64,000 nt of DNA, taken from NCBI GenBank assembly GCA_965216315.1, contig CBDCFN010000016.1:2176001-2240000 (forward strand), given 5' to 3'. The notes under the pieces are model-generated. The model was given only the letters and a program-made list of their open reading frames with translations. It was not told the DNA's origin and ran no database searches. The DNA is from a bacterium (lineage in GTDB: Bacteria; UBA10199; 2-02-FULL-50-16; JAJFLM01). This document shows positions 1 to 64,000 of this stretch, piece after piece. Every line of letters starts with the position of its first letter. Within the stretch, counting starts at the first letter, position 1. The translations under genes were made by a program, and so were the position numbers.

Positions 1-1177
1 TGACATTACCAGGAAGCGTGGCGCTGACCGGATTCGTTCCGCCCATCTGCATCATGCCGGTGAGCAGTGTGTCCGCCGTAAAGGTCTGGTGGGCACCGCT
101 GTTAACCGCCACGGCATTGTTAATGCCGGTACTCATGGCCGACTCAAAAAAGCTCGTCCACTGGGCCTGATTCCAGCCCATGTCACCGCCGATGCCATTG
201 TTCATAAAGGTCTGGGCCATCAGCGGCGCGACTTGTTGCGCAAATCCCTCGGCGGAATAACAGGAATCCGCGAGATGAGCCAACTCCGCCGGCAGGGGTA
301 TATCCACGCCTGCGACGTTGGCCATCAAGACCGGACTCGTCATGGCGGAAAAACCAGCGGCTTGCGGCTCCGTCACCGGAGAAGAATCGCCGGCAGACAC
401 AGGCTCACTGGCCCCATCACTCACCGGTGCCGTTTCACCCTGGGGAGCCACCGCGCCTTGGCCTTGAGCCGCTAAAAACTCAGCGAACATGCGGCCGGCT
501 TGCTCGGGCGAAATACCGCCGCCGCCACCGTTGCCATCACCATCGCCATTCCCGCCACCGCGGCGGTTTTTCAGCCAATTTTTGAAGCTATGGTAAACAT
601 CCGGACCGACGGTAAAGGCCGCCAGTAGGAAGAAAAATTCTACGAGGTGGTCTTGGGTCGGGGGACGCAGACGTTCCATCGATGAGGCGAGCGCATCACA
701 TTGTTGATCCGACAGACCCGTCGGACATTCGCCATCGAACCAATGCAGAGGATTGTACCAGCTTTCACCGCCCCGAATCGTGCGAATGATCCCTTCACGA
801 ATCGCCGGTTGATCGGCCTTGATGCACAGGGTCCCGGCACGGCCACCGAAGGCGGATAGGGAGACACGATCTTGAGACATGTTAGGAAAACCGCGGACGG
901 CGTCGGCGGCATCATGGTCGAAAGTCGCCCCATGTGGACCGGAATCGGCAATCTCGTAGTAGCCCTGTCGCGAGTCGCAAGAACGTAAAGTTTCGCCGAT
1001 ATAATCGGCCCAGGGCTGGTCGCCGCTGGTGATAGTCGGGTCGGGAACGATCACGCCACCTTGCGTAAAAACCGCTCCGGGTTTATCTTCCGTGGCTCCA
1101 TAGGCCGTTCCCGGATTGGCTCGACACAGGCCGTTATGCCCCTCTAGATTTGACGCACCATAAAGATCGCATCCCAT
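1..1177 (-). CDS. Family A Cys-rich single-pass membrane protein, copy 1 (3' end runs off the window; missing from the ORF track)
   Basis: Manual translation from ATG at 1177 (RBS AAGGAG upstream): MGCDLYGASNLEGHNGLCRANPGTAYG...GYYEIADSGP...FPNMSQDR...EFFFLLAAFTVGPDVYHSFKNWLKNRRGGG. Clear paralogue of 1434..2756. Confidence 0.9.
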   Translation of the reverse strand, partial: MGCDLYGASNLEGHNGLCRANPGTAYGATEDKPGAVFTQGGVIVPDPTITSGDQPWADYIGETLRSCDSRQGYYEIADSGPHGATFDHDAADAVRGFPNMSQDRVSLSAFGGRAGTLCIKADQPAIREGIIRTIRGGESWYNPLHWFDGECPTGLSDQQCDALASSMERLRPPTQDHLVEFFFLLAAFTVGPDVYHSFKNWLKNRRGGGNGDGDGNGGGGGISPEQAGRMFAEFLAAQGQGAVAPQGETAPVSDGASEPVSAGDSSPVTEPQAAGFSAMTSPVLMANVAGVDIPLPAELAHLADSCYSAEGFAQQVAPLMAQTFMNNGIGGDMGWNQAQWTSFFESAMSTGINNAVAVNSGAHQTFTADTLLTGMMQMGGTNPVSATLPGNV

Positions 1178-1299
1178 ATACAACTCCTTACGCAACGGGC
1201 GCCCAAACGCCCATGTTATACACTACACGCTGTCTAAACTAGGTGCTGAGTTCCATGCACAGCACACGACACTTTTAAACACACGCTTACTCATAGGCA

Positions 1300-1326
1300 T
1301 TATCGGTGTCGATTTGCGAAAGTTGC
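1300..1326 (-). promoter_or_regulatory. sigma-28-like bipartite promoter motif
   Basis: Minus strand GCAACTTT-CGCAAATCGAC-ACCGATAA upstream of family A copy 1; overlapped by inverted repeat TTGCGAA-N12-TTCGCAA (1314-1339). Confidence 0.75.
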
Positions 1327-1433
1327 GGTAAATTCGCAAGGGGCTGACGAAAATTAGAAAAACCGTCCCAAAATTGGCAAGAAACAGGCTCTAGGGGGCC
1401 CTCTCAACCCCCCAGGCCTGCAATTAGAAGTGC

Positions 1434-2756
1434 TTATAAGGGCACGGGAACCGGCGCCATTCGCGGCACCACGACGGGAGCCACGCGCGGCGTAACAACC
1501 GGCGCGACGCGCGGAACCACCACCGGGGCCGGAACCGCCGTTGGGGCGGGCGTCGGGATGGCCGCCGGATTCGCGGCCCGGACCCGACCGGGAACGGTCG
1601 CGGCGACCGAACTGACCCCGCCGAGCTGCATCATCCCGTCAAAGAGCGTATCGGCGGTCCGCGTCGTGCCGGCGGGTGCCGCCGTGGAAGCAGCCGCGTT
1701 ATTGATGCCGCTCGTCAGCGCGGATTGAAAGACACGGGTCCACTGGGCCTGATTCCAGCCCAGCTCACGACCAATGCCATTACGCATGGCCAATTGGGCA
1801 AAGATCGGTGCCGCTGCCTGGGCAAATCCCTCAGGAGTGTAAGAAACATCGGCCAAATGAGCCATCTCGGCAGGCAAGGCCATTTCAACCCCAGCCACTC
1901 GCGCCGTCACGCCGGAAACCGCCGTAAAAGTCGCAACCGGTGCCTCGGAAGCTGGGGTCTCCTCACCGGCCGGGGCCGCTTCGCCGGCTCCCTCCGCTTG
2001 GGGCGCGGCGTCAGCTTGGCCGGGAGCCGCGTGCATCGCAGCCAGGGCGCGGCCGAGCTGTTCCGGTGTCATCTCGATGTTGCCACCGCCACCGCCACTG
2101 CCTCCATTACCATCGCCATTGCCGCCATTGCGGCGGCTTTGGATCCATCTTTTCAGGGCGTGGTAGACATCCGGGCCAATCGTGAAGGCCGCGATCAAGA
2201 AGAAAAACTCGGTGAGATGGTCCTGCTGCGGAGGACGCAAATGTTCCATCGACGTCGCCAAGGCCTCACATTGTTGGTCGGAGAGTCCCGTCGGACATTC
2301 CCCGACAAACCAGCGCGCCGGTGAATAGTTCACATACCAGGGCCGGTTCCCGCGAATATGGCGGATGATTCCCTCACGTACCGCTGGTTGATCGGCGCGG
2401 AGACACAGGGTTCCGGGTCGGCCCGCGTGAGCGGAGAAAGACGCCCGATCTTGCGACATATTGGGGAAAGTTCTGACCACATCGGCAGAGGTATGATTGA
2501 AGGTCGCACCGTTGGGTCCTGAATCGGCAATTTCATAGTACCCTTGACGTGCGTCACAGGATCTCAGGCTCTCGCCGTGAAAGGCGCTCCACGGCTGGTC
2601 GTTAGCAGGCCGGGTCGGATCGGGAACGATGACCCCAGCTTGCGTCATAACGGCGCCGGGGCGACCGTCTCTAGGTCCGTAAGCCGTGCCCGGATTAGCG
2701 CGGCACAGACCGGGCTGCCCTTCCAAATTAGACGCACCATACAGATCGCAAGTCAT
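1434..2756 (-). CDS. Family A protein, copy 2
   Basis: 440 aa: conserved ~180-aa N-domain with 6 Cys, hydrophobic FFFLIAAFTIGPDVY followed by basic residues, Gly linker, Pro/Val-rich tail; RBS AAGGAG. Confidence 0.9.
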   Translation of the reverse strand: MTCDLYGASNLEGQPGLCRANPGTAYGPRDGRPGAVMTQAGVIVPDPTRPANDQPWSAFHGESLRSCDARQGYYEIADSGPNGATFNHTSADVVRTFPNMSQDRASFSAHAGRPGTLCLRADQPAVREGIIRHIRGNRPWYVNYSPARWFVGECPTGLSDQQCEALATSMEHLRPPQQDHLTEFFFLIAAFTIGPDVYHALKRWIQSRRNGGNGDGNGGSGGGGGNIEMTPEQLGRALAAMHAAPGQADAAPQAEGAGEAAPAGEETPASEAPVATFTAVSGVTARVAGVEMALPAEMAHLADVSYTPEGFAQAAAPIFAQLAMRNGIGRELGWNQAQWTRVFQSALTSGINNAAASTAAPAGTTRTADTLFDGMMQLGGVSSVAATVPGRVRAANPAAIPTPAPTAVPAPVVVPRVAPVVTPRVAPVVVPRMAPVPVPL

Positions 2757-2900
2757 AATCGGCTCCTTTTGCCGTCAACGAGGTCGTTGACTAAAAGGAG
2801 GCACTGCCTGGCTTAGGCCTGTTTGATTGATTTGGATAAGGTTTACCCGCGTCATAGTGTGCCTCCGGTTACGGAAGTCCACCATAACAACCCAATGTGG

Positions 2901-2927
2901 TTATCGGCATGGCCTTGCGAAAGTTGC
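2901..2927 (-). promoter_or_regulatory. sigma-28-like bipartite promoter motif
   Basis: GCAACTTT-CGCAAGGCCAT-GCCGATAA (perfect FliA -10); inverted repeat TTGCGAA-N12-TTCGCAA at 2915-2940. Confidence 0.8.
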
Positions 2928-2967
2928 GGGGAATTCGCAAAAGGCTGACGAAAATTGGGAACCGTTG

Positions 2968-3075
2968 TCTCCCCCTTTGTAAAGGGGGACTAAGGGGGAT
3001 TTAAGAGACGTCACGCAAATCCGTCTCTCGGGGTAAATTAAATCCCTCCTAACCTCCCTTTACAAAGGGAGGGAG
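2968..3075. repeat. REP/REPIN-like palindromic doublet (CCCCCTTTGTAAAGGGGG type)
   Basis: 2968-3004 is identical over 37 nt to 34822-34858; inverted partner at 3038-3066 matches 34870-34898. Confidence 0.85.
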
Positions 3076-3100
3076 CGCGAGTGCTGCAAGACGGGGCATT

Positions 3101-4090
3101 TTAAGGTATCGCCGGCACCAAACTCGGCTTGACGACCGGCACCGGCGCGCCCTTCGGGACAACCGGCGGCGCTGGAACGACCGGAACGGGAGGCGTCGCG
3201 ACAGGGGCTTTAGCCCCCTTGGCACCGGGCGTTGCTTTCGCTACGGGACTCTTGCTTCCATTCTGCAATTCAGCGTCAACGAAGCTATCAGCGGTAAATG
3301 GCTGGGCACTCGCGGGCTGCGCATTGGGTTGGACCTCCGGCTGAGGCGCGGTCTCGCCCTTGGCAGCCGCCGCCGCAGCCATCACCTGCGCCAACTGTTC
3401 CGGCGTCATTTCGATGTTCCCGTTCCCCCCGCCGGGACCACCGCCCTTGTCTCCCCCACCCCGATTTTTCCACCAATTCTTAAGTCCATGATAGATATCG
3501 GGACCGATGGTGAAAGCCGCGATCAAAAAGAAGAACTCCATCAGATGATTTTGCTGCGGGGGGCGCAGGGTTGACATCGAGTGGGCCAGGGCGTGGCATT
3601 GTTGATCATCAAGATCCTCGGGGCAGTCCCCGTCAAACCACGCCAAGGGGTTCCACCAGTCCTCCTTGCCCCAGAGCTTATAGATCAGGCCCTCGCGAAT
3701 CGCCGGTTGATCCGCCTTGACGCAGAGGGTCCCCGGCTTGCCACCAAAGGCGGATAAGGACACGCGGTCCTGCGACATGTTAGGAAATTTCCGGATCACA
3801 TCGGCCGACTTATGATCAAAGGTCGCGCCGTTGGGACCTGAGTCGGCAATCTCGTAGTAACCCGACCTAGAATCACAAGAACGCAGGCTCTCACCGTGAT
3901 AGGCCTCCCAGGGCTGGTCGTTCTTCGCCCGCGTCGGATCCGGGACAATGGTCCCGCTCTGGGTCATCACCGCGCCGGGTATCTTTTTGTTGTCGGAATT
4001 CTTTTGTTCGCCGTAGGCCGTACCGGGATTGGCGCGGCAGAGTCCTGGCTGTCCGGGAAGATCGGAAGCACCGTAGAGATCACATCCCAT
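3101..4090 (-). CDS. Family A protein, copy 3
   Basis: 329 aa starting MGCDLYGAS; same conserved blocks and TM; short Pro/Val tail. Confidence 0.9.
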   Translation of the reverse strand: MGCDLYGASDLPGQPGLCRANPGTAYGEQKNSDNKKIPGAVMTQSGTIVPDPTRAKNDQPWEAYHGESLRSCDSRSGYYEIADSGPNGATFDHKSADVIRKFPNMSQDRVSLSAFGGKPGTLCVKADQPAIREGLIYKLWGKEDWWNPLAWFDGDCPEDLDDQQCHALAHSMSTLRPPQQNHLMEFFFLIAAFTIGPDIYHGLKNWWKNRGGGDKGGGPGGGNGNIEMTPEQLAQVMAAAAAAKGETAPQPEVQPNAQPASAQPFTADSFVDAELQNGSKSPVAKATPGAKGAKAPVATPPVPVVPAPPVVPKGAPVPVVKPSLVPAIP

Positions 4091-4160
4091 TGTATTTCTC
4101 CTAGTTAAAGGGGTCCCAAGCCCTTAGTTAGTCGAAATACGCACCTAGACGTGTATCTAG

Positions 4161-4187
4161 TTATCGGTCCGGGTTTGCGAAAGTTGC
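4161..4187 (-). promoter_or_regulatory. sigma-28-like bipartite promoter motif
   Basis: GCAACTTT-CGCAAACCCGG-ACCGATAA upstream of copy 3. Confidence 0.75.
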
Positions 4188-4228
4188 GGGAAATTTGCAA
4201 GAAGTTGTCGAAAATTCGGAAAAATGGG

Positions 4229-4308
4229 TTCCCTCCCCTTACTTAAGGGGAGGGTTAGGGAGAGGTCTTTCTCGACCTCCCCTAGCCCCTCCTTCGTAAG
4301 GAGGGGAA
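4229..4308. repeat. REP/REPIN-like palindromic doublet (CCCCTCCTTCGTAAGGAGGGG type)
   Basis: Two inverted hairpin units; 4272-4308 matches 33759-33795 (inside hemW) at 36/37 nt. Confidence 0.85.
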
Positions 4309-4318
4309 ATACAATTAA

Positions 4319-5422
4319 CTACGGAACCACCGGCACCGGAGCCGCCCGCGGCACGAAGACCGGAGCCCTGACTGCAAAGGGTCGAGGGGCTGCAACGATG
4401 GGGACAGGCGGAGCGATTGTGGTCGGCTTGACTCCTGCCTTGCCGGCAGGCAGGCCCTTCGCGACCGGGACCTGACCCGCTGTCGTGGAACGGATGGCCT
4501 TGGCGCCACCATACTGCAACATCCCATGGATCAGACTATTGGCAACAAAGGTCTTGGGCTCGGTTGCCTGGGGCGCCTTGGCGGGTTCACCTTGCGCGGC
4601 AGCCACTCCCGCTAAAATTTGGCCGAGCTGTTCAAACGTGATGCTGTCGCCGCCACCACCACCATTACCTTTGCCGTCGCCATCACCACCGTTACGTTTA
4701 CTCTGAATCCAGCGCTTTAGGGCATGGTAGACATCAGGGCCGATCGTAAAAGCCGCCAGCAGGAAAAAGAACTCCACGAAGTGGTTCTGGCTCGGCGGCC
4801 GCAGGTTTTCCATCGAAGTCGCGAGGGCCGTGCACTGCTTATCCGTCAGTCCTTTTGGGCACTCACCTGCATCCCCCATAAACAGGCGCAAGGGCGTATA
4901 ACGGACATACCAGGGCATATCCCCATTAATCTTGCGAATAATCCCCTCGCGTATCGACGGCTGATCGGCCTTGATACACAGCGTCCCGGCCCGGCCGGCA
5001 TGCGCGGAAAAGAACACGCGTCCCTGCGACATATTAGGGAATTTGCGGACGACGTTGGCCGAGTGCTTATTAAACGTCGCGCCTTTCGGACCGGAATCGG
5101 CAATTTCATAATAACCGCGGCGCGAATCGCACGACCACAGCTTCTCACCGAAAAATTTGCTCCAAGGTTGTTTATTGTGGGGAAGCTTGGGATCGGGGAC
5201 GATCGTCCCGGTTCCGGTAATGACAGCACCTGTGCGACCCTTTTTCGGTCCGTAGGCCGTTCCGGGATTGGCGCGACACAGGCCACTGGGCTTGCGGACA
5301 CGGGCCGCCTTATTCGGGGATGAAACGACTTTCCCGGTTGCGTCGAGATATTGACCTTTGCGGTTCACACGCGGAACCGTGCGCATGATCGGTGATGCAC
5401 CGTACAAATTACAACTTGCCAT
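4319..5422 (-). CDS. Family A protein, copy 4 (basic N-terminal insertion)
   Basis: 367 aa starting MASCNLYGAS, with a ~30-aa K/R-rich insert before GLCRANPGTAYG; RBS AAGGAG. Confidence 0.9.
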   Translation of the reverse strand: MASCNLYGASPIMRTVPRVNRKGQYLDATGKVVSSPNKAARVRKPSGLCRANPGTAYGPKKGRTGAVITGTGTIVPDPKLPHNKQPWSKFFGEKLWSCDSRRGYYEIADSGPKGATFNKHSANVVRKFPNMSQGRVFFSAHAGRAGTLCIKADQPSIREGIIRKINGDMPWYVRYTPLRLFMGDAGECPKGLTDKQCTALATSMENLRPPSQNHFVEFFFLLAAFTIGPDVYHALKRWIQSKRNGGDGDGKGNGGGGGDSITFEQLGQILAGVAAAQGEPAKAPQATEPKTFVANSLIHGMLQYGGAKAIRSTTAGQVPVAKGLPAGKAGVKPTTIAPPVPIVAAPRPFAVRAPVFVPRAAPVPVVP

Positions 5423-5482
5423 GAGTAGACTCCTTACTCATCCGTCCACCTCAAGAATGAATAAGAGTGCCTATCTCCCCAG

Positions 5483-5509
5483 TTATCGGTTCGCATCTGC
5501 GAATGTTGC
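5483..5509 (-). promoter_or_regulatory. sigma-28-like bipartite promoter motif
   Basis: GCAACATT-CGCAGATGCGA-ACCGATAA upstream of copy 4. Confidence 0.7.
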
Positions 5510-5584
5510 GGAAAATTCGCAAAGGCTTAGCGAGATTTCGAAACTATGGAAATACTAAGTGAAATCAGTGTGTTACATCACGCT

Positions 5585-8305
5585 CTATTGATACAGAATG
5601 TTCTGCATCTCTTGAAAACGCGCCTCATCAAAAACAAAATTATTTCCATGAGATCCTCCACGCAAGAACGTCGACGAGGATGAGGATGAATGGCAACCGC
5701 TAGGACAGGGATTAGAATTCGGCTGCGGACCCGTCATGTCGAAGCGAATGTCTTTAAAGTCGTCATCTTTGGATTTGAAATCCTTGCTGACCGTGAAATC
5801 GATCGATTCGACGAATTTCTCCGGACCTTTGGCCTTGAGGACCTGGCGCAGCTGCTCCAAAAAGAGAATTTGGGCGCGGCGGATTTCGCCCTCCGGCCGC
5901 GGCCGCCCAACCTGTTTGCCGCCGGCAGCGGTAACGCGCGCGCCGCGAAAGAACTTCCGCTGCTCTTCCGTGTACTCCGGATTGCCCGCAGCATTAAACT
6001 TAGGCGCGAGCTTCATCATCACGTGGCCGGTGTGTGTCACGGTCGGGTCCAGCGTAATCATTTGCGGCTCACCGGTTTGAGGATCGATTTTCTTTTCACC
6101 CGTCTCAGGGTCCACAGCCGGCAAAGTATCCCGCATGATGAGCGTGTAATTCTTGGCCTGTTCATTCCAAGCAGCCTCAATCTTGGTCGTTAACTCCGTA
6201 CCTTCCTTGCGCATCATCAGATGGATGACGCCGTCCTTCGTCCGTTTGATTTCGATGTGAATCCCGTCATTAAAAGCGACTTCACCGTAACTATCGTAAA
6301 GAATGGAGAGGGGAAATTTGCGAACACCGGCACTCGTCTTAATAACGACTTCATCCTGATCGACGCCGCTCGGTGACTTGGTCTGATGGATTTCGACGGA
6401 AACACCGAGTCCTACTTCAGCCATGCGATGGTAGAGATCGGCATATTTTTTGCGAATAAAGGTCGTCAGGTGTGTTTCTAAATCACGGCGGCCTTTAAAC
6501 ATTTTTTCAAGGTAGTTGGAAACCGCTTGGATATCCGGCTGCTTATTTGCATAGAGCGCCCGTATGTCGGCACCCCGTTGCACATACGCCTTGTCATCGG
6601 TCGCCGCGATCAAATCAATGACCTTAAAGGTCCCACTCATATCGTTCTGTTTAACGAAGTCCTGGAGAATGGATTCGACGGTATTGTAATCGATGAAATA
6701 ATCTTTACCGGTAATCGCCCGCGTCTCGGCATCCGCTTGGCGCATCCCTTCCCAACTCGCGGGAAAGGCGACGTTCTTAACGAACTGATTCGGAAAGGTG
6801 ATCCCCGCGCCTTCCAGCCATTGATTGTAGACCTTGGATATCTTGGCATTAGCCTCACTGCCGCCGGTCACCAGACCTTTGACACAAATCGACCACTTCT
6901 TGATGCTGGGAAACCACGAGTCATTGATGCTCTTGCCGTAGACCTCATTAAACAACGCCTCATTCAGCGAGTAATCGGCATTGCGAAACGCCGGCGACCA
7001 AATTTGTTCGCCGATGCCCAGGCCCAATTCAAAAGACAGCGGGACGCCATAAGCCAACGACGCGCCTTCAATCAACAAACCACCGCCGCGCGCCAGCCAA
7101 CCGTAGCTTGAATTGCGCATGATTGACGTGCCCAGCGATCGATAGCCGAGCCGTTGGCCCTGCGTCTTGGCGAGCGTCGACGCCGCGGCCGCGCGTACCG
7201 CATAACCTTTAAACAACTTCGAATACAGGGCCGCCGGCAAGCCGGCACTGATCAGTAAGTTACCCGTACCGCCCTTCTTGAGCGTTTCGATCCCTCCCCA
7301 ACCGCCTCCGATCCAGTGGGTCAATTCACTCGTAATCCCGGACACAACGACGAGTTCACCGCCGACCTGCTTGAATTGCGTCCAACTAAACGCCGGAATC
7401 TCCGGTGCACTCGGCATCAACATGCGGGGAAAGGTGTTGTTGTAAGTATGACGCAGCAAGGAGTATTCGGCACCCCCGAGCGCGATATTTGAAAACACGC
7501 GCTGATAAGGGTCATCGATACCGAGGGCCTGGGATTGTTGATCAACCGCCCAGTAGGCCGCCGCATAAGGGACAGCAACCCCTAAACCCTTAAAAATAAC
7601 TCGCGGGGTATTATGGTAAAAATTTTGCACTAGCTTCGGGGACAATGCAGCCACACCCCCAGCGAGCACGGTCGAACTCGACATGCCAAAAGAATTGGTA
7701 TCGAGCTTCGGTCGTTGCTTGATTTTCTGACCATACTCGTGCGGATGGACGACGGCATAGACTGGCGTCGGTCCGCCGGATGCGACTGGACGCGTGTAGA
7801 ACTCTTCATTCGCACCGGGCTTATAGTCGGGATACTCATGCGAGGGCGCGCGATGGAGCAAGACGATCGGGCGCCCGCCCTTGACGTACTTGACGCTCAT
7901 GAACCAACCGACCTTGTATTCCTGCGGCGGGCGCAATGAAGCCGGCATTTCATCATAAATGGAATTGACGGGAATGCGCTTGTCATCGGTAAACGTCTTG
8001 CGCAAGTACTGATACTCGTCGATCTCTTCCGCGGCGAGAAAATTGGCACCGAAGTTGAGGACGCGATCCGATTTTTGATCGATATCATAAACGATGGGCA
8101 GGCCGGATGACGTATCCGTTTCGTTTTTCCTGCTAAAATCCGCCGCAAAAAAGACCGGCTCGCTCGTCGGCCCAAAAATCAGTGCGGGGGGAACCGCCAC
8201 GCCCTGTCCTTCCTTGATAGGAGGCGTTACCATCATCTCCCCATGGTCCGCATAGAATTGCGGCTTGGTGTAGCGGCAGACGGATATTGTCGGATCACAA
8301 GTCAT
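5585..8305 (-). CDS. Large hypothetical protein with several Gly/Ala-rich hydrophobic segments
   Basis: 906-aa ORF starting MTCDPTISVC; RBS GGAAGG; 27 bp downstream of family A copy 5, so probably co-transcribed. No family recognised. Confidence 0.8.
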   Translation of the reverse strand: MTCDPTISVCRYTKPQFYADHGEMMVTPPIKEGQGVAVPPALIFGPTSEPVFFAADFSRKNETDTSSGLPIVYDIDQKSDRVLNFGANFLAAEEIDEYQYLRKTFTDDKRIPVNSIYDEMPASLRPPQEYKVGWFMSVKYVKGGRPIVLLHRAPSHEYPDYKPGANEEFYTRPVASGGPTPVYAVVHPHEYGQKIKQRPKLDTNSFGMSSSTVLAGGVAALSPKLVQNFYHNTPRVIFKGLGVAVPYAAAYWAVDQQSQALGIDDPYQRVFSNIALGGAEYSLLRHTYNNTFPRMLMPSAPEIPAFSWTQFKQVGGELVVVSGITSELTHWIGGGWGGIETLKKGGTGNLLISAGLPAALYSKLFKGYAVRAAAASTLAKTQGQRLGYRSLGTSIMRNSSYGWLARGGGLLIEGASLAYGVPLSFELGLGIGEQIWSPAFRNADYSLNEALFNEVYGKSINDSWFPSIKKWSICVKGLVTGGSEANAKISKVYNQWLEGAGITFPNQFVKNVAFPASWEGMRQADAETRAITGKDYFIDYNTVESILQDFVKQNDMSGTFKVIDLIAATDDKAYVQRGADIRALYANKQPDIQAVSNYLEKMFKGRRDLETHLTTFIRKKYADLYHRMAEVGLGVSVEIHQTKSPSGVDQDEVVIKTSAGVRKFPLSILYDSYGEVAFNDGIHIEIKRTKDGVIHLMMRKEGTELTTKIEAAWNEQAKNYTLIMRDTLPAVDPETGEKKIDPQTGEPQMITLDPTVTHTGHVMMKLAPKFNAAGNPEYTEEQRKFFRGARVTAAGGKQVGRPRPEGEIRRAQILFLEQLRQVLKAKGPEKFVESIDFTVSKDFKSKDDDFKDIRFDMTGPQPNSNPCPSGCHSSSSSSTFLRGGSHGNNFVFDEARFQEMQNILYQ

Positions 8306-8332
8306 ATCAGAGCACCTTCCTAAGTAACGAGA

Positions 8333-9583
8333 TTAGAGGGCCGGCACCATGACCGGTGGCGTCACCGTCACGGGGGCAATGCGTATGCTAAACGTCGGCG
8401 CGGCAACCACCCGACCACCAACCGTGCGCGCCCCGGCTCCGGCAAAGACCTTGAGGCCACTTCCCTGGATCGTAAACGCCACCGCATCACTCGGCGAAAA
8501 TTGATCGCTCTTCACGTTGACGAAGTCGACCAGGCCCGCATGACCTTGCGCAATCCCGACGGCTGCGAGCGCGGATTGTTGTGTTGAGGTCGAGGCAGTG
8601 ACTTCCGTCAGTTGAACGGTGTCCATTGCAGCTCCGTTGGTCTCCATACGCCAGGACTTTCCGGCGATCGCGTGCAAGGCATCGGCAACCTTAAAAGCCG
8701 GGTGATCGGGAACCAATACCAGCGGCGGATTCAACGCCTCGTCCGAGATCGCATACCACTGGCCATTGATCTGGGTGTAGGCGCCTACGAGGGTCATCGA
8801 CGATTGCGATACGGGAGTCAGTGCGGAAATAAACTCACTGCTCGTCTCCTGCGAGAGCTGCTGCTTCGCGTCCATGACGCCATGATGATAGGCCCGAATA
8901 ATATCGTCTACCGAGCCGCCACCACCATTCCCGGAACCGTTGCCGTCACCATCGCCTTTCCCCTTTTTAAAGCGATTTTTAATCCCGTGATAGATATCGG
9001 GACCGATCGTAAAGGCGGCGATCAGAAAGAAGAACTCCATCAGATGGTTTTGTGACGGCGGCCGTAACTGCGCCATTGACGAGGCCAGGGCATCACATTG
9101 TTGACCACTCAGCCCCTTCGGGCAATCGCCGTCAAACCAATGAAAAGGATTGTACCAATCCTCGCCCCCGCGAATCGTGCGGATAATACCTTCACGAATC
9201 GAGGGTTGATCGGCCTTGATGCATAAAGTCCCGGCTTTCCCGCCAAAAGCAGACAGCATGACCCGATCTTTAGACATGTTGGGAAATTTACGGACGACGT
9301 TGGCGGATTTCTTGTCGAAGGTTGCACCCTTCGGGCCCGAATCGGCGATTTCGTAGTAACCATGTTTAGGATCGCAGGCTCGCAAGGTCTCACCGATGAA
9401 AGCTCCCCAAGGCTGATCTTCCGGCTTGACGCCCTGCAACGTCGGGTCGGGGACGATAGCTCCTTTTTGAGTAAAAACAGCCCCTGGTTTGTCGTCTTTG
9501 GGGCCGTAAGCGGTACCGGGATTGGCTCGACAGAGCCCTTTGTGTCCTTGAAGGTTGGACGCACCGTAGAGTTCGCAACCCAT
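8333..9583 (-). CDS. Family A protein, copy 5
   Basis: Start moved to ATG 9583 (MGCELYGAS; RBS GAGGAGGAG). Conserved N-domain and TM, distinct C-terminal region. Confidence 0.9.
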   Translation of the reverse strand: MGCELYGASNLQGHKGLCRANPGTAYGPKDDKPGAVFTQKGAIVPDPTLQGVKPEDQPWGAFIGETLRACDPKHGYYEIADSGPKGATFDKKSANVVRKFPNMSKDRVMLSAFGGKAGTLCIKADQPSIREGIIRTIRGGEDWYNPFHWFDGDCPKGLSGQQCDALASSMAQLRPPSQNHLMEFFFLIAAFTIGPDIYHGIKNRFKKGKGDGDGNGSGNGGGGSVDDIIRAYHHGVMDAKQQLSQETSSEFISALTPVSQSSMTLVGAYTQINGQWYAISDEALNPPLVLVPDHPAFKVADALHAIAGKSWRMETNGAAMDTVQLTEVTASTSTQQSALAAVGIAQGHAGLVDFVNVKSDQFSPSDAVAFTIQGSGLKVFAGAGARTVGGRVVAAPTFSIRIAPVTVTPPVMVPAL

Positions 9584-9650
9584 GATCACTCCTCCTCGCC
9601 TCGGAGCGCGCATGGCTGTAGAGGCGGATTAGGCCCCTAATCTATTAGCA

Positions 9651-9677
9651 TTATCGGTATCGGAAGGTGAAAGTTGC
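9651..9677 (-). promoter_or_regulatory. sigma-28-like bipartite promoter motif
   Basis: GCAACTTT-CACCTTCCGAT-ACCGATAA. Confidence 0.75.
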
Positions 9678-9730
9678 GGAAAATTCGCAAAGGTCTGACG
9701 AAAATTCGTAAACTTTTGAAATTAAGGGAT

Positions 9731-10510
9731 TTAGCGCCCCCGCCGACGGCGCAGCGGATCTTCACGATCAATCGCGTGACGACTACGTAATTGATTTTCC
9801 GTAAGGCGATCATAGTGCTCACCGACCCGACGAATGAAATCCGCGTTGATCTCGCGGGCGTCGCGGCGCAGCTCGCGGTCCCCTGTCTCCCACTGTTCGA
9901 TCACCCAATCGCGAAACGACAAACGGGCTTCCAACGGTTGGGCGCGCATCTCGGGCCGCACGTCTTCAATCAAATGCTCAACGGCCAACAAGCGTTGCTC
10001 ACGCGCACGTTGCTCGGGCGTCCGATGATCCACGTTAGGGCCACCCTGCCGTTGCCCGACAGGTGTTGTGTGGGACGTGTTGCCGCGCGCCAGGATTCTA
10101 CGGGCGGCTAATAAGGCAATGTTCCCCAGGACCCCCACGGCCAACACCCAAGGCCACGGCGTATCCAACCATGAGGTTGATTGCTGCGGCGGCACGTAGC
10201 TCGACGATCCCGGATGTCCCACTCCGGGTTGCAAGGGTTGATTCGGTTGCGCCGGCGGCGTCGGCTGTAGATGCGTCACCGTCGGATTCGGGGTGGTCGA
10301 ATTGCCCGCGGTATTTGTCACCGGTTGTGGCGAAGCGGCATCCGTCACGACGGGGTTAGGCTGCGGGTTCGGCGGCGTTGGGTTTGGGGTCGTCGGATTC
10401 GGTGCCGTTGGGTTTGGCTCCGGCGTCGCACAGGGCACAATCGCCTGCGCTCCGGGACTCCAACGCACTTGCTGGCCGGCTCTGTCAAAACATTGGTTTT
10501 CGGGCGGCAT
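9731..10510 (-). CDS. Family B single-pass membrane protein with C-terminal helical module and Arg-rich tail
   Basis: Start moved to MPPENQC (10510) by homology with the neighbour and to avoid overlap. Pro/Thr linker, TM WPWVLAVGVLGNIALLAARR, module PLEARL...W...LRRDA...INADFIR, ends RRRRGR. Confidence 0.85.
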   Translation of the reverse strand: MPPENQCFDRAGQQVRWSPGAQAIVPCATPEPNPTAPNPTTPNPTPPNPQPNPVVTDAASPQPVTNTAGNSTTPNPTVTHLQPTPPAQPNQPLQPGVGHPGSSSYVPPQQSTSWLDTPWPWVLAVGVLGNIALLAARRILARGNTSHTTPVGQRQGGPNVDHRTPEQRAREQRLLAVEHLIEDVRPEMRAQPLEARLSFRDWVIEQWETGDRELRRDAREINADFIRRVGEHYDRLTENQLRSRHAIDREDPLRRRRGR

Positions 10511-10524
10511 ATCGTTCCCTCTCT

Positions 10525-11304
10525 TTAACGAGCGCGATCCCGGCGGCGCTCTTCGTCCCGGCGTTCGGTTGGTAAATGCTCCGCCATCCATGGGTGACTG
10601 GCGCGGCGGCTTTCCAGTACGGACCGAATCACTTCGGACGTCACCGGATCGGTCTCGGCCCGACCATCACGCAGCAAAGGTTGGCGCCGCCAAGTACTCA
10701 GAATATCAGCGCGCAATTGCGGGAGACTTTCACTGATCGCGAGTCGCGCCTCGGCCGGTAAAGATTCATAGTTAGGGATTTCGGCGCGAATCATCCGGTC
10801 CAAAGCCGCATCGCGCTCGCGCGCCATCTCTTCAATCGATCGTTCGACGACCGGTTCAGGGTTCGTCGCAACAACCACTTCATTGTCGGCTCCGTTGGTA
10901 GCTCCATTCGGCGACGCATTGCGCCGGGATAAAAAGTGGCGGGCAGTAAAAAGTCCGATATTCCCAAACAACAAGGCGCCCACCGGCCAGTACCAATTAT
11001 TGGCAAGCCAATCCAGCGTCGAACCGTTTGAGCCGGATGAATTATTCGAAGGGGAATCGGAAGGCGTATCGGTCGACGTTGCCGTACCGGTATAAGGCAC
11101 GAGTCGTCCCTGCGCGGCATCCCAGATGACCATCTGGCCATTCTGCATAAAGGGCTGGTGGGTCGCCGGAGTCGTCGTATTGGTATCCGTACCGGCATCG
11201 GCCGTTGAACCGGCATCCGTCGTGCAGGCCACGATACTCTGAGTCGCTTGGTCCCAACGAACCTGTCGACCACCTTGATCAAAACAAAGGGCATCTGGGG
11301 GCAT
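10525..11304 (-). CDS. Family B single-pass membrane protein (paralogue of 9731..10510)
   Basis: Starts MPPDALC (RBS GGAGAAGG); TM WYWPVGALLFGNIGLFTARH; LPAEARL/PLLRDG module; ends RRRDRAR. Confidence 0.85.
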   Translation of the reverse strand: MPPDALCFDQGGRQVRWDQATQSIVACTTDAGSTADAGTDTNTTTPATHQPFMQNGQMVIWDAAQGRLVPYTGTATSTDTPSDSPSNNSSGSNGSTLDWLANNWYWPVGALLFGNIGLFTARHFLSRRNASPNGATNGADNEVVVATNPEPVVERSIEEMARERDAALDRMIRAEIPNYESLPAEARLAISESLPQLRADILSTWRRQPLLRDGRAETDPVTSEVIRSVLESRRASHPWMAEHLPTERRDEERRRDRAR

Positions 11305-11327
11305 GATAAATTCCTTCTCCATCTAGG

Positions 11328-11354
11328 TTATCGGCAGGAATTTGCGGAAGTTTC
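11328..11354 (-). promoter_or_regulatory. sigma-28-like bipartite promoter motif (variant -35)
   Basis: GAAACTTC-CGCAAATTCCT-GCCGATAA. Confidence 0.7.
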
Positions 11355-11392
11355 GCAAAATTTATCAATAATTTGCAGCTTTTGAGAAGATG

Positions 11393-13831
11393 CTAACGAC
11401 CGCTACGGCGGCGTTCATGGGGGTCTCGGCGGTCTTCCCGATTCCGCAACCAAATGCCCTGTTCCGGATGGCGCTGCTGATGGATTTCGACGACCTGATG
11501 AATAAAGCGGGCATTCATATGTCGGGCGCCATCGCGCAAGAGCGGGTGAGAACGCCAGAGCCGTAACGCCTCTTGCTGCATCGACAGCCGGGCCTCGGCG
11601 GGCAGCGCTTCAAAGTCCCGTACCTCTTGTGCCAACAGCGCTTCCGCGCGCGCTCCCATATCGAGGGTAAGCAAGCTCACCATCACCTGGGGATGGCGCG
11701 CTTGATAGAGTTCGATTCCCTGCCGCACGAAGGCCGTATTCACCGTCGTCGCCCCGTCGCGTAGTAAGGGGAAGTCCCGCCACAAGCGCTCGATCTCCCG
11801 CGCGATCTCATCGCGAATCTCGGTATCCAACTCTTCATAACCGACAATCTCTTCGCTCATCGTACGACGAATATCACGCTCGTAACCGTGATAAAGATGG
11901 GCCTCCTGATACATCGGCATGGCAAGATGCGAACGCACCTCACTCAACATCGTCGTGCGCAGGCCGGCGACCTCTCCAAAGGGATGAGTGCCTTGTTCGT
12001 GTTGTTCAACGCGCGATTCATAATACATTTCCAAGAACAGGCGCGGAAACAGTCCATCCGGTGTACGTCCCTCGGCCCGCCACAAGAGATCACGTTCCGG
12101 CTGACTTAACGCACTATAAACACTCAAGGCCTCACGCTGTTCACGTTGTTGGGCGGACGGACTCAAGGCCTCATACGCCCGGTTATACAATAGTTGTCCT
12201 TCACCCCACGGTGTCACCCAAAGGCGTTGGTGCATCTGCGCCATGCGGCTCGTTTCGATATGCTCGAGCTTCATGATATCCGTCAACGGAGTGCCGGAAC
12301 GGGCGAAACGATCGTGACGCAGTATATCGAGGGCACGCTCGACGTTCACTCCCTCAGCGCTTAAGAAACTGCGCGCATCCTCACGATAGTCACCGGTCTC
12401 GCTCATTTGTGAAATCATGATTGTCATCGCCTTCGGCTGCGCAAACGAAGTGGCATCATCATGATACATGACCGCCTCAAAATGACGGCCCACTTCCAAT
12501 ACCCGATTCCGCTGGGGATCGAGAATAAGCTCTTGGCGGGATCGGCCCGAACCGAAAATTCCGCGGACCCAGGCATGACGCCCCCCCGGCACCTGGCCTT
12601 TTTCCATGCGGGTACCTTCGACACCGATGTACTGGTAGGCCACCTGCAACAACATACCCCGCTCGTTACAGACGCCCCGTTCAATAAAATCACCAAGACG
12701 ATACATCTGGTTGGGAATACTCGAGTAGAGCCGGGCATGATCATAAGGCACATAATCGCGGACGATACGCCAGGCGCGCTCGGCCGCCTGTTGTTGAGTG
12801 ATGCGGCCGGCATCAAGTTCCTGCCGGATGGGTCCCATGTGAGCCTCGAGAAAACGCTGTAAGCGCGGGTCGGCAAAATCAACCAACACGACCTTGCCGC
12901 TACCATCGGTCCCGGAGACATTGATTGATCGGTCGGTAAATTGAGGGTTTTGAATGCGGGGGTGAATGAACTCAGCAGTCAGATCAATTTGGCGATCGCG
13001 CACGGTCAGCACTTGATCGACCGGCCATTCCGGCCGCCCCTTGATCAGCATGCGCACGCGTTGCTGACCGTCGGAGCCGGTGAACAATTCAACGCGGCCG
13101 ACATATTTTTCCTTAGAGTTTTCGATGAATAATTCAACGACACGCCCGTCGGCGACTTCCCGTAGTCGTTCGTTAATATCACGTTCCTGGACCCGAGGTA
13201 CTGAGCTCTCGGCCACGGAAATTGAACTGGAAATACTTTGAACCGGCTGGGTAGGCGTCAGAGACCCCCCATCAACATGACTCCGCCACTCCAGCTGAAC
13301 GCTCCCCAGACTCAGCACATCGCCATCACGAAGCGCAACCGAATTTCCATTGACCGGTATCTCGTCGCGATTGCCGCGCACGGGATCATCGCGAAAAATA
13401 ATCGTGCCGTTCGTACTGCCCAAATCACGGATGGAATAGTTGCCCCGCCCATCATGATGGATTGCCGCATGGCTCCGCGAAATGCGCGCGACACCGCTGA
13501 TACCGGAGTAAGCAATTTGGACTCTATCTGCACCAGGGTAACGCCCGAGCGTCATCGTATGCGCACGGCCCCTGGGAAAAGGCACCGAGATCGGATTGCC
13601 CGTCGCCGTATGCGTTCCGATTGCTGTCGTTACAGCAGGGACCAACGGTTGAGTCAGGGTCCCGGTCACCGGTTCGGTCGTAATATATTGATCCTGTCCG
13701 TTGATGGACGTTGTAGGCGCCGCGAGACTCCCGGGGGGCTGGGAAACAACAAGAGAACCGGCCGCCGGGCTCCACACCCACCACTGGCCGCTCATTTGAA
13801 AGGGTTGATAAACAGGTGTGACTGGGGGCAT
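11393..13831 (-). CDS. FHA domain + transglutaminase/papain-like (Cys-His-Asp) domain + 2 helical modules, Arg-rich tail
   Basis: FHA motifs LGR...ISRSHA...IRDLGSTNGT; putative triad GVCNERG / RHAWV / ILDP; ends RRRSGR. Confidence 0.8.
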   Translation of the reverse strand: MPPVTPVYQPFQMSGQWWVWSPAAGSLVVSQPPGSLAAPTTSINGQDQYITTEPVTGTLTQPLVPAVTTAIGTHTATGNPISVPFPRGRAHTMTLGRYPGADRVQIAYSGISGVARISRSHAAIHHDGRGNYSIRDLGSTNGTIIFRDDPVRGNRDEIPVNGNSVALRDGDVLSLGSVQLEWRSHVDGGSLTPTQPVQSISSSISVAESSVPRVQERDINERLREVADGRVVELFIENSKEKYVGRVELFTGSDGQQRVRMLIKGRPEWPVDQVLTVRDRQIDLTAEFIHPRIQNPQFTDRSINVSGTDGSGKVVLVDFADPRLQRFLEAHMGPIRQELDAGRITQQQAAERAWRIVRDYVPYDHARLYSSIPNQMYRLGDFIERGVCNERGMLLQVAYQYIGVEGTRMEKGQVPGGRHAWVRGIFGSGRSRQELILDPQRNRVLEVGRHFEAVMYHDDATSFAQPKAMTIMISQMSETGDYREDARSFLSAEGVNVERALDILRHDRFARSGTPLTDIMKLEHIETSRMAQMHQRLWVTPWGEGQLLYNRAYEALSPSAQQREQREALSVYSALSQPERDLLWRAEGRTPDGLFPRLFLEMYYESRVEQHEQGTHPFGEVAGLRTTMLSEVRSHLAMPMYQEAHLYHGYERDIRRTMSEEIVGYEELDTEIRDEIAREIERLWRDFPLLRDGATTVNTAFVRQGIELYQARHPQVMVSLLTLDMGARAEALLAQEVRDFEALPAEARLSMQQEALRLWRSHPLLRDGARHMNARFIHQVVEIHQQRHPEQGIWLRNREDRRDPHERRRSGR

Positions 13832-13874
13832 CGTTCAACTCCTATCGCAACTTTAGCCTCCCCACCCTAAATTA

Positions 13875-13901
13875 TTATCGCCGACTTTACCGAAAGGTTT
13901 C
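13875..13901 (-). promoter_or_regulatory. sigma-28-like bipartite promoter motif (degenerate)
   Basis: GAAACCTT-TCGGTAAAGTC-GGCGATAA, same spacing, upstream of the start at 13831. Confidence 0.55.
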
Positions 13902-13907
13902 GCTGCT

Positions 13908-16900
13908 TTAACGTCCCCGACGTCGTTCGTCGCGGCGGCGCTCGGTTGGTAAGTGCGTATCCATCCAGGTATGGTGCGGACGTGCACTCTCCAAGGAGGC
14001 ACGAATAAAATCTCTCGGGATCGGATCTTCAAACGAGCGACCGTCACGCAGTAACGGTTGCGAACGCCACCTACCGATAATATCGGCACGCAGGCGCGGC
14101 AGGCTCTCGGTGATCGAGAGTCGCGCTTCGGCCGGCAAGGAGTCGTAGTTAGGAATCTCCGCCCGGATCAACTGGTCCAGACGCCGTTCCCGCGCGGCGA
14201 GGCGATCTTCGACCGACAATTCCGGGGTCGGCGCCGGCTCGGGCGTCGGTGTTACTACGGGGGTGTGACTGGACGCTGCCACCACATGCGCGCCGCCGTT
14301 TCCACCGAGGGCCTGGACATGGGCCGAGATGACTTCGGCACTGCGCGTACTCGTCAAGCGATCCCCTCCGCTCGTCAACACGGCATCAATATAGGCATCG
14401 GCAAAGCGTTTGCGCAGGGTCTCACGATCCGTTGCCGAGGGATTCGCATCCCACAGCTGGGCGAAACTCGCATCGGTCCGATGTTCGGAGATAAAGTTTT
14501 CCACGGCCTCGTGCGCCCGGAACTCAAGTGTCAAATCGCGCGGCGTGACAATGCCACCACCGCCATTTTCAATCGAACGATCGGCCGCTCGGGTCAGTAT
14601 CGTCGTGATTTCACGCTGCTGATCGGCGAGCGTTCCCAATTCACGTCCGCGTCCATGATAGATGGAGGCAAGATGCTCGATAGCACCGGGTTCAAAGGTT
14701 ACACTGTTGCCGTTAGTGCGCGTTCTCAATAAGTCTTGGGCCGCGGTCTGGACGATCTCTTGGACCACGCCGCGGTCGCCTTCGAGTCTTCCGGCTGAGC
14801 CATTGGCGCCGTTCGAAACAACCGGAGTCGCGCCGTTGCCGGAACCATTGGCCCCATTGCCACCACCCGGTTGCGCACTCGGCGCCACGGGTGCATCGGC
14901 GCGCGGACCGGATCCCGGATCACGATAGCCCCCACGGTGTTCCCCTTGGGGATTCAAGGGATCAATTCTTCCGCCTGCTGGTTCGCGATAGGCCTCGTAA
15001 AAGGCATCTAAAATGCGGTCTTGGATGCGGCGATTATTCTCGATCCCGCCTTCCAGCAATTGAGTGAGTTCCCGCTGCACAGACTCGACACTATGACCGG
15101 TGCGCTCCGAAACCACACGAACGACGTCTTCCGCGGTTATTTGAATATCACTCCGGTCGTGTCCCTGCGTCATATTCGTAACGACGGCATCCATTAAGTT
15201 AATATGCGCACTCGGCGGGGCTCCACGTTCGGAAGCCCCTAAAGCGGTCAAGGCATCCTTGGCCCCATCAGTGATGTCGACGCGTTCATAGCGAAGCCGG
15301 TTAATGCGTCCTTCGGCACCGCCCAAGCGATCTCGAATCGCGTGATCAAAGACGCCGCGAACTTCTTGCGGCGTCATCGGGACGACCTCGACCAATTCGG
15401 TACGGCGGAGCAAGTCGGGCGCCTTGCGTTCGATTTCATCGAAGCGCGTTGAATCGAAAATAAAGTGGAGGTTTTCGTAGCGCGGATCCTTGCCTTCCAG
15501 GATTTCATACATCTGGGCGATCAAGTTAAGGGGCTGATTGCCGGGGCCCATTCCGGCCTCGAGAAAACGATCCGCCTCGGTCAGATGGACGATAACGGGG
15601 TGTTCACCCGCCAAGCCATCGAGGGTCCGAAAGAAAATCGTCTGGGCCCCGTTCATCCACGAACCCGCTTGTTGAACGACGCGACTCGCACTGATCTGCA
15701 CGTACCGAACATTACGTCCCTCGAAGGCCTGAACGCCGGAGTTCCCTTGAACCGCGGCAATGGCGGCTGTGGTCACCCCGTGACCTTTACCGGAACCGGA
15801 AGGTCCACCGAGGATGACGTGAGGCATCGAACCGCGGTTAAAACCGCGCAAAATCTCCCGGCCGGTCGGTGACAGGGGTGTACTTCGCGTCCTAAAGTCG
15901 GCGGTCCGGTCTCGAATAATCGGGCTCGAGTCCTGAAAAATATTGCGCCAGTGTTGCCAGACCGCGCGGCCATCACGGTGTCTCAAGCGTCCCCAGGTCG
16001 CCTTCAGAGCCGTGCGCGTGTTGGACAAGAAACTATCGAGTCCGCGTGTCCACCCTTGCTGTTTAGCCATCGCATAGGTCTGAAACAACATCGTCGCACT
16101 CAGGCCGACCATGAAATACAGGCTATACTTCGCGAGCCCGGCCGCTTCGAGTTGGGCATCCAGGCCGGTACGTTGCATGCCGAGCTGATCCGTGCGGGCG
16201 TCATCCACCGCCAACTGCGGTTGGATAAAAGTGCGGAGGCTATTGGCGATTTGCAACGTTTCCGCGTTGGTAAAATAAGGGTTGTAGGTCCCTTCGCGGG
16301 TAATATCACTCGCCACAATCTGGTGATCGGCACGAATCGAGTTCGGCGCGATTCCCGTCAGTGTAGAAATAAGATTCCGAATGCGGTTGGCATTCCCCCC
16401 CTGACTGAAACTGGATAACAGGCGCACGACGCCGGAGCGTTGCGGGGACATACAATATTCACCGGTCTCGATGCCGCCAAGTTCGAGGAGCGTCAAGATC
16501 TGGTCGTCCCTTAAGCTCATCCCGAGCGGTTGTGACCCACCTATCCCTTGAGCGCTGCAAACAGCGCCACTCCGTCCGTCACTAAAAACGATCCACGCGG
16601 GCTGACCCGTCTCACCATCGCGTGAGCGGCCAATGACTGCTTGAACACCTCCGGTAGGACCTGTTGCCCCATGTCTCAAGAGGGCTTGCTGCAAGTCCGT
16701 TGAACTCAACGGATTCTCGGTGCCACCAAGGGCACGCGCCAAATGGGTCTCCGCTAATTGAGAAATCGTCGTCGCCACGGCGCGCGCCGTGGCTGTCTTG
16801 CGGTCACCTGACACGACGGAAGACACCGCCGTTTGAATGGCCGTGGCTCGGCTGTCCGCCGGCAAACGTAACGAATTGATTCCAATCGCCACGACGCGAT

Positions 16901-17303
16901 TAAACTCCTGCTCCGTCAGCGCATTACTTCCACTCGTCGCCGAGCTGTGAATTTGCGTATAACCGGGCAGGCCGGTCCAATTAGGAATTAAATTCGCCGG
17001 GCTATACTGGCCGTTTTCAATCGCATGCATCTGGGCGTACACACGTTCCAGTTCTGCTGACGTCGGATTGCGTTCCCCGGGGAGTAAGGTGTAGTTGGGA
17101 TCGGGTCGGAGATAGGCCTTGCCATCGGTCCCGATCACAACTCGTTGGGCGCCCACCAGCGAGCGGTCTCGGGTCGGGTCGCCGAGAGGAACATGCAACG
17201 GTACGCTACAGGTCGTACTGCGCGTCGCCGTCCCTTGACAGGCGGGAACCGGCTGTACGGAAATGCCGCTATTGTTGTATGAAACTATCGGTGGTGGCGT
17301 CAA
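13908..17303 (-). CDS. Membrane-anchored protein with a degenerate ClpA/B-D1-like AAA+ domain, helical module and Arg-rich tail
   Basis: TTG start with RBS AAGGAG; TM YSLYFMVGLSATMLF; P-loop GPSGSGKG; Walker B-like VHLTE; LLRR; ITDGA; ITAEDVVRVVSERTG; ends RRRGR. Confidence 0.75.
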   Translation of the reverse strand: MTPPPIVSYNNSGISVQPVPACQGTATRSTTCSVPLHVPLGDPTRDRSLVGAQRVVIGTDGKAYLRPDPNYTLLPGERNPTSAELERVYAQMHAIENGQYSPANLIPNWTGLPGYTQIHSSATSGSNALTEQEFNRVVAIGINSLRLPADSRATAIQTAVSSVVSGDRKTATARAVATTISQLAETHLARALGGTENPLSSTDLQQALLRHGATGPTGGVQAVIGRSRDGETGQPAWIVFSDGRSGAVCSAQGIGGSQPLGMSLRDDQILTLLELGGIETGEYCMSPQRSGVVRLLSSFSQGGNANRIRNLISTLTGIAPNSIRADHQIVASDITREGTYNPYFTNAETLQIANSLRTFIQPQLAVDDARTDQLGMQRTGLDAQLEAAGLAKYSLYFMVGLSATMLFQTYAMAKQQGWTRGLDSFLSNTRTALKATWGRLRHRDGRAVWQHWRNIFQDSSPIIRDRTADFRTRSTPLSPTGREILRGFNRGSMPHVILGGPSGSGKGHGVTTAAIAAVQGNSGVQAFEGRNVRYVQISASRVVQQAGSWMNGAQTIFFRTLDGLAGEHPVIVHLTEADRFLEAGMGPGNQPLNLIAQMYEILEGKDPRYENLHFIFDSTRFDEIERKAPDLLRRTELVEVVPMTPQEVRGVFDHAIRDRLGGAEGRINRLRYERVDITDGAKDALTALGASERGAPPSAHINLMDAVVTNMTQGHDRSDIQITAEDVVRVVSERTGHSVESVQRELTQLLEGGIENNRRIQDRILDAFYEAYREPAGGRIDPLNPQGEHRGGYRDPGSGPRADAPVAPSAQPGGGNGANGSGNGATPVVSNGANGSAGRLEGDRGVVQEIVQTAAQDLLRTRTNGNSVTFEPGAIEHLASIYHGRGRELGTLADQQREITTILTRAADRSIENGGGGIVTPRDLTLEFRAHEAVENFISEHRTDASFAQLWDANPSATDRETLRKRFADAYIDAVLTSGGDRLTSTRSAEVISAHVQALGGNGGAHVVAASSHTPVVTPTPEPAPTPELSVEDRLAARERRLDQLIRAEIPNYDSLPAEARLSITESLPRLRADIIGRWRSQPLLRDGRSFEDPIPRDFIRASLESARPHHTWMDTHLPTERRRDERRRGR

Positions 17304-17384
17304 TTCCCTCTCCTTTGGCTTAGAACCCCTTCTAATGCCGATTGAAAGACCTGGGTCTCCCGATTCTTTCTATTCTCTATTTAA

Positions 17385-17411
17385 TTATCGGAAAGAATTC
17401 GCCGATGTTGC
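17385..17411 (-). promoter_or_regulatory. sigma-28-like bipartite promoter motif
   Basis: GCAACATC-GGCGAATTCTT-TCCGATAA. Confidence 0.7.
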
Positions 17412-17562
17412 TTCGAATCTTGACGAAGCTTCAAAAAAATTCCGCGACTTTGAAAAGAAGATAAAACTAAATAATATCAATAAGTTATAGAAATCCCTTC
17501 CGATGAGTTTTCATCGGCGCCGGCACCTGATCGAGTTGTCTACAAAACGGGAAAAGAGACGG

Positions 17563-20500
17563 CTAGGAAGGTAAACTCGAACGCATCAGGCCGACGAACG
17601 CAGGGTCAATATCACTGGCACCGCCCCGCAGCAACGGCTGCCGTTCCCATAAGTTGATAAGGTGTTCAACGGCCCGACGCCGTGCCGCTTCATCGCGCGC
17701 CGCCCAGTCATCAAGTTCATCGGCAAGAATGGCCTCGACCTTGGCTTCACGGGTCAGCGGTGGTTTTACAAATAGACTGACGAAGGCTTCCGTAATCTCC
17801 GGCGCCCCATCACGCAAGAGTTCATGGCGTTCCCACATCGCAATAATACGCTGGACCTCCACTTGTTGCTGGGGGGCATCCAGTGAATCCCAGTTAGGGG
17901 ACACGGTCGCAAGAATCGCGGCGACCTTGTCTTCACGGGTCGGTTCCGGTGCGGACTCCGGCTCTGGCGGCGCAATGACGGCGCGGACAAAGTCCTCCGT
18001 AATCTCCGTCACACTCACATCCTGTCGCTGCGCCCACTGATCGAGAACTTGCGCCACAAGACTTTGCTGCGCCTGAGCGTCCTGCTCGTCCCAATCCGGT
18101 GCCACCTCGGCAAGAAATTGGGCGACCTTTTCTTCAGAGCTCGGCTCCGGCGGCTTCACAAAGAGACGCACGAAAGCTTCGGTAATCTCCGTCGCTCCAT
18201 CGCGTAACATTTCGTGGCGCGCCCACATTTCAATAATGCCGTGAATCTCACGTTGCTGGGCGGCACTGTCGTATGAATCCCAGTCGGGAGAAACCACGGA
18301 AAGAATCTGCGCCACTCTTTCTTCGCGGCTGATGCGCGGCTCTTGACCCTTGATCATAAAATGCGCTTCGGGATGCTGCGTTAAATACAGCTCCGTCATG
18401 CTGCGCACAAAGTCGTCGTTGATCTCCGTCGCTCCCGCGCGCAAGAGCGGAATCTTTTCCCATTTATTCAGGATGTAGTCACTCAAGACCTGGTCCTTAT
18501 CCTCTTGAGGTTGATAGTTCTCCAACAACTCGTAAAGCGCGCGATCGACAGTAAAATGTTGAAAATGTTGCGCATGCTCGGTGACGAGAACCACTCGCGA
18601 TCCGGGACCACTCTGGGGCGCACTCAACGGGCTGTCGCCGTAGGCTTGATCCCAATCCTGAAGCGCCAGATCACTGGCCAACAGGGCCTGATAGGAGGGC
18701 ATTTCCGTGAGCGCCTTGACCACGCGCATCGCACTACCGATGCGGTGGCTCTCTTCGAGCGTCAATATTTCGCTGACCCCAATGTCGGATTGCTGATCGG
18801 GATGGACTCTTTCCTTGGCGGCCAATAGATCATTCATCGCCTCTAAGAGACGGGCGCGCATTTCGTTCCCTTCAGGGAGGAAATAGTACACGTTATGAAA
18901 CTGATCGTGCTTGTCTTGAAAAAGCCGGCGAATCACGCGTCCACGCGGTGGCGGTTGCGTCGCACCTGATGGCGGCAACGGCGGAGGCTCCGGTGGACGA
19001 ATTTCATTAACAAGTGGCAGCGGTTCGGCCTCGCCGTCGTCAACCGCGGCAACATCCGGCTCCGATGAAACGATATCGTCATCATCGACACCCAACAACT
19101 CGACGTCATCAACATTGGCATATTCGTCATCATCCGCGTCAAACGCGGCGATCCCCACTTGGACCGCCATATGGGCGTGAAAATCCGATCGCAAGCCCGC
19201 GGGATGAGCCACCGGATAGGTCCTGAGATCGACTTTGCGGGTACGGATCCTAAAATAAGCCCTTAAATACGCCTCGGGAAGTCCCTCTTGGGGCGACGCA
19301 TCAAGATCGACCCCCTCTTGCGCCCAGAACTGTGCCTTCACAACATGGTCGAGATAACCGTAGATCTGCACGGCCGCCGTCAGCTCACGCGGATGATGGA
19401 CCAACGTGCGGACGGCTTCGGAATCATGTTGACTGATAAATAAGAGCAAGGGGAGCAGTTCCAACACGCGGTCGCTCTGCTCCATCACGAATTGACCGGA
19501 ATCATCGTGATCGGCCAACGTTTCCCAGGTCGTAAAAAATAAACGTAAATAAGCCAGGGGCAATTCCGCGCCGCGTTTTCCCTCGATCGTCCAGAAGGCC
19601 GCACGCTGCTGTTGCGTCATGCGTTCCCACGCACGAATCGCCGCCTCACGAATGATGTTCTGCTTGGCCTCTTCCTTATCCTGATAGGCCACCATGGGCT
19701 CGGATTGATGCGCATCCGTCGGTAATAACGCCGTAATGTAGTGATGCACCCCTTGACTGCGAAGGGTCCGCAGCTGCTGCAAGCGCGACCGAATCGATTC
19801 TTCAAAGTTCTCACGATCGACCAAACGATCATCGTGGATGGACTTGGGATCCAACTCATAAGCAATCAAGAGATCGAGGTCTTGATACGCCGCCAAGGCA
19901 TCTTCGAGGAGTTTCTTTTGTTCCCCTAAATTATTGGCTTCGATCGTCGCGGTGAGGTCTTGGATAGCCCCCTGAAGCCGGGTCTCACGGATCCGGCGAA
20001 TTTGCGTCTCGCGTTCCGGCCCTGCCGAGCTGCCACTCCAGAAATAACCGAGCATGACATCGGAACCGAGCTCCGGATCGACGGGCCGCTTGCGCGGCAT
20101 GGCTGAATGCTGCTGCGGCATGCCCGTGGGATCCAACGGATAATCCGGCGCGGATTCAAAGGTATCGGGCGCCACCGTTTCCAGACCCAACAAGGCACTA
20201 CCCGTATAGCGCAAGAGCTTGTTCCCCATCACGGAAATGACATCCTGGGACTCAAGCTTGAGGTAGCGTTCACTCGAAACCTTGAGCGGCTTGCCATCAC
20301 GAATCACAGTCGTCCCAAAATCCGATTCATTATCAATGAGCCAGTAGCTGTCGTCGGGAAGAATCCGCACTTCGGCCTGAAGATCAGATACCAAATCATG
20401 AACGGCTTTTTTCTCGGGGTTGATCCGCCAATGGCCGTCCTTGACCTTGCGACCGATTCCAAACAGGTGTTGGACCGGTCTTTTTTCCAGGTCGTGAATC

Positions 20501-20937
20501 GGCAGGCGTACGGCGGTCGCTTGGGGGGCCGGCGTCGGCTCCTCCTGTTGGGCCTTACGGGCTAAAAACCAATTGCGAATCTGGCGGCCGAAGAGAATGG
20601 CCGTCCCGACAACCGCAACCGCAACACCAATACCGACGGACTTGGCTTCGGGAGAGCAACCCGTCATCATCATCGCACTGGCGACGAGAGGAATGAATTC
20701 CGCCCGCGAGGGAGTCCGCGCGCGTTCCGGTGTCCGGACGAGTAAATGCTGTGCCGGGCTGGCGACCGGCGCTGACAGTGCCGTATCAGGAGCCGGAGGC
20801 GCAGTGGTTAATTCGGTATTAAGGGGAAGTCCCTGAGTCGCGGGCGTCGACGTGGACGTCGAGGCGAGCACGCTCGAACCCATCCCTTGGGAGAGACTCA
20901 ATAAATTCATGCTCGTTCCGCCGGCTAGTAAATTCAT
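17563..20937 (-). CDS. TM + degenerate FHA domain + five tandem helical modules
   Basis: 1124 aa (alternative start 20910); Ser/Thr-rich N-terminus, TM VGIGVAVAVVGTAILFG, FHA-like GIGR...WLIDNESDFGT, acidic/Pro linker, 5 repeats of W..H.LLRDGA.EITEAFV. Confidence 0.8.
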   Translation of the reverse strand: MNLLAGGTSMNLLSLSQGMGSSVLASTSTSTPATQGLPLNTELTTAPPAPDTALSAPVASPAQHLLVRTPERARTPSRAEFIPLVASAMMMTGCSPEAKSVGIGVAVAVVGTAILFGRQIRNWFLARKAQQEEPTPAPQATAVRLPIHDLEKRPVQHLFGIGRKVKDGHWRINPEKKAVHDLVSDLQAEVRILPDDSYWLIDNESDFGTTVIRDGKPLKVSSERYLKLESQDVISVMGNKLLRYTGSALLGLETVAPDTFESAPDYPLDPTGMPQQHSAMPRKRPVDPELGSDVMLGYFWSGSSAGPERETQIRRIRETRLQGAIQDLTATIEANNLGEQKKLLEDALAAYQDLDLLIAYELDPKSIHDDRLVDRENFEESIRSRLQQLRTLRSQGVHHYITALLPTDAHQSEPMVAYQDKEEAKQNIIREAAIRAWERMTQQQRAAFWTIEGKRGAELPLAYLRLFFTTWETLADHDDSGQFVMEQSDRVLELLPLLLFISQHDSEAVRTLVHHPRELTAAVQIYGYLDHVVKAQFWAQEGVDLDASPQEGLPEAYLRAYFRIRTRKVDLRTYPVAHPAGLRSDFHAHMAVQVGIAAFDADDDEYANVDDVELLGVDDDDIVSSEPDVAAVDDGEAEPLPLVNEIRPPEPPPLPPSGATQPPPRGRVIRRLFQDKHDQFHNVYYFLPEGNEMRARLLEAMNDLLAAKERVHPDQQSDIGVSEILTLEESHRIGSAMRVVKALTEMPSYQALLASDLALQDWDQAYGDSPLSAPQSGPGSRVVLVTEHAQHFQHFTVDRALYELLENYQPQEDKDQVLSDYILNKWEKIPLLRAGATEINDDFVRSMTELYLTQHPEAHFMIKGQEPRISREERVAQILSVVSPDWDSYDSAAQQREIHGIIEMWARHEMLRDGATEITEAFVRLFVKPPEPSSEEKVAQFLAEVAPDWDEQDAQAQQSLVAQVLDQWAQRQDVSVTEITEDFVRAVIAPPEPESAPEPTREDKVAAILATVSPNWDSLDAPQQQVEVQRIIAMWERHELLRDGAPEITEAFVSLFVKPPLTREAKVEAILADELDDWAARDEAARRRAVEHLINLWERQPLLRGGASDIDPAFVGLMRSSLPS

Positions 20938-21022
20938 AGAACTGTAGGACTCCGCATCCGTCAGGAACTGTATTAATTAGATAATAAATACAGGTAGTTA
21001 CTAAAATTCATCTCGCAAGCCC

Positions 21023-21049
21023 GTATCGGCACAAGATTGCGAAAGTTGC
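21023..21049 (-). promoter_or_regulatory. sigma-28-like bipartite promoter motif
   Basis: GCAACTTT-CGCAATCTTGT-GCCGATAC. Confidence 0.75.
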
Positions 21050-21085
21050 TAAGCCGGAGGGGTCAAATGTTGACGAAAGTAAACG

Positions 21086-21127
21086 AAAAAGCCCCGTGAG
21101 CTGGCGGTTAAACCGATCTCACGGGGC
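21086..21127 (-). terminator. Intrinsic terminator (repeat-family hairpin)
   Basis: GCCCCGTGAG...CTCACGGGGC stem followed by TTTTT on the minus strand, 30 nt after the stop at 21158. Confidence 0.75.
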
Positions 21128-21157
21128 GTTCCCTCTACTAAACTACTTGTTTCGGAC

Positions 21158-23242
21158 CTAGCGGCCTCTGCGGAGGCGATCGCGACGATCACGCGCCCGG
21201 TCGGTATCCAGATGTTCAAGTCCGGAGAGACCGTGGCCGCTGCTCGCGACGTGCGTGGCAATCTCAGTCCGCATCGCTTCGCTGATCCGGCGATGAATTT
21301 CCGCTTCACGACGGTCCGTGTTCCAATCAGCATGGTCGCGTTCCACTTGGCTGCGCGCCTGCGTCTCGAACGCACTAAAGAGGGGACGAAGCTCTTGAAT
21401 CGCGGAGAGGCGCGCCTCTGCCGGCAAAGCTCCATAACCGGGTAATTGGGAACGAAGATGCAGTTCGATCGCGGCATCGGTTCCACTGGAACCCTGGAGT
21501 GCCGCACGATCCCGCAAGAGACCGTCTAACTGCGCATCCGTCCAACCGGCTCCGCGCAGCGAAGTCAGTTCCGCCGCATCAAAACGATCGGCGTAGGCAT
21601 CAGCTGGAGGCGGTGTCGCGCCCGCGGGTGGATTATTCGCCGGTGGTGGTGTATTCCCTGCCGGCGGTGGCGTCGAACCACCGGAGCCGTTGCCGCCGCT
21701 GCTTCTACCGCGTATCGGTGCATCGGCATTGCCGCGTCCGACCGCATCGCGGACCTGCTCAATAAGATTATTCACTTGGTCTGTATTCGGAGCCGAGGGG
21801 CGGTCTGACGTATTCGCGCTACGAACCGCCGCTTCAAAACTACTCCGGTCCTCGCTACTGAATTGACTGAGATCACGTCGATCCGACTTGAGCAGGGCGG
21901 CTTCCGCACGTCCCGCTTCACTATCGGCATAAACTTGCCGTAAGACATGATCCGTCGCCGCATCAATCATCCCGACTGGGGGAACACCGTCAACTTGACC
22001 TGTTGTCGGACGACCGGCGGCATCCCAACGGCGCATCGCTTCTTGAGCAATGACGCTGTCGTAAATTCTCCGGCCCTCACCATCCTTTAAATTCGGATAG
22101 CGCATGCGGACAAAACTCTGGATGTGCGATTCACGCACCCGGTTTCTGGTGGCTTCCTGAGTCGCGGCGCGATTCTGGAGAAAGCGCCTACCAAGATAGA
22201 TACCCCCTAAACCGAGGACAACCGCTCCCGGGATGGCAATATTAGAATTGTCACTAAACCACGAGGAAATGCGCTGCCATACAGTCGGCTCCGGCGTTGG
22301 TGCCGGTGGCCGGGCATTGACCGTGATCTCCCGGGTCTGGATCGTCCCATCACCGTCACGGACGGAAACGGTATGCGTCCCGACACCCAGCGTCGGAACA
22401 TAGGTTCCGGTGCCGGTCAGGGCTTGAACACGGGTTTCACCGACGTACACGGCGGTTCCTTCCGGCCAAGCGGACAACCCGGCATCGCTCGGACGTATCG
22501 TCAAACCGGTCGGCGTCTCCCCTTCCGTCATCGTCAGGGCCGTAAGATTCCGCGTCGTACGCGGCGGCACGCCTTGGTTCTGATCCAAGAATACAGCGAT
22601 TCCTAAGAGCGCGTGCATATAACGGATCAGCTTTTCACCCTTGGCCTGTTGGGTCGCACGACCGCGGAAGGCGCGGGTCACAAACTCAATAAAGTCACGA
22701 CGGGAAATCACGTCGGCGTTGCCATCGGGATTGAAGCGATCGCCGACATCCGGATTCAGGCCGCGGAAAATATTGATGACGTTGAGGGCATCATAAAGCT
22801 CGTAGTTGGTCACCTGTTGTGGGGTCAGCGTATTCAAGTAGGCCGTAACCGCTTCTTCACCACCATCGGTCCGACGGCGGCCGACTTCGGCCCAGGTCGC
22901 CTGTGCTGCCGTCGCATTGTACCCAAGCTGACTGGTCAGACAGGTCAACAGCGCCTGGTCGTTCGCATAGAGTATTCCGACGTTAAAACCGCTGCGTTCT
23001 GAGGTGTTTCCTCGGCGGTCTGCCGTTGCCGAAAGATAACGGGTAAATGAATCGAAGCTCCCTGAAGGAACCGTGTAGCGTCCCGATAAATCCGGATCGA
23101 GATTGCTGATCTGGTTCGGCGGCATTTGGTTGGCACCACCGTGCTGGGGTGCGACACCAAGTCGCTGATAGATTGCCGCAAGGCCACGCGCCTCACTTAA
23201 AATTGCTGGATTAACTTGATTCGGTCTACATTCATTAACCAT
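21158..23242 (-). CDS. Single-pass membrane protein: EF-hand-like and Ig-like N-part, C-terminal LPAEARL module, Arg-rich tail
   Basis: 694 aa; NPDGNADVISRRDF, GTHTVSVRDGDG, TM IAIPGAVVLGLGGIYLGRRF; ends LRRGR. Confidence 0.8.
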   Translation of the reverse strand: MVNECRPNQVNPAILSEARGLAAIYQRLGVAPQHGGANQMPPNQISNLDPDLSGRYTVPSGSFDSFTRYLSATADRRGNTSERSGFNVGILYANDQALLTCLTSQLGYNATAAQATWAEVGRRRTDGGEEAVTAYLNTLTPQQVTNYELYDALNVINIFRGLNPDVGDRFNPDGNADVISRRDFIEFVTRAFRGRATQQAKGEKLIRYMHALLGIAVFLDQNQGVPPRTTRNLTALTMTEGETPTGLTIRPSDAGLSAWPEGTAVYVGETRVQALTGTGTYVPTLGVGTHTVSVRDGDGTIQTREITVNARPPAPTPEPTVWQRISSWFSDNSNIAIPGAVVLGLGGIYLGRRFLQNRAATQEATRNRVRESHIQSFVRMRYPNLKDGEGRRIYDSVIAQEAMRRWDAAGRPTTGQVDGVPPVGMIDAATDHVLRQVYADSEAGRAEAALLKSDRRDLSQFSSEDRSSFEAAVRSANTSDRPSAPNTDQVNNLIEQVRDAVGRGNADAPIRGRSSGGNGSGGSTPPPAGNTPPPANNPPAGATPPPADAYADRFDAAELTSLRGAGWTDAQLDGLLRDRAALQGSSGTDAAIELHLRSQLPGYGALPAEARLSAIQELRPLFSAFETQARSQVERDHADWNTDRREAEIHRRISEAMRTEIATHVASSGHGLSGLEHLDTDRARDRRDRLRRGR

Positions 23243-23317
23243 TTTACTAACCCCTTATGGCTGTAATTAAGATTCTTCTCTCTCCGTAAAATATACTGTC
23301 CACTTCCACCTTAGTTG

Positions 23318-23346
23318 TGCGGCGCCGGCTTTGAACCGGCGCCGCA
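23318..23346. terminator. Strong intergenic hairpin (attenuator or mRNA stabiliser)
   Basis: TGCGGCGCCGG-CTTTGAA-CCGGCGCCGCA right after the stop at 23360; no clear U-tract. Confidence 0.5.
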
Positions 23347-23359
23347 TCACGATAAGGAA

Positions 23360-25381
23360 TTAGAAGTTAAGGCCACCGCCGCGGTTTCCACCACCGCCGC
23401 CGCCTTGGCGACGGATGCTAACCGTACCGGCGGTCACCGAGGATCCAACCAGAGTGGTCCCACTCAACGGCTGAATCGTAACGCTGAAGTCTTGACGACG
23501 TCCGGCGCGTCCACCCGTATTCCAGGTCTTCGGGCGTCCGGTCAGCGTGATGTTATTCACACCGGCCGTCAGCGTCACATCTTCCGTGTGAGTTCCGACG
23601 GTGATCCGTGCAGGACCGGCGATGTCGCTCGTTACGCGAAGCGTAATCGAATCATTCGCGTAGTAACTGGCTGTCGAAGTCACGCTCGCCGAGCTCAGCG
23701 TCGCATGTGCGGGTGCTGCCGGAGTCATGGCAACTGTCACGTTCCCTAAGTTCAATGAACCGAGCGTCACAAAGACGTTTGCCGAGTTACCGGCGGTCAA
23801 GCCCAATGCGGTAACCTGAGACTTGGTCAGGTTCACATCAAGAGATCCGCCGACCGGAATATTATTCGGGACCTCAATCGTCGCAATCACGCGACCATTG
23901 CTGGTCTTAACCTGAATCCGCGAACCGGCCGCAATCTCCGTCCGGGCCACCACGCGCCCGATCCGGCCAATAATCGTGTCATCCGTCGCCGCATCGCGTA
24001 CAGCCTCATCGGTAACGGTGAGATTATGGGGTTCCCAGGTCTGCGGATTCTGCGGCGTCTCTGAGCGATTGATCTCGATGACAGCCGTCCAGTAAACGGT
24101 TCCACTCGAATCACGGACTTCAACCGTGTTGCGATCTTCCGTCAACAAACCTTCATCAACGACCAGCGGATTGTTACCCGACGGGCGGATATTGGTATCA
24201 CGTCCGTTAACGCGAACCGTGGACCCAGGTCTCCATCCGCCTTCAGGCGCAGTGAAGGAACCTTCGGCACCCGGTGCGACACGCGTCGTTCCAGCATCAT
24301 GGGGTCCAACCTCCCGGGTCCGCTCATCCGCAACCGGAGGTGTCACCCCGCCCGTGTCGCTGGAACCACCGAAGTACCAGGTCAAACCACCCATGACGCG
24401 GTGATCAGCTTGTCCAAAACTACTGCTCCCGCGGTTGGAGGGATTAAACCAAGTGTATCCCGGTGAATAAGCAAGATTTAACTGAACGGCATGATTCTGA
24501 CCGGCAATGATATCATAGCCGAGGCCGAGAATTCCGCGCAGGTTCATGACGGTACCACCACCAGCATCAATGGAATTACCAACCGCTGGATTCCACAGTC
24601 CACAAAGGCCCGTGTTGTAGCTCGAACCGGCGTCATTACCGCGGCCTAATTCGCCTTCAGTCCCGCTGGGTGTCGTCTCGGTGCAGTTGCCCATCGAGGA
24701 CAGGCTACCGACGCCAAACTCACCACCGGCAAAAAGGCTGAGGTTTCTCGCCGCCGTCGCATGAAAAGGATAAAAGCGCGCGAGGGCTCCCAAGTGCCAC
24801 ATAAAACTGGAAGCACTCGAATCAAAGCTCTCGCCACCGGGAGTCAGGCCGGTACCAGCTAAATGCTGTCCGCCGATGCCGGTGTAGAAGTTTCCTGCAA
24901 TCCAGGGAGTATTGGGACTAAAAACGTCTAGGTGAAACTGGAGGTCACCGCCGCCGCCGCTATGAGCAACATCGCCAGAACCGAATTGACCAAAACCGCG
25001 GAGACCGAGACCATAGCGAACCCGCGTGCTGCGATCCGTCGAAGTTGGATTGGGATCTGTGGTCGGGTTGGGATCCGTTGTCGGATTGGGATCCGTCGTC
25101 GGATTGGGATCCGTCGTCGCGTCTGCGACGATACGTGAATCAGCGGTATCGCCGTTCAGTTGGGCATAAGTAAATGTCTGACCATTGACCACGACAGTAT
25201 AATCGGTCGGGTTAACCGTTGTCCCGCCAGTACTCGCAGCCGTTGCCGTATCCCTGATTCGAGCTGCCAATTGCCGCGCTTCTGCAACCGTTAATACATT
25301 TGCATCATTATTGCGTTCAGTAATTGCAACTGATACAGGATCAGCTCCGCTCCGAACAACGCTATAGTTAGTATCTGCCAT
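23360..25381 (-). CDS. Outer-membrane beta-barrel-like domain + Ig-like domains, no signal peptide
   Basis: RBS AGGAGG before ATG 25381; amphipathic Gly/aromatic strands from RYGLGLRG to GGLTWYF; Thr/Val-rich beta-sandwich-like C-terminus. Confidence 0.7.
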   Translation of the reverse strand: MADTNYSVVRSGADPVSVAITERNNDANVLTVAEARQLAARIRDTATAASTGGTTVNPTDYTVVVNGQTFTYAQLNGDTADSRIVADATTDPNPTTDPNPTTDPNPTTDPNPTSTDRSTRVRYGLGLRGFGQFGSGDVAHSGGGGDLQFHLDVFSPNTPWIAGNFYTGIGGQHLAGTGLTPGGESFDSSASSFMWHLGALARFYPFHATAARNLSLFAGGEFGVGSLSSMGNCTETTPSGTEGELGRGNDAGSSYNTGLCGLWNPAVGNSIDAGGGTVMNLRGILGLGYDIIAGQNHAVQLNLAYSPGYTWFNPSNRGSSSFGQADHRVMGGLTWYFGGSSDTGGVTPPVADERTREVGPHDAGTTRVAPGAEGSFTAPEGGWRPGSTVRVNGRDTNIRPSGNNPLVVDEGLLTEDRNTVEVRDSSGTVYWTAVIEINRSETPQNPQTWEPHNLTVTDEAVRDAATDDTIIGRIGRVVARTEIAAGSRIQVKTSNGRVIATIEVPNNIPVGGSLDVNLTKSQVTALGLTAGNSANVFVTLGSLNLGNVTVAMTPAAPAHATLSSASVTSTASYYANDSITLRVTSDIAGPARITVGTHTEDVTLTAGVNNITLTGRPKTWNTGGRAGRRQDFSVTIQPLSGTTLVGSSVTAGTVSIRRQGGGGGGNRGGGLNF
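25043..25118 (-). repeat. 18-bp coding tandem repeat (TTDPNP x4)
   Basis: Encodes TTDPNPTTDPNPTTDPNPTTDPNPT. Confidence 0.9.
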
Positions 25382-25488
25382 GGTGGTCCTCCTAAAAGTC
25401 CTAGCTTATAAATTCCTCAAATAAATCCCTGTTGAAAAAGTCCTCGCACAGACACGAAAAAATATTCGTTTGCCTTGCACGTAGAAAC

Positions 25489-25515
25489 TTATCGGGTTCC
25501 CAAAAAAGAAGTTGC
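25489..25515 (-). promoter_or_regulatory. sigma-28-like bipartite promoter motif
   Basis: GCAACTTC-TTTTTTGGGAA-CCCGATAA upstream of 25381. Confidence 0.75.
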
Positions 25516-25889
25516 TAAAAAACAAGGGGATAATCCGCGCGTGCTAAGTCGCAGATTACTAATGATAAAGCGGTTATTCTCGGATATTCCCGCAGGCAAT
25601 TTTGCGAAAATTCGAAAGGAAAACACAAGGAAAACGCAATGATAGCTTCCCGGAATACGGGAGTATACGCTAATTTGACCGCGCGATTGACATAAGCACC
25701 AAAAAAGTCTCTTCTTGCGACGCTTGGGCGGGGATCCACCTTATACACGACTGATTAAATATTCATGAGCGAACGCGTTTCGAAATCTAAACCAGCTCCC
25801 TCAATTAACAAGCAACTTTTCCTGTTTCCGGACGACGATCAGCCAGCTAAGGGGACTAAAGTTTTTACCTTTTTTTTCGGAGGAAAACC

Positions 25890-28800
25890 ATGATGCGGAT
25901 TAAAATCATCACCAGCTTATTTGTAACTTTGACGTCACTGACATTCATCGGTCAGGCCAACGCGGCTTGGAGCGAGTATTTTTGTGACATCATTAACGGC
26001 AGTGCCAGCGCGCTCAATTCGGCAATCAACCACTACAATGCGAGTGGCGACGACCGGATGTGTAAAAAAGGGATCCGCTTTAAAGAGGCCCAGCACATCG
26101 CATTACCGGACGGTATTAGCATCACCCAGAGCCCGCCATCAGGCGAGACCTACGGCGTGGCGATTCGCCGCTGCTCCACGTCTGAAATTAACTGCCCGGA
26201 TCTCAGCGATACCGCGGTGAAGCTCGATTTCTCCGATTACACCAACGACAACGGCGATTGCCCGATTAAGGTTTCCAACGGTGCTAAAATTGATATTTTG
26301 AACCTCCAGATTACCGTCCCCAATAAGGACCGGGCCATCTGCACGGCGAGTGGTGACCCTATCGCTTTAGAAGATCAAAGCAATGACTATGCCTGGATCC
26401 ACAATGTGACGATTATTCAATCGACTCCGGTTGATCCTCATGATGATTGCTCCGCGGCGGACAACCCCGACGAGCCTGATAGTGACAACGATGGTGAAAT
26501 CGATTCGTGTGATGATGATGACGACAACGACGGAGTTACGGATGACGAAGACCAGTGTCCTAACGAAGCCGGTACGGTGATCCTCAAAGGCTGCCCCGAG
26601 GCGAATTGGTGCCTTGATATGAGCACCGGCGATGTCCTCCCGAAAGAGGGCGTTGATACCGACGGTGACGGCCTCGATGACGCCTGTGACAATTGTGACG
26701 ACCAAGACAGTGACGGCGTCTGCTCTGACGTTGATAATTGCCCAGATGACGCCAACCATGACCAGACCGACACCGACGGCGACTTAGACGGTGACGCCTG
26801 TGATGACGACGACGACGATGACGGCGTCCTCGACGGCGACGACAATTGTCCGCTGGATGTGAACGCCGGCCAAGAAGATACCGATGAAGATGGTCTCGGT
26901 GACGAGTGTGACGATGACGACAGCACGGGTGATTCCGATAGTGACGGCATCTGTGACGGCGCAATCGCGATCGGCACCTTCTGTGATGCCGGTCCAGATA
27001 ACTGCATCGATGACCCGAATCCCGGCCAAGAAGATGCGGACGGTGACACGATCGGTGACGTCTGTGATCCGGATGACGACAACGACGGCATCGTGGATGC
27101 AGTCGATAACTGTCCTTTAGATGCAAATTTTGATCAAACCAATACGGACGGCCTGCCGGATGGTGGCGACGCCTGTGACGCGGATGACGACGAAGACGGC
27201 GTCCCGGATGTGGGCGATGACTGTCCGCTGGATGCGTTAGACAGCGTCGACACGGATGGTGACGGCCTCTGCGACAACGCCGAAGGCGTACTCGGCACGA
27301 GCCCGGTCAATCCCGACACGGATGGCGACGACTATTGTGACGGCCCCAACATCGTGTTGGCCTTCTGTTCCAACCCGAATGACAACTGTCCGATTGACGC
27401 CAATCCGGGGCAGGAAGACGGAGACCTTGACGGGATCGGCGATGCCTGTGACGAAGTCCCGGCCCTACCCGATGCCGATGGCGATCTCATCCCGGATGTA
27501 ATTGACAACTGTCCCGGAGTGGCTTCGCTGGACCTGACGGATACCGATCTCGACGGTCTCGGCAATATCTGCGACCCGGATAATGACAACGATACGATTC
27601 TTGATGACGGCGATGGATCGCTGGTTGAAGGTGATAACACCTGTGTCGGTGGCAACACGGTCGCCTGTGATGACAACTGTCCGCTCATTGCCAATGCAGG
27701 CCAAGAAGATGCCGACAACGACGGCATCGGTGATGTCTGTGACTTCGGTGGGGGCGGTTTCGTGGACTCGGACCTCGACGGCATTCAAGATGCGATCGAC
27801 AACTGCCCGCTTACACCGTCGTTGGATCTGACAGACACCGACCTCGACGGTCAAGGCGATGTCTGCGATCCGGACAATGACAATGACACGATTCTTGATG
27901 ACGGCGACGGTTCGCTGATTGAAGGCGATGCCCCCTGTGTCGGCGGCAACGTCGTCGCCTGTGACGATAACTGTCCGTTTATTGCCAATCCTTTGCAGGC
28001 CGACGCGGATGCCGATGGCATCGGTGACGCCTGTGATTTCGGCTTGATAGATGCGGATGGCGACCTCATCCCGGATGCGGTCGACAACTGTCCGGCCCTT
28101 CCCTCACTGGATCTGAATGACACGGATCTGGATGGTCAGGGCAATCCTTGTGATCCCGACGATGATGGCGATGGCGTCCTCGACGGCGTTGACAACTGTC
28201 CATTTACCGCCAACCCCGGCCAGGAAGATGCCGACATTGACGGCACCGGTGACGTCTGTGACTTTGATGGCGGCGTCGTCGATACCGATGGCGATCTGAT
28301 TCCGGACTCCATCGATAACTGTCCGGCGGTTCCTTCATTGGATCTAGCCGATACAGACATGGATGGCCAAGGGAACCCGTGTGATACCGATGATGATGGC
28401 GACGGCGTCCTCGACGGCGTCGACAACTGCCCACTCACCCCCAACCCCGGTCAGGAAGATACCGATACCGACGGTACCGGTGACGTCTGTGACGTGGACG
28501 GCGGTGGCGGCGGTTTCGACGATGACGACGGGGACGGAATTCCCAATGTCTTCGATAACTGTCCCGCAGTCCCGTCAACGGACCTGAATGATACGGACAA
28601 CGACGGCCTCGGCAATCCTTGCGATGACGATGACGACGGCGACGGCGTGCTCGACGGCGTCGACAACTGCCCGTTCGTTTCGAACGCCGGTCAGGCCGAC
28701 GCTGACATCGACGGCATCGGTGATGCCTGTGATACCGGCGCGGACGATGACGATTCGGACGGCATCCCCAATGCGGTCGACAACTGTCCGAATGAAGCAT

Positions 28801-29756
28801 CACTCGACTTGACGGATACGGACGGCGACGGCGACGGCAATCCTTGTGATACCGACGATGACGACGACGGTGTCCTTGACGGCGCCGACAACTGCCCGTT
28901 CGCCGCCAATCCGGGCCAGGAAGATACCGACATGGATGGTATCGGTGACATCTGCGATAGCGGCGATGTGGTCGGAGTGACCGACACGGATGGCGACGGT
29001 GTCGACGATCCGGACGACAACTGTGTCCAGACCCCCAATGCGGATCAAACCGATTCGGATGATGATGGCAGCGGGGATGCCTGCGATATCGATAGCGCAA
29101 CAGCAAGCGATATCGACGGCGACGGACACAATAACGACGTCGACAACTGTGCCCAAATTGCCAACCCGGGCCAGGAAGACAGCGATGGCGACGGCGTCGG
29201 CGATGTCTGTGAAGGAAATCTGGCCGTAAGTGGCACGGATAGTGATGGCGACGGACTTACCGATGAAGTCGAAATCAACGTCACATTTACAGATCCGAAT
29301 GATACGGACTCCGATGATGACGGCATCAACGATCTGGATGAAGTCACGAGCTTCTCCGATCCTAACCATGCCGACATCGACGACGACGATATCTGCGACG
29401 GCATCATTGCCCTCGAGGGAATCTGTAACAGCGGCCCGGACAACTGCCCCTTGGTCACCAATCCCGACCAGGTTGACAGCGACGGCAATGGTGTCGGCGA
29501 TGTCTGCGAAGGCGATGCGGACGGCGACGGTGTCCCCAACGAAGGCGACAACTGTCCTATCGTCAGCAACGACAACCAAGCGGACGATGACCAAGACGGC
29601 ATCGGTAATGCCTGCGACACCAGCCCAGGCAGCCTCTCCTCCGGTGGAGGTTGTAGCTTGAGCCCGAGTGCTGCGAGCCACACTCCGACCGTACTTTGGC
29701 TGATGCTACTCGCTGTAGGAGCCCTACTCGGCTTTCGCAGAGATGCCGCTAAGTAA
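25890..29756 (+). CDS. Secreted thrombospondin type 3 (TSP3) repeat surface protein with MYXO-CTERM-like tail
   Basis: Signal peptide (..QANA); many DNCP..NP.Q.D.D.DG.GDACD repeats; C-terminal GGGCSL + TM + RR. Confidence 0.92.
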   Translation: MMRIKIITSLFVTLTSLTFIGQANAAWSEYFCDIINGSASALNSAINHYNASGDDRMCKKGIRFKEAQHIALPDGISITQSPPSGETYGVAIRRCSTSEINCPDLSDTAVKLDFSDYTNDNGDCPIKVSNGAKIDILNLQITVPNKDRAICTASGDPIALEDQSNDYAWIHNVTIIQSTPVDPHDDCSAADNPDEPDSDNDGEIDSCDDDDDNDGVTDDEDQCPNEAGTVILKGCPEANWCLDMSTGDVLPKEGVDTDGDGLDDACDNCDDQDSDGVCSDVDNCPDDANHDQTDTDGDLDGDACDDDDDDDGVLDGDDNCPLDVNAGQEDTDEDGLGDECDDDDSTGDSDSDGICDGAIAIGTFCDAGPDNCIDDPNPGQEDADGDTIGDVCDPDDDNDGIVDAVDNCPLDANFDQTNTDGLPDGGDACDADDDEDGVPDVGDDCPLDALDSVDTDGDGLCDNAEGVLGTSPVNPDTDGDDYCDGPNIVLAFCSNPNDNCPIDANPGQEDGDLDGIGDACDEVPALPDADGDLIPDVIDNCPGVASLDLTDTDLDGLGNICDPDNDNDTILDDGDGSLVEGDNTCVGGNTVACDDNCPLIANAGQEDADNDGIGDVCDFGGGGFVDSDLDGIQDAIDNCPLTPSLDLTDTDLDGQGDVCDPDNDNDTILDDGDGSLIEGDAPCVGGNVVACDDNCPFIANPLQADADADGIGDACDFGLIDADGDLIPDAVDNCPALPSLDLNDTDLDGQGNPCDPDDDGDGVLDGVDNCPFTANPGQEDADIDGTGDVCDFDGGVVDTDGDLIPDSIDNCPAVPSLDLADTDMDGQGNPCDTDDDGDGVLDGVDNCPLTPNPGQEDTDTDGTGDVCDVDGGGGGFDDDDGDGIPNVFDNCPAVPSTDLNDTDNDGLGNPCDDDDDGDGVLDGVDNCPFVSNAGQADADIDGIGDACDTGADDDDSDGIPNAVDNCPNEASLDLTDTDGDGDGNPCDTDDDDDGVLDGADNCPFAANPGQEDTDMDGIGDICDSGDVVGVTDTDGDGVDDPDDNCVQTPNADQTDSDDDGSGDACDIDSATASDIDGDGHNNDVDNCAQIANPGQEDSDGDGVGDVCEGNLAVSGTDSDGDGLTDEVEINVTFTDPNDTDSDDDGINDLDEVTSFSDPNHADIDDDDICDGIIALEGICNSGPDNCPLVTNPDQVDSDGNGVGDVCEGDADGDGVPNEGDNCPIVSNDNQADDDQDGIGNACDTSPGSLSSGGGCSLSPSAASHTPTVLWLMLLAVGALLGFRRDAAK

Positions 29757-29781
29757 AGACGCTAAATAGATTGAAATTATC

Positions 29782-29822
29782 CCCCCGTGAGATAAGGAAT
29801 TATCTCACGGGGGTTTTATTTT
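29782..29822 (+). terminator. Intrinsic terminator
   Basis: CCCCCGTGAGATAA-GGAA-TTATCTCACGGGGG followed by TTTTATTTT. Confidence 0.85.
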
Positions 29823-29940
29823 CGAAGAAAGTTGCAAATCTAATACCTTCGGCTTTAGCTCTTTGATTTTATTAATTAATTCGCCTATTCCGAAATGAGG
29901 AGTGTTTGCATCAATCTCACGATAATTCCCGCTGTTACTA

Positions 29941-29967
29941 GCAACTTTTTGTAAACCCACCCGATAA
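29941..29967 (+). promoter_or_regulatory. sigma-28-like bipartite promoter motif (plus strand)
   Basis: GCAACTTT-TTGTAAACCCA-CCCGATAA, oriented toward ATG 30055. Confidence 0.8.
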
Positions 29968-30054
29968 TTTCACACAGCGAGCGAAAGGTTTATTCAAAGT
30001 GAATCTGTGCGAGCTGAATCGCTATTGGACATAGGACTTTTAGGAGGACGCACC

Positions 30055-32403
30055 ATGAAAGGCTTCAAAAATATTTTAACCGTATTGGCTCTTGCCGTAC
30101 TTTGCGGGACCGCATCACAAGCGGATGCCGCGTGGGGAGACGATTTTTGTGACATCGTCAACGGCAGTGCTAACGCATTAAAAACGGCCATTAATCAATA
30201 TCATGACGCTGACGAAGGCTTGAGGCAGTGTCGCAAAGGTATCCGTTTTAAGGCGGAACAGACGATTGTCATCCCGGAGGGATTTACAATTACAGCGGGC
30301 CCGCCAAGCGGGAGTACTTACGGTACAAAGATCCGCCGCTGCTCCGCGGAAGAAATCGGCTGTCCTGGTCTGAGTAATACAGCGGTCGTAATTGATGCCT
30401 CCGGTTACACGGAAGATAACGGTAATTGTCCTATTAAAGTCGGCCCCGGTGCAATGCTCGACTTTCTTAATTTTAAACTCATCGTCCCCAATGCTGATAT
30501 GGCTATTTGTACAACGGGTGGCGAAGCGATTCCCCTAGAAGACCAAGAAAATAGTTACGCCTGGATCCACAACGTCACGATTGAAGAAAGTGATGGCCCT
30601 GGACCGGGACCGACCGATAGCGATGGTGACGGGCACGACGATCCTGATGACAACTGCCCGAATGTTCCAAATCCGGGCCAAGAAGATACGGACGGTGACG
30701 GACACGGTGATGCCTGTGATGATTGTACCGACACGGACGAAGACGGCTTCTGCGAAGAAGGTGGCGCCGATGAATGTCCGGATGTCGCCGGCACCGACAA
30801 CGGTTGCCCCTGCACTGATCCAGATAGTGATGGTTTTTGTAATGAAGATGGCGAAGACGAATGTCCGGACGAAGCCGGAACGCTGAATGGCTGCCCGGAT
30901 GAAGACGGCGATGGCATTCCCGATGATGAAGACCTCTGCCCGGGAACGATCGCAAAAGCCATGATGATGTATAAATTGAGCAAGAGTGGCTACCAAACTC
31001 AATTCAAGACGATTGAGGTCAGAGGCCAATATCTCGCCATACAAATGGGCAATCCCGTTCCCGCTGGACCGATTCCTGGTCCTGGCTCGATTAAATCGAA
31101 TCATGACGGCGGCGGTGAAGACTGTGGTTTCGCCCTGACCCAAACCGGTGACATGGACGGCGACTGTGAAGGCGCCCCTGAAGGCACCGCTTGTGGTGAC
31201 GCCTGTGATGACGACATCGATGGCGATGGACTTGCGAACGGTGTTGATGTCTGCCCCTGTGATGAAGATTGTGATGACGATGGTGTCAACGACAATGAAG
31301 ATGCCTGTCCGCTGGATGAATCCGCGATTACGGAGCCCTGTGTGCCTCCGACTGATCCTATCGATCAAGACGCGGATGATGACGGCCTTGAAGACAGCGC
31401 CGAAGAAAGCATCGGAACCGATCCGAATGATCCGGATTCCGACGACGACGGCATCTGTGACGGACCGTTGAATGTCGGTACGGAATGTATCGGCGGACCG
31501 GACTGTGCGCCGCTGAATCCTGATAAGGGACCTGGTGAGACCTGTTTTGATTCGGTCAACCCCGGCCTAGTCGATTCTGATGGTGATGGTCTCAGTCTCA
31601 ACAAGGAAATTGAGATCGGCACGGATCCGAACAACCCGGATACGGACGGTGATGGCACCAACGACGGCAATGACTGTGCTCCATTAAATGCTGACGTCTC
31701 TGAAGACTGTGGACCGCTCCCAAGTGTGAGTGGCGGCGTCGACAGCGATGGTGACGGTCTGCCTGATGACATTGAACAAAATGTAACCAATACCGACCCG
31801 AATAATGCGGACACAGACGGCGATGGTATCAGTGACGGCGACGAAGTCTTAAAGGCGCCTCGAACGGATCCTCGCAATGCTGACTCCGACGGCGACGGCA
31901 TCTGTGACGGCGGCACGGCTGTCGACACAGAAGTCCCTGCTGAAGTTGAAGGCGAAGATCCCACAACCGTATCGGTTTGTGTGCCTCAGGCCGACGGCAT
32001 TGGCGACAACTGTCCGCTCGTTGTTAACCCGGATCAGGTAGACGACAACGACGACGGCATCGGTGACGCCTGTCAGCTTGATACAGACGGCGACGGGGTA
32101 GTTGATGCCCTTGATAGTGACGGTGACGGTGTTGCCGACAAGGACGGTGACGGTAATGACCTCGACAACTGTCCTTTTGATTCCAATCCGATTGAGCCTG
32201 GCCAAGAAGCGCAGGGCGATCAAGACGGTGATGGCATCGGGGATGCGTGTGACTCTGACTTTGCGGCTCTCTCCAGTGGTGGCTGTGGCTGCCGTATCGA
32301 TGGAGTCAGTGGAAGTCCTGCAGACGTAATCCCATTCTTGATCCTAATGCTGCCGATCGTCATCTTCCGGATGACGCGCAAGAAATCGGAGGCCCAGGCC
32401 TAA
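30055..32403 (+). CDS. Secreted TSP3 repeat protein with MYXO-CTERM-like tail (paralogue of 25890)
   Basis: Start moved to MKGFKN (RBS AGGAGG); signal peptide ..QADA; shared Cys-rich N-domain; GGCGC + TM + RKK. Confidence 0.92.
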
Positions 32404-32429
32404 GCCAGTATTGGGGGAGGTAACATACG

Positions 32430-33326
32430 ATGAAGACTTGGATGAAACATATAGTATTAATCGCGGCCTTCGCGCTGATTCCGGCCCTTGCTGTGGCAAT
32501 GCCCACAACATACGACGTCGACGGCGATGGCATCGAAAACAACCACGACAATTGTCCTGACCATAGCAATGCAGGTCAAGAGGACAACGACGACGATGGT
32601 TTCGGCGATGTCTGTGACGGAGACGACGACAACGACGGCGTCTCCGACCTCGGCGAAGTCGCCCTGGAAACGGATCCGATGGACCCGGACACGGACGATG
32701 ATGGTCTGACCGACTTGTTCGATTGTGCCCCGACGGATCCCGAGAAGTACACCTATGAAGACTGCTGGCTCCTCGTGGAAGACACGGGTGGTGACAACGG
32801 CGGCAACAATGGTGGCAATAACGGTGGCGGCAACAACGGCGGCGGCAACCCGAACGTCAATCCCGTCGACTCGGACGGCGATGGTTGTTTTGACGATATC
32901 GAAATCGGCATGCACACGGATCCATTAGATCCGGATACCGACGGTGACGGCGTTCCTGACTGCAATGACAATTGCCCCATCGTGAACAACCCCGGGCAAG
33001 AAGAGTCAGAACCTACTTCCAACGTCGGTATTGCCTGCGAAGGTGACTACGATGGAGATGGAGTTCCCGACGCAGACGACAATTGCATCTACGATCCGAA
33101 TCCCTTTCAGTTGGATTCCGATATCGATGGTGTCGGTAACGTCTGTGACCCGGATTCGGAAGACTTTGGCGGTCCAGAACCCCTGGTCAATGTTCAAGGT
33201 GGCGGTGGCTCCGGTGGCGGCTGTTCCTTAGCAGCCGAAACCACCACAAACCTGGCTCACCGTGGCACCCTGTTGCTATTAGTCATTTCGTTATTCGGAC
33301 TCGGAATGAGTCGAAAAAAGTTATAA
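32430..33326 (+). CDS. Small secreted TSP3 repeat protein with GGGCSL-TM tail
   Basis: RBS GGAGG; signal peptide; TSP3 repeats; GGNN linker; GGGCSL...LLLLVISLFGLGMSRKK. Confidence 0.9.
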   Translation: MKTWMKHIVLIAAFALIPALAVAMPTTYDVDGDGIENNHDNCPDHSNAGQEDNDDDGFGDVCDGDDDNDGVSDLGEVALETDPMDPDTDDDGLTDLFDCAPTDPEKYTYEDCWLLVEDTGGDNGGNNGGNNGGGNNGGGNPNVNPVDSDGDGCFDDIEIGMHTDPLDPDTDGDGVPDCNDNCPIVNNPGQEESEPTSNVGIACEGDYDGDGVPDADDNCIYDPNPFQLDSDIDGVGNVCDPDSEDFGGPEPLVNVQGGGGSGGGCSLAAETTTNLAHRGTLLLLVISLFGLGMSRKKL

Positions 33327-33351
33327 CGCCTTTAGTGGATCTTGGGAATTG

Positions 33352-33392
33352 CCCCGTGGGATCGGTTTAACCGCCATCCCACGGGGTTTTTT
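33352..33392 (+). terminator. Intrinsic terminator (same family as 21086-21127)
   Basis: CCCCGTGGGAT...ATCCCACGGGG followed by TTTTTT, between convergent genes. Confidence 0.8.
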
Positions 33393-33585
33393 ATTCGTCT
33401 TTTTTCTCCGGAAAGGGAACAACTGTTCCATCACTTATATCGACAGGTCCGCCTTTGACTCGATACTCCTCACTCACCCACTTGCCAAAATCAACCAGCT
33501 TACACCGCTCCGAGCAGAAGGGGCGATAGGGGTTATCCTTCCATTCGATCTCTTTTTTACAGTGTGGACAGCGCGCCTGGGACAT
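33391..33585 (-). CDS. yacG: DNA gyrase inhibitor YacG
   Basis: CPHC...PFCSERCKLVDFGKW zinc finger; start taken at MSQARC. Confidence 0.92.
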   Translation of the reverse strand: MSQARCPHCKKEIEWKDNPYRPFCSERCKLVDFGKWVSEEYRVKGGPVDISDGTVVPFPEKKDE

Positions 33586-33602
33586 AATAGTTTTATAGCC
33601 CC

Positions 33603-34847
33603 ATGAGCCCATCAGATGCAATAGCGGTCTACGTTCACATTCCCTTCTGTGAGGTCAAGTGCGGCTATTGCGACTTTTACAGCGTACCGCGAGGATACCA
33701 GGAATTTGATCTACAAGAGAAATATGTCGCGGCGCTGTGTCGGGAGATTGAAATGCGGTCGACCTCCCCTAACCCCTCCTTCGTAAGGAGGGGAACACGC
33801 GTGAACTCCATCTTCTTCGGCGGCGGCACCCCTTCCCTGCTCCGCCCTGACCTCTTAGAACGCATCCTCGTCACTCTTGCAGAATATTTTCAGTGGGATC
33901 AGACGACGGAAATCACGATGGAATGCAACCCAAAGACAATAGATCTGGAGGGCCTACGCGAACGTCGTTCACTGGGCATCAATCGCCTGTCCCTTGGCGT
34001 TCAATCCTTCCAAGATCATTTTCTCAAGAGACTGGGGCGCATCCATAGCGGCCAGGAAGCCAAACAGACTATTTTAGCGGCACAGCAAGCCGGCTTTGAA
34101 AATGTTAATTTTGATCTGATTTTTGCACTACCAGGCCAATCACACGATGACTGGAAACAGGATCTAGAAATAGCACTGGACCTGGGAACACCGCATTTGT
34201 CTTGCTATGCCTTAACGATTGAACCGGGGACACCCTTTGAAAAACTGTATGGCCGCGTAGGGTCGGAGTCAGCCCTACCCAGCGATGACATCGCATTACA
34301 GCAATTCTGGTACACCCGCGAACGTCTAACCCAAGCCGGCCTTGAGGCCTATGAAATTTCCAACTTCGCCCGCCCGGGCTATGAATGTCGCCATAATCAG
34401 CATTACTGGAACTATGGAGAGTACGTCGGCTTCGGTGTCTCCGCTGCGTCTTTCTATAAAATCCCCCCCTTTGTAAAGGGGGGCCAGGGGGGATTTAAAC
34501 GCACGGCAAACGCGCGTGATCTGCAAAAATATATCGATGGTGACTATCAAATAGAAATTGATCCGATTGAGCAAATAACCGCCCAAGGCGAATTCGTCAT
34601 GCTGGCATTGCGCACCCGTGAAGGCCTATCCGAACGGCACTTTAGAGAACTATTTGGAGAGGAATTTACCGAGGTATTTGAAGAGGTGTTATCGCCGTTA
34701 AAGGAACAGCACCCGTCCTCCGCAGTAGCTACTGCTACGGAGGGGGAAGCGGCGCCCCTGCATCATGACCAGGGTCATTGGAAATTGACGGACCGCGGAC
34801 TCGAAGTCGCGGATACAGTGATCTCCCCCTTTGTAAAGGGGGACTAA
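33603..34847 (+). CDS. hemW: Radical SAM heme chaperone HemW (HemN-like)
   Basis: YVHIPFC..KC.YCDF, GGGTPS, YEISNF, HN..YW; carries in-frame palindromic insertions. Confidence 0.88.
   Translation: MSPSDAIAVYVHIPFCEVKCGYCDFYSVPRGYQEFDLQEKYVAALCREIEMRSTSPNPSFVRRGTRVNSIFFGGGTPSLLRPDLLERILVTLAEYFQWDQTTEITMECNPKTIDLEGLRERRSLGINRLSLGVQSFQDHFLKRLGRIHSGQEAKQTILAAQQAGFENVNFDLIFALPGQSHDDWKQDLEIALDLGTPHLSCYALTIEPGTPFEKLYGRVGSESALPSDDIALQQFWYTRERLTQAGLEAYEISNFARPGYECRHNQHYWNYGEYVGFGVSAASFYKIPPFVKGGQGGFKRTANARDLQKYIDGDYQIEIDPIEQITAQGEFVMLALRTREGLSERHFRELFGEEFTEVFEEVLSPLKEQHPSSAVATATEGEAAPLHHDQGHWKLTDRGLEVADTVISPFVKGD
33759..33795. repeat. REP-like palindrome in frame inside hemW (STSPNPSFVRRG)
   Basis: 36/37 nt identical to intergenic 4272-4308. 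Confidence 0.85.
34461..34498. repeat. REP-like palindrome in frame inside hemW (IPPFVKGGQGGF)
   Basis: CCCCCCTTTGTAAAGGGGGG-CCAGGGGGGATTTAA, a variant of the 2968/34822 element. Confidence 0.85.
34707..34761. repeat. Composite REP-like element in frame inside hemW (HPSSAVATATEGEAAPL)
   Basis: Matches the reverse complement of ~48195-48250. Confidence 0.8.
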
Positions 34848-34906
34848 GGGGGATTTAATTTACATTAGTTTAAATCCCTCCTAACCTCCCTTTACAAAAG
34901 AGAGGA
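34822..34906. repeat. REP/REPIN doublet that supplies the hemW stop codon
   Basis: Arms identical to those of 2968-3066; TAA at 34845-34847 lies inside the element. Confidence 0.85.
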
Positions 34907-34909
34907 ATG

Positions 34910-37579
34910 TCATTTACTAGCGAGTTGTCGTAACACGTACTGCAAAATTCCGCCATTACGGTAGTATTCCAACTCATCCGGCGTATCGATACGCGCCATC
35001 ATCTGAAAGTTTTTATCCGTCCCATCGACCTGCACTGTCACTTCTTGACGTGGCTTGAGCGCGGCAATGCCACTAATCGTGAACGATTCACTCCCCTTCA
35101 AGCCCAGAGAGACGGCATCTTCGCCTGCTTTAAATTGCAAGGGTAACACGCCCATTCCAACTAGGTTGGAACGATGGATGCGCTCATAACTCGTCGCAAG
35201 CACCGCCTTGACACCTAGTAGGGCGGTCCCTTTGGCGGCCCAATCGCGGGAAGAACCGGTCCCATATTCCTTCCCGGCGATAACGATCAAATCCGTCCCA
35301 TCGACTTGGTATTTCATCGCTGCATCGTAAATCGACTCCGTCTCCCCCGACGGTTGATAGACAGTCCATCCGCCTTCGGTTCCCGGAGCCAGCTGATTGC
35401 GCAGTCGAATATTCCCAAAGGTACCCCGCATCATCACTTCGTGATTGCCACGACGCGACCCATAACTATTAAAATCCTTAGCTTCCACGCCCCGTTCCAA
35501 GAGATAGGTCGTCGTAGGGCTGTCTTTGGGAATCGCCCCCGCAGGCGAGATATGATCTGTCGTTACCGAATCTCCGAGCAGGGCGAGGACCTTGGCCGCC
35601 TGAATATCCTGAAGCGGCGCGGGCTCTGCGTGCATCCCTTCAAAAAAAGGCGGGTGCTTGACGTAAGTCGAGCGGGTATCCCACTCATAAGTATCGCCTT
35701 TAGGCACCGGTAGTTGCTGCCAGGCTTCGTCTCCGTCAAAAATGCGCCCATATTCCTTTAAGAACATGTCCTGATCGAGCGCTTCATTCATCGCGGCCTG
35801 AATTTCTTCCTGGCTGGGCCAGATATCTTGGAGGAAAACATCCTGCCCGTCACGCCCCTGCCCCAGCGGTTCCTTGGTTATATCCACAGTCATATTGCCG
35901 GCAATCGCATAAGCGACGACAAGTGGCGGCGACGCAAGATAATTGGCTCGTACGTTCGGATTGATTCGCCCTTCAAAATTCCGATTGCCTGATAAGACTG
36001 AAACCGCAACTAAATCATTCGTTTCAATCCCTTGCGCAATATTCTCCGGAAGTGGTCCAGAGTTACCAATACACGTCGTACAACCATAACCCACGATGTT
36101 AAACTTGAGATCGGCTAAGGCCGTCATCAGACCGGCTTTTTCCAAGTAATCCGCAACCACCTTTGAGCCGGGAGCCAGACTCGTCTTGACCCAAGGCTTC
36201 ACGGTTAAGCCCCGCTCAACCGCTTTCTTGGCCAACAAGCCGGCCCCTATCATTACTGACGGGTTTGACGTATTCGTACAACTCGTAATGGCCGCAATCA
36301 CCACCGAACCGTGTTTTAATTGAAATGATTCCCCATCGTGAGTCACATCCGCCGACTTTGTTTCGTCACCGGCTGACACCATGGCATCTATGACACGTGA
36401 AAATGCCGCCTTGGATTCTGTCAGTGGCACTCGATCCTGGGGACGCTTCGGGCCGGCTAGACTCGCAACGATCGTCCCCAGGTCCAACTCTAAGGTATCG
36501 GTAAATTCCGGGTCCGGCATCGCCGGCGTGCGAAACAGTCCCTGCTCACTCAAATACGCCCTAACCAGATTGACCTGCTCCGCGCTGCGTCCCGAAAGCT
36601 GTAAATAGCGCAAGGTTTCCTCGTCGACGGGGAAAAAGCCCATCGTCGCCCCGTATTCAGGGGCCATATTGGCTATGGTCGCACGATCCGCTAAACTCAA
36701 ATGGTCTAAACCGGGCCCGAAAAACTCGACGAACTTACCGACAACGCCTTTTTCACGCAGTCGTTCAACGATCGTCAGGACCAAATCCGTCGCGGTCGTT
36801 CCCGCCGGCAACTCACCAACCAGACGAAATCCGACAACATCCGGAACAAGCATGCTGATCGCTTGCCCCAACATGGCGGCCTCGGCCTCAATACCACCAA
36901 CCCCCCAACCCAGGACACCTAAACCGTTAATCATGGTTGTATGTGAATCTGTTCCTACCAGGGTATCGGGATAGATTTCGTTCGCTTCATTCTTAAAAAC
37001 GACCGAAGCGAGATATTCTAAATTAACCTGATGAACAATACCGGCCCCCGGTGGGACAACACGAAAATTGTTGAACGCCTGCTGCCCCCAACGCAAAAAC
37101 TCATACCGTTCCCGATTACGCTCGAATTCGCGCTGTGTGTTATAGGCGAGCGCATCGGGCCCACCGAAGCGATCGACTTGAACCGAGTGGTCAATAACGA
37201 GATCGACCGGTTGCAGCGGATTGATCAATTTGGGATCCGCGCCCATAGCCTTGACGGCGTCGCGCATGGCAGCCAAGTCGACAACGGCCGGCACCCCGGT
37301 AAAATCTTGCAGAATGACACGCGCGGGTCGAAAGGCAATTTCAGGACGGCTTGCCGTCTGGGCCGGCCACGCCGCGAGAGCTTCAATATCCGCCTTGGTC
37401 ACCGTCTTGCCGTCTTCATGACGAAGCAGGTTTTCCAAGAGCACGCGAATGGAGACAGGCAGACGCTTTAGGTCATAACCCGCCTGGGCAAGCGCGGGTA
37501 GGCTCCAATAATGATAATCTTTGCCCTCAGCGTTCAAAGTCTTGAGGGCCGCAAATGAATCAGGTTGAGATGTAGACAT
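34910..37579 (-). CDS. acnA: Aconitate hydratase A
   Basis: [40 protein letters not shown]. Confidence 0.97.
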
Positions 37580-37684
37580 GACGGAGCTTTAGTCGATATA
37601 CATTGAAATATCAAGTCGACCGGGCAAATGGTACCCCTACGATTTTTGTTTAATTCATTACTGACTATAGGTTACATAGAATTC

Positions 37685-39655
37685 ATGGCTGAAACCGCAA
37701 TAAAAACCTCTGAACGCCTCAACGACCTGACCGTCGTCACCTTTGAGAGCCGCATGGCTAAGAAAGTCGGCAAGCTGCTGGAACGCGAAGGGGCCACGCC
37801 CCTCTTGGCTCCATCGATGCAGGAAATTCCACTCAGTGAGAACTCAGAGGCCTTTCGCTTTTTCGAAAGTCTTCAAAATGGCAACGTTGATATCTTAATC
37901 TTGATGACAGGGGTTGGCACGCGAACCCTCATTGAGACCCTGGAAACACGCTTGAATCGTGACGATATCATTAATGCACTCAACCGCGTGAAAATTGTCG
38001 TTCGTGGCCCCAAACCAACAGCCGCCTGCAAGTCACTGGGAATTAAAATAGATCTCAGTGTCCCTGAGCCGAATACCTGGCGCGAGATCCTCAATACCCT
38101 CGATGAAGACATCCGTTTGAAGGGGAAAAATGTTGCGGTCCAGGAATACGGGATTGCTAACGAAGATTTTTATGAAGAACTCACTCTACGCGGGGCGACA
38201 ATTTGCCCGGTCCCCGTTTATAAGTGGGCCCTCCCGGACGATGTCGGCCCGCTACTCGAGGCCATTGAGCAAATCATCGCAGGTTCCGTCGACCTCGCCC
38301 TGTTTACCAGTGCCCATCAGGTCGTCAATCTACTCGCGCTTGCCAGAGAACGTAACAAAGAAGCCGAACTGCGCCGCGCGATGACTCGCGTTGGTATTGT
38401 TTCCATCGGCCCGACGACAAGTGCCCGACTGCGGCAAGCTCAATTTTTTACTGACTTGGAGGCCTCGCCTCATAAACTCGAGGATTTAATTGAACTCGCT
38501 GCGCAAAGCGGACCGCAGGTCGCCGCGCAAAAAAGGCAGCGCGCTGCACGTGCTTGGGTTCGTGTCGGGGCAGGAGCGGGATCCCACCCGGGCGCAGCAA
38601 GCAACGCCCCTACAAGCAATTATGATGATACATTATTGCTCCGCGCCTGTCGTCGCCAGCCAAATGAACGAATTCCGATTTGGCTCATGCGTCAAGCGGG
38701 CCGTTATATGGCCGAGTATCAAATGGTACGGCAAAAACTTGGTTTTTTAGACCTGTGCAAGAACCCGGAGCTGGCAGCCGAAGTCACTCTTTCAGCCTTA
38801 GAGCGTTTAGGGGTCGATGCAGCGATTATCTTTGCCGACATTCTCTTGCCGGTTGAACCGATGGGTATCGGCCTGGATTTCGCAAAAGGTGAAGGGCCAC
38901 GTATCCTGCGTCCAGTTCGCGATATCGCCGCTATTGAACAACTCCGGCCGGTCGATATCAATGAATCCCTGGGCTTTGTTCTTGAAGCGATTCGCAATGT
39001 CCGGAGCACGATGGACTCCCGCATCCCCCTCATCGGTTTTTGCGGGGCTCCGTTTACGATGGCCTCTTATATGATTGAGGGCAAAGGTTCGCGCAATTAT
39101 ATTCCCACGAAAACACTGATGCATAGCGAACCCAAGGCCTGGCACCAACTGATGGAAAAACTCGTCGCTGTGCAAATTGACTTTCTCACCGAACAACATA
39201 AGGCCGGCTGTCAGGTCCTGCAAATTTTTGATAGCTGGGTCGGAGCCCTCTCTCCTCAGGATTACGAAGAATATGTTCTTGTCCATGTTAAAAACCTCAT
39301 TCAGTCGCTTCCTAAAGATGTACCCGTCATTCATTTTGGCACGGGCACCGCAACGCTCCTCGAACTACAAAAACAAGCCGGCGGCGATGTCATTGGTCTA
39401 GACTGGCGCATGGACATCGGCCCGACCTGGGAACGATTAGGCGACGTTGCCATTCAAGGCAACCTGGACCCCGTTATTCTTTTTTCTGATTTGGATGTTA
39501 TTCGCGCCGAAGCCAAAAAGATACTCGACGCCGTCGGCCACAAACCCGGCTTTATCTTCAACCTCGGTCACGGCATCCTTCCCGAAACACCCGTCGATCA
39601 CGTCATGGCGTTAGTCGATTACGTTCATGAGTGGAAATTTCAGCAAAAGCAGTAA
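37685..39655 (+). CDS. hemE: Fused uroporphyrinogen-III synthase (HemD) - uroporphyrinogen decarboxylase (HemE)
   Basis: N-half FESR...RGPKP...PVYKW...FTSA...SIGPTTS (HemD); C-half PIWLMRQAGRY, FDSW, QGNLDP, NLGHG (HemE). Start at 37685 preferred over 37628. Confidence 0.9.
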   Translation: MAETAIKTSERLNDLTVVTFESRMAKKVGKLLEREGATPLLAPSMQEIPLSENSEAFRFFESLQNGNVDILILMTGVGTRTLIETLETRLNRDDIINALNRVKIVVRGPKPTAACKSLGIKIDLSVPEPNTWREILNTLDEDIRLKGKNVAVQEYGIANEDFYEELTLRGATICPVPVYKWALPDDVGPLLEAIEQIIAGSVDLALFTSAHQVVNLLALARERNKEAELRRAMTRVGIVSIGPTTSARLRQAQFFTDLEASPHKLEDLIELAAQSGPQVAAQKRQRAARAWVRVGAGAGSHPGAASNAPTSNYDDTLLLRACRRQPNERIPIWLMRQAGRYMAEYQMVRQKLGFLDLCKNPELAAEVTLSALERLGVDAAIIFADILLPVEPMGIGLDFAKGEGPRILRPVRDIAAIEQLRPVDINESLGFVLEAIRNVRSTMDSRIPLIGFCGAPFTMASYMIEGKGSRNYIPTKTLMHSEPKAWHQLMEKLVAVQIDFLTEQHKAGCQVLQIFDSWVGALSPQDYEEYVLVHVKNLIQSLPKDVPVIHFGTGTATLLELQKQAGGDVIGLDWRMDIGPTWERLGDVAIQGNLDPVILFSDLDVIRAEAKKILDAVGHKPGFIFNLGHGILPETPVDHVMALVDYVHEWKFQQKQ

Positions 39656-39676
39656 CGGTTTGTGAGTTCTCAAATG

Positions 39677-39710
39677 AAAAGCGCCCGCAGCCTGAATCGG
39701 TTGCGGGCGC
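39677..39710 (-). terminator. Intrinsic terminator hairpin between convergent hemE and hemH
   Basis: GCGCCCGCAACC...GGCTGCGGGCGC followed by TTTT on the minus strand. Confidence 0.75.
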
Positions 39711-39742
39711 CTTATGGAGGCAGAGTGATTTTAGGTGCGTAT
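39677..39742 (-). ncRNA. Candidate ~65-nt small RNA
   Basis: Lies between the promoter-motif variant at 39748-39775 and the terminator; contains CCUCCAU. Inference only. Confidence 0.35.
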
Positions 39743-39841
39743 ACATATTATCGAAATCAATGGGCTCCATGTTGCTAAAATCTTAATAAATACATATTAT
39801 TATGGATTCATTTGTATACAAATAATTAATATTTAATTATT

Positions 39842-40852
39842 TCAATGCCTTATGAGATCACAAACGGCCTGCACCCAGCGGGGGTGGGTATTGGGGCAGG
39901 GAACCAGGTCGAGGCGCTCTCCTCCGGCCTCCAGAAAGGCGGCGCGATTGCGAATCCCGTTCTCTTCAATTGTCTCCAGACAATCAGCAACGAAGGACGG
40001 ACAAAACATCGTAACTTTCTTCTTACCGCCCCGCGCCAATTCTAATAAAATTTTATCCGTATGCGGCTCGATCCACGGCGTTCGCCCCAGTCGTGACTGA
40101 AAACAGACACTGTACGCATCTTTCGTCAGTCCCAGTCCTTTCCCAATCAACTCTGCCGTCACAAAACATTGATGACGATAACAATAATGATTTTCGAGCG
40201 TGTCATTGAGACAACAATCAGGACGAATCAAGCAATACGTACCACTACGATCACTTTTTCGAATCTGGCGCTCCGGCAAACCGTGAAAGCTGAACAAAAC
40301 GTGATCTGCCTGCGTTCCTTCTACAACGGGACGCCCTATCTCAACAAAGCTTTCTATAAACCCCGGATCATCATAGAAAGGATGCAGAATGCTCAGCTTC
40401 GGCGGATCCCACAGCTCATGCGCAAGCTTTAATACCGCTGCCACCGCTGAACCCGTCGCTGCCGCTGAATATTGCGGATACAACGGTAAGACACGAATCG
40501 CCGTCGCGCCTCTTCGAATGAGTGTCTCCAGTGCCTGCTCGACGGAAGGTCTGCCATAGCGCATGCCCAATTCGACACAGTAACGCCCCCCTAATTTTTC
40601 TTGCACCTGGCGGACGAGCTCCGCTCCGTGTACGAGCAAAGGTGATCCTGAGTCTGTCCATATTTTTCGATAGGCCGCGGCACTCTTGGGGGCTCGAAAC
40701 GGGGCAATGATGCAATTGACGAGAAACCAGCGGGACAGCGCGGGAATATCAATAACGCGCGGATCGGATAGAAACTCTCTTAGATAACGCCGCGTCGCCG
40801 CGGTTGTCGGCTTATCGGGAGTCCCCACATTGACGAGCAAGACGCCTATCAT
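39842..40852 (-). CDS. hemH: Ferrochelatase
   Basis: LLVNVGTP, PLYPQYS, FSFHGLP, FQSRLG..PW, FVADCLET.EE. Confidence 0.96.
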   Translation of the reverse strand: MIGVLLVNVGTPDKPTTAATRRYLREFLSDPRVIDIPALSRWFLVNCIIAPFRAPKSAAAYRKIWTDSGSPLLVHGAELVRQVQEKLGGRYCVELGMRYGRPSVEQALETLIRRGATAIRVLPLYPQYSAAATGSAVAAVLKLAHELWDPPKLSILHPFYDDPGFIESFVEIGRPVVEGTQADHVLFSFHGLPERQIRKSDRSGTYCLIRPDCCLNDTLENHYCYRHQCFVTAELIGKGLGLTKDAYSVCFQSRLGRTPWIEPHTDKILLELARGGKKKVTMFCPSFVADCLETIEENGIRNRAAFLEAGGERLDLVPCPNTHPRWVQAVCDLIRH

Positions 40853-41289
40853 TAGGAACCTGGTCGAATAACCACCATAATCACGATGAGTATCAAAAGG
40901 AGCGTGGGCACTTCGTTAATAATGCGGCAGGCCCGCTCTGAAAGCGGCCGATGACCATCGAGCATTTTTCCGTGAATACTCGTTGCAAAAAAATGGTATG
41001 CCATCAGGCCCAATACACCCGCCAGTTTGGCCTGAAACCACGGCTGTGACATGATCGACGGCGCCATTGTCACCATCAAGGCACCAAACACAAGAGTCAA
41101 GACCATGGCCGGGTACATGATAATATAAATGAGGCGACGCTCCATAATCGAAAAGATCTTCGCTTCTCTTGGATCATCCCAGTTCTGAATATGATAAACA
41201 AACAACCTGAAGATATAGAACATCCCGGCAAACCAGGCCACCATCGTAATGATATGAAACGCCTTAAACCAAAGATATGCCGTAATCAC
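40852..41289 (-). CDS. hemJ: Protoporphyrinogen IX oxidase HemJ
   Basis: KAFHI...WFAG.FY..RLFVYH, MERRL, NEVPT. Confidence 0.93.
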   Translation of the reverse strand: MITAYLWFKAFHIITMVAWFAGMFYIFRLFVYHIQNWDDPREAKIFSIMERRLIYIIMYPAMVLTLVFGALMVTMAPSIMSQPWFQAKLAGVLGLMAYHFFATSIHGKMLDGHRPLSERACRIINEVPTLLLILIVIMVVIRPGS

Positions 41290-41609
41290 TAAGTTGGCAC
41301 CTCAGTATAAAAAGGATTCGCACCGGCATTGTGATCCGTCACATCGATCACCTCTGCCACCTCGGGTATCAGTTCCTTTATCCGCATTTCGACACCCATT
41401 GTCATCGTCAAGGTAGAAGCCGCGCAACCTTGGCAACCTCCTCCAAACTTTAAATAGGCCTGACGATCGCGCACCGAATCAAGCTCGACCGAGCCACCGT
41501 GAGAAGCAAGTTTGGGATTTATTTCACCAGCAATTAGCTCGCGAATCCGCGAGGCAATTATCTTGTCCGTAATCGGCTTGTCGCGCTTTAGGAAGGATAA
41601 TAAGCCCAT
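41289..41609 (-). CDS. NifU/NfuA-like Fe-S carrier
   Basis: INP.LASHGG, GGCQGC, DVTDH..GANPFY. Confidence 0.9.
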   Translation of the reverse strand: MGLLSFLKRDKPITDKIIASRIRELIAGEINPKLASHGGSVELDSVRDRQAYLKFGGGCQGCAASTLTMTMGVEMRIKELIPEVAEVIDVTDHNAGANPFYTEVPT

Positions 41610-41636
41610 ATTATGTGAATAATCACATCTCCAACA

Positions 41637-42065
41637 TTAATCCCAGACGATATTTTGTATTTCATTATCTGAGAAAAAATGTCCAATCTCAAATTGCGCT
41701 GTTTCCGGCGCATCGGAGCCATGAACCACATTACATTGAATATCACTGCCAAAATCGGCCCGGATCGTGCCTTTTTCAGCATCGGCAGGGTTGGTGGCTC
41801 CCATCAACGCCCGATTCTTCTGGATGACACCTTCCCCTTCCAGCGCCATCACGACACAGGGACCCGAGGTCATAAATTCGATAACGTCATTAAAAAAGGG
41901 CTTATCCTTATGGACGGCATAAAAACCCTCGGCTTGCGCCTTATCCATGTGAATGAGTTTCATCGCGACGATTTTGATGCCATTTGATTCAAAGCGCTTG
42001 ATTACTTCGCCGATCAATTTTTTGCGTACGCCATCTGGCTTGACGATAGAGAGAGTCCGTTCCAT
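41637..42065 (-). CDS. ndk: Nucleoside diphosphate kinase
   Basis: [24 protein letters not shown]. Confidence 0.97.
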
Positions 42066-42089
42066 TGCCGAGTTCCTTTCTAAGAATCT

Positions 42090-42965
42090 TTAATTCGGGT
42101 TATAAATTGATTTCAAAGTCGCGCCAATCTCCGCCGTGGTCGGCGCAACGGCTACACCCGCTTTTTCAAAAGCCGCAATTTTTTCCTTAGCGGTTCCCTT
42201 ACCCCCTGCAATAATCGCGCCGGCATGTCCCATCCGTTTACCTGGCGGGGCCGTTTGACCTGCAATCATTGAAACTACCGGTTTCTTGACTGTCGATTGA
42301 ATGTATTCCGCAGCCTCTTCTTCGGCAGACCCACCGATCTCACCGATAAGAATAATCGCTTCGGTTTCCGGATCTTGTTCAAAGAGTTCCAGGCACTCAA
42401 TAAAATCCAGCCCCTTGACCGGATCCCCACCGATTCCGATACAAGTGGATTGCCCGAGACCCATGCGTGTCACCTGGTCAACGGCCTCATAGGTCAAGGT
42501 CCCCGACCGAGAGACCACGCCTACTTTGCCGGGGCGATGGATCTGACCGGGCATGATGCCGATCTTACATTCCCCGGGGGTGATAATGCCCGGACAGTTG
42601 GGACCAATCAGACGTGTCCGCGCCCCCTTAATAGCCTCTTTCACCTTAACCATGTCCAGAATAGGAATTCCTTCCGTAATGCAGACAACCAAATCAAGAT
42701 CAGCCTCGACCGCTTCTAGGATAGCGGCCGCTGCAAAGCGAGGTGGCACATAAATAACCGAAACCGAAGCTCCCGTCGACTCCTGGGCCTCTTTAACGGT
42801 ATTAAAAATAGGAATGCCTTCGAATTCCTGTCCGCCTTTTTTGGGCGTCACGCCGGCAACCATTTGAGTTCCATACTCGACACCCAACCGTGTATGAAAC
42901 TGCCCTGTTTTCCCGGTAATCCCTTGAGTCATTACTTTAGTATCTTTATTAACGAGGACTGACAT
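42090..42965 (-). CDS. sucD: Succinyl-CoA ligase alpha subunit
   Basis: [27 protein letters not shown]. Confidence 0.97.
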
Positions 42966-44122
42966 TACTTCCCCACCTCCACGACTTTTTGGGCCGCCTT
43001 GGCCAAATCGTCTTCTGATATCAAATCCAACCCCGACTCTTCGAGTATTTTCTTGCCTAATTCCACATTGGTTCCCTGCAATCGAACCACAACAGGCACT
43101 TTAATATGAACCTCTTTAGCCGCCGCGACAACACCCTCGGCAATGACGTCGCAACGCATAATACCGCCGAAAATATTAACGAGTATCGCCTTAACGTGAG
43201 GATCCCCTAAAATGATTTTAAATGCCTCGGTCACTTTTTCTGCGGTGGCGCCGCCACCAACATCGAGAAAGTTAGCCGGCTCCCCTCCGTAGTGTTTAAT
43301 GATATCCATGGTGGCCATCGCCAAGCCGGCCCCATTGACCATACAACCCACGTTGCCATCGAGTTTGATATAGGACAGATCGTGCTCATTGGCAGCCATT
43401 TCACCGGGTTCTTCTTCATCAAGATCGCGCAACTCCTGATAATCCGGATGACGGAACAACGCATTGTCATCAAAGTTGATCTTGGCATCCAAAGCCAGCA
43501 GCTTGTTGTCTCCCGTCACGACTAGCGGATTGATCTCCACCAGACTGCAGTCCGCTTCGACGTAGGCACTGTAGAGCTTGGTAACAAAATCATAAAAGGT
43601 CGCACCGAGATCGCCATCGAGTCCCAACTTGGCCGCTATATCGCGCGCCTGGCCTTCATCAACGCCCGCCGCAGGATCGACAGGGAGTTTGAAAATCTTT
43701 TCCGGGGACTTTGCCGCCACTTCTTCGATGTCCATGCCCCCTTCGGCACTCGCCATGAAGGTCACATGAGAGGTTACACGATCGAGGGTTGCGCCAAGAT
43801 AGAGTTCACGCGCAATGTCGCAGCCCTTCTCGATCAATACCTTCTTCACCAGCTTGCCTTCCGGTCCGGTCTGGTGGGTCACGAGGTTCATGCCTAGGAT
43901 GGCATCCGCAGCCTCACGGGCCGCTGCTTGATCCTTGACCAGCTTGACCCCACCGCCCTTGCCGCGCCCGCCGGCATGGATCTGGGCCTTGACGACGACG
44001 GGATAGCCTAAGGAATCGGCCGCCGAAACCGCCTCATCAACGTCATAGGTTATTTGGCCTTCAGGCACGGGCACGCCGTACTTCCGAAGGATTTCCTTGC
44101 CTTGATATTCGTGGATTTTCAT
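42965..44122 (-). CDS. sucC: Succinyl-CoA ligase beta subunit
   Basis: [30 protein letters not shown]. Confidence 0.97.
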
Positions 44123-44124
44123 AA

Positions 44125-44883
44125 TTATTTTCCGAGCAGTTTTTTAAAGATTCGTTTGGTCGCCGCGCGTTCCATCTCGGCGATCGAGTAGGTGAGAGGG
44201 ATTTCTTTGGGACATACCTCGACGCAGTTTTGGGCGTTGCCGCAGGACTCCAAACCGCCCTCTTCCATCAGGGCATCGAGGCGAACATCTTCCTGCATCT
44301 TGCCGGTCGGATGGCTGTTAAATAATCTAACCTGTGAAATCGCCGCAGCACCGATGAAAGGGCTGTTTTTATTGACCTGAGGACAGGCCTCCAGACAACA
44401 GCCACAGGTCATACAGCGCGACAATTCATAGGCCATCTGTTGAACGTCCGGAGCCACCTTCGGTCCGGGACCCAGGTCATAAGAACCATCGATCGGGATC
44501 CAGGCCTGCACTTTCTTTAAGGCATTAAACATCTTGGTTCGATCGACGCGCAGATCGCGAATCGTCGGGAATTTACTCATCGGTTCGACACGGATGGGCT
44601 TTTCGAGCTGATCAACTAGCGCTGAACAGGCCTGCCGCACACGACCATTGATGACCATCGTACAGGCCCCGCAAACTTCTTCGAGACACGAACTTTCCCA
44701 GATTACCGGTGTCGTCTTCTTACCCTTGGCATTAACGGGGTTTTTCTGAATTTCCAGTAGCGCGGAAATCACATTCATCGCCCGATGATGCGTGACCTCA
44801 AAGTCCTCCCAATAGGGATCCGCATTGGGGCCGTCTTGACGCCTTATTTTAAAAGGAACGGTCTTTTGTTTCTCGATGGTCAT
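44125..44883 (-). CDS. sdhB: Succinate dehydrogenase Fe-S subunit (Bacillus-type)
   Basis: [32 protein letters not shown]. Confidence 0.95.
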
Positions 44884-44886
44884 CGT

Positions 44887-46632
44887 TTATTTATCATAGC
44901 GGCGAGGCCGCGGTTTTATGTACTGGATATCAACATCCTCGTAACTGAATTCAGGCGCCTCCGGCTTGAATTTCGCCTTTGTCGTCTTCAGCCAGTTCTC
45001 ATCATCGCGCTCCGGAAATTCGGGCTTATAATGGGCACCACGACTCTCATTGCGCTTAAAGGCGCCAATCGCAATGACCCGCGCCAACTGCAACATATTG
45101 CCAAGTTGGCGCGCAAATAATAATTCTTCGTTGGCCCAGGTGCCGGTATCCGGCAAACCGATATTTTTATACCTCTCGATAAATTCCTGAATCATTTGAT
45201 CTGCCTTGGCCAGCTTATCATTTTGACGAATAACCGTGCAGTATTCGGTCATCATCGCACCCAACTCCTGTTGCAAAACATGGGGGTTTTCATCGCCGGA
45301 GGATTTAACCAGCGCTTCGTTTAATTCTTCTTGGCGTCTGACTTCTTCCATAAAAAACGCCGCATTGACGTCATCTGAAGAGGACTCGAGTCCGCCGGCA
45401 TACTCGACCGCATTCGGACCGGTAATGAGCCCACCGTAAATGCAACTCATCAATGAATTGGCACCTAGACGATTCGCTCCATGATATTGATACTCGCACT
45501 CACCGGCAGCAAACAAGCCTTCAATATTGGTCATTTGATTAAAATCGACCCAAAGGCCACCCATGGAGTAATGCATGGATGGGAACACCCTCATCGCAAC
45601 TTTCTTCGGGTCATCCCCAACGAATTTTTCATAGATCTCCAGAACACCACCCAATTTTTCCTGCAACATATCGGGATCTAAATGGGATACATCAAGAAAT
45701 ACCTGCGGTTTACCATCAATACCCAAGCCCAGCTCATAAACAGCTTTAAAAATCGCCCGCGTCGCCACATCACGCGGAACGAGATTACCGTATTTGGGAT
45801 ACCATTCTTCCAGAAAATACCATGGCTTGCCATCCTTATAGACCCAGACGCGACCTCCCTCGCCCCGAACCGATTCGGAAATCAAACGATTCTTATCATC
45901 TCCCGGAATCGCCGTAGGATGAACCTGAATAAATTCTCCATTGGCGTAGTAGACACCCTGCTGATAAACCGATGCCGTCGCACTCCCCGTACAAATACCT
46001 GACATCGTCGATCGCCCGTAGATAGCCCCCGGACCCCCGGTGCAAAGAATGACCGCATCCGCTTTAAAAGCAACAACTTCCATCGTCGAACGGTTGATCG
46101 CAACAATACCGCGACATCTGCGCGCATTATCGAGGACGAGCGAAAGAAACTCCCACCCTTCATACTTTGTTATATTGCCTTCGGTCTCATAGCGGCGAAC
46201 CTGCTCATCTAAGGCATACAGCAGCTGTTGTCCCGTTGTCGCCCCGGCAAACGCGGTCCGATGATGAAGTGTTCCGCCAAAACGTCTAAAATCTATCAGC
46301 CCTTCCGCCGTCCGGTTGAACATGACACCCATACGATCCAACATGTAAATAATCGACGGCGCGCGCTCGCACATATTCTTGATGGGAGTCTGGTTTCCTA
46401 AAAAATCGCCGCCATAAACCGTGTCATCAAAATGTTGCCAGGGACTATCTCCTTCCCCTTTCGTATCCACCGCGGCATTAATACCGCCCTGCGCACACAC
46501 GGAATGGGAACGACGCACCGGAACGACGCTAAACAGGTCTACCTGTCCGCCTCTTTCCGCAATGCTCATTGAGGCCGCTAGTCCAGCGAGACCCCCTCCA
46601 ACAACGATAATTCTTGGATTTGTGTTTGCCAT
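44887..46632 (-). CDS. sdhA: Succinate dehydrogenase flavoprotein
   Basis: GGGLAG, RSHSVCAQGG, HYSMGG, HGANRLGANSL. Confidence 0.96.
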   Translation of the reverse strand: MANTNPRIIVVGGGLAGLAASMSIAERGGQVDLFSVVPVRRSHSVCAQGGINAAVDTKGEGDSPWQHFDDTVYGGDFLGNQTPIKNMCERAPSIIYMLDRMGVMFNRTAEGLIDFRRFGGTLHHRTAFAGATTGQQLLYALDEQVRRYETEGNITKYEGWEFLSLVLDNARRCRGIVAINRSTMEVVAFKADAVILCTGGPGAIYGRSTMSGICTGSATASVYQQGVYYANGEFIQVHPTAIPGDDKNRLISESVRGEGGRVWVYKDGKPWYFLEEWYPKYGNLVPRDVATRAIFKAVYELGLGIDGKPQVFLDVSHLDPDMLQEKLGGVLEIYEKFVGDDPKKVAMRVFPSMHYSMGGLWVDFNQMTNIEGLFAAGECEYQYHGANRLGANSLMSCIYGGLITGPNAVEYAGGLESSSDDVNAAFFMEEVRRQEELNEALVKSSGDENPHVLQQELGAMMTEYCTVIRQNDKLAKADQMIQEFIERYKNIGLPDTGTWANEELLFARQLGNMLQLARVIAIGAFKRNESRGAHYKPEFPERDDENWLKTTKAKFKPEAPEFSYEDVDIQYIKPRPRRYDK

Positions 46633-47247
46633 TTATAAAAACCGCGTCAGTATTCCTATGCCCAAGCCACCCAGGCCAATAAACATTATCCAGCTCAATG
46701 CTGCAGTAACCCGTTGCGCCTTAGGACCGATTGTCAGTCCCCATGTAATCAGAAAACTCCAGACTCCATTCGAAAAATGAAAGGTAACCGCCAACACGCC
46801 CACGATGTAGAACCAAAACCAATAAGGATTTTGCAGTATCGCCTGCATTTCTTCAAAGTGAAACTCAGTCCCTGCCAAGTAAGATTGAATCCGCGTCGTA
46901 TAGGAATGGGTCGCGATAAAAATCAACGCGAGTATGCCCGTAAAGCGTTGCGCAAAATAAAGCCAATTCCGAGAAAAACCGTAATCCACAAAATTATTCT
47001 CGCCCCGATATATAATCAGCAAACCTACTACGGCATGAAAGAGGATAGGCGCATAAATAGTCGAAAGCTCAATTACAACTACCAACGGCAAGCTGGTTAA
47101 GAATTCTGTATGTTCATTGTAGGCTTCCGGTGAAATGAAAACGTAGGCATTAGAAAAAAAGTGTTGCAGCAAAAAAGCACCGATGGGGAAGATCCCCGCA
47201 AGTGAGAAAAGGCGTTTCAACAAGAAGGGGGTTGTTTTCTGGCTCAT
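46633..47247 (-). CDS. sdhC: Succinate dehydrogenase cytochrome b558 subunit
   Basis: Five TM helices with His ligands; HF.NG.W.F.I.WG..IGP motif; position before sdhA. Confidence 0.9.
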   Translation of the reverse strand: MSQKTTPFLLKRLFSLAGIFPIGAFLLQHFFSNAYVFISPEAYNEHTEFLTSLPLVVVIELSTIYAPILFHAVVGLLIIYRGENNFVDYGFSRNWLYFAQRFTGILALIFIATHSYTTRIQSYLAGTEFHFEEMQAILQNPYWFWFYIVGVLAVTFHFSNGVWSFLITWGLTIGPKAQRVTAALSWIMFIGLGGLGIGILTRFL

Positions 47248-47255
47248 AGCATTCG

Positions 47256-48281
<1,026 letters not shown>

Positions 48282-48285
<4 letters not shown>

Positions 48286-49532
48286 ATATTCTCGACGACT
48301 GCCTTTGCAAATTCCGAACACTTGACTAACGTCGCCCCTTCCATTTGTCGGGCCAAATCGTAGGTCACGGTCTTTTGCGAGATAGCCCCTTCGATGCCGC
48401 GAATAACGGCCCGACTTGCTTCTTCCCAACCCAAGTGTTCTAGCATTTGCGCTCCAGAAAGCACTAACGAACATGGATTAACCTTATCCAATCCCGCATA
48501 CTTCGGAGCGGTCCCATGCGTCGCCTCAAAAACCGCCGCTTTATCCCCGATATTGGCACCCGGCGCCATTCCAAGCCCGCCGACTTGTGCCGCGCATGCA
48601 TCGGATAAATAGTCACCATTCAGATTCGGCAACGCAATGACCGAATATTCATCGGGACGCAACAACACCTGCTGAAACATCGCATCCGCAATGCGGTCCT
48701 TGACGACTATTTTGCCCGCAGGCACCTTGCCATCGAATTCATCCCACACTTGTTGTTCACTGATCGTTTGCTCAGGGAACTCCTCGCGAGCGACTTCATA
48801 ACCCCATTCACGGAAGGCTCCTTCCGTGAACTTCATAATATTCCCCTTGTGTACTAGAGTCACACTGGACCGACCATGATCTATCGCATATTGAATAGCC
48901 CGTCGGACCAATCGCTTGGTGCCGAAAGCCGAGATCGGTTTCACCCCAATCCCCGAATTCTCACGAATCGAACTGCCCATATCCTTATTTAAGAATTCAA
49001 TCACCCGATTCGCTTCTGCGGAACCGGCTTCCCACTCGATACCGGCGTACACATCTTCCGTGTTTTCCCGGAAAATCACGACGTCGAGTTTTTCCGGTTC
49101 TTTCACCGGCGACGGAACACCCGAAAAATAGCGCGATGGCCGGACACAGGCGTAGAGGTCCATGACCTGGCGCAAGCGGACATTGATAGAACGAAACCCA
49201 CCCCCGACCGGCGTCGTCAACGGACCCTTAATCGCCACATGAACTTGACTAATCGCTTCGACCGTATCTTCCGGAAGCCAGGTATTGGGCCCGTAAACTT
49301 CATTGGCTTTATCTCCAGCGTAGAGCTCCCACCACTCGATGGCCTTATCGCCATCAAAAGCTTTTTTCACTGCGGCATCGAGAATCAGTCGGGTCGCGGC
49401 CCAAATATCCGGACCAATCCCGTCACCTTCGATAAAACCTATGATCGGATTGTTCGGAACGCTTAAGGCTCCTGCTGGGGAGACCTGGATCAGTTCACCT
49501 GACGTGGGGAGGGAAATCTTCTCTAAAGTCAT
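48282..49532 (-). CDS. icd: Isocitrate dehydrogenase (NADP)
   Basis: [45 protein letters not shown]. Confidence 0.97.
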
Positions 49533-49559
49533 GCTAAAAAACCTTTATTTTTTATGGAT

Positions 49560-50696
49560 CTATCTCTCACCTATCGGCACAAACTTGAGGTCTCGAGCAC
49601 CCACATAACGGCCCAGGGGACGGATGAGGCGATTATTCCTCATTTGCTCTAATATGTGCGCCGTCCAACCCGAAATACGCGCGATGGCAAAGATAGGGGT
49701 GAATAAATCAACCGGAATTCCGATGATGTGATAAACACTTGCCGAATAAAAATCAACGTTAGGATCAATGTCCTTCTCGTTCTTGACGACTTCCTCAATC
49801 TGGGTCGACATCTCGTACCATTCAGACTGTCCAGAGGCCTCGCCAAGGCGTTCTGCCATCCGTTTGAGAAAGCTGGCCCGTGGGTCCATTGTCTTATACA
49901 CCCGATGTCCAAAACCAAAGATTCTTTGTTTATCCGCTAGTTGCGCCTGAATCCATGAAGACACCCTTTCAGGTTTGCCTATCGCCTGCAACATAGCCAG
50001 TACCTTTTCATTGGCCCCACCGTGCAACGGCCCCTTCAACGTTCCTATCGCCGCCGTCACGGCTGAATAAATATCGGATAAGGTGGCTATTGTAACGCGG
50101 GCTGAAAAAGTCGAAGCATTAAAGCCATGTTCGGCATGGAGAACTAAGGACATATCGAGGGCGTCGACCGCCTCTTGCATCGCCGGCTCACCCTTGAGCT
50201 GATAAAGAAAACGCTCGGCCAAGCTCATGCCTAATTGATGAGGTACCGGCTCTAGCCCTCTCCGCAAACGATCATAGGTCGCAACGATCATGGGAATACG
50301 TGCCGTCAGCTGAATCGCCTTTTCACGTAACCCGGCATCCGAATGGTCGTTGGGCCGGTGATCGTAGTGGGATAATAAAGAAACCGCACTCCGGAGTGCA
50401 TCCATGGGCGCCGCATGCCGATTGGCAATCCCACGGAGTATCTCGATGAGGGAACGGGGCAAATCCGCCTCTTGGTCGAGCGCCTCCCGGAGTTCGCTCA
50501 GTTCGCTCGCTGTAGGCAAGCGCAGATTCCACAAGAGAAAACAGACCTCTTCAAAGCTGATATTACCCGCCAACTCGCGAATATCATAACCACCGTAGAT
50601 CAGCTCGCCGCGCTCCCCGTCAATGGCCGATATGGCCGTATCAGCGGCAATAACCCCTTCCAGACCCGCTTTAAGCTCCATTTTTCCTAAAGGCAT
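49560..50696 (-). CDS. Citrate synthase (CitZ/PrpC-like short type)
   Basis: GLEGV, HAEHGFNAST, GPLHGGAN, GFGHRVY, PNVDF. Confidence 0.93.
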   Translation of the reverse strand: MPLGKMELKAGLEGVIAADTAISAIDGERGELIYGGYDIRELAGNISFEEVCFLLWNLRLPTASELSELREALDQEADLPRSLIEILRGIANRHAAPMDALRSAVSLLSHYDHRPNDHSDAGLREKAIQLTARIPMIVATYDRLRRGLEPVPHQLGMSLAERFLYQLKGEPAMQEAVDALDMSLVLHAEHGFNASTFSARVTIATLSDIYSAVTAAIGTLKGPLHGGANEKVLAMLQAIGKPERVSSWIQAQLADKQRIFGFGHRVYKTMDPRASFLKRMAERLGEASGQSEWYEMSTQIEEVVKNEKDIDPNVDFYSASVYHIIGIPVDLFTPIFAIARISGWTAHILEQMRNNRLIRPLGRYVGARDLKFVPIGER

Positions 50697-50755
50697 AGCG
50701 GGGGTACTTTATTGGAATCAGGACTAAAGTCAAGGACGTGGGGCCTAGGCGCCGT

Positions 50756-51697
50756 CTAGAATGATTTCAGCCGGAGTGCCTTCGGAAGAATCCGATAGGT
50801 CGCCGGCAAGACCCCCGGCTGCTCTCCATCGCAATCCAGGAGTACAGACTCTTCCGAGGCAATAGAGACCTTTTTGGCCCGATAGACCTCAACCTGCGGA
50901 TGGTTGCGAATATTGCCCATATAGAGCTGGGGCAGGTGGCGCAACAACTCGGTGACCTTTACGTCGCCGATCAGGACAAAATCCAGCCAGCCGTCATCAA
51001 TGATGGCATCGGGAGCAATATGCATCCCACTGCCAAAATACTGGCCATTCGCGACGACCGCACAGAGCGCTTTTTTGCGAATCGGCTCAGCATCATCAAT
51101 CTCGATCGTGATGTAACGATTCTGGTGGCGTCTGAGTGCCTTAGCTAATCCCAGCAAATAGGCCACGCGTCCCCCAAAAGTCCGCGGCATTTTACTGATT
51201 TCGTCGACAAGTTCCCCGGGCAGGCCGCATCCGGCGATGTTGGCAAAATAGCGTTGCTGACTCAGCCCATCGAGCGTCTTGAACGTGATATGCCCAATAT
51301 CTACCGATCGCGTCTCACGACCACTTAAAAAAGCTATCATCTCATCGGTCGACTTGGGTTGACCGATCGATTTGACATAGTCCGCACCTGTTCCGGCTGA
51401 AATCACTCCCAGTACGGGCTTGGCAACAACCGCTTTGCCTTCATCAAAGAAACCATTGACAACTTCATTGACGGTCCCGTCCCCTCCCACCGCGACAATC
51501 ATTTCATAACCTTTACGTAAGGCTTCCGTTGTCAGGATAATGCCGTGGCCCTGCGAATTAGTAATCTCAAAATCGCAAACTCCAAATTTCTTCTTAATGA
51601 GCTTTTCAAGTTTATCCCACACTTTACGCCCCTGGCCATGACCGGAGCAGGCATTGACGACAAAGAACGTTTTGAAATTTTTAGCAGTTTTGGACAT
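50756..51697 (-). CDS. Diacylglycerol/lipid kinase (YegS/DagK family)
   Basis: GGDGTVNEVVNG, GTGAD, NGQYFGSG, DGE. Confidence 0.9.
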   Translation of the reverse strand: MSKTAKNFKTFFVVNACSGHGQGRKVWDKLEKLIKKKFGVCDFEITNSQGHGIILTTEALRKGYEMIVAVGGDGTVNEVVNGFFDEGKAVVAKPVLGVISAGTGADYVKSIGQPKSTDEMIAFLSGRETRSVDIGHITFKTLDGLSQQRYFANIAGCGLPGELVDEISKMPRTFGGRVAYLLGLAKALRRHQNRYITIEIDDAEPIRKKALCAVVANGQYFGSGMHIAPDAIIDDGWLDFVLIGDVKVTELLRHLPQLYMGNIRNHPQVEVYRAKKVSIASEESVLLDCDGEQPGVLPATYRILPKALRLKSF

Positions 51698-51703
51698 CGT
51701 GAG

Positions 51704-52846
51704 CTATTTCTCCCCGAATTCATCAATGATCTTGCCGGGCCCCTCCGGCCTAATCGCACTGTTCAAAAAATCCACTAAATTCTGTACCTGCATAGAACCT
51801 CCAAATTCCCGAAACCGATTCACGCAAGTCGAACATGAGGACACCAACACCTTTGCATCTGTTTCCTGAAATTCGGCCAACCGACTTTCAGTCATTTTCT
51901 GCGCCGTCTCGGGCCGCGTGACTGGCAACAAACCGCCGCCACCGCAACAATAACTTCCTTCACGCTTCCGGCGAAATTCAATCGGGTCGGTTCCAATAAC
52001 CGTCTTCAAAACCCGCCGTGGCTCTTCATAAACATTGAGATAGCGCCCCAAAAAACAAGGGTCGTGATAAGCAACCTTTGTTTGCACACTCTTGCGGACA
52101 TGAAAATTGCTTTGCTTCATCTGGCTATCTAAAAACTGTGGCAATGAAACAATCTGTGCTTTTACTGGAAAACCATAGATAGGAAATAGCTTATCAAGCG
52201 TATAGACACAAACAGGGTCCCCACAAACAACCAGTGGGTAATCATCAAACATGTGAGAAAGCACCTCGGCATGCTCCTTAAACCCATTAAGATCTCCTGC
52301 TGCCAGCAGTGGATATCCACAGCACTGAATTGCCTGATCAAAAAGACCGAATGACTCGAGACCTAATTTGCCAAAAAGCTCCATGGTATGCTGCACGGTC
52401 TGAGGGTGATGATGGATTTCAGAACATCCTGGAAAATACGTAACAGCGGCAGGACGAAATAAATCTTTTGGAAATTTCTTTTTTAACAGTTCGAGCAACC
52501 GCACTCCATAAGGATTATTGCGATGCTTAAATCGAGCACAAAAATCATAAACACTTTGAGGAGAAAATCCTTTTTTATATGCCTTGGCCCGAAACTGAAT
52601 GAGTACCGAAGACACGGGATTATCAAGTTCGCACGTTTGAGTACTCATCCCACAATCGGCACACTTATAAGCCTGTAATGCCGCCTCATGACTCCACTCA
52701 AGCTTTCGATCCGCCAGTAACTTCATCGTCATCATTTTAGCCCGCGGCGTACTCATCTCATCCTGATCCGCGTCGCTTACGGGACAAGATTCACGGCAGA
52801 GATTGGGACAATAGTAGCAGTGATCTAAGGACTTTTTCATCACCAT
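51704..52846 (-). CDS. Fe-S oxidoreductase with CCG domains (GlpC/GlcF-like)
   Basis: CYYCPNLC...CP, FPGC, CCG, YHDPC.LGR, CCGGGG. Confidence 0.85.
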   Translation of the reverse strand: MVMKKSLDHCYYCPNLCRESCPVSDADQDEMSTPRAKMMTMKLLADRKLEWSHEAALQAYKCADCGMSTQTCELDNPVSSVLIQFRAKAYKKGFSPQSVYDFCARFKHRNNPYGVRLLELLKKKFPKDLFRPAAVTYFPGCSEIHHHPQTVQHTMELFGKLGLESFGLFDQAIQCCGYPLLAAGDLNGFKEHAEVLSHMFDDYPLVVCGDPVCVYTLDKLFPIYGFPVKAQIVSLPQFLDSQMKQSNFHVRKSVQTKVAYHDPCFLGRYLNVYEEPRRVLKTVIGTDPIEFRRKREGSYCCGGGGLLPVTRPETAQKMTESRLAEFQETDAKVLVSSCSTCVNRFREFGGSMQVQNLVDFLNSAIRPEGPGKIIDEFGEK

Positions 52847-53529
52847 CAGACTGACTCCATCATCATCTTTTCAAGGAGAGGAACAACCTTACGTTTCGAC
52901 GCTCGTATCACTTTACCTCCTTGAGACTTGGATAAAGTGGCTGCCTTACTCATATAAGCTTTGACCATACCTTCGAGTCCTGCAAAGCGCACACTGACCA
53001 AGGCAAGTTTATCACTCCTCAACTCAGTAGCCTGCTGCTTTACGTCATAGACCTTTGAAAAGCTGTTACTGATATGCAAAGCTGCCAATTCTTCGACAAA
53101 CTCCTGCCCCTTCACTAAAGACGGCCAATAGGAATAATGCCACTCAATTATTTCAGGCAAAGGATAAAGCCGTAACGTAACATCTTCAAGCTTACCTTGG
53201 CGCGTCCCCATATTTAGAATTAGTGTACGAAAATCAGGGCCCGCCGCAGTCCGCGGTACCGTTTTACTCTTGTAACGTTTGCCATCGTTGCCCATCATCG
53301 TAAACCCGACACAGGCTTTCATGGCCGTTCCGTACTGCGCCTGAAGTAAATTAGGAGGATCTTTATAGAGCCATTGCTGGACACTGAGACTGCGCTGCTG
53401 ATCATTGAGATAGCCCAGCGTATACCCTGATTTGTTGAGTCTCTCTTCTAAGCGTACCCATTTTGTTTGCGCCGAGCATGTCACCAAAAGTGACATATGA
53501 TCCATATCAATATTCATTGCCTCACTCAT
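52846..53529 (-). CDS. Truncated or degenerate FAD-binding PCMH-type subunit (GlcE-like)
   Basis: LEE.LNKSGYTLG, PRTAAGPD, VTLRL.PLPE. Confidence 0.7.
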   Translation of the reverse strand: MSEAMNIDMDHMSLLVTCSAQTKWVRLEERLNKSGYTLGYLNDQQRSLSVQQWLYKDPPNLLQAQYGTAMKACVGFTMMGNDGKRYKSKTVPRTAAGPDFRTLILNMGTRQGKLEDVTLRLYPLPEIIEWHYSYWPSLVKGQEFVEELAALHISNSFSKVYDVKQQATELRSDKLALVSVRFAGLEGMVKAYMSKAATLSKSQGGKVIRASKRKVVPLLEKMMMESV

Positions 53530-55100
53530 GAGAGCCCCATCTTTCCCGGGTTCATTATATTGTTGGGATCAAGCGTATTCTTAAAATTTCGGAACACGTC
53601 CATCAAACGACCTAGCTCACGGCTCATATACTTGGCTTTCAAAAGCCCCACCCCATGATGATGCGTAATCGTGCCTCCCGCCTGCAAACAAGCATCCATC
53701 GCATCTCCCCAAACCTGATCATAAACACGCAGTTCCTCAGCGACGGAATTTTGGCGCCCAACAAACGTGAAATAAATGGAGCAACCCTCCGGGTAAGCAT
53801 GTGAAAAATGCGCCATAACAAAACAATGTCGTGCAATAGCTTTACGCACCCTTTTATATAGCTCTTCAAGACAATCCCAGGTTGCGGCCACTTCGATCGT
53901 GTCCACAAAATTACCTTGCGCAAATAGCTCCGGCATTTTGTATGAAACGCTGTAACGATGCTTCCGCCAATGCTCCCCAATAGCCGGCCCCTCATCACGG
54001 CTAATCACTTCGCGACATATCTTGAGCGCTTCGACCTCTTCCGACTTTATAATATCCGGGTCTCCCTCAAAGCCCATCACGAGAACAGAGCTAACCGGCA
54101 TGCGTTGGACGACAAAGTCTACGACACGTGGGTAAGAAATAATCCGATTGAGTGCCTTGCTTTTAAGCGGTTCCACTAAACGCGATAAGGGATTCAAAAT
54201 CGACTCCCGCAACGGCTGCTTGACCGTTTCGAGCCAATCACCCAGATTACCTCCAAGATTCCGCTCATAACCCCACTGCAACAATAAACTGTCTAAACGA
54301 TCATAGAGACGAAGCACCGAAGGGCGTAAACCGGCCTGCATAATACGTCGCAAAGACTGGATGGCCTGCGACAGGTGGACAAAACTAATGCCACGATAAC
54401 GATCAGCCTGCGCTTTTCGATGAAGACGAACGCGGCATCGGGTAACGATACCAAGCACTCCTTCACTTCCGACAAATAACGGAACAGGAGTTACTCCAGG
54501 CAGGCCGGGGATGCGTTTCGACCCGATCGGCAATATTTCGCCCGACGGCAATACCGCCTCAACCGAATCAATCATATCTTCAATATTGCCGTACTTTGAA
54601 GAAAGTTGGCCGGCACCTCGCGCAGCTAAACAGCCGCCAAGAGTCGCCACGAGTATGGAGCTTGGGAAATGACCAAGGGTATAGCCTTTATCATTTAAAA
54701 GTTTTTCAAGCCTAAGGCTATTAATCCCTGACTGGACGATAGCCGTACGTTTTCGCGCATTAATCGATTCAATTTGATCTAACCGTTTGAGATCGACAAT
54801 TACCCCACCACGTACCGGCAAGGTTCCACCCGCAACACCCGATCCGCCCCCAAAGGCAATCAATGGAACTTGTCGCTGTTGGGCCCACTGCACCAGCTTC
54901 ACAACGTCGGCGGTGGATCCCGGCCAGACGACCGCTTGTGGCCAATAAATGGGGCGACCTCGCCGTGATTGAATCAGCGTCCGCGACATCGAATCATGCG
55001 TATAATGCAGACAATCGACCTCTCCGACCGTAACATGCTGATCCCCAACAATTTGTGAAAGCGAACGTATGTCTCGTTTCGACAGTGCCGTCTTCGTCAT
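53526..55100 (-). CDS. FAD-linked oxidoreductase, alkyl-DHAP synthase-like (VAO/PCMH family)
   Basis: GGGSGV.GG, GHFPSS...TLGG..A.RGAG..S.KYG.IED, GSEG.LG, HFSHAY, THHHGVG, NPGK. Confidence 0.85.
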   Translation of the reverse strand: MTKTALSKRDIRSLSQIVGDQHVTVGEVDCLHYTHDSMSRTLIQSRRGRPIYWPQAVVWPGSTADVVKLVQWAQQRQVPLIAFGGGSGVAGGTLPVRGGVIVDLKRLDQIESINARKRTAIVQSGINSLRLEKLLNDKGYTLGHFPSSILVATLGGCLAARGAGQLSSKYGNIEDMIDSVEAVLPSGEILPIGSKRIPGLPGVTPVPLFVGSEGVLGIVTRCRVRLHRKAQADRYRGISFVHLSQAIQSLRRIMQAGLRPSVLRLYDRLDSLLLQWGYERNLGGNLGDWLETVKQPLRESILNPLSRLVEPLKSKALNRIISYPRVVDFVVQRMPVSSVLVMGFEGDPDIIKSEEVEALKICREVISRDEGPAIGEHWRKHRYSVSYKMPELFAQGNFVDTIEVAATWDCLEELYKRVRKAIARHCFVMAHFSHAYPEGCSIYFTFVGRQNSVAEELRVYDQVWGDAMDACLQAGGTITHHHGVGLLKAKYMSRELGRLMDVFRNFKNTLDPNNIMNPGKMGLS

Positions 55101-55549
55101 GCGCGTATCGACTCCACTTTACGCTGCATGAGTTCAAACGTCTCCTTAATCGGAACATCCCGAGGACAGATACTTTCGCATCCACTGCAAGAGTCACACG
55201 CCGTTGGGTCGAGATTTGCGTATGGATAATCTGTAATGAGACGAGACGCACTACTGGTATAAAACGAGGGCCCCATAAAATCAGCCGGATTAGTATGAGG
55301 TAAAGCGCGACAAAGGCTGTCACACAAACGACAGGATACACAACGACTGATTTGGTAGAGCAAGGCCTTTTCTTGAGAAGACATCGCGGGAATACCATCA
55401 TCTCGATAGTTGTCCAAAAAAACTTTAATGCCCGGTGACTTATATCTAAAAAGTCGTCGTAAGAGATGCCAAACAAATTGAATACCCAGCACCAATGTTG
55501 CGTACATGGACTTAAAATTCACCTGACAGCCTCTCTTCCAGCCAGCCAA
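55097..55549 (-). CDS. 4Fe-4S dicluster protein (start uncertain, possibly 55507)
   Basis: CVSCRLCDSLC and CDSCSGCESICP. Confidence 0.8.
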   Translation of the reverse strand: MAGWKRGCQVNFKSMYATLVLGIQFVWHLLRRLFRYKSPGIKVFLDNYRDDGIPAMSSQEKALLYQISRCVSCRLCDSLCRALPHTNPADFMGPSFYTSSASRLITDYPYANLDPTACDSCSGCESICPRDVPIKETFELMQRKVESIRA

Positions 55550-56838
55550 CCACTCAACAAGGCCACGCCACTGCCGGATCCATCGGCTGCCGCGCGATAC
55601 CCGCCGATCACACTCCCCGCCGCGCGCAGATTCGAATACAGAGGTTCATTCCACTGACTCACCGGCCGTAGCGACCGATCCACTTTGACTCCCACCCTGA
55701 ACAACGCATGATCATCAATGTAATCTTGCTCCAGCATATCACCTACAAAACTCGCTCCGGCGACTTTACCATCGACAAACACGGGTAACTCAAAAATAGC
55801 CTCTTTCATAATGTCATGCCTCACCACCCCGCCACCGATGAAACGCCCCGTAGCCAAAATCACCTCATCAAAGTCATACAGATGATCAACATCTCCTCCT
55901 GAAGTCACAAGTTGAGTAATCCGATCCGCTACTGACTCAAAACCCGTGACAGTGCCGGGTAATATTTTAATATTGGCACTGGATAAGGCGGCCTCCAGGA
56001 TCTTATGGCGACGCAATCCGGGAATAGACGGGACCGTTGCTAACACCTCAAAACACTGAGCCCCGCACTGTTTGTGTAATTGTTCAATGAGTCGCGGCCC
56101 TTTTTCAATCCCAATGACCGCGGGCAATAAGACGTGGGTCGCATTAAAGTGTTGAACTTGTTCTCGTAACGCGTTTGCAAGCAGCTCAAAGGTATCGTTC
56201 TCTTCCAGCCGCTCCGCCAAGGCAAAAGGCGATAGAGAATGCTGGGGAACTCCATTGATGCTCAACCAACACGCTTCAACGGAATCAATACTCTTGCCGG
56301 GCAAGCGGGCGGCTACAGACGAAATGACTTTTTTAAGGAGAGGAACGGAAAAACCCGCCAGTCCTGGAATACCTGCGATAAGAAGTCGGGCCTTGCGCCA
56401 TTTGAGAACATTGCCAGGCGCCTGTGATGGATCTGCCAAGGCGGTATATTTGAGTGTGCCTAATGGCGTAAAAAAAGCCATTGTCTCATTCAAGGAACCG
56501 ACCAGATTACGAGGCAAGTGCGTTCCCAAAACTCTGAGCGCTTCATCCATTTCGTCAGCCAACGACGTATCACGCAATGTACGGCTCATCAGCGCATAAG
56601 GATGCTGCGGACGGCGGACGGCAATTTTTTCAATCTGCTCGCGCGGAGATAAAGGTGTTTCATATTCAACCCGAATACGCCGCTCATCAAGCGAACCCAT
56701 GTCCCATGCACCTGACGCCATCGCCGTCGCACCCGGCCTGCCCCCGACGATCGTCACATCAGCACCTTTCTGCTGTGCAGCTAATGCCGCCGCAACGGCA
56801 CTCAAGCCACCCCCGATAATGATCACGCTTTTAGCGAT
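55519..56838 (-). CDS. glpB: Anaerobic glycerol-3-phosphate dehydrogenase subunit B-like
   Basis: IIGGGL, SGA.D, PSIPG.R, LATGRFIGGG, NL.AAGS.IGG, GSGVAL.SG. Start is GTG 56826 or ATC 56838. Confidence 0.8.
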   Translation of the reverse strand: MAKSVIIIGGGLSAVAAALAAQQKGADVTIVGGRPGATAMASGAWDMGSLDERRIRVEYETPLSPREQIEKIAVRRPQHPYALMSRTLRDTSLADEMDEALRVLGTHLPRNLVGSLNETMAFFTPLGTLKYTALADPSQAPGNVLKWRKARLLIAGIPGLAGFSVPLLKKVISSVAARLPGKSIDSVEACWLSINGVPQHSLSPFALAERLEENDTFELLANALREQVQHFNATHVLLPAVIGIEKGPRLIEQLHKQCGAQCFEVLATVPSIPGLRRHKILEAALSSANIKILPGTVTGFESVADRITQLVTSGGDVDHLYDFDEVILATGRFIGGGVVRHDIMKEAIFELPVFVDGKVAGASFVGDMLEQDYIDDHALFRVGVKVDRSLRPVSQWNEPLYSNLRAAGSVIGGYRAAADGSGSGVALLSGWLAGREAVR

Positions 56839-56840
56839 GG

Positions 56841-58496
56841 CTATTCTCCTTCATACTGCAATCCCAAAGTGCCTCTAAATATCCCTTGATTAATCTCTTC
56901 CTGCACCAACTGCTCTCCCGTTAAGATATTTTTGCGCGCCTGCCACTGCCGATTGAGAAAATGCTTGAGATCCTTAATCGAACGATCCGCGGACCATTCT
57001 TTAACACTCGCAAGACACGAGAGCGCCGGCACCGCACACAATGCCCCCTGGCATGCGCCGGAACCAACTCGCGTCCTTCTAAATAAATCATCCAAACTCT
57101 CAGCCCATTCATTACGTGCGACATAGGAGATCTCGGCAGCCGTCACCGGTTCACACGGACAAATCACGGTCTTTTCGGGAACATCGGTGCAGGCCTCATC
57201 AAGTATCAGCTTAGCACGCGATCCCTGGCGGTATGAAAGGCGTCTCACAACATACGTATCCAGACCACATTGCTCCGCCGTTGCCCTGACGTCAGGCGTC
57301 TCCTCTCCTCCCGGCAAGGGAACCAAGTGCGTTCGACATTTAGAGGAGACATCAAGCTTTTTGGCTATCAAGTCCGTGGCTTCTTCCGACATTTCACGAA
57401 ATGAAGCCAACTTGCCGCCGATCATACTGATGAAACCATCAACGGCTTCAGTTTGACTATGGTCAATGATCAGATGATCTCGAGACAACTCATCCTCGTA
57501 ACAGTCAGTTCCATAGATAGTCGGGCGAACACCGCGCCATGTACTGATAATGCGGGCCTTGTGGACCTCAGGAAAGACAGGCTCGATCCCTTCAATAAGA
57601 TATTTCACTTCGTCTTCAGTCACCGCAATATTATCGAGGTCCCCATAAAAATCATCATCCGTCGTCCCGATAATCGTTGTGTTCTCATGAGGCGTAATAA
57701 ATATCTGCCGACCATCAATGCACTTTGAAACAATTGCCATATTGGTGAGGCGCCGATCGAGGATGAGATGAATCCCCTTGCCGCCACGTATTTTTACGTG
57801 ACATCGGGCGAGCTCCGCAAACTGCGGTGACCATGGTCCCGTCGCATTAAAAATAATGCGGCCGTAATAAGTCGTCGGGTCCCCTGAAATAACATCGCGC
57901 GTTTTAATACCGGTGACGCGATTGCCCTCACGAATCACTCGCGTGACCAGTGTATGATTGCGAATTTTAGCGCCATATTCCGCCGCGGCGAGAGCATTGG
58001 CGACACAGAGTCGATTCGTATCTATACCCCACTCGTCAAAAGTTACCGCACCGTCTACCGTCGGTGGGATCGCCGGCTCCAAGCTGCGAACTTCATCGCG
58101 GCTCAATCGGGTATGGCTCTTACCGCCCTTCAGCTTCGAAAAGCGATCGTAGACCTCAAAAAAAGTCTCCATGAGTTCCAAGGTAAGCCGGTTCCGCCAT
58201 CGCGAGGATCCGTCCTCATCGAGGACGGGAACGAGAAAAGGAATACGAAAACAAAGGTGCGGCGCAATCTTGCGAATGTAACCCGCATCTCGACAGGCCT
58301 TCTTGGTGGTGCCCACCTCATATTGAAGGTAGCGCGGTCCACCATGAATCATCCCGGAAGAGGCTCCCGTCGTCCCGGCCGCAAAATCATTCTTTTCCAC
58401 CAACAAAACGGTCATACCGCGCATCGCGGCATCGCGGGCAATTCCGGTCCCGTTACAACCCCCGCCAACGACTATGAGATCAAAGGATTCCGCCAT
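56841..58496 (-). CDS. glpA: Glycerol-3-phosphate dehydrogenase subunit A-like with C-terminal BFD-like 2Fe-2S domain
   Basis: GGGCNGTGIARD, GTT..SSG.IHGG.RY, GVRP, GGKL, CPCE...RRTR.G.G.CQG..C. Confidence 0.87.
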   Translation of the reverse strand: MAESFDLIVVGGGCNGTGIARDAAMRGMTVLLVEKNDFAAGTTGASSGMIHGGPRYLQYEVGTTKKACRDAGYIRKIAPHLCFRIPFLVPVLDEDGSSRWRNRLTLELMETFFEVYDRFSKLKGGKSHTRLSRDEVRSLEPAIPPTVDGAVTFDEWGIDTNRLCVANALAAAEYGAKIRNHTLVTRVIREGNRVTGIKTRDVISGDPTTYYGRIIFNATGPWSPQFAELARCHVKIRGGKGIHLILDRRLTNMAIVSKCIDGRQIFITPHENTTIIGTTDDDFYGDLDNIAVTEDEVKYLIEGIEPVFPEVHKARIISTWRGVRPTIYGTDCYEDELSRDHLIIDHSQTEAVDGFISMIGGKLASFREMSEEATDLIAKKLDVSSKCRTHLVPLPGGEETPDVRATAEQCGLDTYVVRRLSYRQGSRAKLILDEACTDVPEKTVICPCEPVTAAEISYVARNEWAESLDDLFRRTRVGSGACQGALCAVPALSCLASVKEWSADRSIKDLKHFLNRQWQARKNILTGEQLVQEEINQGIFRGTLGLQYEGE

Positions 58497-58574
58497 AAAG
58501 GGCCATAGGCTACCTTTAAGGACGCAAGGCGTCAATTAAAGACCCACACTGACCTGATCTGGGGGGAACGAGCT

Positions 58575-64000: not shown

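Follow-up and report, generated by a model that had tools for sequence, protein, structure and literature searches.

The window analysed here is a 64,000-nucleotide stretch of contig CBDCFN010000016.1 (called here C16; positions 2176001-2240000), and its first 25,515 positions hold the right part of a minus-strand island of 22 genes of no known kind that spans 44 kb (C16:2157525-2201381). The host is an uncultured bacterium without flagella. A first-pass annotation had described a 25-kb island of 13 co-oriented genes. Thirteen minus-strand ORFs were indeed found between positions 2 and 25381, each already maximal with no longer start possible, and the island is real, but its left border had been misplaced at base 1, as a further 18.5 kb with nine orphan genes lies to the left. 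The island is made up of three lineage-restricted families (A, B and proteins sharing a C-terminal module, called here the C-module) together with FHA and AAA+ cargo; in total it contains nine copies of family B, five of family A and seven C-module proteins. The window genes, called here W1 to W13, are as follows.

1-1177, minus strand: W1, family A; 443 aa in full, its stop falling 137 nt beyond the left edge of the window; translation probably begins at the MGC Met at 1177, with AAGGAG 7 nt before the ATG
1434-2756, minus strand: W2, family A; Cys-bearing N-domain (6 invariant Cys), candidate TM, Gly-rich linker and Pro/Val/Arg tail
3101-4090, minus strand: W3, family A
4319-5422, minus strand: W4, family A with an N-terminal insert
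5585-8305, minus strand: W5, divergent family B member (456 bits against the family B profile); 27 nt after W6, no promoter of its own
8333-9583, minus strand: W6, family A; likely start at the MGC Met at 9583
9731-10510, minus strand: W7; MPP start, Cys hairpin, TM, C-module and Arg tail; overlaps the end of W8
10525-11304, minus strand: W8, paralog of W7; start placed at the MPP at 11304, since the first ATG lies directly against the -10 element
11393-13831, minus strand: W9; MPP start, FHA domain (residues 94-176), two C-modules and Arg tail, no TM
13908-17303, minus strand: W10; MTPPP start, N-part of 394 residues (4 Cys), candidate TM, AAA+ domain (496-630), C-module and Arg tail
17563-20937, minus strand: W11; uncharged Ser/Thr/Leu-rich N-terminus, TM (98-116), weak FHA domain and about 5 C-module-like repeats
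21158-23242, minus strand: W12; N-part of 332 residues, TM, C-module and Arg tail, no promoter of its own
23360-25381, minus strand: W13, an orphan containing TDPNPT repeats and the island's first gene

The view that these proteins are assembled from shuffled common parts was borne out, the modules being real, and so was the statement that they belong to no characterised family: ten of the 13 are without a Pfam family at E<=0.01 and the other three match FHA, FHA and AAA. The FHA domain of W9 (PF00498; E 3.1e-10) scores 40.8 bits against a gathering cut-off of 20.7, that of W11 reaches 20.2 bits, barely below the same cut-off, and the AAA domain of W10 (PF00004) scores 23.9 bits against 21.2. 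The "Clp-like" label of W10 has no other basis than a weak match to the PHROG family phrog_4871 (ATP-dependent protease; E 6e-6), and W10 gave no match to PDB sequences at E<=1. No window protein passed the NCBIfam cut-offs. The regions previously read as transglutaminase-like in W9 (residues 180-480) and as a beta-barrel in W13 (residues 115-345) match no Pfam family at E<=1, and the PDB sequence matches of W13 all have E>=0.05. By visual inspection, C388, the single Cys of W9, is part of a G-x-C motif that is followed by H-A-W and D-P. Families A and B gave no fold match and their sequence relatives are a handful of metagenomic proteins only; for these reasons they constitute new protein families, whatever the route that their members take.

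GC3 of the island is 0.636 compared to a genome mean of 0.555, with most island genes in the 80th-99th percentile, and the tandem paralog arrays have variable C-terminal parts, both of which would suit a horizontally acquired locus, whether mobile element, polymorphic toxin-immunity array, phage remnant or defence system. Against such an origin, no tRNA was found at the island borders, and the flanks, with tolQ/tolR/tolB at one end and TSP3-repeat genes at the other, showed neither an integrase nor any further Pfam family typical of mobile elements. PADLOC models matched 0 of the 22 island proteins and PHROGs 1 of 22, and the variable parts consist of low-complexity sequence and not of toxin domains. 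Furthermore, the gene order (C-type protein, AAA+, A, then B copies) is kept in a same-family genome, and the promoter described below is common to the island, to dispersed chromosomal genes and to the T3SS cluster. We therefore regard acquisition as highly improbable, the least probable of the readings weighed here.

A promoter motif, GCAAC(T/A)T-N13-(G/C)CGATAA, precedes ten window genes and 17 island units in all, which gives almost all transcription units of the island a copy of their own. The ten copies reported earlier for positions 1-25515 are exactly those found, and one more is present at 29941 (+). These 11 copies in the window compare with 0.03 expected, and at least 11 were obtained in 0 of 100 shuffles. 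The ten copies are located as follows.

1300-1326, minus strand: promoter of W1
2901-2927, minus strand: promoter of W2
4161-4187, minus strand: promoter of W3
5483-5509, minus strand: promoter of W4
9651-9677, minus strand: promoter of W6 (and W5)
11328-11354, minus strand: promoter of W8 (and W7)
13875-13901, minus strand: promoter of W9, with the weakest -35
17385-17411, minus strand: promoter of W10
21023-21049, minus strand: promoter of W11
25489-25515, minus strand: promoter of W13 (probably also W12)

The three promoterless window genes (5585-8305, 9731-10510 and 21158-23242) each follow or overlap the gene upstream, and no sigma-70-like match was found on the coding strand of positions 1-20000. 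The -10 element GCCGATAA reads (G/C)CGATA(A/C) in 17 of 17 island copies and is of the sigma-28 type. The E. coli sigma-28 consensus is GTTT-N12-CCGATAA, and the island spacing is canonical (CTTT-N12-CCGATAA), with a -35 box that reads GCAAC(T/A)T and not the TAAA type. In a study of Bdellovibrio, the FliA promoter is given as TTAAG-N16-CCGATA (PMC3627812), with a -10 identical to that of the island. Judged by its sequence, the island motif is a sigma-28-class promoter.

The motif is not confined to the island. About 30 dispersed orphan genes of the genome carry it, and two copies stand ahead of orphan genes at the end of the T3SS cluster (C16:360553 and 362888). Proteins of the Sec type are also found behind the same promoter, with lipoprotein-like N-termini at C16:566720, 1737916 and 273867, as are a subtilase and a TSP3-repeat protein; further targets are Cys-poor orphans whose N-termini are uncharged and rich in Ser/Thr/Ala/Leu/Gln. 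GC3 of these other targets averages 0.559. The PWM ranking of promoter copies was trained on the island copies and is therefore circular. As the promoter precedes ordinary Sec proteins, it marks a broad programme, like that of Bdellovibrio FliA, and not T3SS cargo specifically.

The search for a cognate FliA/WhiG sigma factor led to a gene at C16:350511-351407, inside a T3SS cluster located 1.8 Mb from the island and between a SctJ-like gene and the SctL/SctN genes. Among protein families it matches TIGR02479 FliA_WhiG best, with 133.5 bits, below the cut-off of 189.6; the two other matches of the search reached 107.8 and 67.2 bits. It is most likely this FliA/WhiG-like factor that reads the island promoter. 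The cluster is non-flagellar, since its SctV exceeds the TIGR01399 equivalog cut-off (806 vs 692) while the FlhA score remains under its own (698 vs 772), and SctR is over its subfamily model cut-off. The cluster also encodes SctS, SctT, SctN, SctL, SctO-like, SctJ-like and FliM/N-like (SctQ-like) proteins and two FHA/YscD-like proteins; with SctU, which is encoded elsewhere, the export apparatus is complete in the genome, and this T3SS cluster is the only one. No Secretin domain was found in the cluster (C16:339 kb to 372 kb), the two secretin matches of the genome lying at 974 kb and 16 kb, and neither a recognisable needle gene nor a translocon was found there. Other routes were likewise not found in this genome, which is 98.3% complete (flagellin 0, rod 0, VirB4 0, VirD4 0, TssC 0). 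The clear candidate route among the secretion systems scanned is thus a non-flagellar T3SS without needle or secretin genes and with the sigma gene inside. FHA proteins, a PP2C phosphatase and a sigma-54 activator with an FHA domain are encoded in and around the cluster, which indicates that Ser/Thr-phosphate signalling is present.

Sigma-28 control, as put forward in the first-pass annotation, is in line with the motif, with the FliA/WhiG-like factor of the genome and with the published role of Bdellovibrio FliA as attack-phase regulator (PMC3627812). The arrangement resembles flagellar class 3/FliA regulons in the -10 element (CCGATAA), in the -35 to -10 spacing, in the sigma gene placed among T3SS genes and in scattered late genes that each have their own promoter; many targets here, like many of those in Bdellovibrio (PMC3627812), are uncharacterised and non-flagellar. 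It differs in having no flagellin or rod genes, in the -35 GCAACTT in place of TAAA or TTAAG and in a sigma factor below the FliA_WhiG cut-off. The cluster itself is similar to the "needleless" T3SS* of Myxococcus xanthus, for which a 2025 report (PMC12075869) describes a non-flagellar cluster that combines a sorting platform and export apparatus with FHA and TPR proteins and is devoid of secretin, needle and translocon genes, as well as joint action with a Tad (Kil) pilus, and which refers to its cargo as "potential T3SS effectors". A Tad/Kil partner was not detected here among T2SSF-domain proteins, of which only one (PilC-like) was found, adjoining the large secretin. A dedicated sigma-28-like factor is a feature of the T3SS cluster in this genome; in Myxococcus, a cluster-linked sigma and its promoter would be the thing to look for. 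In Chlamydia, sigma-28 has been kept in a non-flagellated lineage with a non-flagellar T3SS and drives late, stage-specific genes. The present case belongs to another phylum, and its targets form a large clustered island of membrane proteins.

The common promoter of the island and the location of its sigma gene inside the needle-less T3SS cluster make the island proteins candidate T3SS cargo, although co-regulation is no proof of export because the other targets of the sigma factor include Sec lipoproteins and a subtilase. The N-termini were compared with those of background ORFs. As judged by a hydropathy heuristic only, the earlier statement that Sec signals are lacking holds: in 13 of 13 proteins, no run of 12 residues among the first ~40 has a Kyte-Doolittle mean above 1.22, and the same heuristic found no basic n-region followed by a hydrophobic h-region, as in a Sec or lipoprotein signal. 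The first 25 residues are poorer in K/R than background (0.069 vs 0.122) and richer in Pro (0.084 vs 0.047), with equal Ser+Thr. Cys enrichment near the start was confirmed, 12 of 22 island ORFs having a Cys among their first 10 residues compared to 186 of 2014 background ORFs (9%), and in 15 of 22 island proteins with Shine-Dalgarno-corrected Met starts, counts in which the paralogs are not independent and represent about four families in effect. After start correction, three proteins begin with MPP and one with MTPPP, and three family A proteins begin with MGC. We know of no T3SS signal that consists of an N-terminal Cys cluster.

Early Cys residues and MGC starts would also be expected of effectors directed at a eukaryotic host, in which the N-terminal Cys (MGC, MC, MTC) would be host S-acylation sites and the Arg tails targeting signals. 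The odd number of clustered Cys (3) in several family B N-termini is compatible with this possibility, as lipidation or metal binding fits such a number better than disulfides. However, the myristoylation consensus has Ser/Thr at position 6, where the MGC proteins have Tyr, and other paralogs start with MTC or MASC. In addition, nothing found points to a eukaryotic host, and the needle, translocon and secretin for injection across a eukaryotic membrane were not found, so that host-directed effectors appear very unlikely.

Most of the proteins had been described as having one TM. In seven of the ten single-TM proteins the candidate TM is only moderately hydrophobic (19-residue mean 1.16-1.29). 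The TM is followed by 2-4 K/R residues and preceded by 0-1. The N-side holds almost all of the Cys, and the C-side contains 2 Cys in ~3,500 residues, where the 1.17% of the genome predicts ~41. In family B, a Cys cluster at the N-terminus is combined with a disordered stretch, hydrophobic helices rich in Gly/Ala and a C-domain that is confidently helical; a clean single-TM layout is lacking.

The K/R bias and the Cys asymmetry suit a resident N-out/C-in membrane protein just as well as an exported one, and the receptor-adaptor complex offered as a second reading in the first-pass annotation fits these topology signals about as well. The island would then encode a complex for adhesion or of the receptor-adaptor kind in the inner membrane of the producer itself, merely co-regulated with a T3SS that has no role in its biogenesis. 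Family A and C-module proteins would be reverse signal-anchor (N-out, C-in) proteins inserted via Sec/YidC, with Cys ectodomains for sensing a surface or attaching to it; in the cytoplasm, a phospho-dependent signalling scaffold would be built from the FHA, AAA+, C-module and Pro/Val/Arg tails, and the promoter would serve only a global stage-specific sigma factor. The FHA and AAA+ domains do require the cytoplasm, the Ser/Thr-phosphate signalling genes are in or near the T3SS cluster and Sec proteins are driven by the same promoter. Similarly, two thirds of the attack-phase promoters mapped in Bdellovibrio are under FliA control, and some of these belong to surface proteins and to proteases (PMC3627812). 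On the other hand, N-parts of ~180 (family A), 332 (W12) and 394 (W10) residues would have to be translocated with no signal peptide to guide them, which is unusual for bacterial reverse signal-anchor proteins. Family B does not share the single-TM layout, and the near-absence of Cys over ~3,500 cytoplasmic-side residues is unexpected for ordinary cytoplasmic domains. Altogether, we consider a resident complex the main alternative and a serious possibility, but not a probable one.

We tentatively favour, with slightly less than even confidence, the proposal that the island is a late module whose membrane-targeted products are exported or inserted by way of the needle-less T3SS. The T3SS export apparatus would be built first and the sigma factor would then switch the island on, as for flagellar class 3 genes. 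The signal-less products would leave the cytoplasm or enter the membrane N-terminus first via the T3SS export gate. Family B proteins may act as membrane-inserting, translocator-like or lytic components. Family A and C-module proteins would be single-pass, their Cys-bearing N-part ending outside and their nearly Cys-free C-part (FHA, AAA+, LPAEARL/PLLRDG module, Arg tail) docking to a common partner on the cytoplasmic side. Of the stage-specific arsenal initially envisaged, the regulatory half is sustained and a candidate non-Sec export route has been found, delivery into a prey or host membrane being hypothetical. The SctE/SctB translocators (YopB/IpaB), Tir and the chlamydial Inc proteins likewise combine the absence of a Sec signal with moderately hydrophobic helices, helical or coiled-coil C-terminal parts and multi-gene families, but there is no sequence or fold match to them and no adjacent class II chaperone gene; the island holds no chaperone gene. 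To our knowledge, an N-terminal Cys cluster is not a feature of the SctE/SctB-class and Tir/Inc families. A more specific version, which we consider unlikely, is that the needle-less T3SS is a dedicated export and insertion route for signal-less N-out single-pass and glycine-rich membrane-inserting proteins, coupled to a cluster-encoded sigma-28-like checkpoint similar to flagellar class 3 control, with the short N-terminal Cys cluster (M-x(0-3)-C ... C) as recognition, anchoring or locking device.

Should this version hold, the T3SS export gate would have a third use alongside flagella and injectisomes, and the island proteins would be the first named T3SS* substrates. The promoter of the sigma factor marks a short testable list of T3SS candidates, namely the 22 island genes and the ~30 dispersed orphans.

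The association of sigma factor and T3SS extends beyond this genome. All 61 genomes of the class have a sigma ortholog and 60 of the 61 have FHIPEP, and flagellin occurs in only 7 of 60 relatives (53 are without). Comparison of the two gene tables places the sigma gene 10-18 kb from FHIPEP on the same contig in 22 of the 60 relatives. A class of mostly non-flagellated bacteria thus keeps a non-flagellar T3SS together with a sigma-28-like factor. The island components recur as well: among four relatives (G001, G010, G002 and G050), tandem family B genes, A-like genes and the W10 ortholog (34% identity over 1067 columns) have the same motif, and their proteins show the same N-termini of the MC(D/N)(P/S)T..C type.

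Thirteen minus-strand ORFs (W1 to W13) were found within bases 2-25381 of the window, in agreement with the thirteen co-oriented genes reported in the first-pass annotation. By contrast, the island start that had been placed at base 1 had to be moved, as locus L008, the adjoining 20 kb on the left, contains nine further co-oriented ORFs without Pfam family (U1 to U9), then tolB and tolQ/tolR. The right flank carries three thrombospondin type 3 (TSP3) repeat genes, then housekeeping TCA and haem genes. Since the block continues left of base 1 and ends at the right flank, the unit is a 22-gene island located at C16:2157525-2201381 (C16 being contig CBDCFN010000016.1) of a genome, G000, of 2.96 Mb in 16 contigs with a completeness of 98.3%; the window covers C16:2176001-2240000. 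The mean GC3 of the island is 0.636 compared to 0.555 for the genome and an average of 0.559 for the other targets of the island promoter, and 19 of the 22 genes belong to the genome's top fifth for GC3. No tRNA was found at the island borders and no phage- or defence-type finding was made; we thus rejected an origin as prophage, defence island or integrative element. Matching DNA was present in four sequencing runs from a single study, with no RNA run among those listed. The TSP3 genes of the right flank are as follows.

window 25890-29756: first TSP3 repeat gene
window 30007-32403: second TSP3 repeat gene
window 32430-33326: third TSP3 repeat gene

The largest of these proteins has 13 repeats. 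The N-terminus of the first one is Sec-like, and at its C-terminus basic residues come after a hydrophobic stretch. The second gene has its own island-type promoter at window 29941-29967 (+).

Pfam families were detected in just three of the 13 window ORFs, listed below.

W9 (gene 9): FHA, E 3.1e-10
W10 (gene 10): AAA, 23.9 bits for a cut-off of 21.2
W11 (gene 11): FHA, 20.2 bits, slightly below cut-off

None of the NCBIfam models reached its cut-off with the 13 window ORFs, Pfam at E<=1 on eleven sub-regions gave noise only, and a PDB sequence search with W9, W10 and W13 yielded no match below E 0.025. The claim that none of the genes belongs to a recognisable family thus stands, by Pfam, for ten of the 13. 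All-against-all BLAST and alignments delimited three families and one singleton, W13, and so recovered the shared modules described earlier. Family A (W1, W2, W3, W4 and W6) is characterised by N-domains that are 67-74% identical and contain six invariant Cys, followed by a candidate transmembrane segment (TM), a Gly-rich linker, a variable part and a Pro/Val/Arg tail. U1, U2, U3 and U5-U9, together with W5 as a divergent member, make up family B. The third, the C-module, is a common C-terminal unit (LPAEARL ... PLLRDG ... Arg tail with a GR end) carried by U4, W7, W8, W9, W10 and W12 and repeated about five times in W11. Within G000, every match to the three family profiles lies inside the island.

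A sequence search with family A against 5.8 billion proteins retrieved its own paralogs only, and the family A profile gave eight matches among 1.84 billion representatives: three of its own proteins, four long multi-stretch proteins and one real relative, P0008 (E 1.8e-22). Among the 8000 candidates scored, the family B profile matched U5 itself and a single Logan protein, P0007. The W10 alignment used as query found two related loci, whereas family B showed too little local conservation for a query of this kind. The phyletic check proposed in the first-pass annotation was run on 60 relatives, drawn from the family (2), order (1) and class (57) of G000. Family B was present in 12 of the 61 genomes and the C-module profile in none of the 60 relatives. 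The narrow family A profile matched G000 only among the 61 genomes, and a broader one matched five, including G001 and G010, which had both contributed rows to it. In the relatives G001, G010, G002 and G050, tandem family B genes are adjoined by A-like genes, whose products have MSG..C..F..T...LC N-termini and tails with a Pro/Val/Arg end, and the island motif occurs on the coding strand in 4, 3, 2 and 1 copies, respectively. G001 also encodes a W10 ortholog (34% identity over 1067 columns).

This motif, GCAAC(T/A)T-N13-(G/C)CGATAA, was found upstream of each of ten window genes, as claimed previously; the window holds 11 matches in total (one at 29941 (+)) against 0.03 expected, a number reached by none of 100 shuffles, and the whole island holds 17 copies. 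The genes without their own copy are W5, located 27 nt downstream of W6, W7, which overlaps W8, and W12, downstream of W13 with a GC-rich hairpin in between. This hairpin (W13-W12 gap, window 23243-23359) has a perfect 10-bp GC-only stem and a 6-nt loop directly after the W13 stop, has no T-run, and may act as an attenuator or stabilise the RNA; G/C-rich hairpins are also present downstream of family A genes. Terminator and sigma-70 scans showed no excess compared to shuffles, and no sigma-70-like match was found on the coding strand of window 1-20000. The motif has the spacing typical of E. coli sigma-28 promoters; its -35 box is a different one. Judged by its sequence, the -10 element is of the FliA type, the consensus published for attack-phase promoters of Bdellovibrio being TTAAG-N16-CCGATA (PMC3627812). 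In family A promoters, about 40 more bases are conserved upstream of the -35 box (TTTTCGTCAG..TTTGCGAATTT), at the following positions.

window 1327-1370: family A extra upstream block
window 2928-2970: family A extra upstream block
window 4188-4230: family A extra upstream block
window 5510-5550: family A extra upstream block
window 9678-9720: family A extra upstream block

Within the block, TTGCGAA and TTCGCAA form an inverted pair, overlapping the -35 box, that may constitute an operator or activator site. Weaker forms of the block precede W8, W10 and W11. At the level of sequence, it is firm that the island genes form a genuine set, restricted to this lineage, and that they share a promoter of the sigma-28 class, by which they are probably co-regulated.

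Genome-wide, a weight matrix ranked the island sites at the top, a circular result as the matrix was trained on the 17 island copies, and it gave a score of at least 12 to 74 non-island sites and of at least 15 to 41, for each of which the downstream ORF was recorded. Pfam scanning of 20 of these 41 ORFs (higher-scoring sites, ORFs of about 150 aa or longer, window's TSP3 gene excluded) revealed no family in 16 and, in the other four, an Exo_endo_phos enzyme, a subtilase, a HAD hydrolase and an RtcB ligase extended at its N-terminus by 35 residues. Many orphan targets have uncharged Ser/Thr/Ala/Leu/Gln-rich N-terminal stretches and only 0-1 Cys per 300-900 residues, and the remaining promoter targets include plain lipoproteins and Sec proteins. 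Because the targets mix such Cys-poor orphans with lipoproteins and Sec proteins, the sigma factor would appear to drive a wide programme, the island being its largest single block. The RtcB RNA ligase gene (L027, C16:1284032-1285489, minus strand) lies behind a promoter copy among Cys-poor orphans, and its N-terminal extension of about 35 residues is uncharged.

The ORFs are maximal, and therefore no signal peptide is hidden upstream of any ATG, GTG or TTG start. Across W1-W13, the highest 12-residue hydropathy mean in the first ~40 residues does not exceed 1.22; judged by this hydropathy heuristic, the proteins show no Sec-type N-terminus, as claimed. Shine-Dalgarno sequences favour internal Met starts for W1, W6, W7 and W8; in W8, the most upstream ATG abuts the -10 element. 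After this correction, each of the five family A proteins has an M-(G/T/AS)-C start; W7, W8 and W9 start with MPP, and W10 with MTPPP. A Cys occurs within the first 10 residues in 12 of the 22 island ORFs (15 of 22 by hand count after start correction) compared to 186 of 2014 background ORFs, the paralogs not being independent and amounting to about four families. In 11 single-TM proteins, 2-4 K/R follow the TM whereas 0-1 precede it; for W1, W2 and W6, in which the tail is the top-scoring segment, TM positions were read off separately. Cys residues are nearly confined to the N-side of the TM: the C-side contains two (W1 C312 and U4 C146) in about 3,500 residues, against about 41 predicted at the genome frequency of 1.17%, with none in 717 residues of W10 and none in about 1,000 of W11. 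In family B, 2-4 Cys fall within the first ~30 residues and later ones are few. The C-module lies on the C-side, and so do the FHA and AAA+ modules. This speaks either for a topology with the N-part out and the C-part in, or for Cys avoidance in proteins that would travel unfolded.

The predicted model of the family A N-domain, built on a shallow 10-row alignment (mean pLDDT 76, pTM 0.64), shows an alpha/beta domain with a long helix (residues 180-209) behind it. No convincing fold match was obtained, the best Foldseek E being 1.1 and the best VIA Z 4.8 (ThyX; 78 residues aligned, rmsd 3.7), lower than unrelated models reach. The family B model (U5), from a likewise shallow alignment of 20 rows, reached pLDDT 65 and pTM 0.45, with a best Foldseek E of 0.38, and is predicted to comprise the following parts.

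U5 residues 12-70: disordered
U5 residues 71-142: small alpha/beta domain, then Gly-rich linker
U5 residues 184-390: hydrophobic helices, low confidence
U5 residues 430-655: helical C-domain, confident

The absence of fold matches for these predicted models is no proof of novel folds.

A scan for secretion systems, also proposed in the first-pass annotation, uncovered one non-flagellar type III secretion system (T3SS) cluster in G000, and no flagellin, rod protein, VirB4, VirD4 or TssC was found.

C16:~339-372 kb: T3SS cluster, around the FHIPEP gene

The single FHIPEP protein passed the SctV equivalog (806 bits for 692) and failed that of FlhA (698 for 772). The cluster further encodes two FHA/YscD-like proteins, several TPR proteins, SctJ-like and FliG_C-like proteins, SctL, SctN, YscO-like, FliK-like and FliM/N-like proteins, FliO, SctR, SctS, SctT and a sigma-54 activator bearing an FHA domain, SctU being encoded elsewhere. 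It also carries a sigma gene that matches FliA_WhiG best among the families, its 133.5 bits staying below the cut-off of 189.6. No Secretin domain was found within the cluster; the two secretin matches of G000 lie at 974 kb, beside a PilC-like gene, and at 16 kb. We thus consider it firm that a needle-less non-flagellar T3SS with a FliA-like sigma gene is the sole injection-type machinery of G000. FHIPEP was found in 60 of the 61 genomes, G000 included, and the sigma ortholog in all 61 (52-81% identity); in 22 of the 60 relatives the two genes lie 10-18 kb apart on one contig, according to manual comparison of two tables. Flagellin was present in just seven relatives, all of which have an extra FlhA-like FHIPEP. 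A report on the 'needleless' T3SS of Myxococcus (T3SS*) describes it as required for prey lysis, with effectors not known (PMC12075869).

Two island-promoter copies, at C16:360553 and C16:362888, lie upstream of orphan genes where the T3SS cluster has its distal end. Going beyond such co-regulation we suggest, tentatively, that the T3SS exports or inserts the island proteins: no Sec signal is seen although the Cys pattern indicates an N-part outside the cytoplasm, the remainder of these proteins avoids Cys, the architecture of family B is translocator-like and, by analogy, the sigma of the cluster would correspond to one that governs late substrates in flagellar systems. The earlier interpretation thus keeps its predicted co-regulation, through the sigma-28-class promoter, and gains a candidate non-Sec route, export itself being a possibility that we put forward with caution. 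Alternatively, the proteins could form a resident receptor-adaptor complex, which would account well for the FHA and AAA+ modules and for the docking module but would leave unexplained how N-parts of 180-394 residues cross the membrane without a signal; we regard such a complex as somewhat less likely than export or insertion by the T3SS. A complex prediction between a 147-residue TPR protein of the T3SS cluster and residues 1-150 of family B gave a score of 0.02. A T4SS-type Arg-rich C-terminal signal is unlikely, given the absence of VirB4 and VirD4.

The secretin match at 16 kb corresponds to a lone 253-aa ORF (C16:16617-17378, L052:10617-11378) with weak Secretin_N and Secretin matches among housekeeping genes; a Tad/Kil cluster near it was rejected, as C16:6-46 kb is housekeeping. 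Two small orphan ORFs, L006:11407-11895 (162 aa) and L006:10010-10369 (119 aa), flank the sigma gene, and one of them could encode a candidate anti-sigma factor of the FlgM kind. Finally, four paralogous orphans of 491, 460, 624 and 601 aa lie beside SctT, where the T3SS cluster ends (L049:4938-12038, C16:362938-370038), preceded by a 717-aa orphan, with the island promoter on the 717-aa gene and on the first of the four. They have in common a conserved helical C-terminus (..Y.S.R.A..F.RD..), which looks similar to the pattern at the C-terminus of needle or filament subunits in T3SS.

Follow-up and report, generated by a model that had tools for sequence, protein, structure and literature searches.

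Seven neighboring, otherwise unrelated proteins of a bacterium from an uncultured phylum carry at their C-terminal ends a small helical module, an undescribed domain that lies outside every named family, and most likely this module docks them into one membrane-bound complex. Six of the seven are encoded in the window, by which we mean the whole 64,000-nucleotide stretch of DNA that was analyzed; its numbering is used below unless a contig is named.

Results

Eleven copies of a module of about 60-65 aa were located in six ORFs, A to F, all of which were confirmed and all of which lie, with their features, on the minus strand. Gene A (9731..10510) encodes a bitopic membrane protein of 259 aa when read from an MPPENQ start (the form designated P0005), and its ORF extends to 10591; it has a transmembrane (TM) segment at 10091-10147, a module at 9788-9991 and an Arg tail at 9734-9787. 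Its paralogue B (10525..11304; 29% identity over 282 aa) is likewise 259 aa long, from MPPDAL, with a weakly hydrophobic TM-like segment at 10927-10983, a module at 10588-10809 and a tail at 10528-10587. The 812-aa product of gene C (11393..13831) combines an FHA domain (13304-13552), a transglutaminase-like Cys-His-Asp core (about 12497-12709), in which C388, H419 and D438 are invariant among seven homologues, two modules (11681-11881 and 11456-11653) and a tail (11396-11455). Gene D (13908..17303) encodes an AAA+ protein of 1131 aa with a weak hydrophobic segment at residues 395-413, an AAA+ ATPase domain at 15414-15818, a module at 13965-14186 and a tail at 13911-13964. E (17563..20937) is an FHA membrane protein of 1124 aa, with a TM segment at 20590-20646, the FHA domain at 20233-20457, a helical middle part and five tandem modules within 17566-18555 (18361-18555, 18145-18330, 17962-18141, 17755-17940 and 17566-17754) that are separated by short Pro/Glu-rich linkers; it lacks the Arg tail. 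Finally, F (21158..23242; 694 aa) consists of an N-terminal domain, a TM segment (22190-22246), one copy of a second type of module (type 2, 21917-22126; see below), a partial copy of the module described here (type 1, 21248-21478) and a tail (21161-21247). The carriers are unrelated and include a core NTPase and an enzyme from adjacent genes.

The first-pass annotation had assigned the module to these six proteins with the copy numbers given above, and the count of 11 holds, including the partial status of the copy in F. Its list was complete for the window and fell short by one protein outside it: a seventh carrier, X12, with module and tail, is encoded about 12 kb upstream of the window (G000:C16:2163565-2164716, minus strand). 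The bitopic membrane carriers are thus four in number, A, B, F and X12. As that annotation had also noted, every copy sits at the C-terminal end of its carrier and after the TM segment when one is present, that is, downstream of the hydrophobic segment in A, B, E and F and of the weak one in D.

Pairwise BLASTP within a 9-protein database matched B with D (59% over 115 aa, E 1e-40), C (30% over 122 aa, E 4e-10) and F (37% over 107 aa, E 2e-8), and C with E (27% over 143 aa, E 7e-12) and A (39% over 95 aa, E 7e-9). The modules of B and D share 48 of 74 residues overall and 38 in the best 48-aa window, exactly the figure given earlier for this pair. Profiles built with one protein left out at a time, run against all 25,241 genome ORFs of at least 50 aa, retrieved five of the six window carriers significantly (C 7e-25, E 8e-29, B 4e-12, D 3e-10 and A 2e-5). 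F was missed among these ORFs with the default filters; with the filters off it appeared at E 0.09, the match being confined to the N-terminal half of its module copy. The type 1 copy of F is therefore marginal. A profile search of the 2.96-Mb genome gave no further module ORF beyond the six window proteins and X12, and the module is restricted to one gene cluster in this genome.

The module matched nothing in Pfam, NCBIfam or PADLOC, and with Pfam-A at E values up to 10 no family recurred among the 11 copies and none was an effector-associated domain. Profile matches numbered only 12 among 1.84 billion protein representatives, and the earlier proposal of a new domain agrees with these searches and with the fold searches described below. 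Foreign copies were examined by whole-protein profile searches, which left only three convincing foreign carriers among the 1.84 billion proteins. Three candidates were rejected as repeat-inflated: P0007, a dinoflagellate repeat protein (hhalign probability 5% with the module alignment), P0009, in which the match was limited to the final 20 profile positions, and P0010, which had no single matching stretch. A related-locus search of genome contigs yielded 161 pattern matches, none of which was confirmed. With phmmer, whole C and whole D had no PDB sequence match, and residues 645-812 of C were without a usable match in the ESM Atlas. Natural fusions link the carriers to one another: P0018 joins a D-like AAA+ protein to a C-like core, while in P0017 and P0019 an F-like N-domain and TM segment are fused to a C-like FHA-enzyme.

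An AlphaFold2 model of the 66-aa module (pLDDT 92.1, pTM 0.77) predicts helices at residues 2-10, 19-35, 37-40 and 48-61, which amount to three main helices and a short one, and shows no enzymatic features. In the consensus, helix 1 is hydrophobic, helix 2 starts with Y/F/W-x-x-L-P-x-E-A-R, the helix 2-3 loop contains W-x-x-x-P-L-L-R-D-G-A and helix 3 contains F-V/I-R. Conservation sits mainly in the bundle (W, PLLRDGA, FV) and less in the tail. Foldseek searches of the PDB with the module gave no row at E <=0.001 (best E 2.7), and the wide VIA-align search gave a best Z of 5.2, all rows being generic helical bundles and insignificant; sigma-factor domains and other helical domains that bind nucleic acids are among the weak rows of the fold searches.

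An acidic/Arg-rich tail that ends in RRxGR (or RDRAR, RRRGI) comes after the module in six of the seven carriers; it is short, mixes acidic and Arg residues and is probably disordered. The tails contain 7-10 Arg per 18-29 residues and have a net charge of +1 to +5. A loose Arg-tail rule selected 15 of 6,370 ORFs of at least 100 aa, six of them module carriers, and the Arg-rich tail is specific to module carriers. The modules themselves range from neutral to strongly acidic (+2 to −10). The E copies, at −3 to −10, are acidic, whereas the tails of the other carriers are net-positive.

Basic residues come after every hydrophobic segment of the carriers, and from the positive-inside rule and the FHA and AAA+ neighbors we infer that all module copies are cytoplasmic. 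The predicted topology is insecure, because it places the N-terminal parts of A, B, F and D outside the membrane, although these show no signal peptide. A model of the two modules of C (pTM 0.51) was confident for each module with their relative arrangement undefined, so tandem copies are not predicted to pack together. Complex prediction for the C-terminal units of B and D, run without controls, gave 0.18, 0.54 and 0.12, where the mark was 0.32, and is neutral on binding.

In G001, a genome of the same family, C has an orthologue with 46% identity over 566 aa and D one with 34% over 1051 aa, and both alignments stop at the module. There, a different C-terminal unit of about 118 aa (type 2), with its own tail, is common to five neighboring proteins. 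The genes of four of these come in the same order as F, E, C and D, and the proteins agree with them in size and N-terminus; the fifth is a 355-aa protein occupying the place of A and B. Another genome (G002) has a third type, common to two adjacent proteins (55% over 104 aa), so that module types are lineage-specific, with type 1 in the genome of the window (G000), type 2 in G001 and type 3 in G002. A metagenome locus (L026) has type 1 modules in two adjacent genes, with a private RFPSL signature. Outside the module, the proteins are 34-59% identical between genera of one family. From these alignments, the module appears to have been replaced as a block in orthologous clusters, and the domain shuffling that had been proposed earlier is borne out by B and D, which share their last 115 aa only, and by orthologues in two same-family genomes, which diverge at the module. 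Type 1 and type 2 gave a collinear hhalign match that was not significant (E 0.04, probability 1.3%), and homology among types 1, 2 and 3 is not established, so the apparent replacement could be extreme divergence. A conserved internal region of the C- and E-like proteins ("type 0") likewise gave a collinear match with type 1 that was not significant (hhalign E 0.015), and in view of this resemblance the module may stem from an internal duplication.

The mean identity of type 1 copies is 0.28 within one genome versus 0.23 between genomes. High-identity pairs are B-D (0.66) and E2-E4 (0.67), and the L026 copies form another such pair; the nearest relative of the C-like copy of L026 is the first C module of the window, C1. 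Given the slight within-genome excess and this cross-genome pairing, the type 1 copies keep their orthology rather than being homogenized. Comparison of the B and D modules (dN 0.29, dS about 1.8, dN/dS about 0.16) indicates that the module is under purifying selection and that the B/D duplication is old, not recent.

The carriers lie in an orphan island of about 45 kb, from G000:C16:2157525 to window position 25381, with 22 same-strand genes. The genes that flank it directly encode TolB on one side and TSP3 proteins on the other. Over the 22 island proteins, Pfam identified only FHA and AAA domains, in carriers C, D and E, and PADLOC gave no match among the 10 proteins scanned. Nearly all island proteins are Lys-poor (0-1% versus a genome median of 5.0%), many have Cys-bearing N-termini and many are orphan envelope-type proteins. 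The genome has 17-18 Ser/Thr kinase genes, none within the island.

Discussion

By analogy with effector-associated domains, we give about an even chance to the interpretation that the module is a new cytoplasmic co-assembly (adaptor or docking) unit. The module would bind its own copies or one common partner and, on the cytoplasmic side of the inner membrane, would bring its carriers together, namely the AAA+ ATPase D, the FHA-transglutaminase-like thiol enzyme C, the FHA membrane protein E and the bitopic proteins A, B, F and X12. E, with its five acidic, tail-less copies, might be a multivalent hub for basic-tailed units; this hub idea is not conserved, in that the E-like protein of G001 has a single copy with a tail. 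That the module physically binds, that E acts as a hub and any activity of the complex are inferences on our part.

An alternative that we consider unlikely is that module and basic tail form a bipartite C-terminal targeting or secretion signal, read by one export or sorting receptor, perhaps of an unknown machine encoded by the island. The island does encode an AAA+ ATPase besides many orphan envelope-type proteins, and its proteins share the poverty in Lys that is a trait of some translocated effectors. The VirB/VirD4-linked BID domain, as presented in PMC6509941, is an antiparallel four-helix bundle of about 100 aa with a hook; Bartonella Beps, relaxases and toxins carry it, together with a positive tail, as their bipartite signal for type IV secretion. 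The type IV coupling protein reads this signal. The anatomy of our carriers resembles this: a terminal helical domain with a short basic tail, extra non-terminal copies in some carriers, highly variable sequences and a unit common to otherwise unrelated proteins, the last also described for XVIPCD, a signal for VirD4. The module, however, is predicted to have three main helices in about 65 aa. BID structures were absent from its Foldseek and VIA-align rows, where every match is insignificant, and this by itself argues neither way. The 98.3%-complete genome gave no match for the coupling proteins VirD4/TraG (PF02534) and TrwB (PF10412), for VirB4 (PF03135) or for TssC (PF05943). Moreover, the carriers resemble resident cytoplasmic or membrane proteins, and among them are the ATPase itself, proteins with FHA domains and proteins anchored in the membrane; the copies are predicted to lie on the cytoplasmic side of the membrane helices; and E holds five internal copies without a tail. 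The module type also varies between genera of one family, which would be unusual if a conserved machine read it. Thus, of the two functions suggested in the first-pass annotation, the adaptor fits the effector-associated pattern, whereas the secretion signal, its BID-like anatomy notwithstanding, is disfavored by the missing T4SS/T6SS markers, the identity and side of the carriers and the differing fold.

We rate as quite unlikely the broader idea that the island encodes a new machine that spans the envelope and serves secretion, surface assembly or predation, with the AAA+ ATPase as its motor, the FHA-transglutaminase-like enzyme as a phospho-regulated modifier and its parts wired by an exchangeable code of C-terminal module and Arg tail. 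If that code changes as one unit from genus to genus, each lineage would have a private assembly or sorting code.

Very unlikely, in our judgment, is a polyanion or membrane-surface binder, in which the Arg-rich tail, perhaps with the module, would anchor carriers to acidic phospholipids, nucleic acid or polyphosphate. The Arg content and net charge of the tails and the weak resemblance to nucleic-acid-binding domains are what it would draw on, but those fold matches were all insignificant, the modules are neutral to strongly acidic and the tails mix Asp/Glu with Arg, E is tail-less, most carriers are membrane-anchored already and conservation is concentrated in the bundle rather than the tail. 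It is just as improbable that the module is inherited filler, a duplication or recombination remnant that serves as a stabilizing C-terminal cap without a recognition role, since the old paralogy of the copies and the weak type 0 resemblance are set against purifying selection, a conserved H2-H3 loop, the retention of one terminal unit by seven proteins and a parallel common unit in each of three related clusters.

Should the module prove to be a docking unit, the cluster would be a clean natural multi-protein complex wired by a single terminal tag that can be exchanged; each of three genera in one family would have its own tag on the same orthologous protein set, and the specificity code would be directly testable by module swaps. 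By marking an AAA+ motor, a thiol enzyme that reads phosphothreonine and five membrane proteins as parts of the island that go together, the module would offer a way into a large gene island, from an uncultured phylum, for which databases give no explanation, and it would add a family to the small known set of operon-coupling adaptor domains.

Two other adaptor systems bear comparison with such a docking unit. Death-like superfamily adaptors are six-helix bundles of about 80-90 aa. The model of the module has only three to four helices, and FADD death-domain chains appeared only at Foldseek E 5-8 with a TM score of 0.41. The dockerin and cohesin of cellulosomes have different folds and are extracellular and calcium-dependent. 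The module is like them in being a short terminal unit on many unrelated proteins, with a scaffold bearing tandem sites (the five copies of E), and unlike them in that hub and clients would share one fold and, by prediction, lie in the cytoplasm.

The closest parallel is with effector-associated domains. As they are characterized in PMC7159879 (Kaur, Burroughs, Iyer, Aravind 2020), these domains of bacterial NTPase-centered conflict systems are small, non-enzymatic and mostly all-alpha; one copy ends the core NTPase and others end enzymatic or signaling proteins, often from an adjacent gene; copies from adjacent genes resemble each other more than they resemble other copies; and the domains are lineage-specific, with homotypic coupling inferred from architecture. 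The module differs in having seven carriers and a five-copy array instead of a pair, a fixed Arg-rich tail and mostly membrane carriers, and the vWA-MoxR, GAP1, STAND, caspase and trypsin components of such systems are absent around it. Pfam holds EAD families, and unlike the named EAD1-EAD11 the module has no Pfam match, the whole proteins showing FHA and AAA only. Like effector-associated domains, the module is small, non-enzymatic and, in the predicted model, all-alpha, and it ends the AAA+ protein D and the adjacent FHA-transglutaminase-like protein C, as well as A, B, E, F and X12, with the coupling in both cases read from architecture alone.

Identification of the C-terminal module and its carriers

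Between 9731 and 23242, the minus strand encodes six long ORFs in head-to-tail arrangement: A (9731), B (10525), C (11393), D (13908), E (17563) and F (21158). All-against-all BLASTP showed that their C-terminal ends are the sole similarity common to the six. The C-terminal similarity is 59% over 115 aa for B and D, 39% over 95 aa for A and C, 37% over 107 aa for B and F, 30% over 122 aa for B and C, and 27% over 143 aa for C and E; A and B are also full-length paralogues (29% over 282 aa). Eleven copies of the module were located in A to F. Their alignment, A1, shows a hydrophobic helix 1 followed by Y/F/W-x-x-L-P-x-E-A-R, W-x-x-x-P-L-L-R-D-G-A and F-V-R, with W33 and R40 as the only near-invariant columns.

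Because A1 was made from the very copies under test, we used leave-one-protein-out profiles, omitting B and D jointly, against all 25,241 genome ORFs of at least 50 aa. The E values were 7e-25 for C, 8e-29 for E, 4e-12 for B, 3e-10 for D and 2e-5 for A. With default filters, F was not recovered among these ORFs; with the filters off, the stretch LPGYGALPAEARLS was matched at an E value of only 0.09, consistent with the first-pass annotation, which had called the copy in F partial, and we regard it as a half copy. The 38 of 48 residues that the same annotation had matched between the B and D modules proved exact. Between these two modules most synonymous sites differ (dS about 1.8) and few non-synonymous sites do (dN 0.29), which marks them as old copies under purifying selection rather than a recent conversion tract. 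Each leave-one-out run also returned a seventh carrier, X12, at E values of 1e-5 to 3e-6. X12 is a 370-aa protein encoded 12 kb upstream of the window (G000:C16:2163565-2164716, minus strand, or 7562-8674 of locus L019), with a TM-like segment at about residues 87-105 and a type 1 module at residues 291-351. Beyond A to F and X12, further copies were not found in the genome (2.96 Mb, 98.3% complete).

A mixed Asp/Glu and Arg tail, 18-29 residues after the module, ends A, B, C, D, F and X12 (...ERRRDERRRGR, ...RRDPHERRRSGR, ...RDRRDRLRRGR and, in X12, ...RDRERRRRGI). A loose Arg-tail rule is satisfied by 15 of the 6,370 genome ORFs of at least 100 aa; six of the 15 are these carriers, and the others are mostly short and probably spurious frames. 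E has no Arg-rich tail. The net charge of the tails is +1 to +5 and that of the five E copies −3 to −10.

Predicted fold and distribution of the module

AlphaFold2 applied to A1 confidently predicted a small helical bundle (pLDDT 92.1, pTM 0.77) with helices at 2-10, 19-35, 37-40 and 48-61. The two-module end of C was predicted as two bundles and a low-confidence tail with a pTM of only 0.51, and hence no fixed packing of adjacent copies is predicted. The module model gave no row at E ≤0.001 in a Foldseek comparison with the PDB and a best Z of 5.2, to generic bundles, in the VIA wide fold search; Pfam, NCBIfam, PADLOC and the ESM Atlas gave no match.

A search of 1.84 billion representative proteins with the A1 profile returned 12 matches at E ≤0.001, half of which are the window's own proteins or representatives of their clusters. 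Among these six, orthologues of F (P0006, 84% identical) and E (P0013, 93% identical) both come from one other 9-kb contig. Three matches convincingly represent foreign carriers: P0008 begins with an FHA-like region and has two module copies, P0011 is a C homologue with one copy, and P0012 has CxxCH motifs, a TM segment, two copies and an Arg-rich end. The remaining three (P0007, P0009 and P0010) were dismissed as repeat-inflated. P0007, from the dinoflagellate Polarella glacialis, has a curious layout in which some dozen ~85-aa repeats come after a TM helix; it scored 2e-9 in the large search and only 5% probability in pairwise profile comparison, and is probably repeat-inflated. The module was absent from all 92 other genomes examined in the phylum, and scanning 185,579 species genomes for its pattern yielded no confirmed carrier. 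We found no description of the module or the island among the papers retrieved on FHA, transglutaminase-like and AAA, BID and XVIPCD proteins, which does not prove that none exists. The proposal of a new domain is thus upheld by the database and fold comparisons and by the 12 matches among 1.84 billion proteins. We conclude that the module represents a genuine new domain family of very narrow distribution, with a fixed Arg-rich tail, carried by seven proteins of an orphan island.

The carriers and their island

C has an FHA domain (E 3e-10), and relatives of its core bear Pfam Transglut_core. Residues C388, H419 and D438 of the core and G96, R97, S118, H121 and N141 of the FHA domain are invariant across seven C homologues. 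A second, solitary C-core paralogue is encoded at G000:C16:290857-292746 on the plus strand (41% identity, 630 aa, a TM segment, no FHA); its last ~65 residues resemble the module by eye, with a profile score below noise. D carries an AAA domain; in E, the five-copy module array is accompanied by a TM helix and a weak FHA domain; and A, B, F and X12 are predicted bitopic proteins. Arg residues follow each hydrophobic segment of the carriers, which, together with the downstream FHA and AAA+ domains, would place all module copies in the cytoplasm. The N-terminal parts would then lie outside, yet none has a signal peptide, so the predicted topology is not secure. Of the 17-18 Ser/Thr kinase genes in the genome, none lies in the island.

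A to F belong to a 22-gene same-strand run from G000:C16:2157525 to window position 25381, in which the sole Pfam matches are the carriers' FHA and AAA domains. Immediately beyond the run, its far end is flanked by a TolB gene and its near end by TSP3-repeat genes. The latter, three in number at 25890-33326 on the plus strand, are rich in thrombospondin type 3 (calcium-binding) repeats and adjoin the island directly, and G001, a genome of the same family, has a TSP3-like gene at the equivalent place. An ordinary housekeeping block occupies 33603-50696, with haem biosynthesis, aconitase and a TCA-cycle operon (succinyl-CoA ligase, succinate dehydrogenase, malate and isocitrate dehydrogenases and citrate synthase).

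Across the island (window 1434-25381 and L019:1525-19727), lysine is strongly depleted: A, B, C, D, F and X12 contain 0-1% Lys (none at all in the 370 residues of X12) and 10-12% Arg, against genome medians of 5.0% and 5.8%. Lysine content is below 1.2% in 109 of 2,063 long genome ORFs, which are often clustered and some of which may be wrong frames; the G001 orthologues are Lys-poor to an equal degree. The depletion might protect these proteins against an enzyme that acts on Lys, for instance the transglutaminase-like C.

Four paralogous orphan proteins (1434-2756, 3101-4090, 4319-5422 and 8333-9613, minus strand) have Pro/Val-rich C-termini and a conserved N-terminus, M-x-C-(D/E/N)-L-Y-G-A-S...C-R-A-N-P-G-T-A-Y-G-P, and a similar gene directly follows the D-like gene of G001. 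Many island N-termini, for example at 10510, 11304, 13831 and 17303 and in L019 genes, begin with MPP or MTPP or have one or two Cys among their first 10-30 residues (MPPENQCFD, MPPDALCFD, MCDSTIQSC, MCNPTTQCC, MTCDPTISVC, MVNECRPNQ). None of these has a signal peptide. A short motif, F-x-x-x-G-Q-x-V-x-W...(L/I)-V, is present at the beginning of both A and C, and B has two copies of it. These N-terminal motifs may be a second shared element or an export signal of a new kind. Protein G (673 aa; 23360-25381, minus strand) is Lys-poor, with PNPTTD repeats and a Gly-rich end with a terminal Phe; it is kept in G001 (34% over 566 aa) and may be an outer-membrane component of the island.

Related clusters carry different C-terminal units

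C homologues are present in a few metagenome-assembled genomes. P0018 is a natural fusion of a D-like membrane AAA+ protein with a C-like core, and P0017 and P0019 join an F-like N-domain and a TM segment to a C-like FHA-enzyme; these fusions, therefore, indicate that the carriers act together. The cluster is present in both other genomes of the family, G001 (locus L043, the same DNA as L021) and G002 (L044, the same DNA as L020). The G001 gene order is that of the window (G-, F-, E-, C-, A/B- and D-like). Alignment with the G001 orthologue of C (46%) stops at residue 620 of 812 and that with the orthologue of D (34%) at residue 1015 of 1131, in each case exactly where the modules begin. Five G001 cluster proteins share instead a type 2 unit of ~118 aa (pairwise identities 30-44%) with the pattern R-F/W/Y-P-x-L, W-x-x-x-G-R-P, P-E-R-F and the tail RG-x-RAER...RRLAES-x-RE...GGRR. 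In G002, neighbouring E-like and C-like proteins have a type 3 unit in common (55% over 104 aa), and the E-like one has an Arg-rich tail at its end. Upstream of P0011, at the metagenome locus L026, lies a gene whose product has a C-terminal type 1 module (E 6e-13) followed by an Arg/Glu tail; this copy and that of P0011 have a private signature, W-x-R-F-P-S-L. Thus, in four clusters neighbouring proteins have one C-terminal unit in common, and between genera of one family this unit differs while the remainder of each protein is conserved. Such a pattern would result from mutual recognition or from co-evolution with a shared partner.

Types 1 and 2 are collinear over 64 columns at E 0.04 and a probability of 1.3%, and homology among types 1, 2 and 3 is not demonstrable from these sequences. 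F has one type 2-like copy at residues 373-442 (21917-22126, minus strand), just after the TM helix; it scored 18.5 bits with a G001-only profile and is the sole such copy in the genome. P0016 has a degenerate type 1 copy and then a type 2 copy. An ancestor with both types, followed by differential loss, is therefore possible. Copies within type 1 keep orthology, and homogenisation was not seen. A conserved internal helical region of C-like and E-like proteins, "type 0" (C residues ~553-620, window ~11972-12175; E residues ~425-592), has the pattern Y-E-A-L...L-W-x-x-x-G-x-x-P-D-G-L-x-P-x-x-F and shows weak collinearity with the module (hhalign E 0.015). The terminal modules may descend from it.

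Discussion

The host is uncultured, and the function proposed here is drawn from sequence and predicted structure. The appeal of the system lies in the apparent exchange of a putative tag as a block between sister genera and in the orphan island around it. We give about even odds to the module being a co-assembly unit with a putative docking role. In this reading, the shared unit would assemble a single complex, comprising D, C, E and the four bitopic carriers, on the membrane's inner face, through binding of like copies or of one common partner. E, with five acidic, tail-less copies on Pro-rich linkers, is a candidate multivalent hub, to which the basic tails of the other six carriers could be electrostatically complementary. 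The contact surface would probably comprise the conserved H2-H3 loop (PLLRDGA) together with the P-x-E-A-R turn.

Alternatively, and considerably less probably, the module and its tail form a bipartite export or sorting signal, most plausibly for an island-encoded machine of a new kind. The layout resembles that of BID, described in PMC6509941 as a C-terminal helical domain that makes up a type IV signal with a short positive tail and that also occurs in extra internal copies. However, PF02534, PF10412, PF03135 and PF05943 match nothing in this 98.3%-complete genome, the carriers resemble residents rather than cargo, the module fold is smaller than BID, and the module type differs between genera. 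The first-pass annotation had left the choice between adaptor and secretion signal; the architecture, like that of effector-associated domains (EADs), favours the former, and the want of T4SS markers, the resident-like carriers and the smaller fold speak against the latter. Anchoring to a polyanion or lipid, or a functionless inherited cap, each improbable, fits less well than co-assembly.

By the tests made here, the module could be assigned to none of the named EAD, Death-like, BID or XVIPCD families. Kaur et al. (2020; PMC7159879) define EADs as small, non-enzymatic, alpha-helical domains with terminal copies on a core NTPase and adjacent enzymatic proteins, in lineage-specific versions of which neighbouring copies are closest. 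The module likewise is small, non-enzymatic and alpha-helical and occupies the ends of an NTPase and adjacent enzymatic proteins; lineage-specific, neighbour-closest versions hold at the level of module types and are equivocal within type 1. Unlike EADs, it stands in a system without the components of EAD-bearing conflict systems. By analogy, the module may work as effector-associated domains do, and it is most likely a new operon-coupling adaptor, a putative docking unit.
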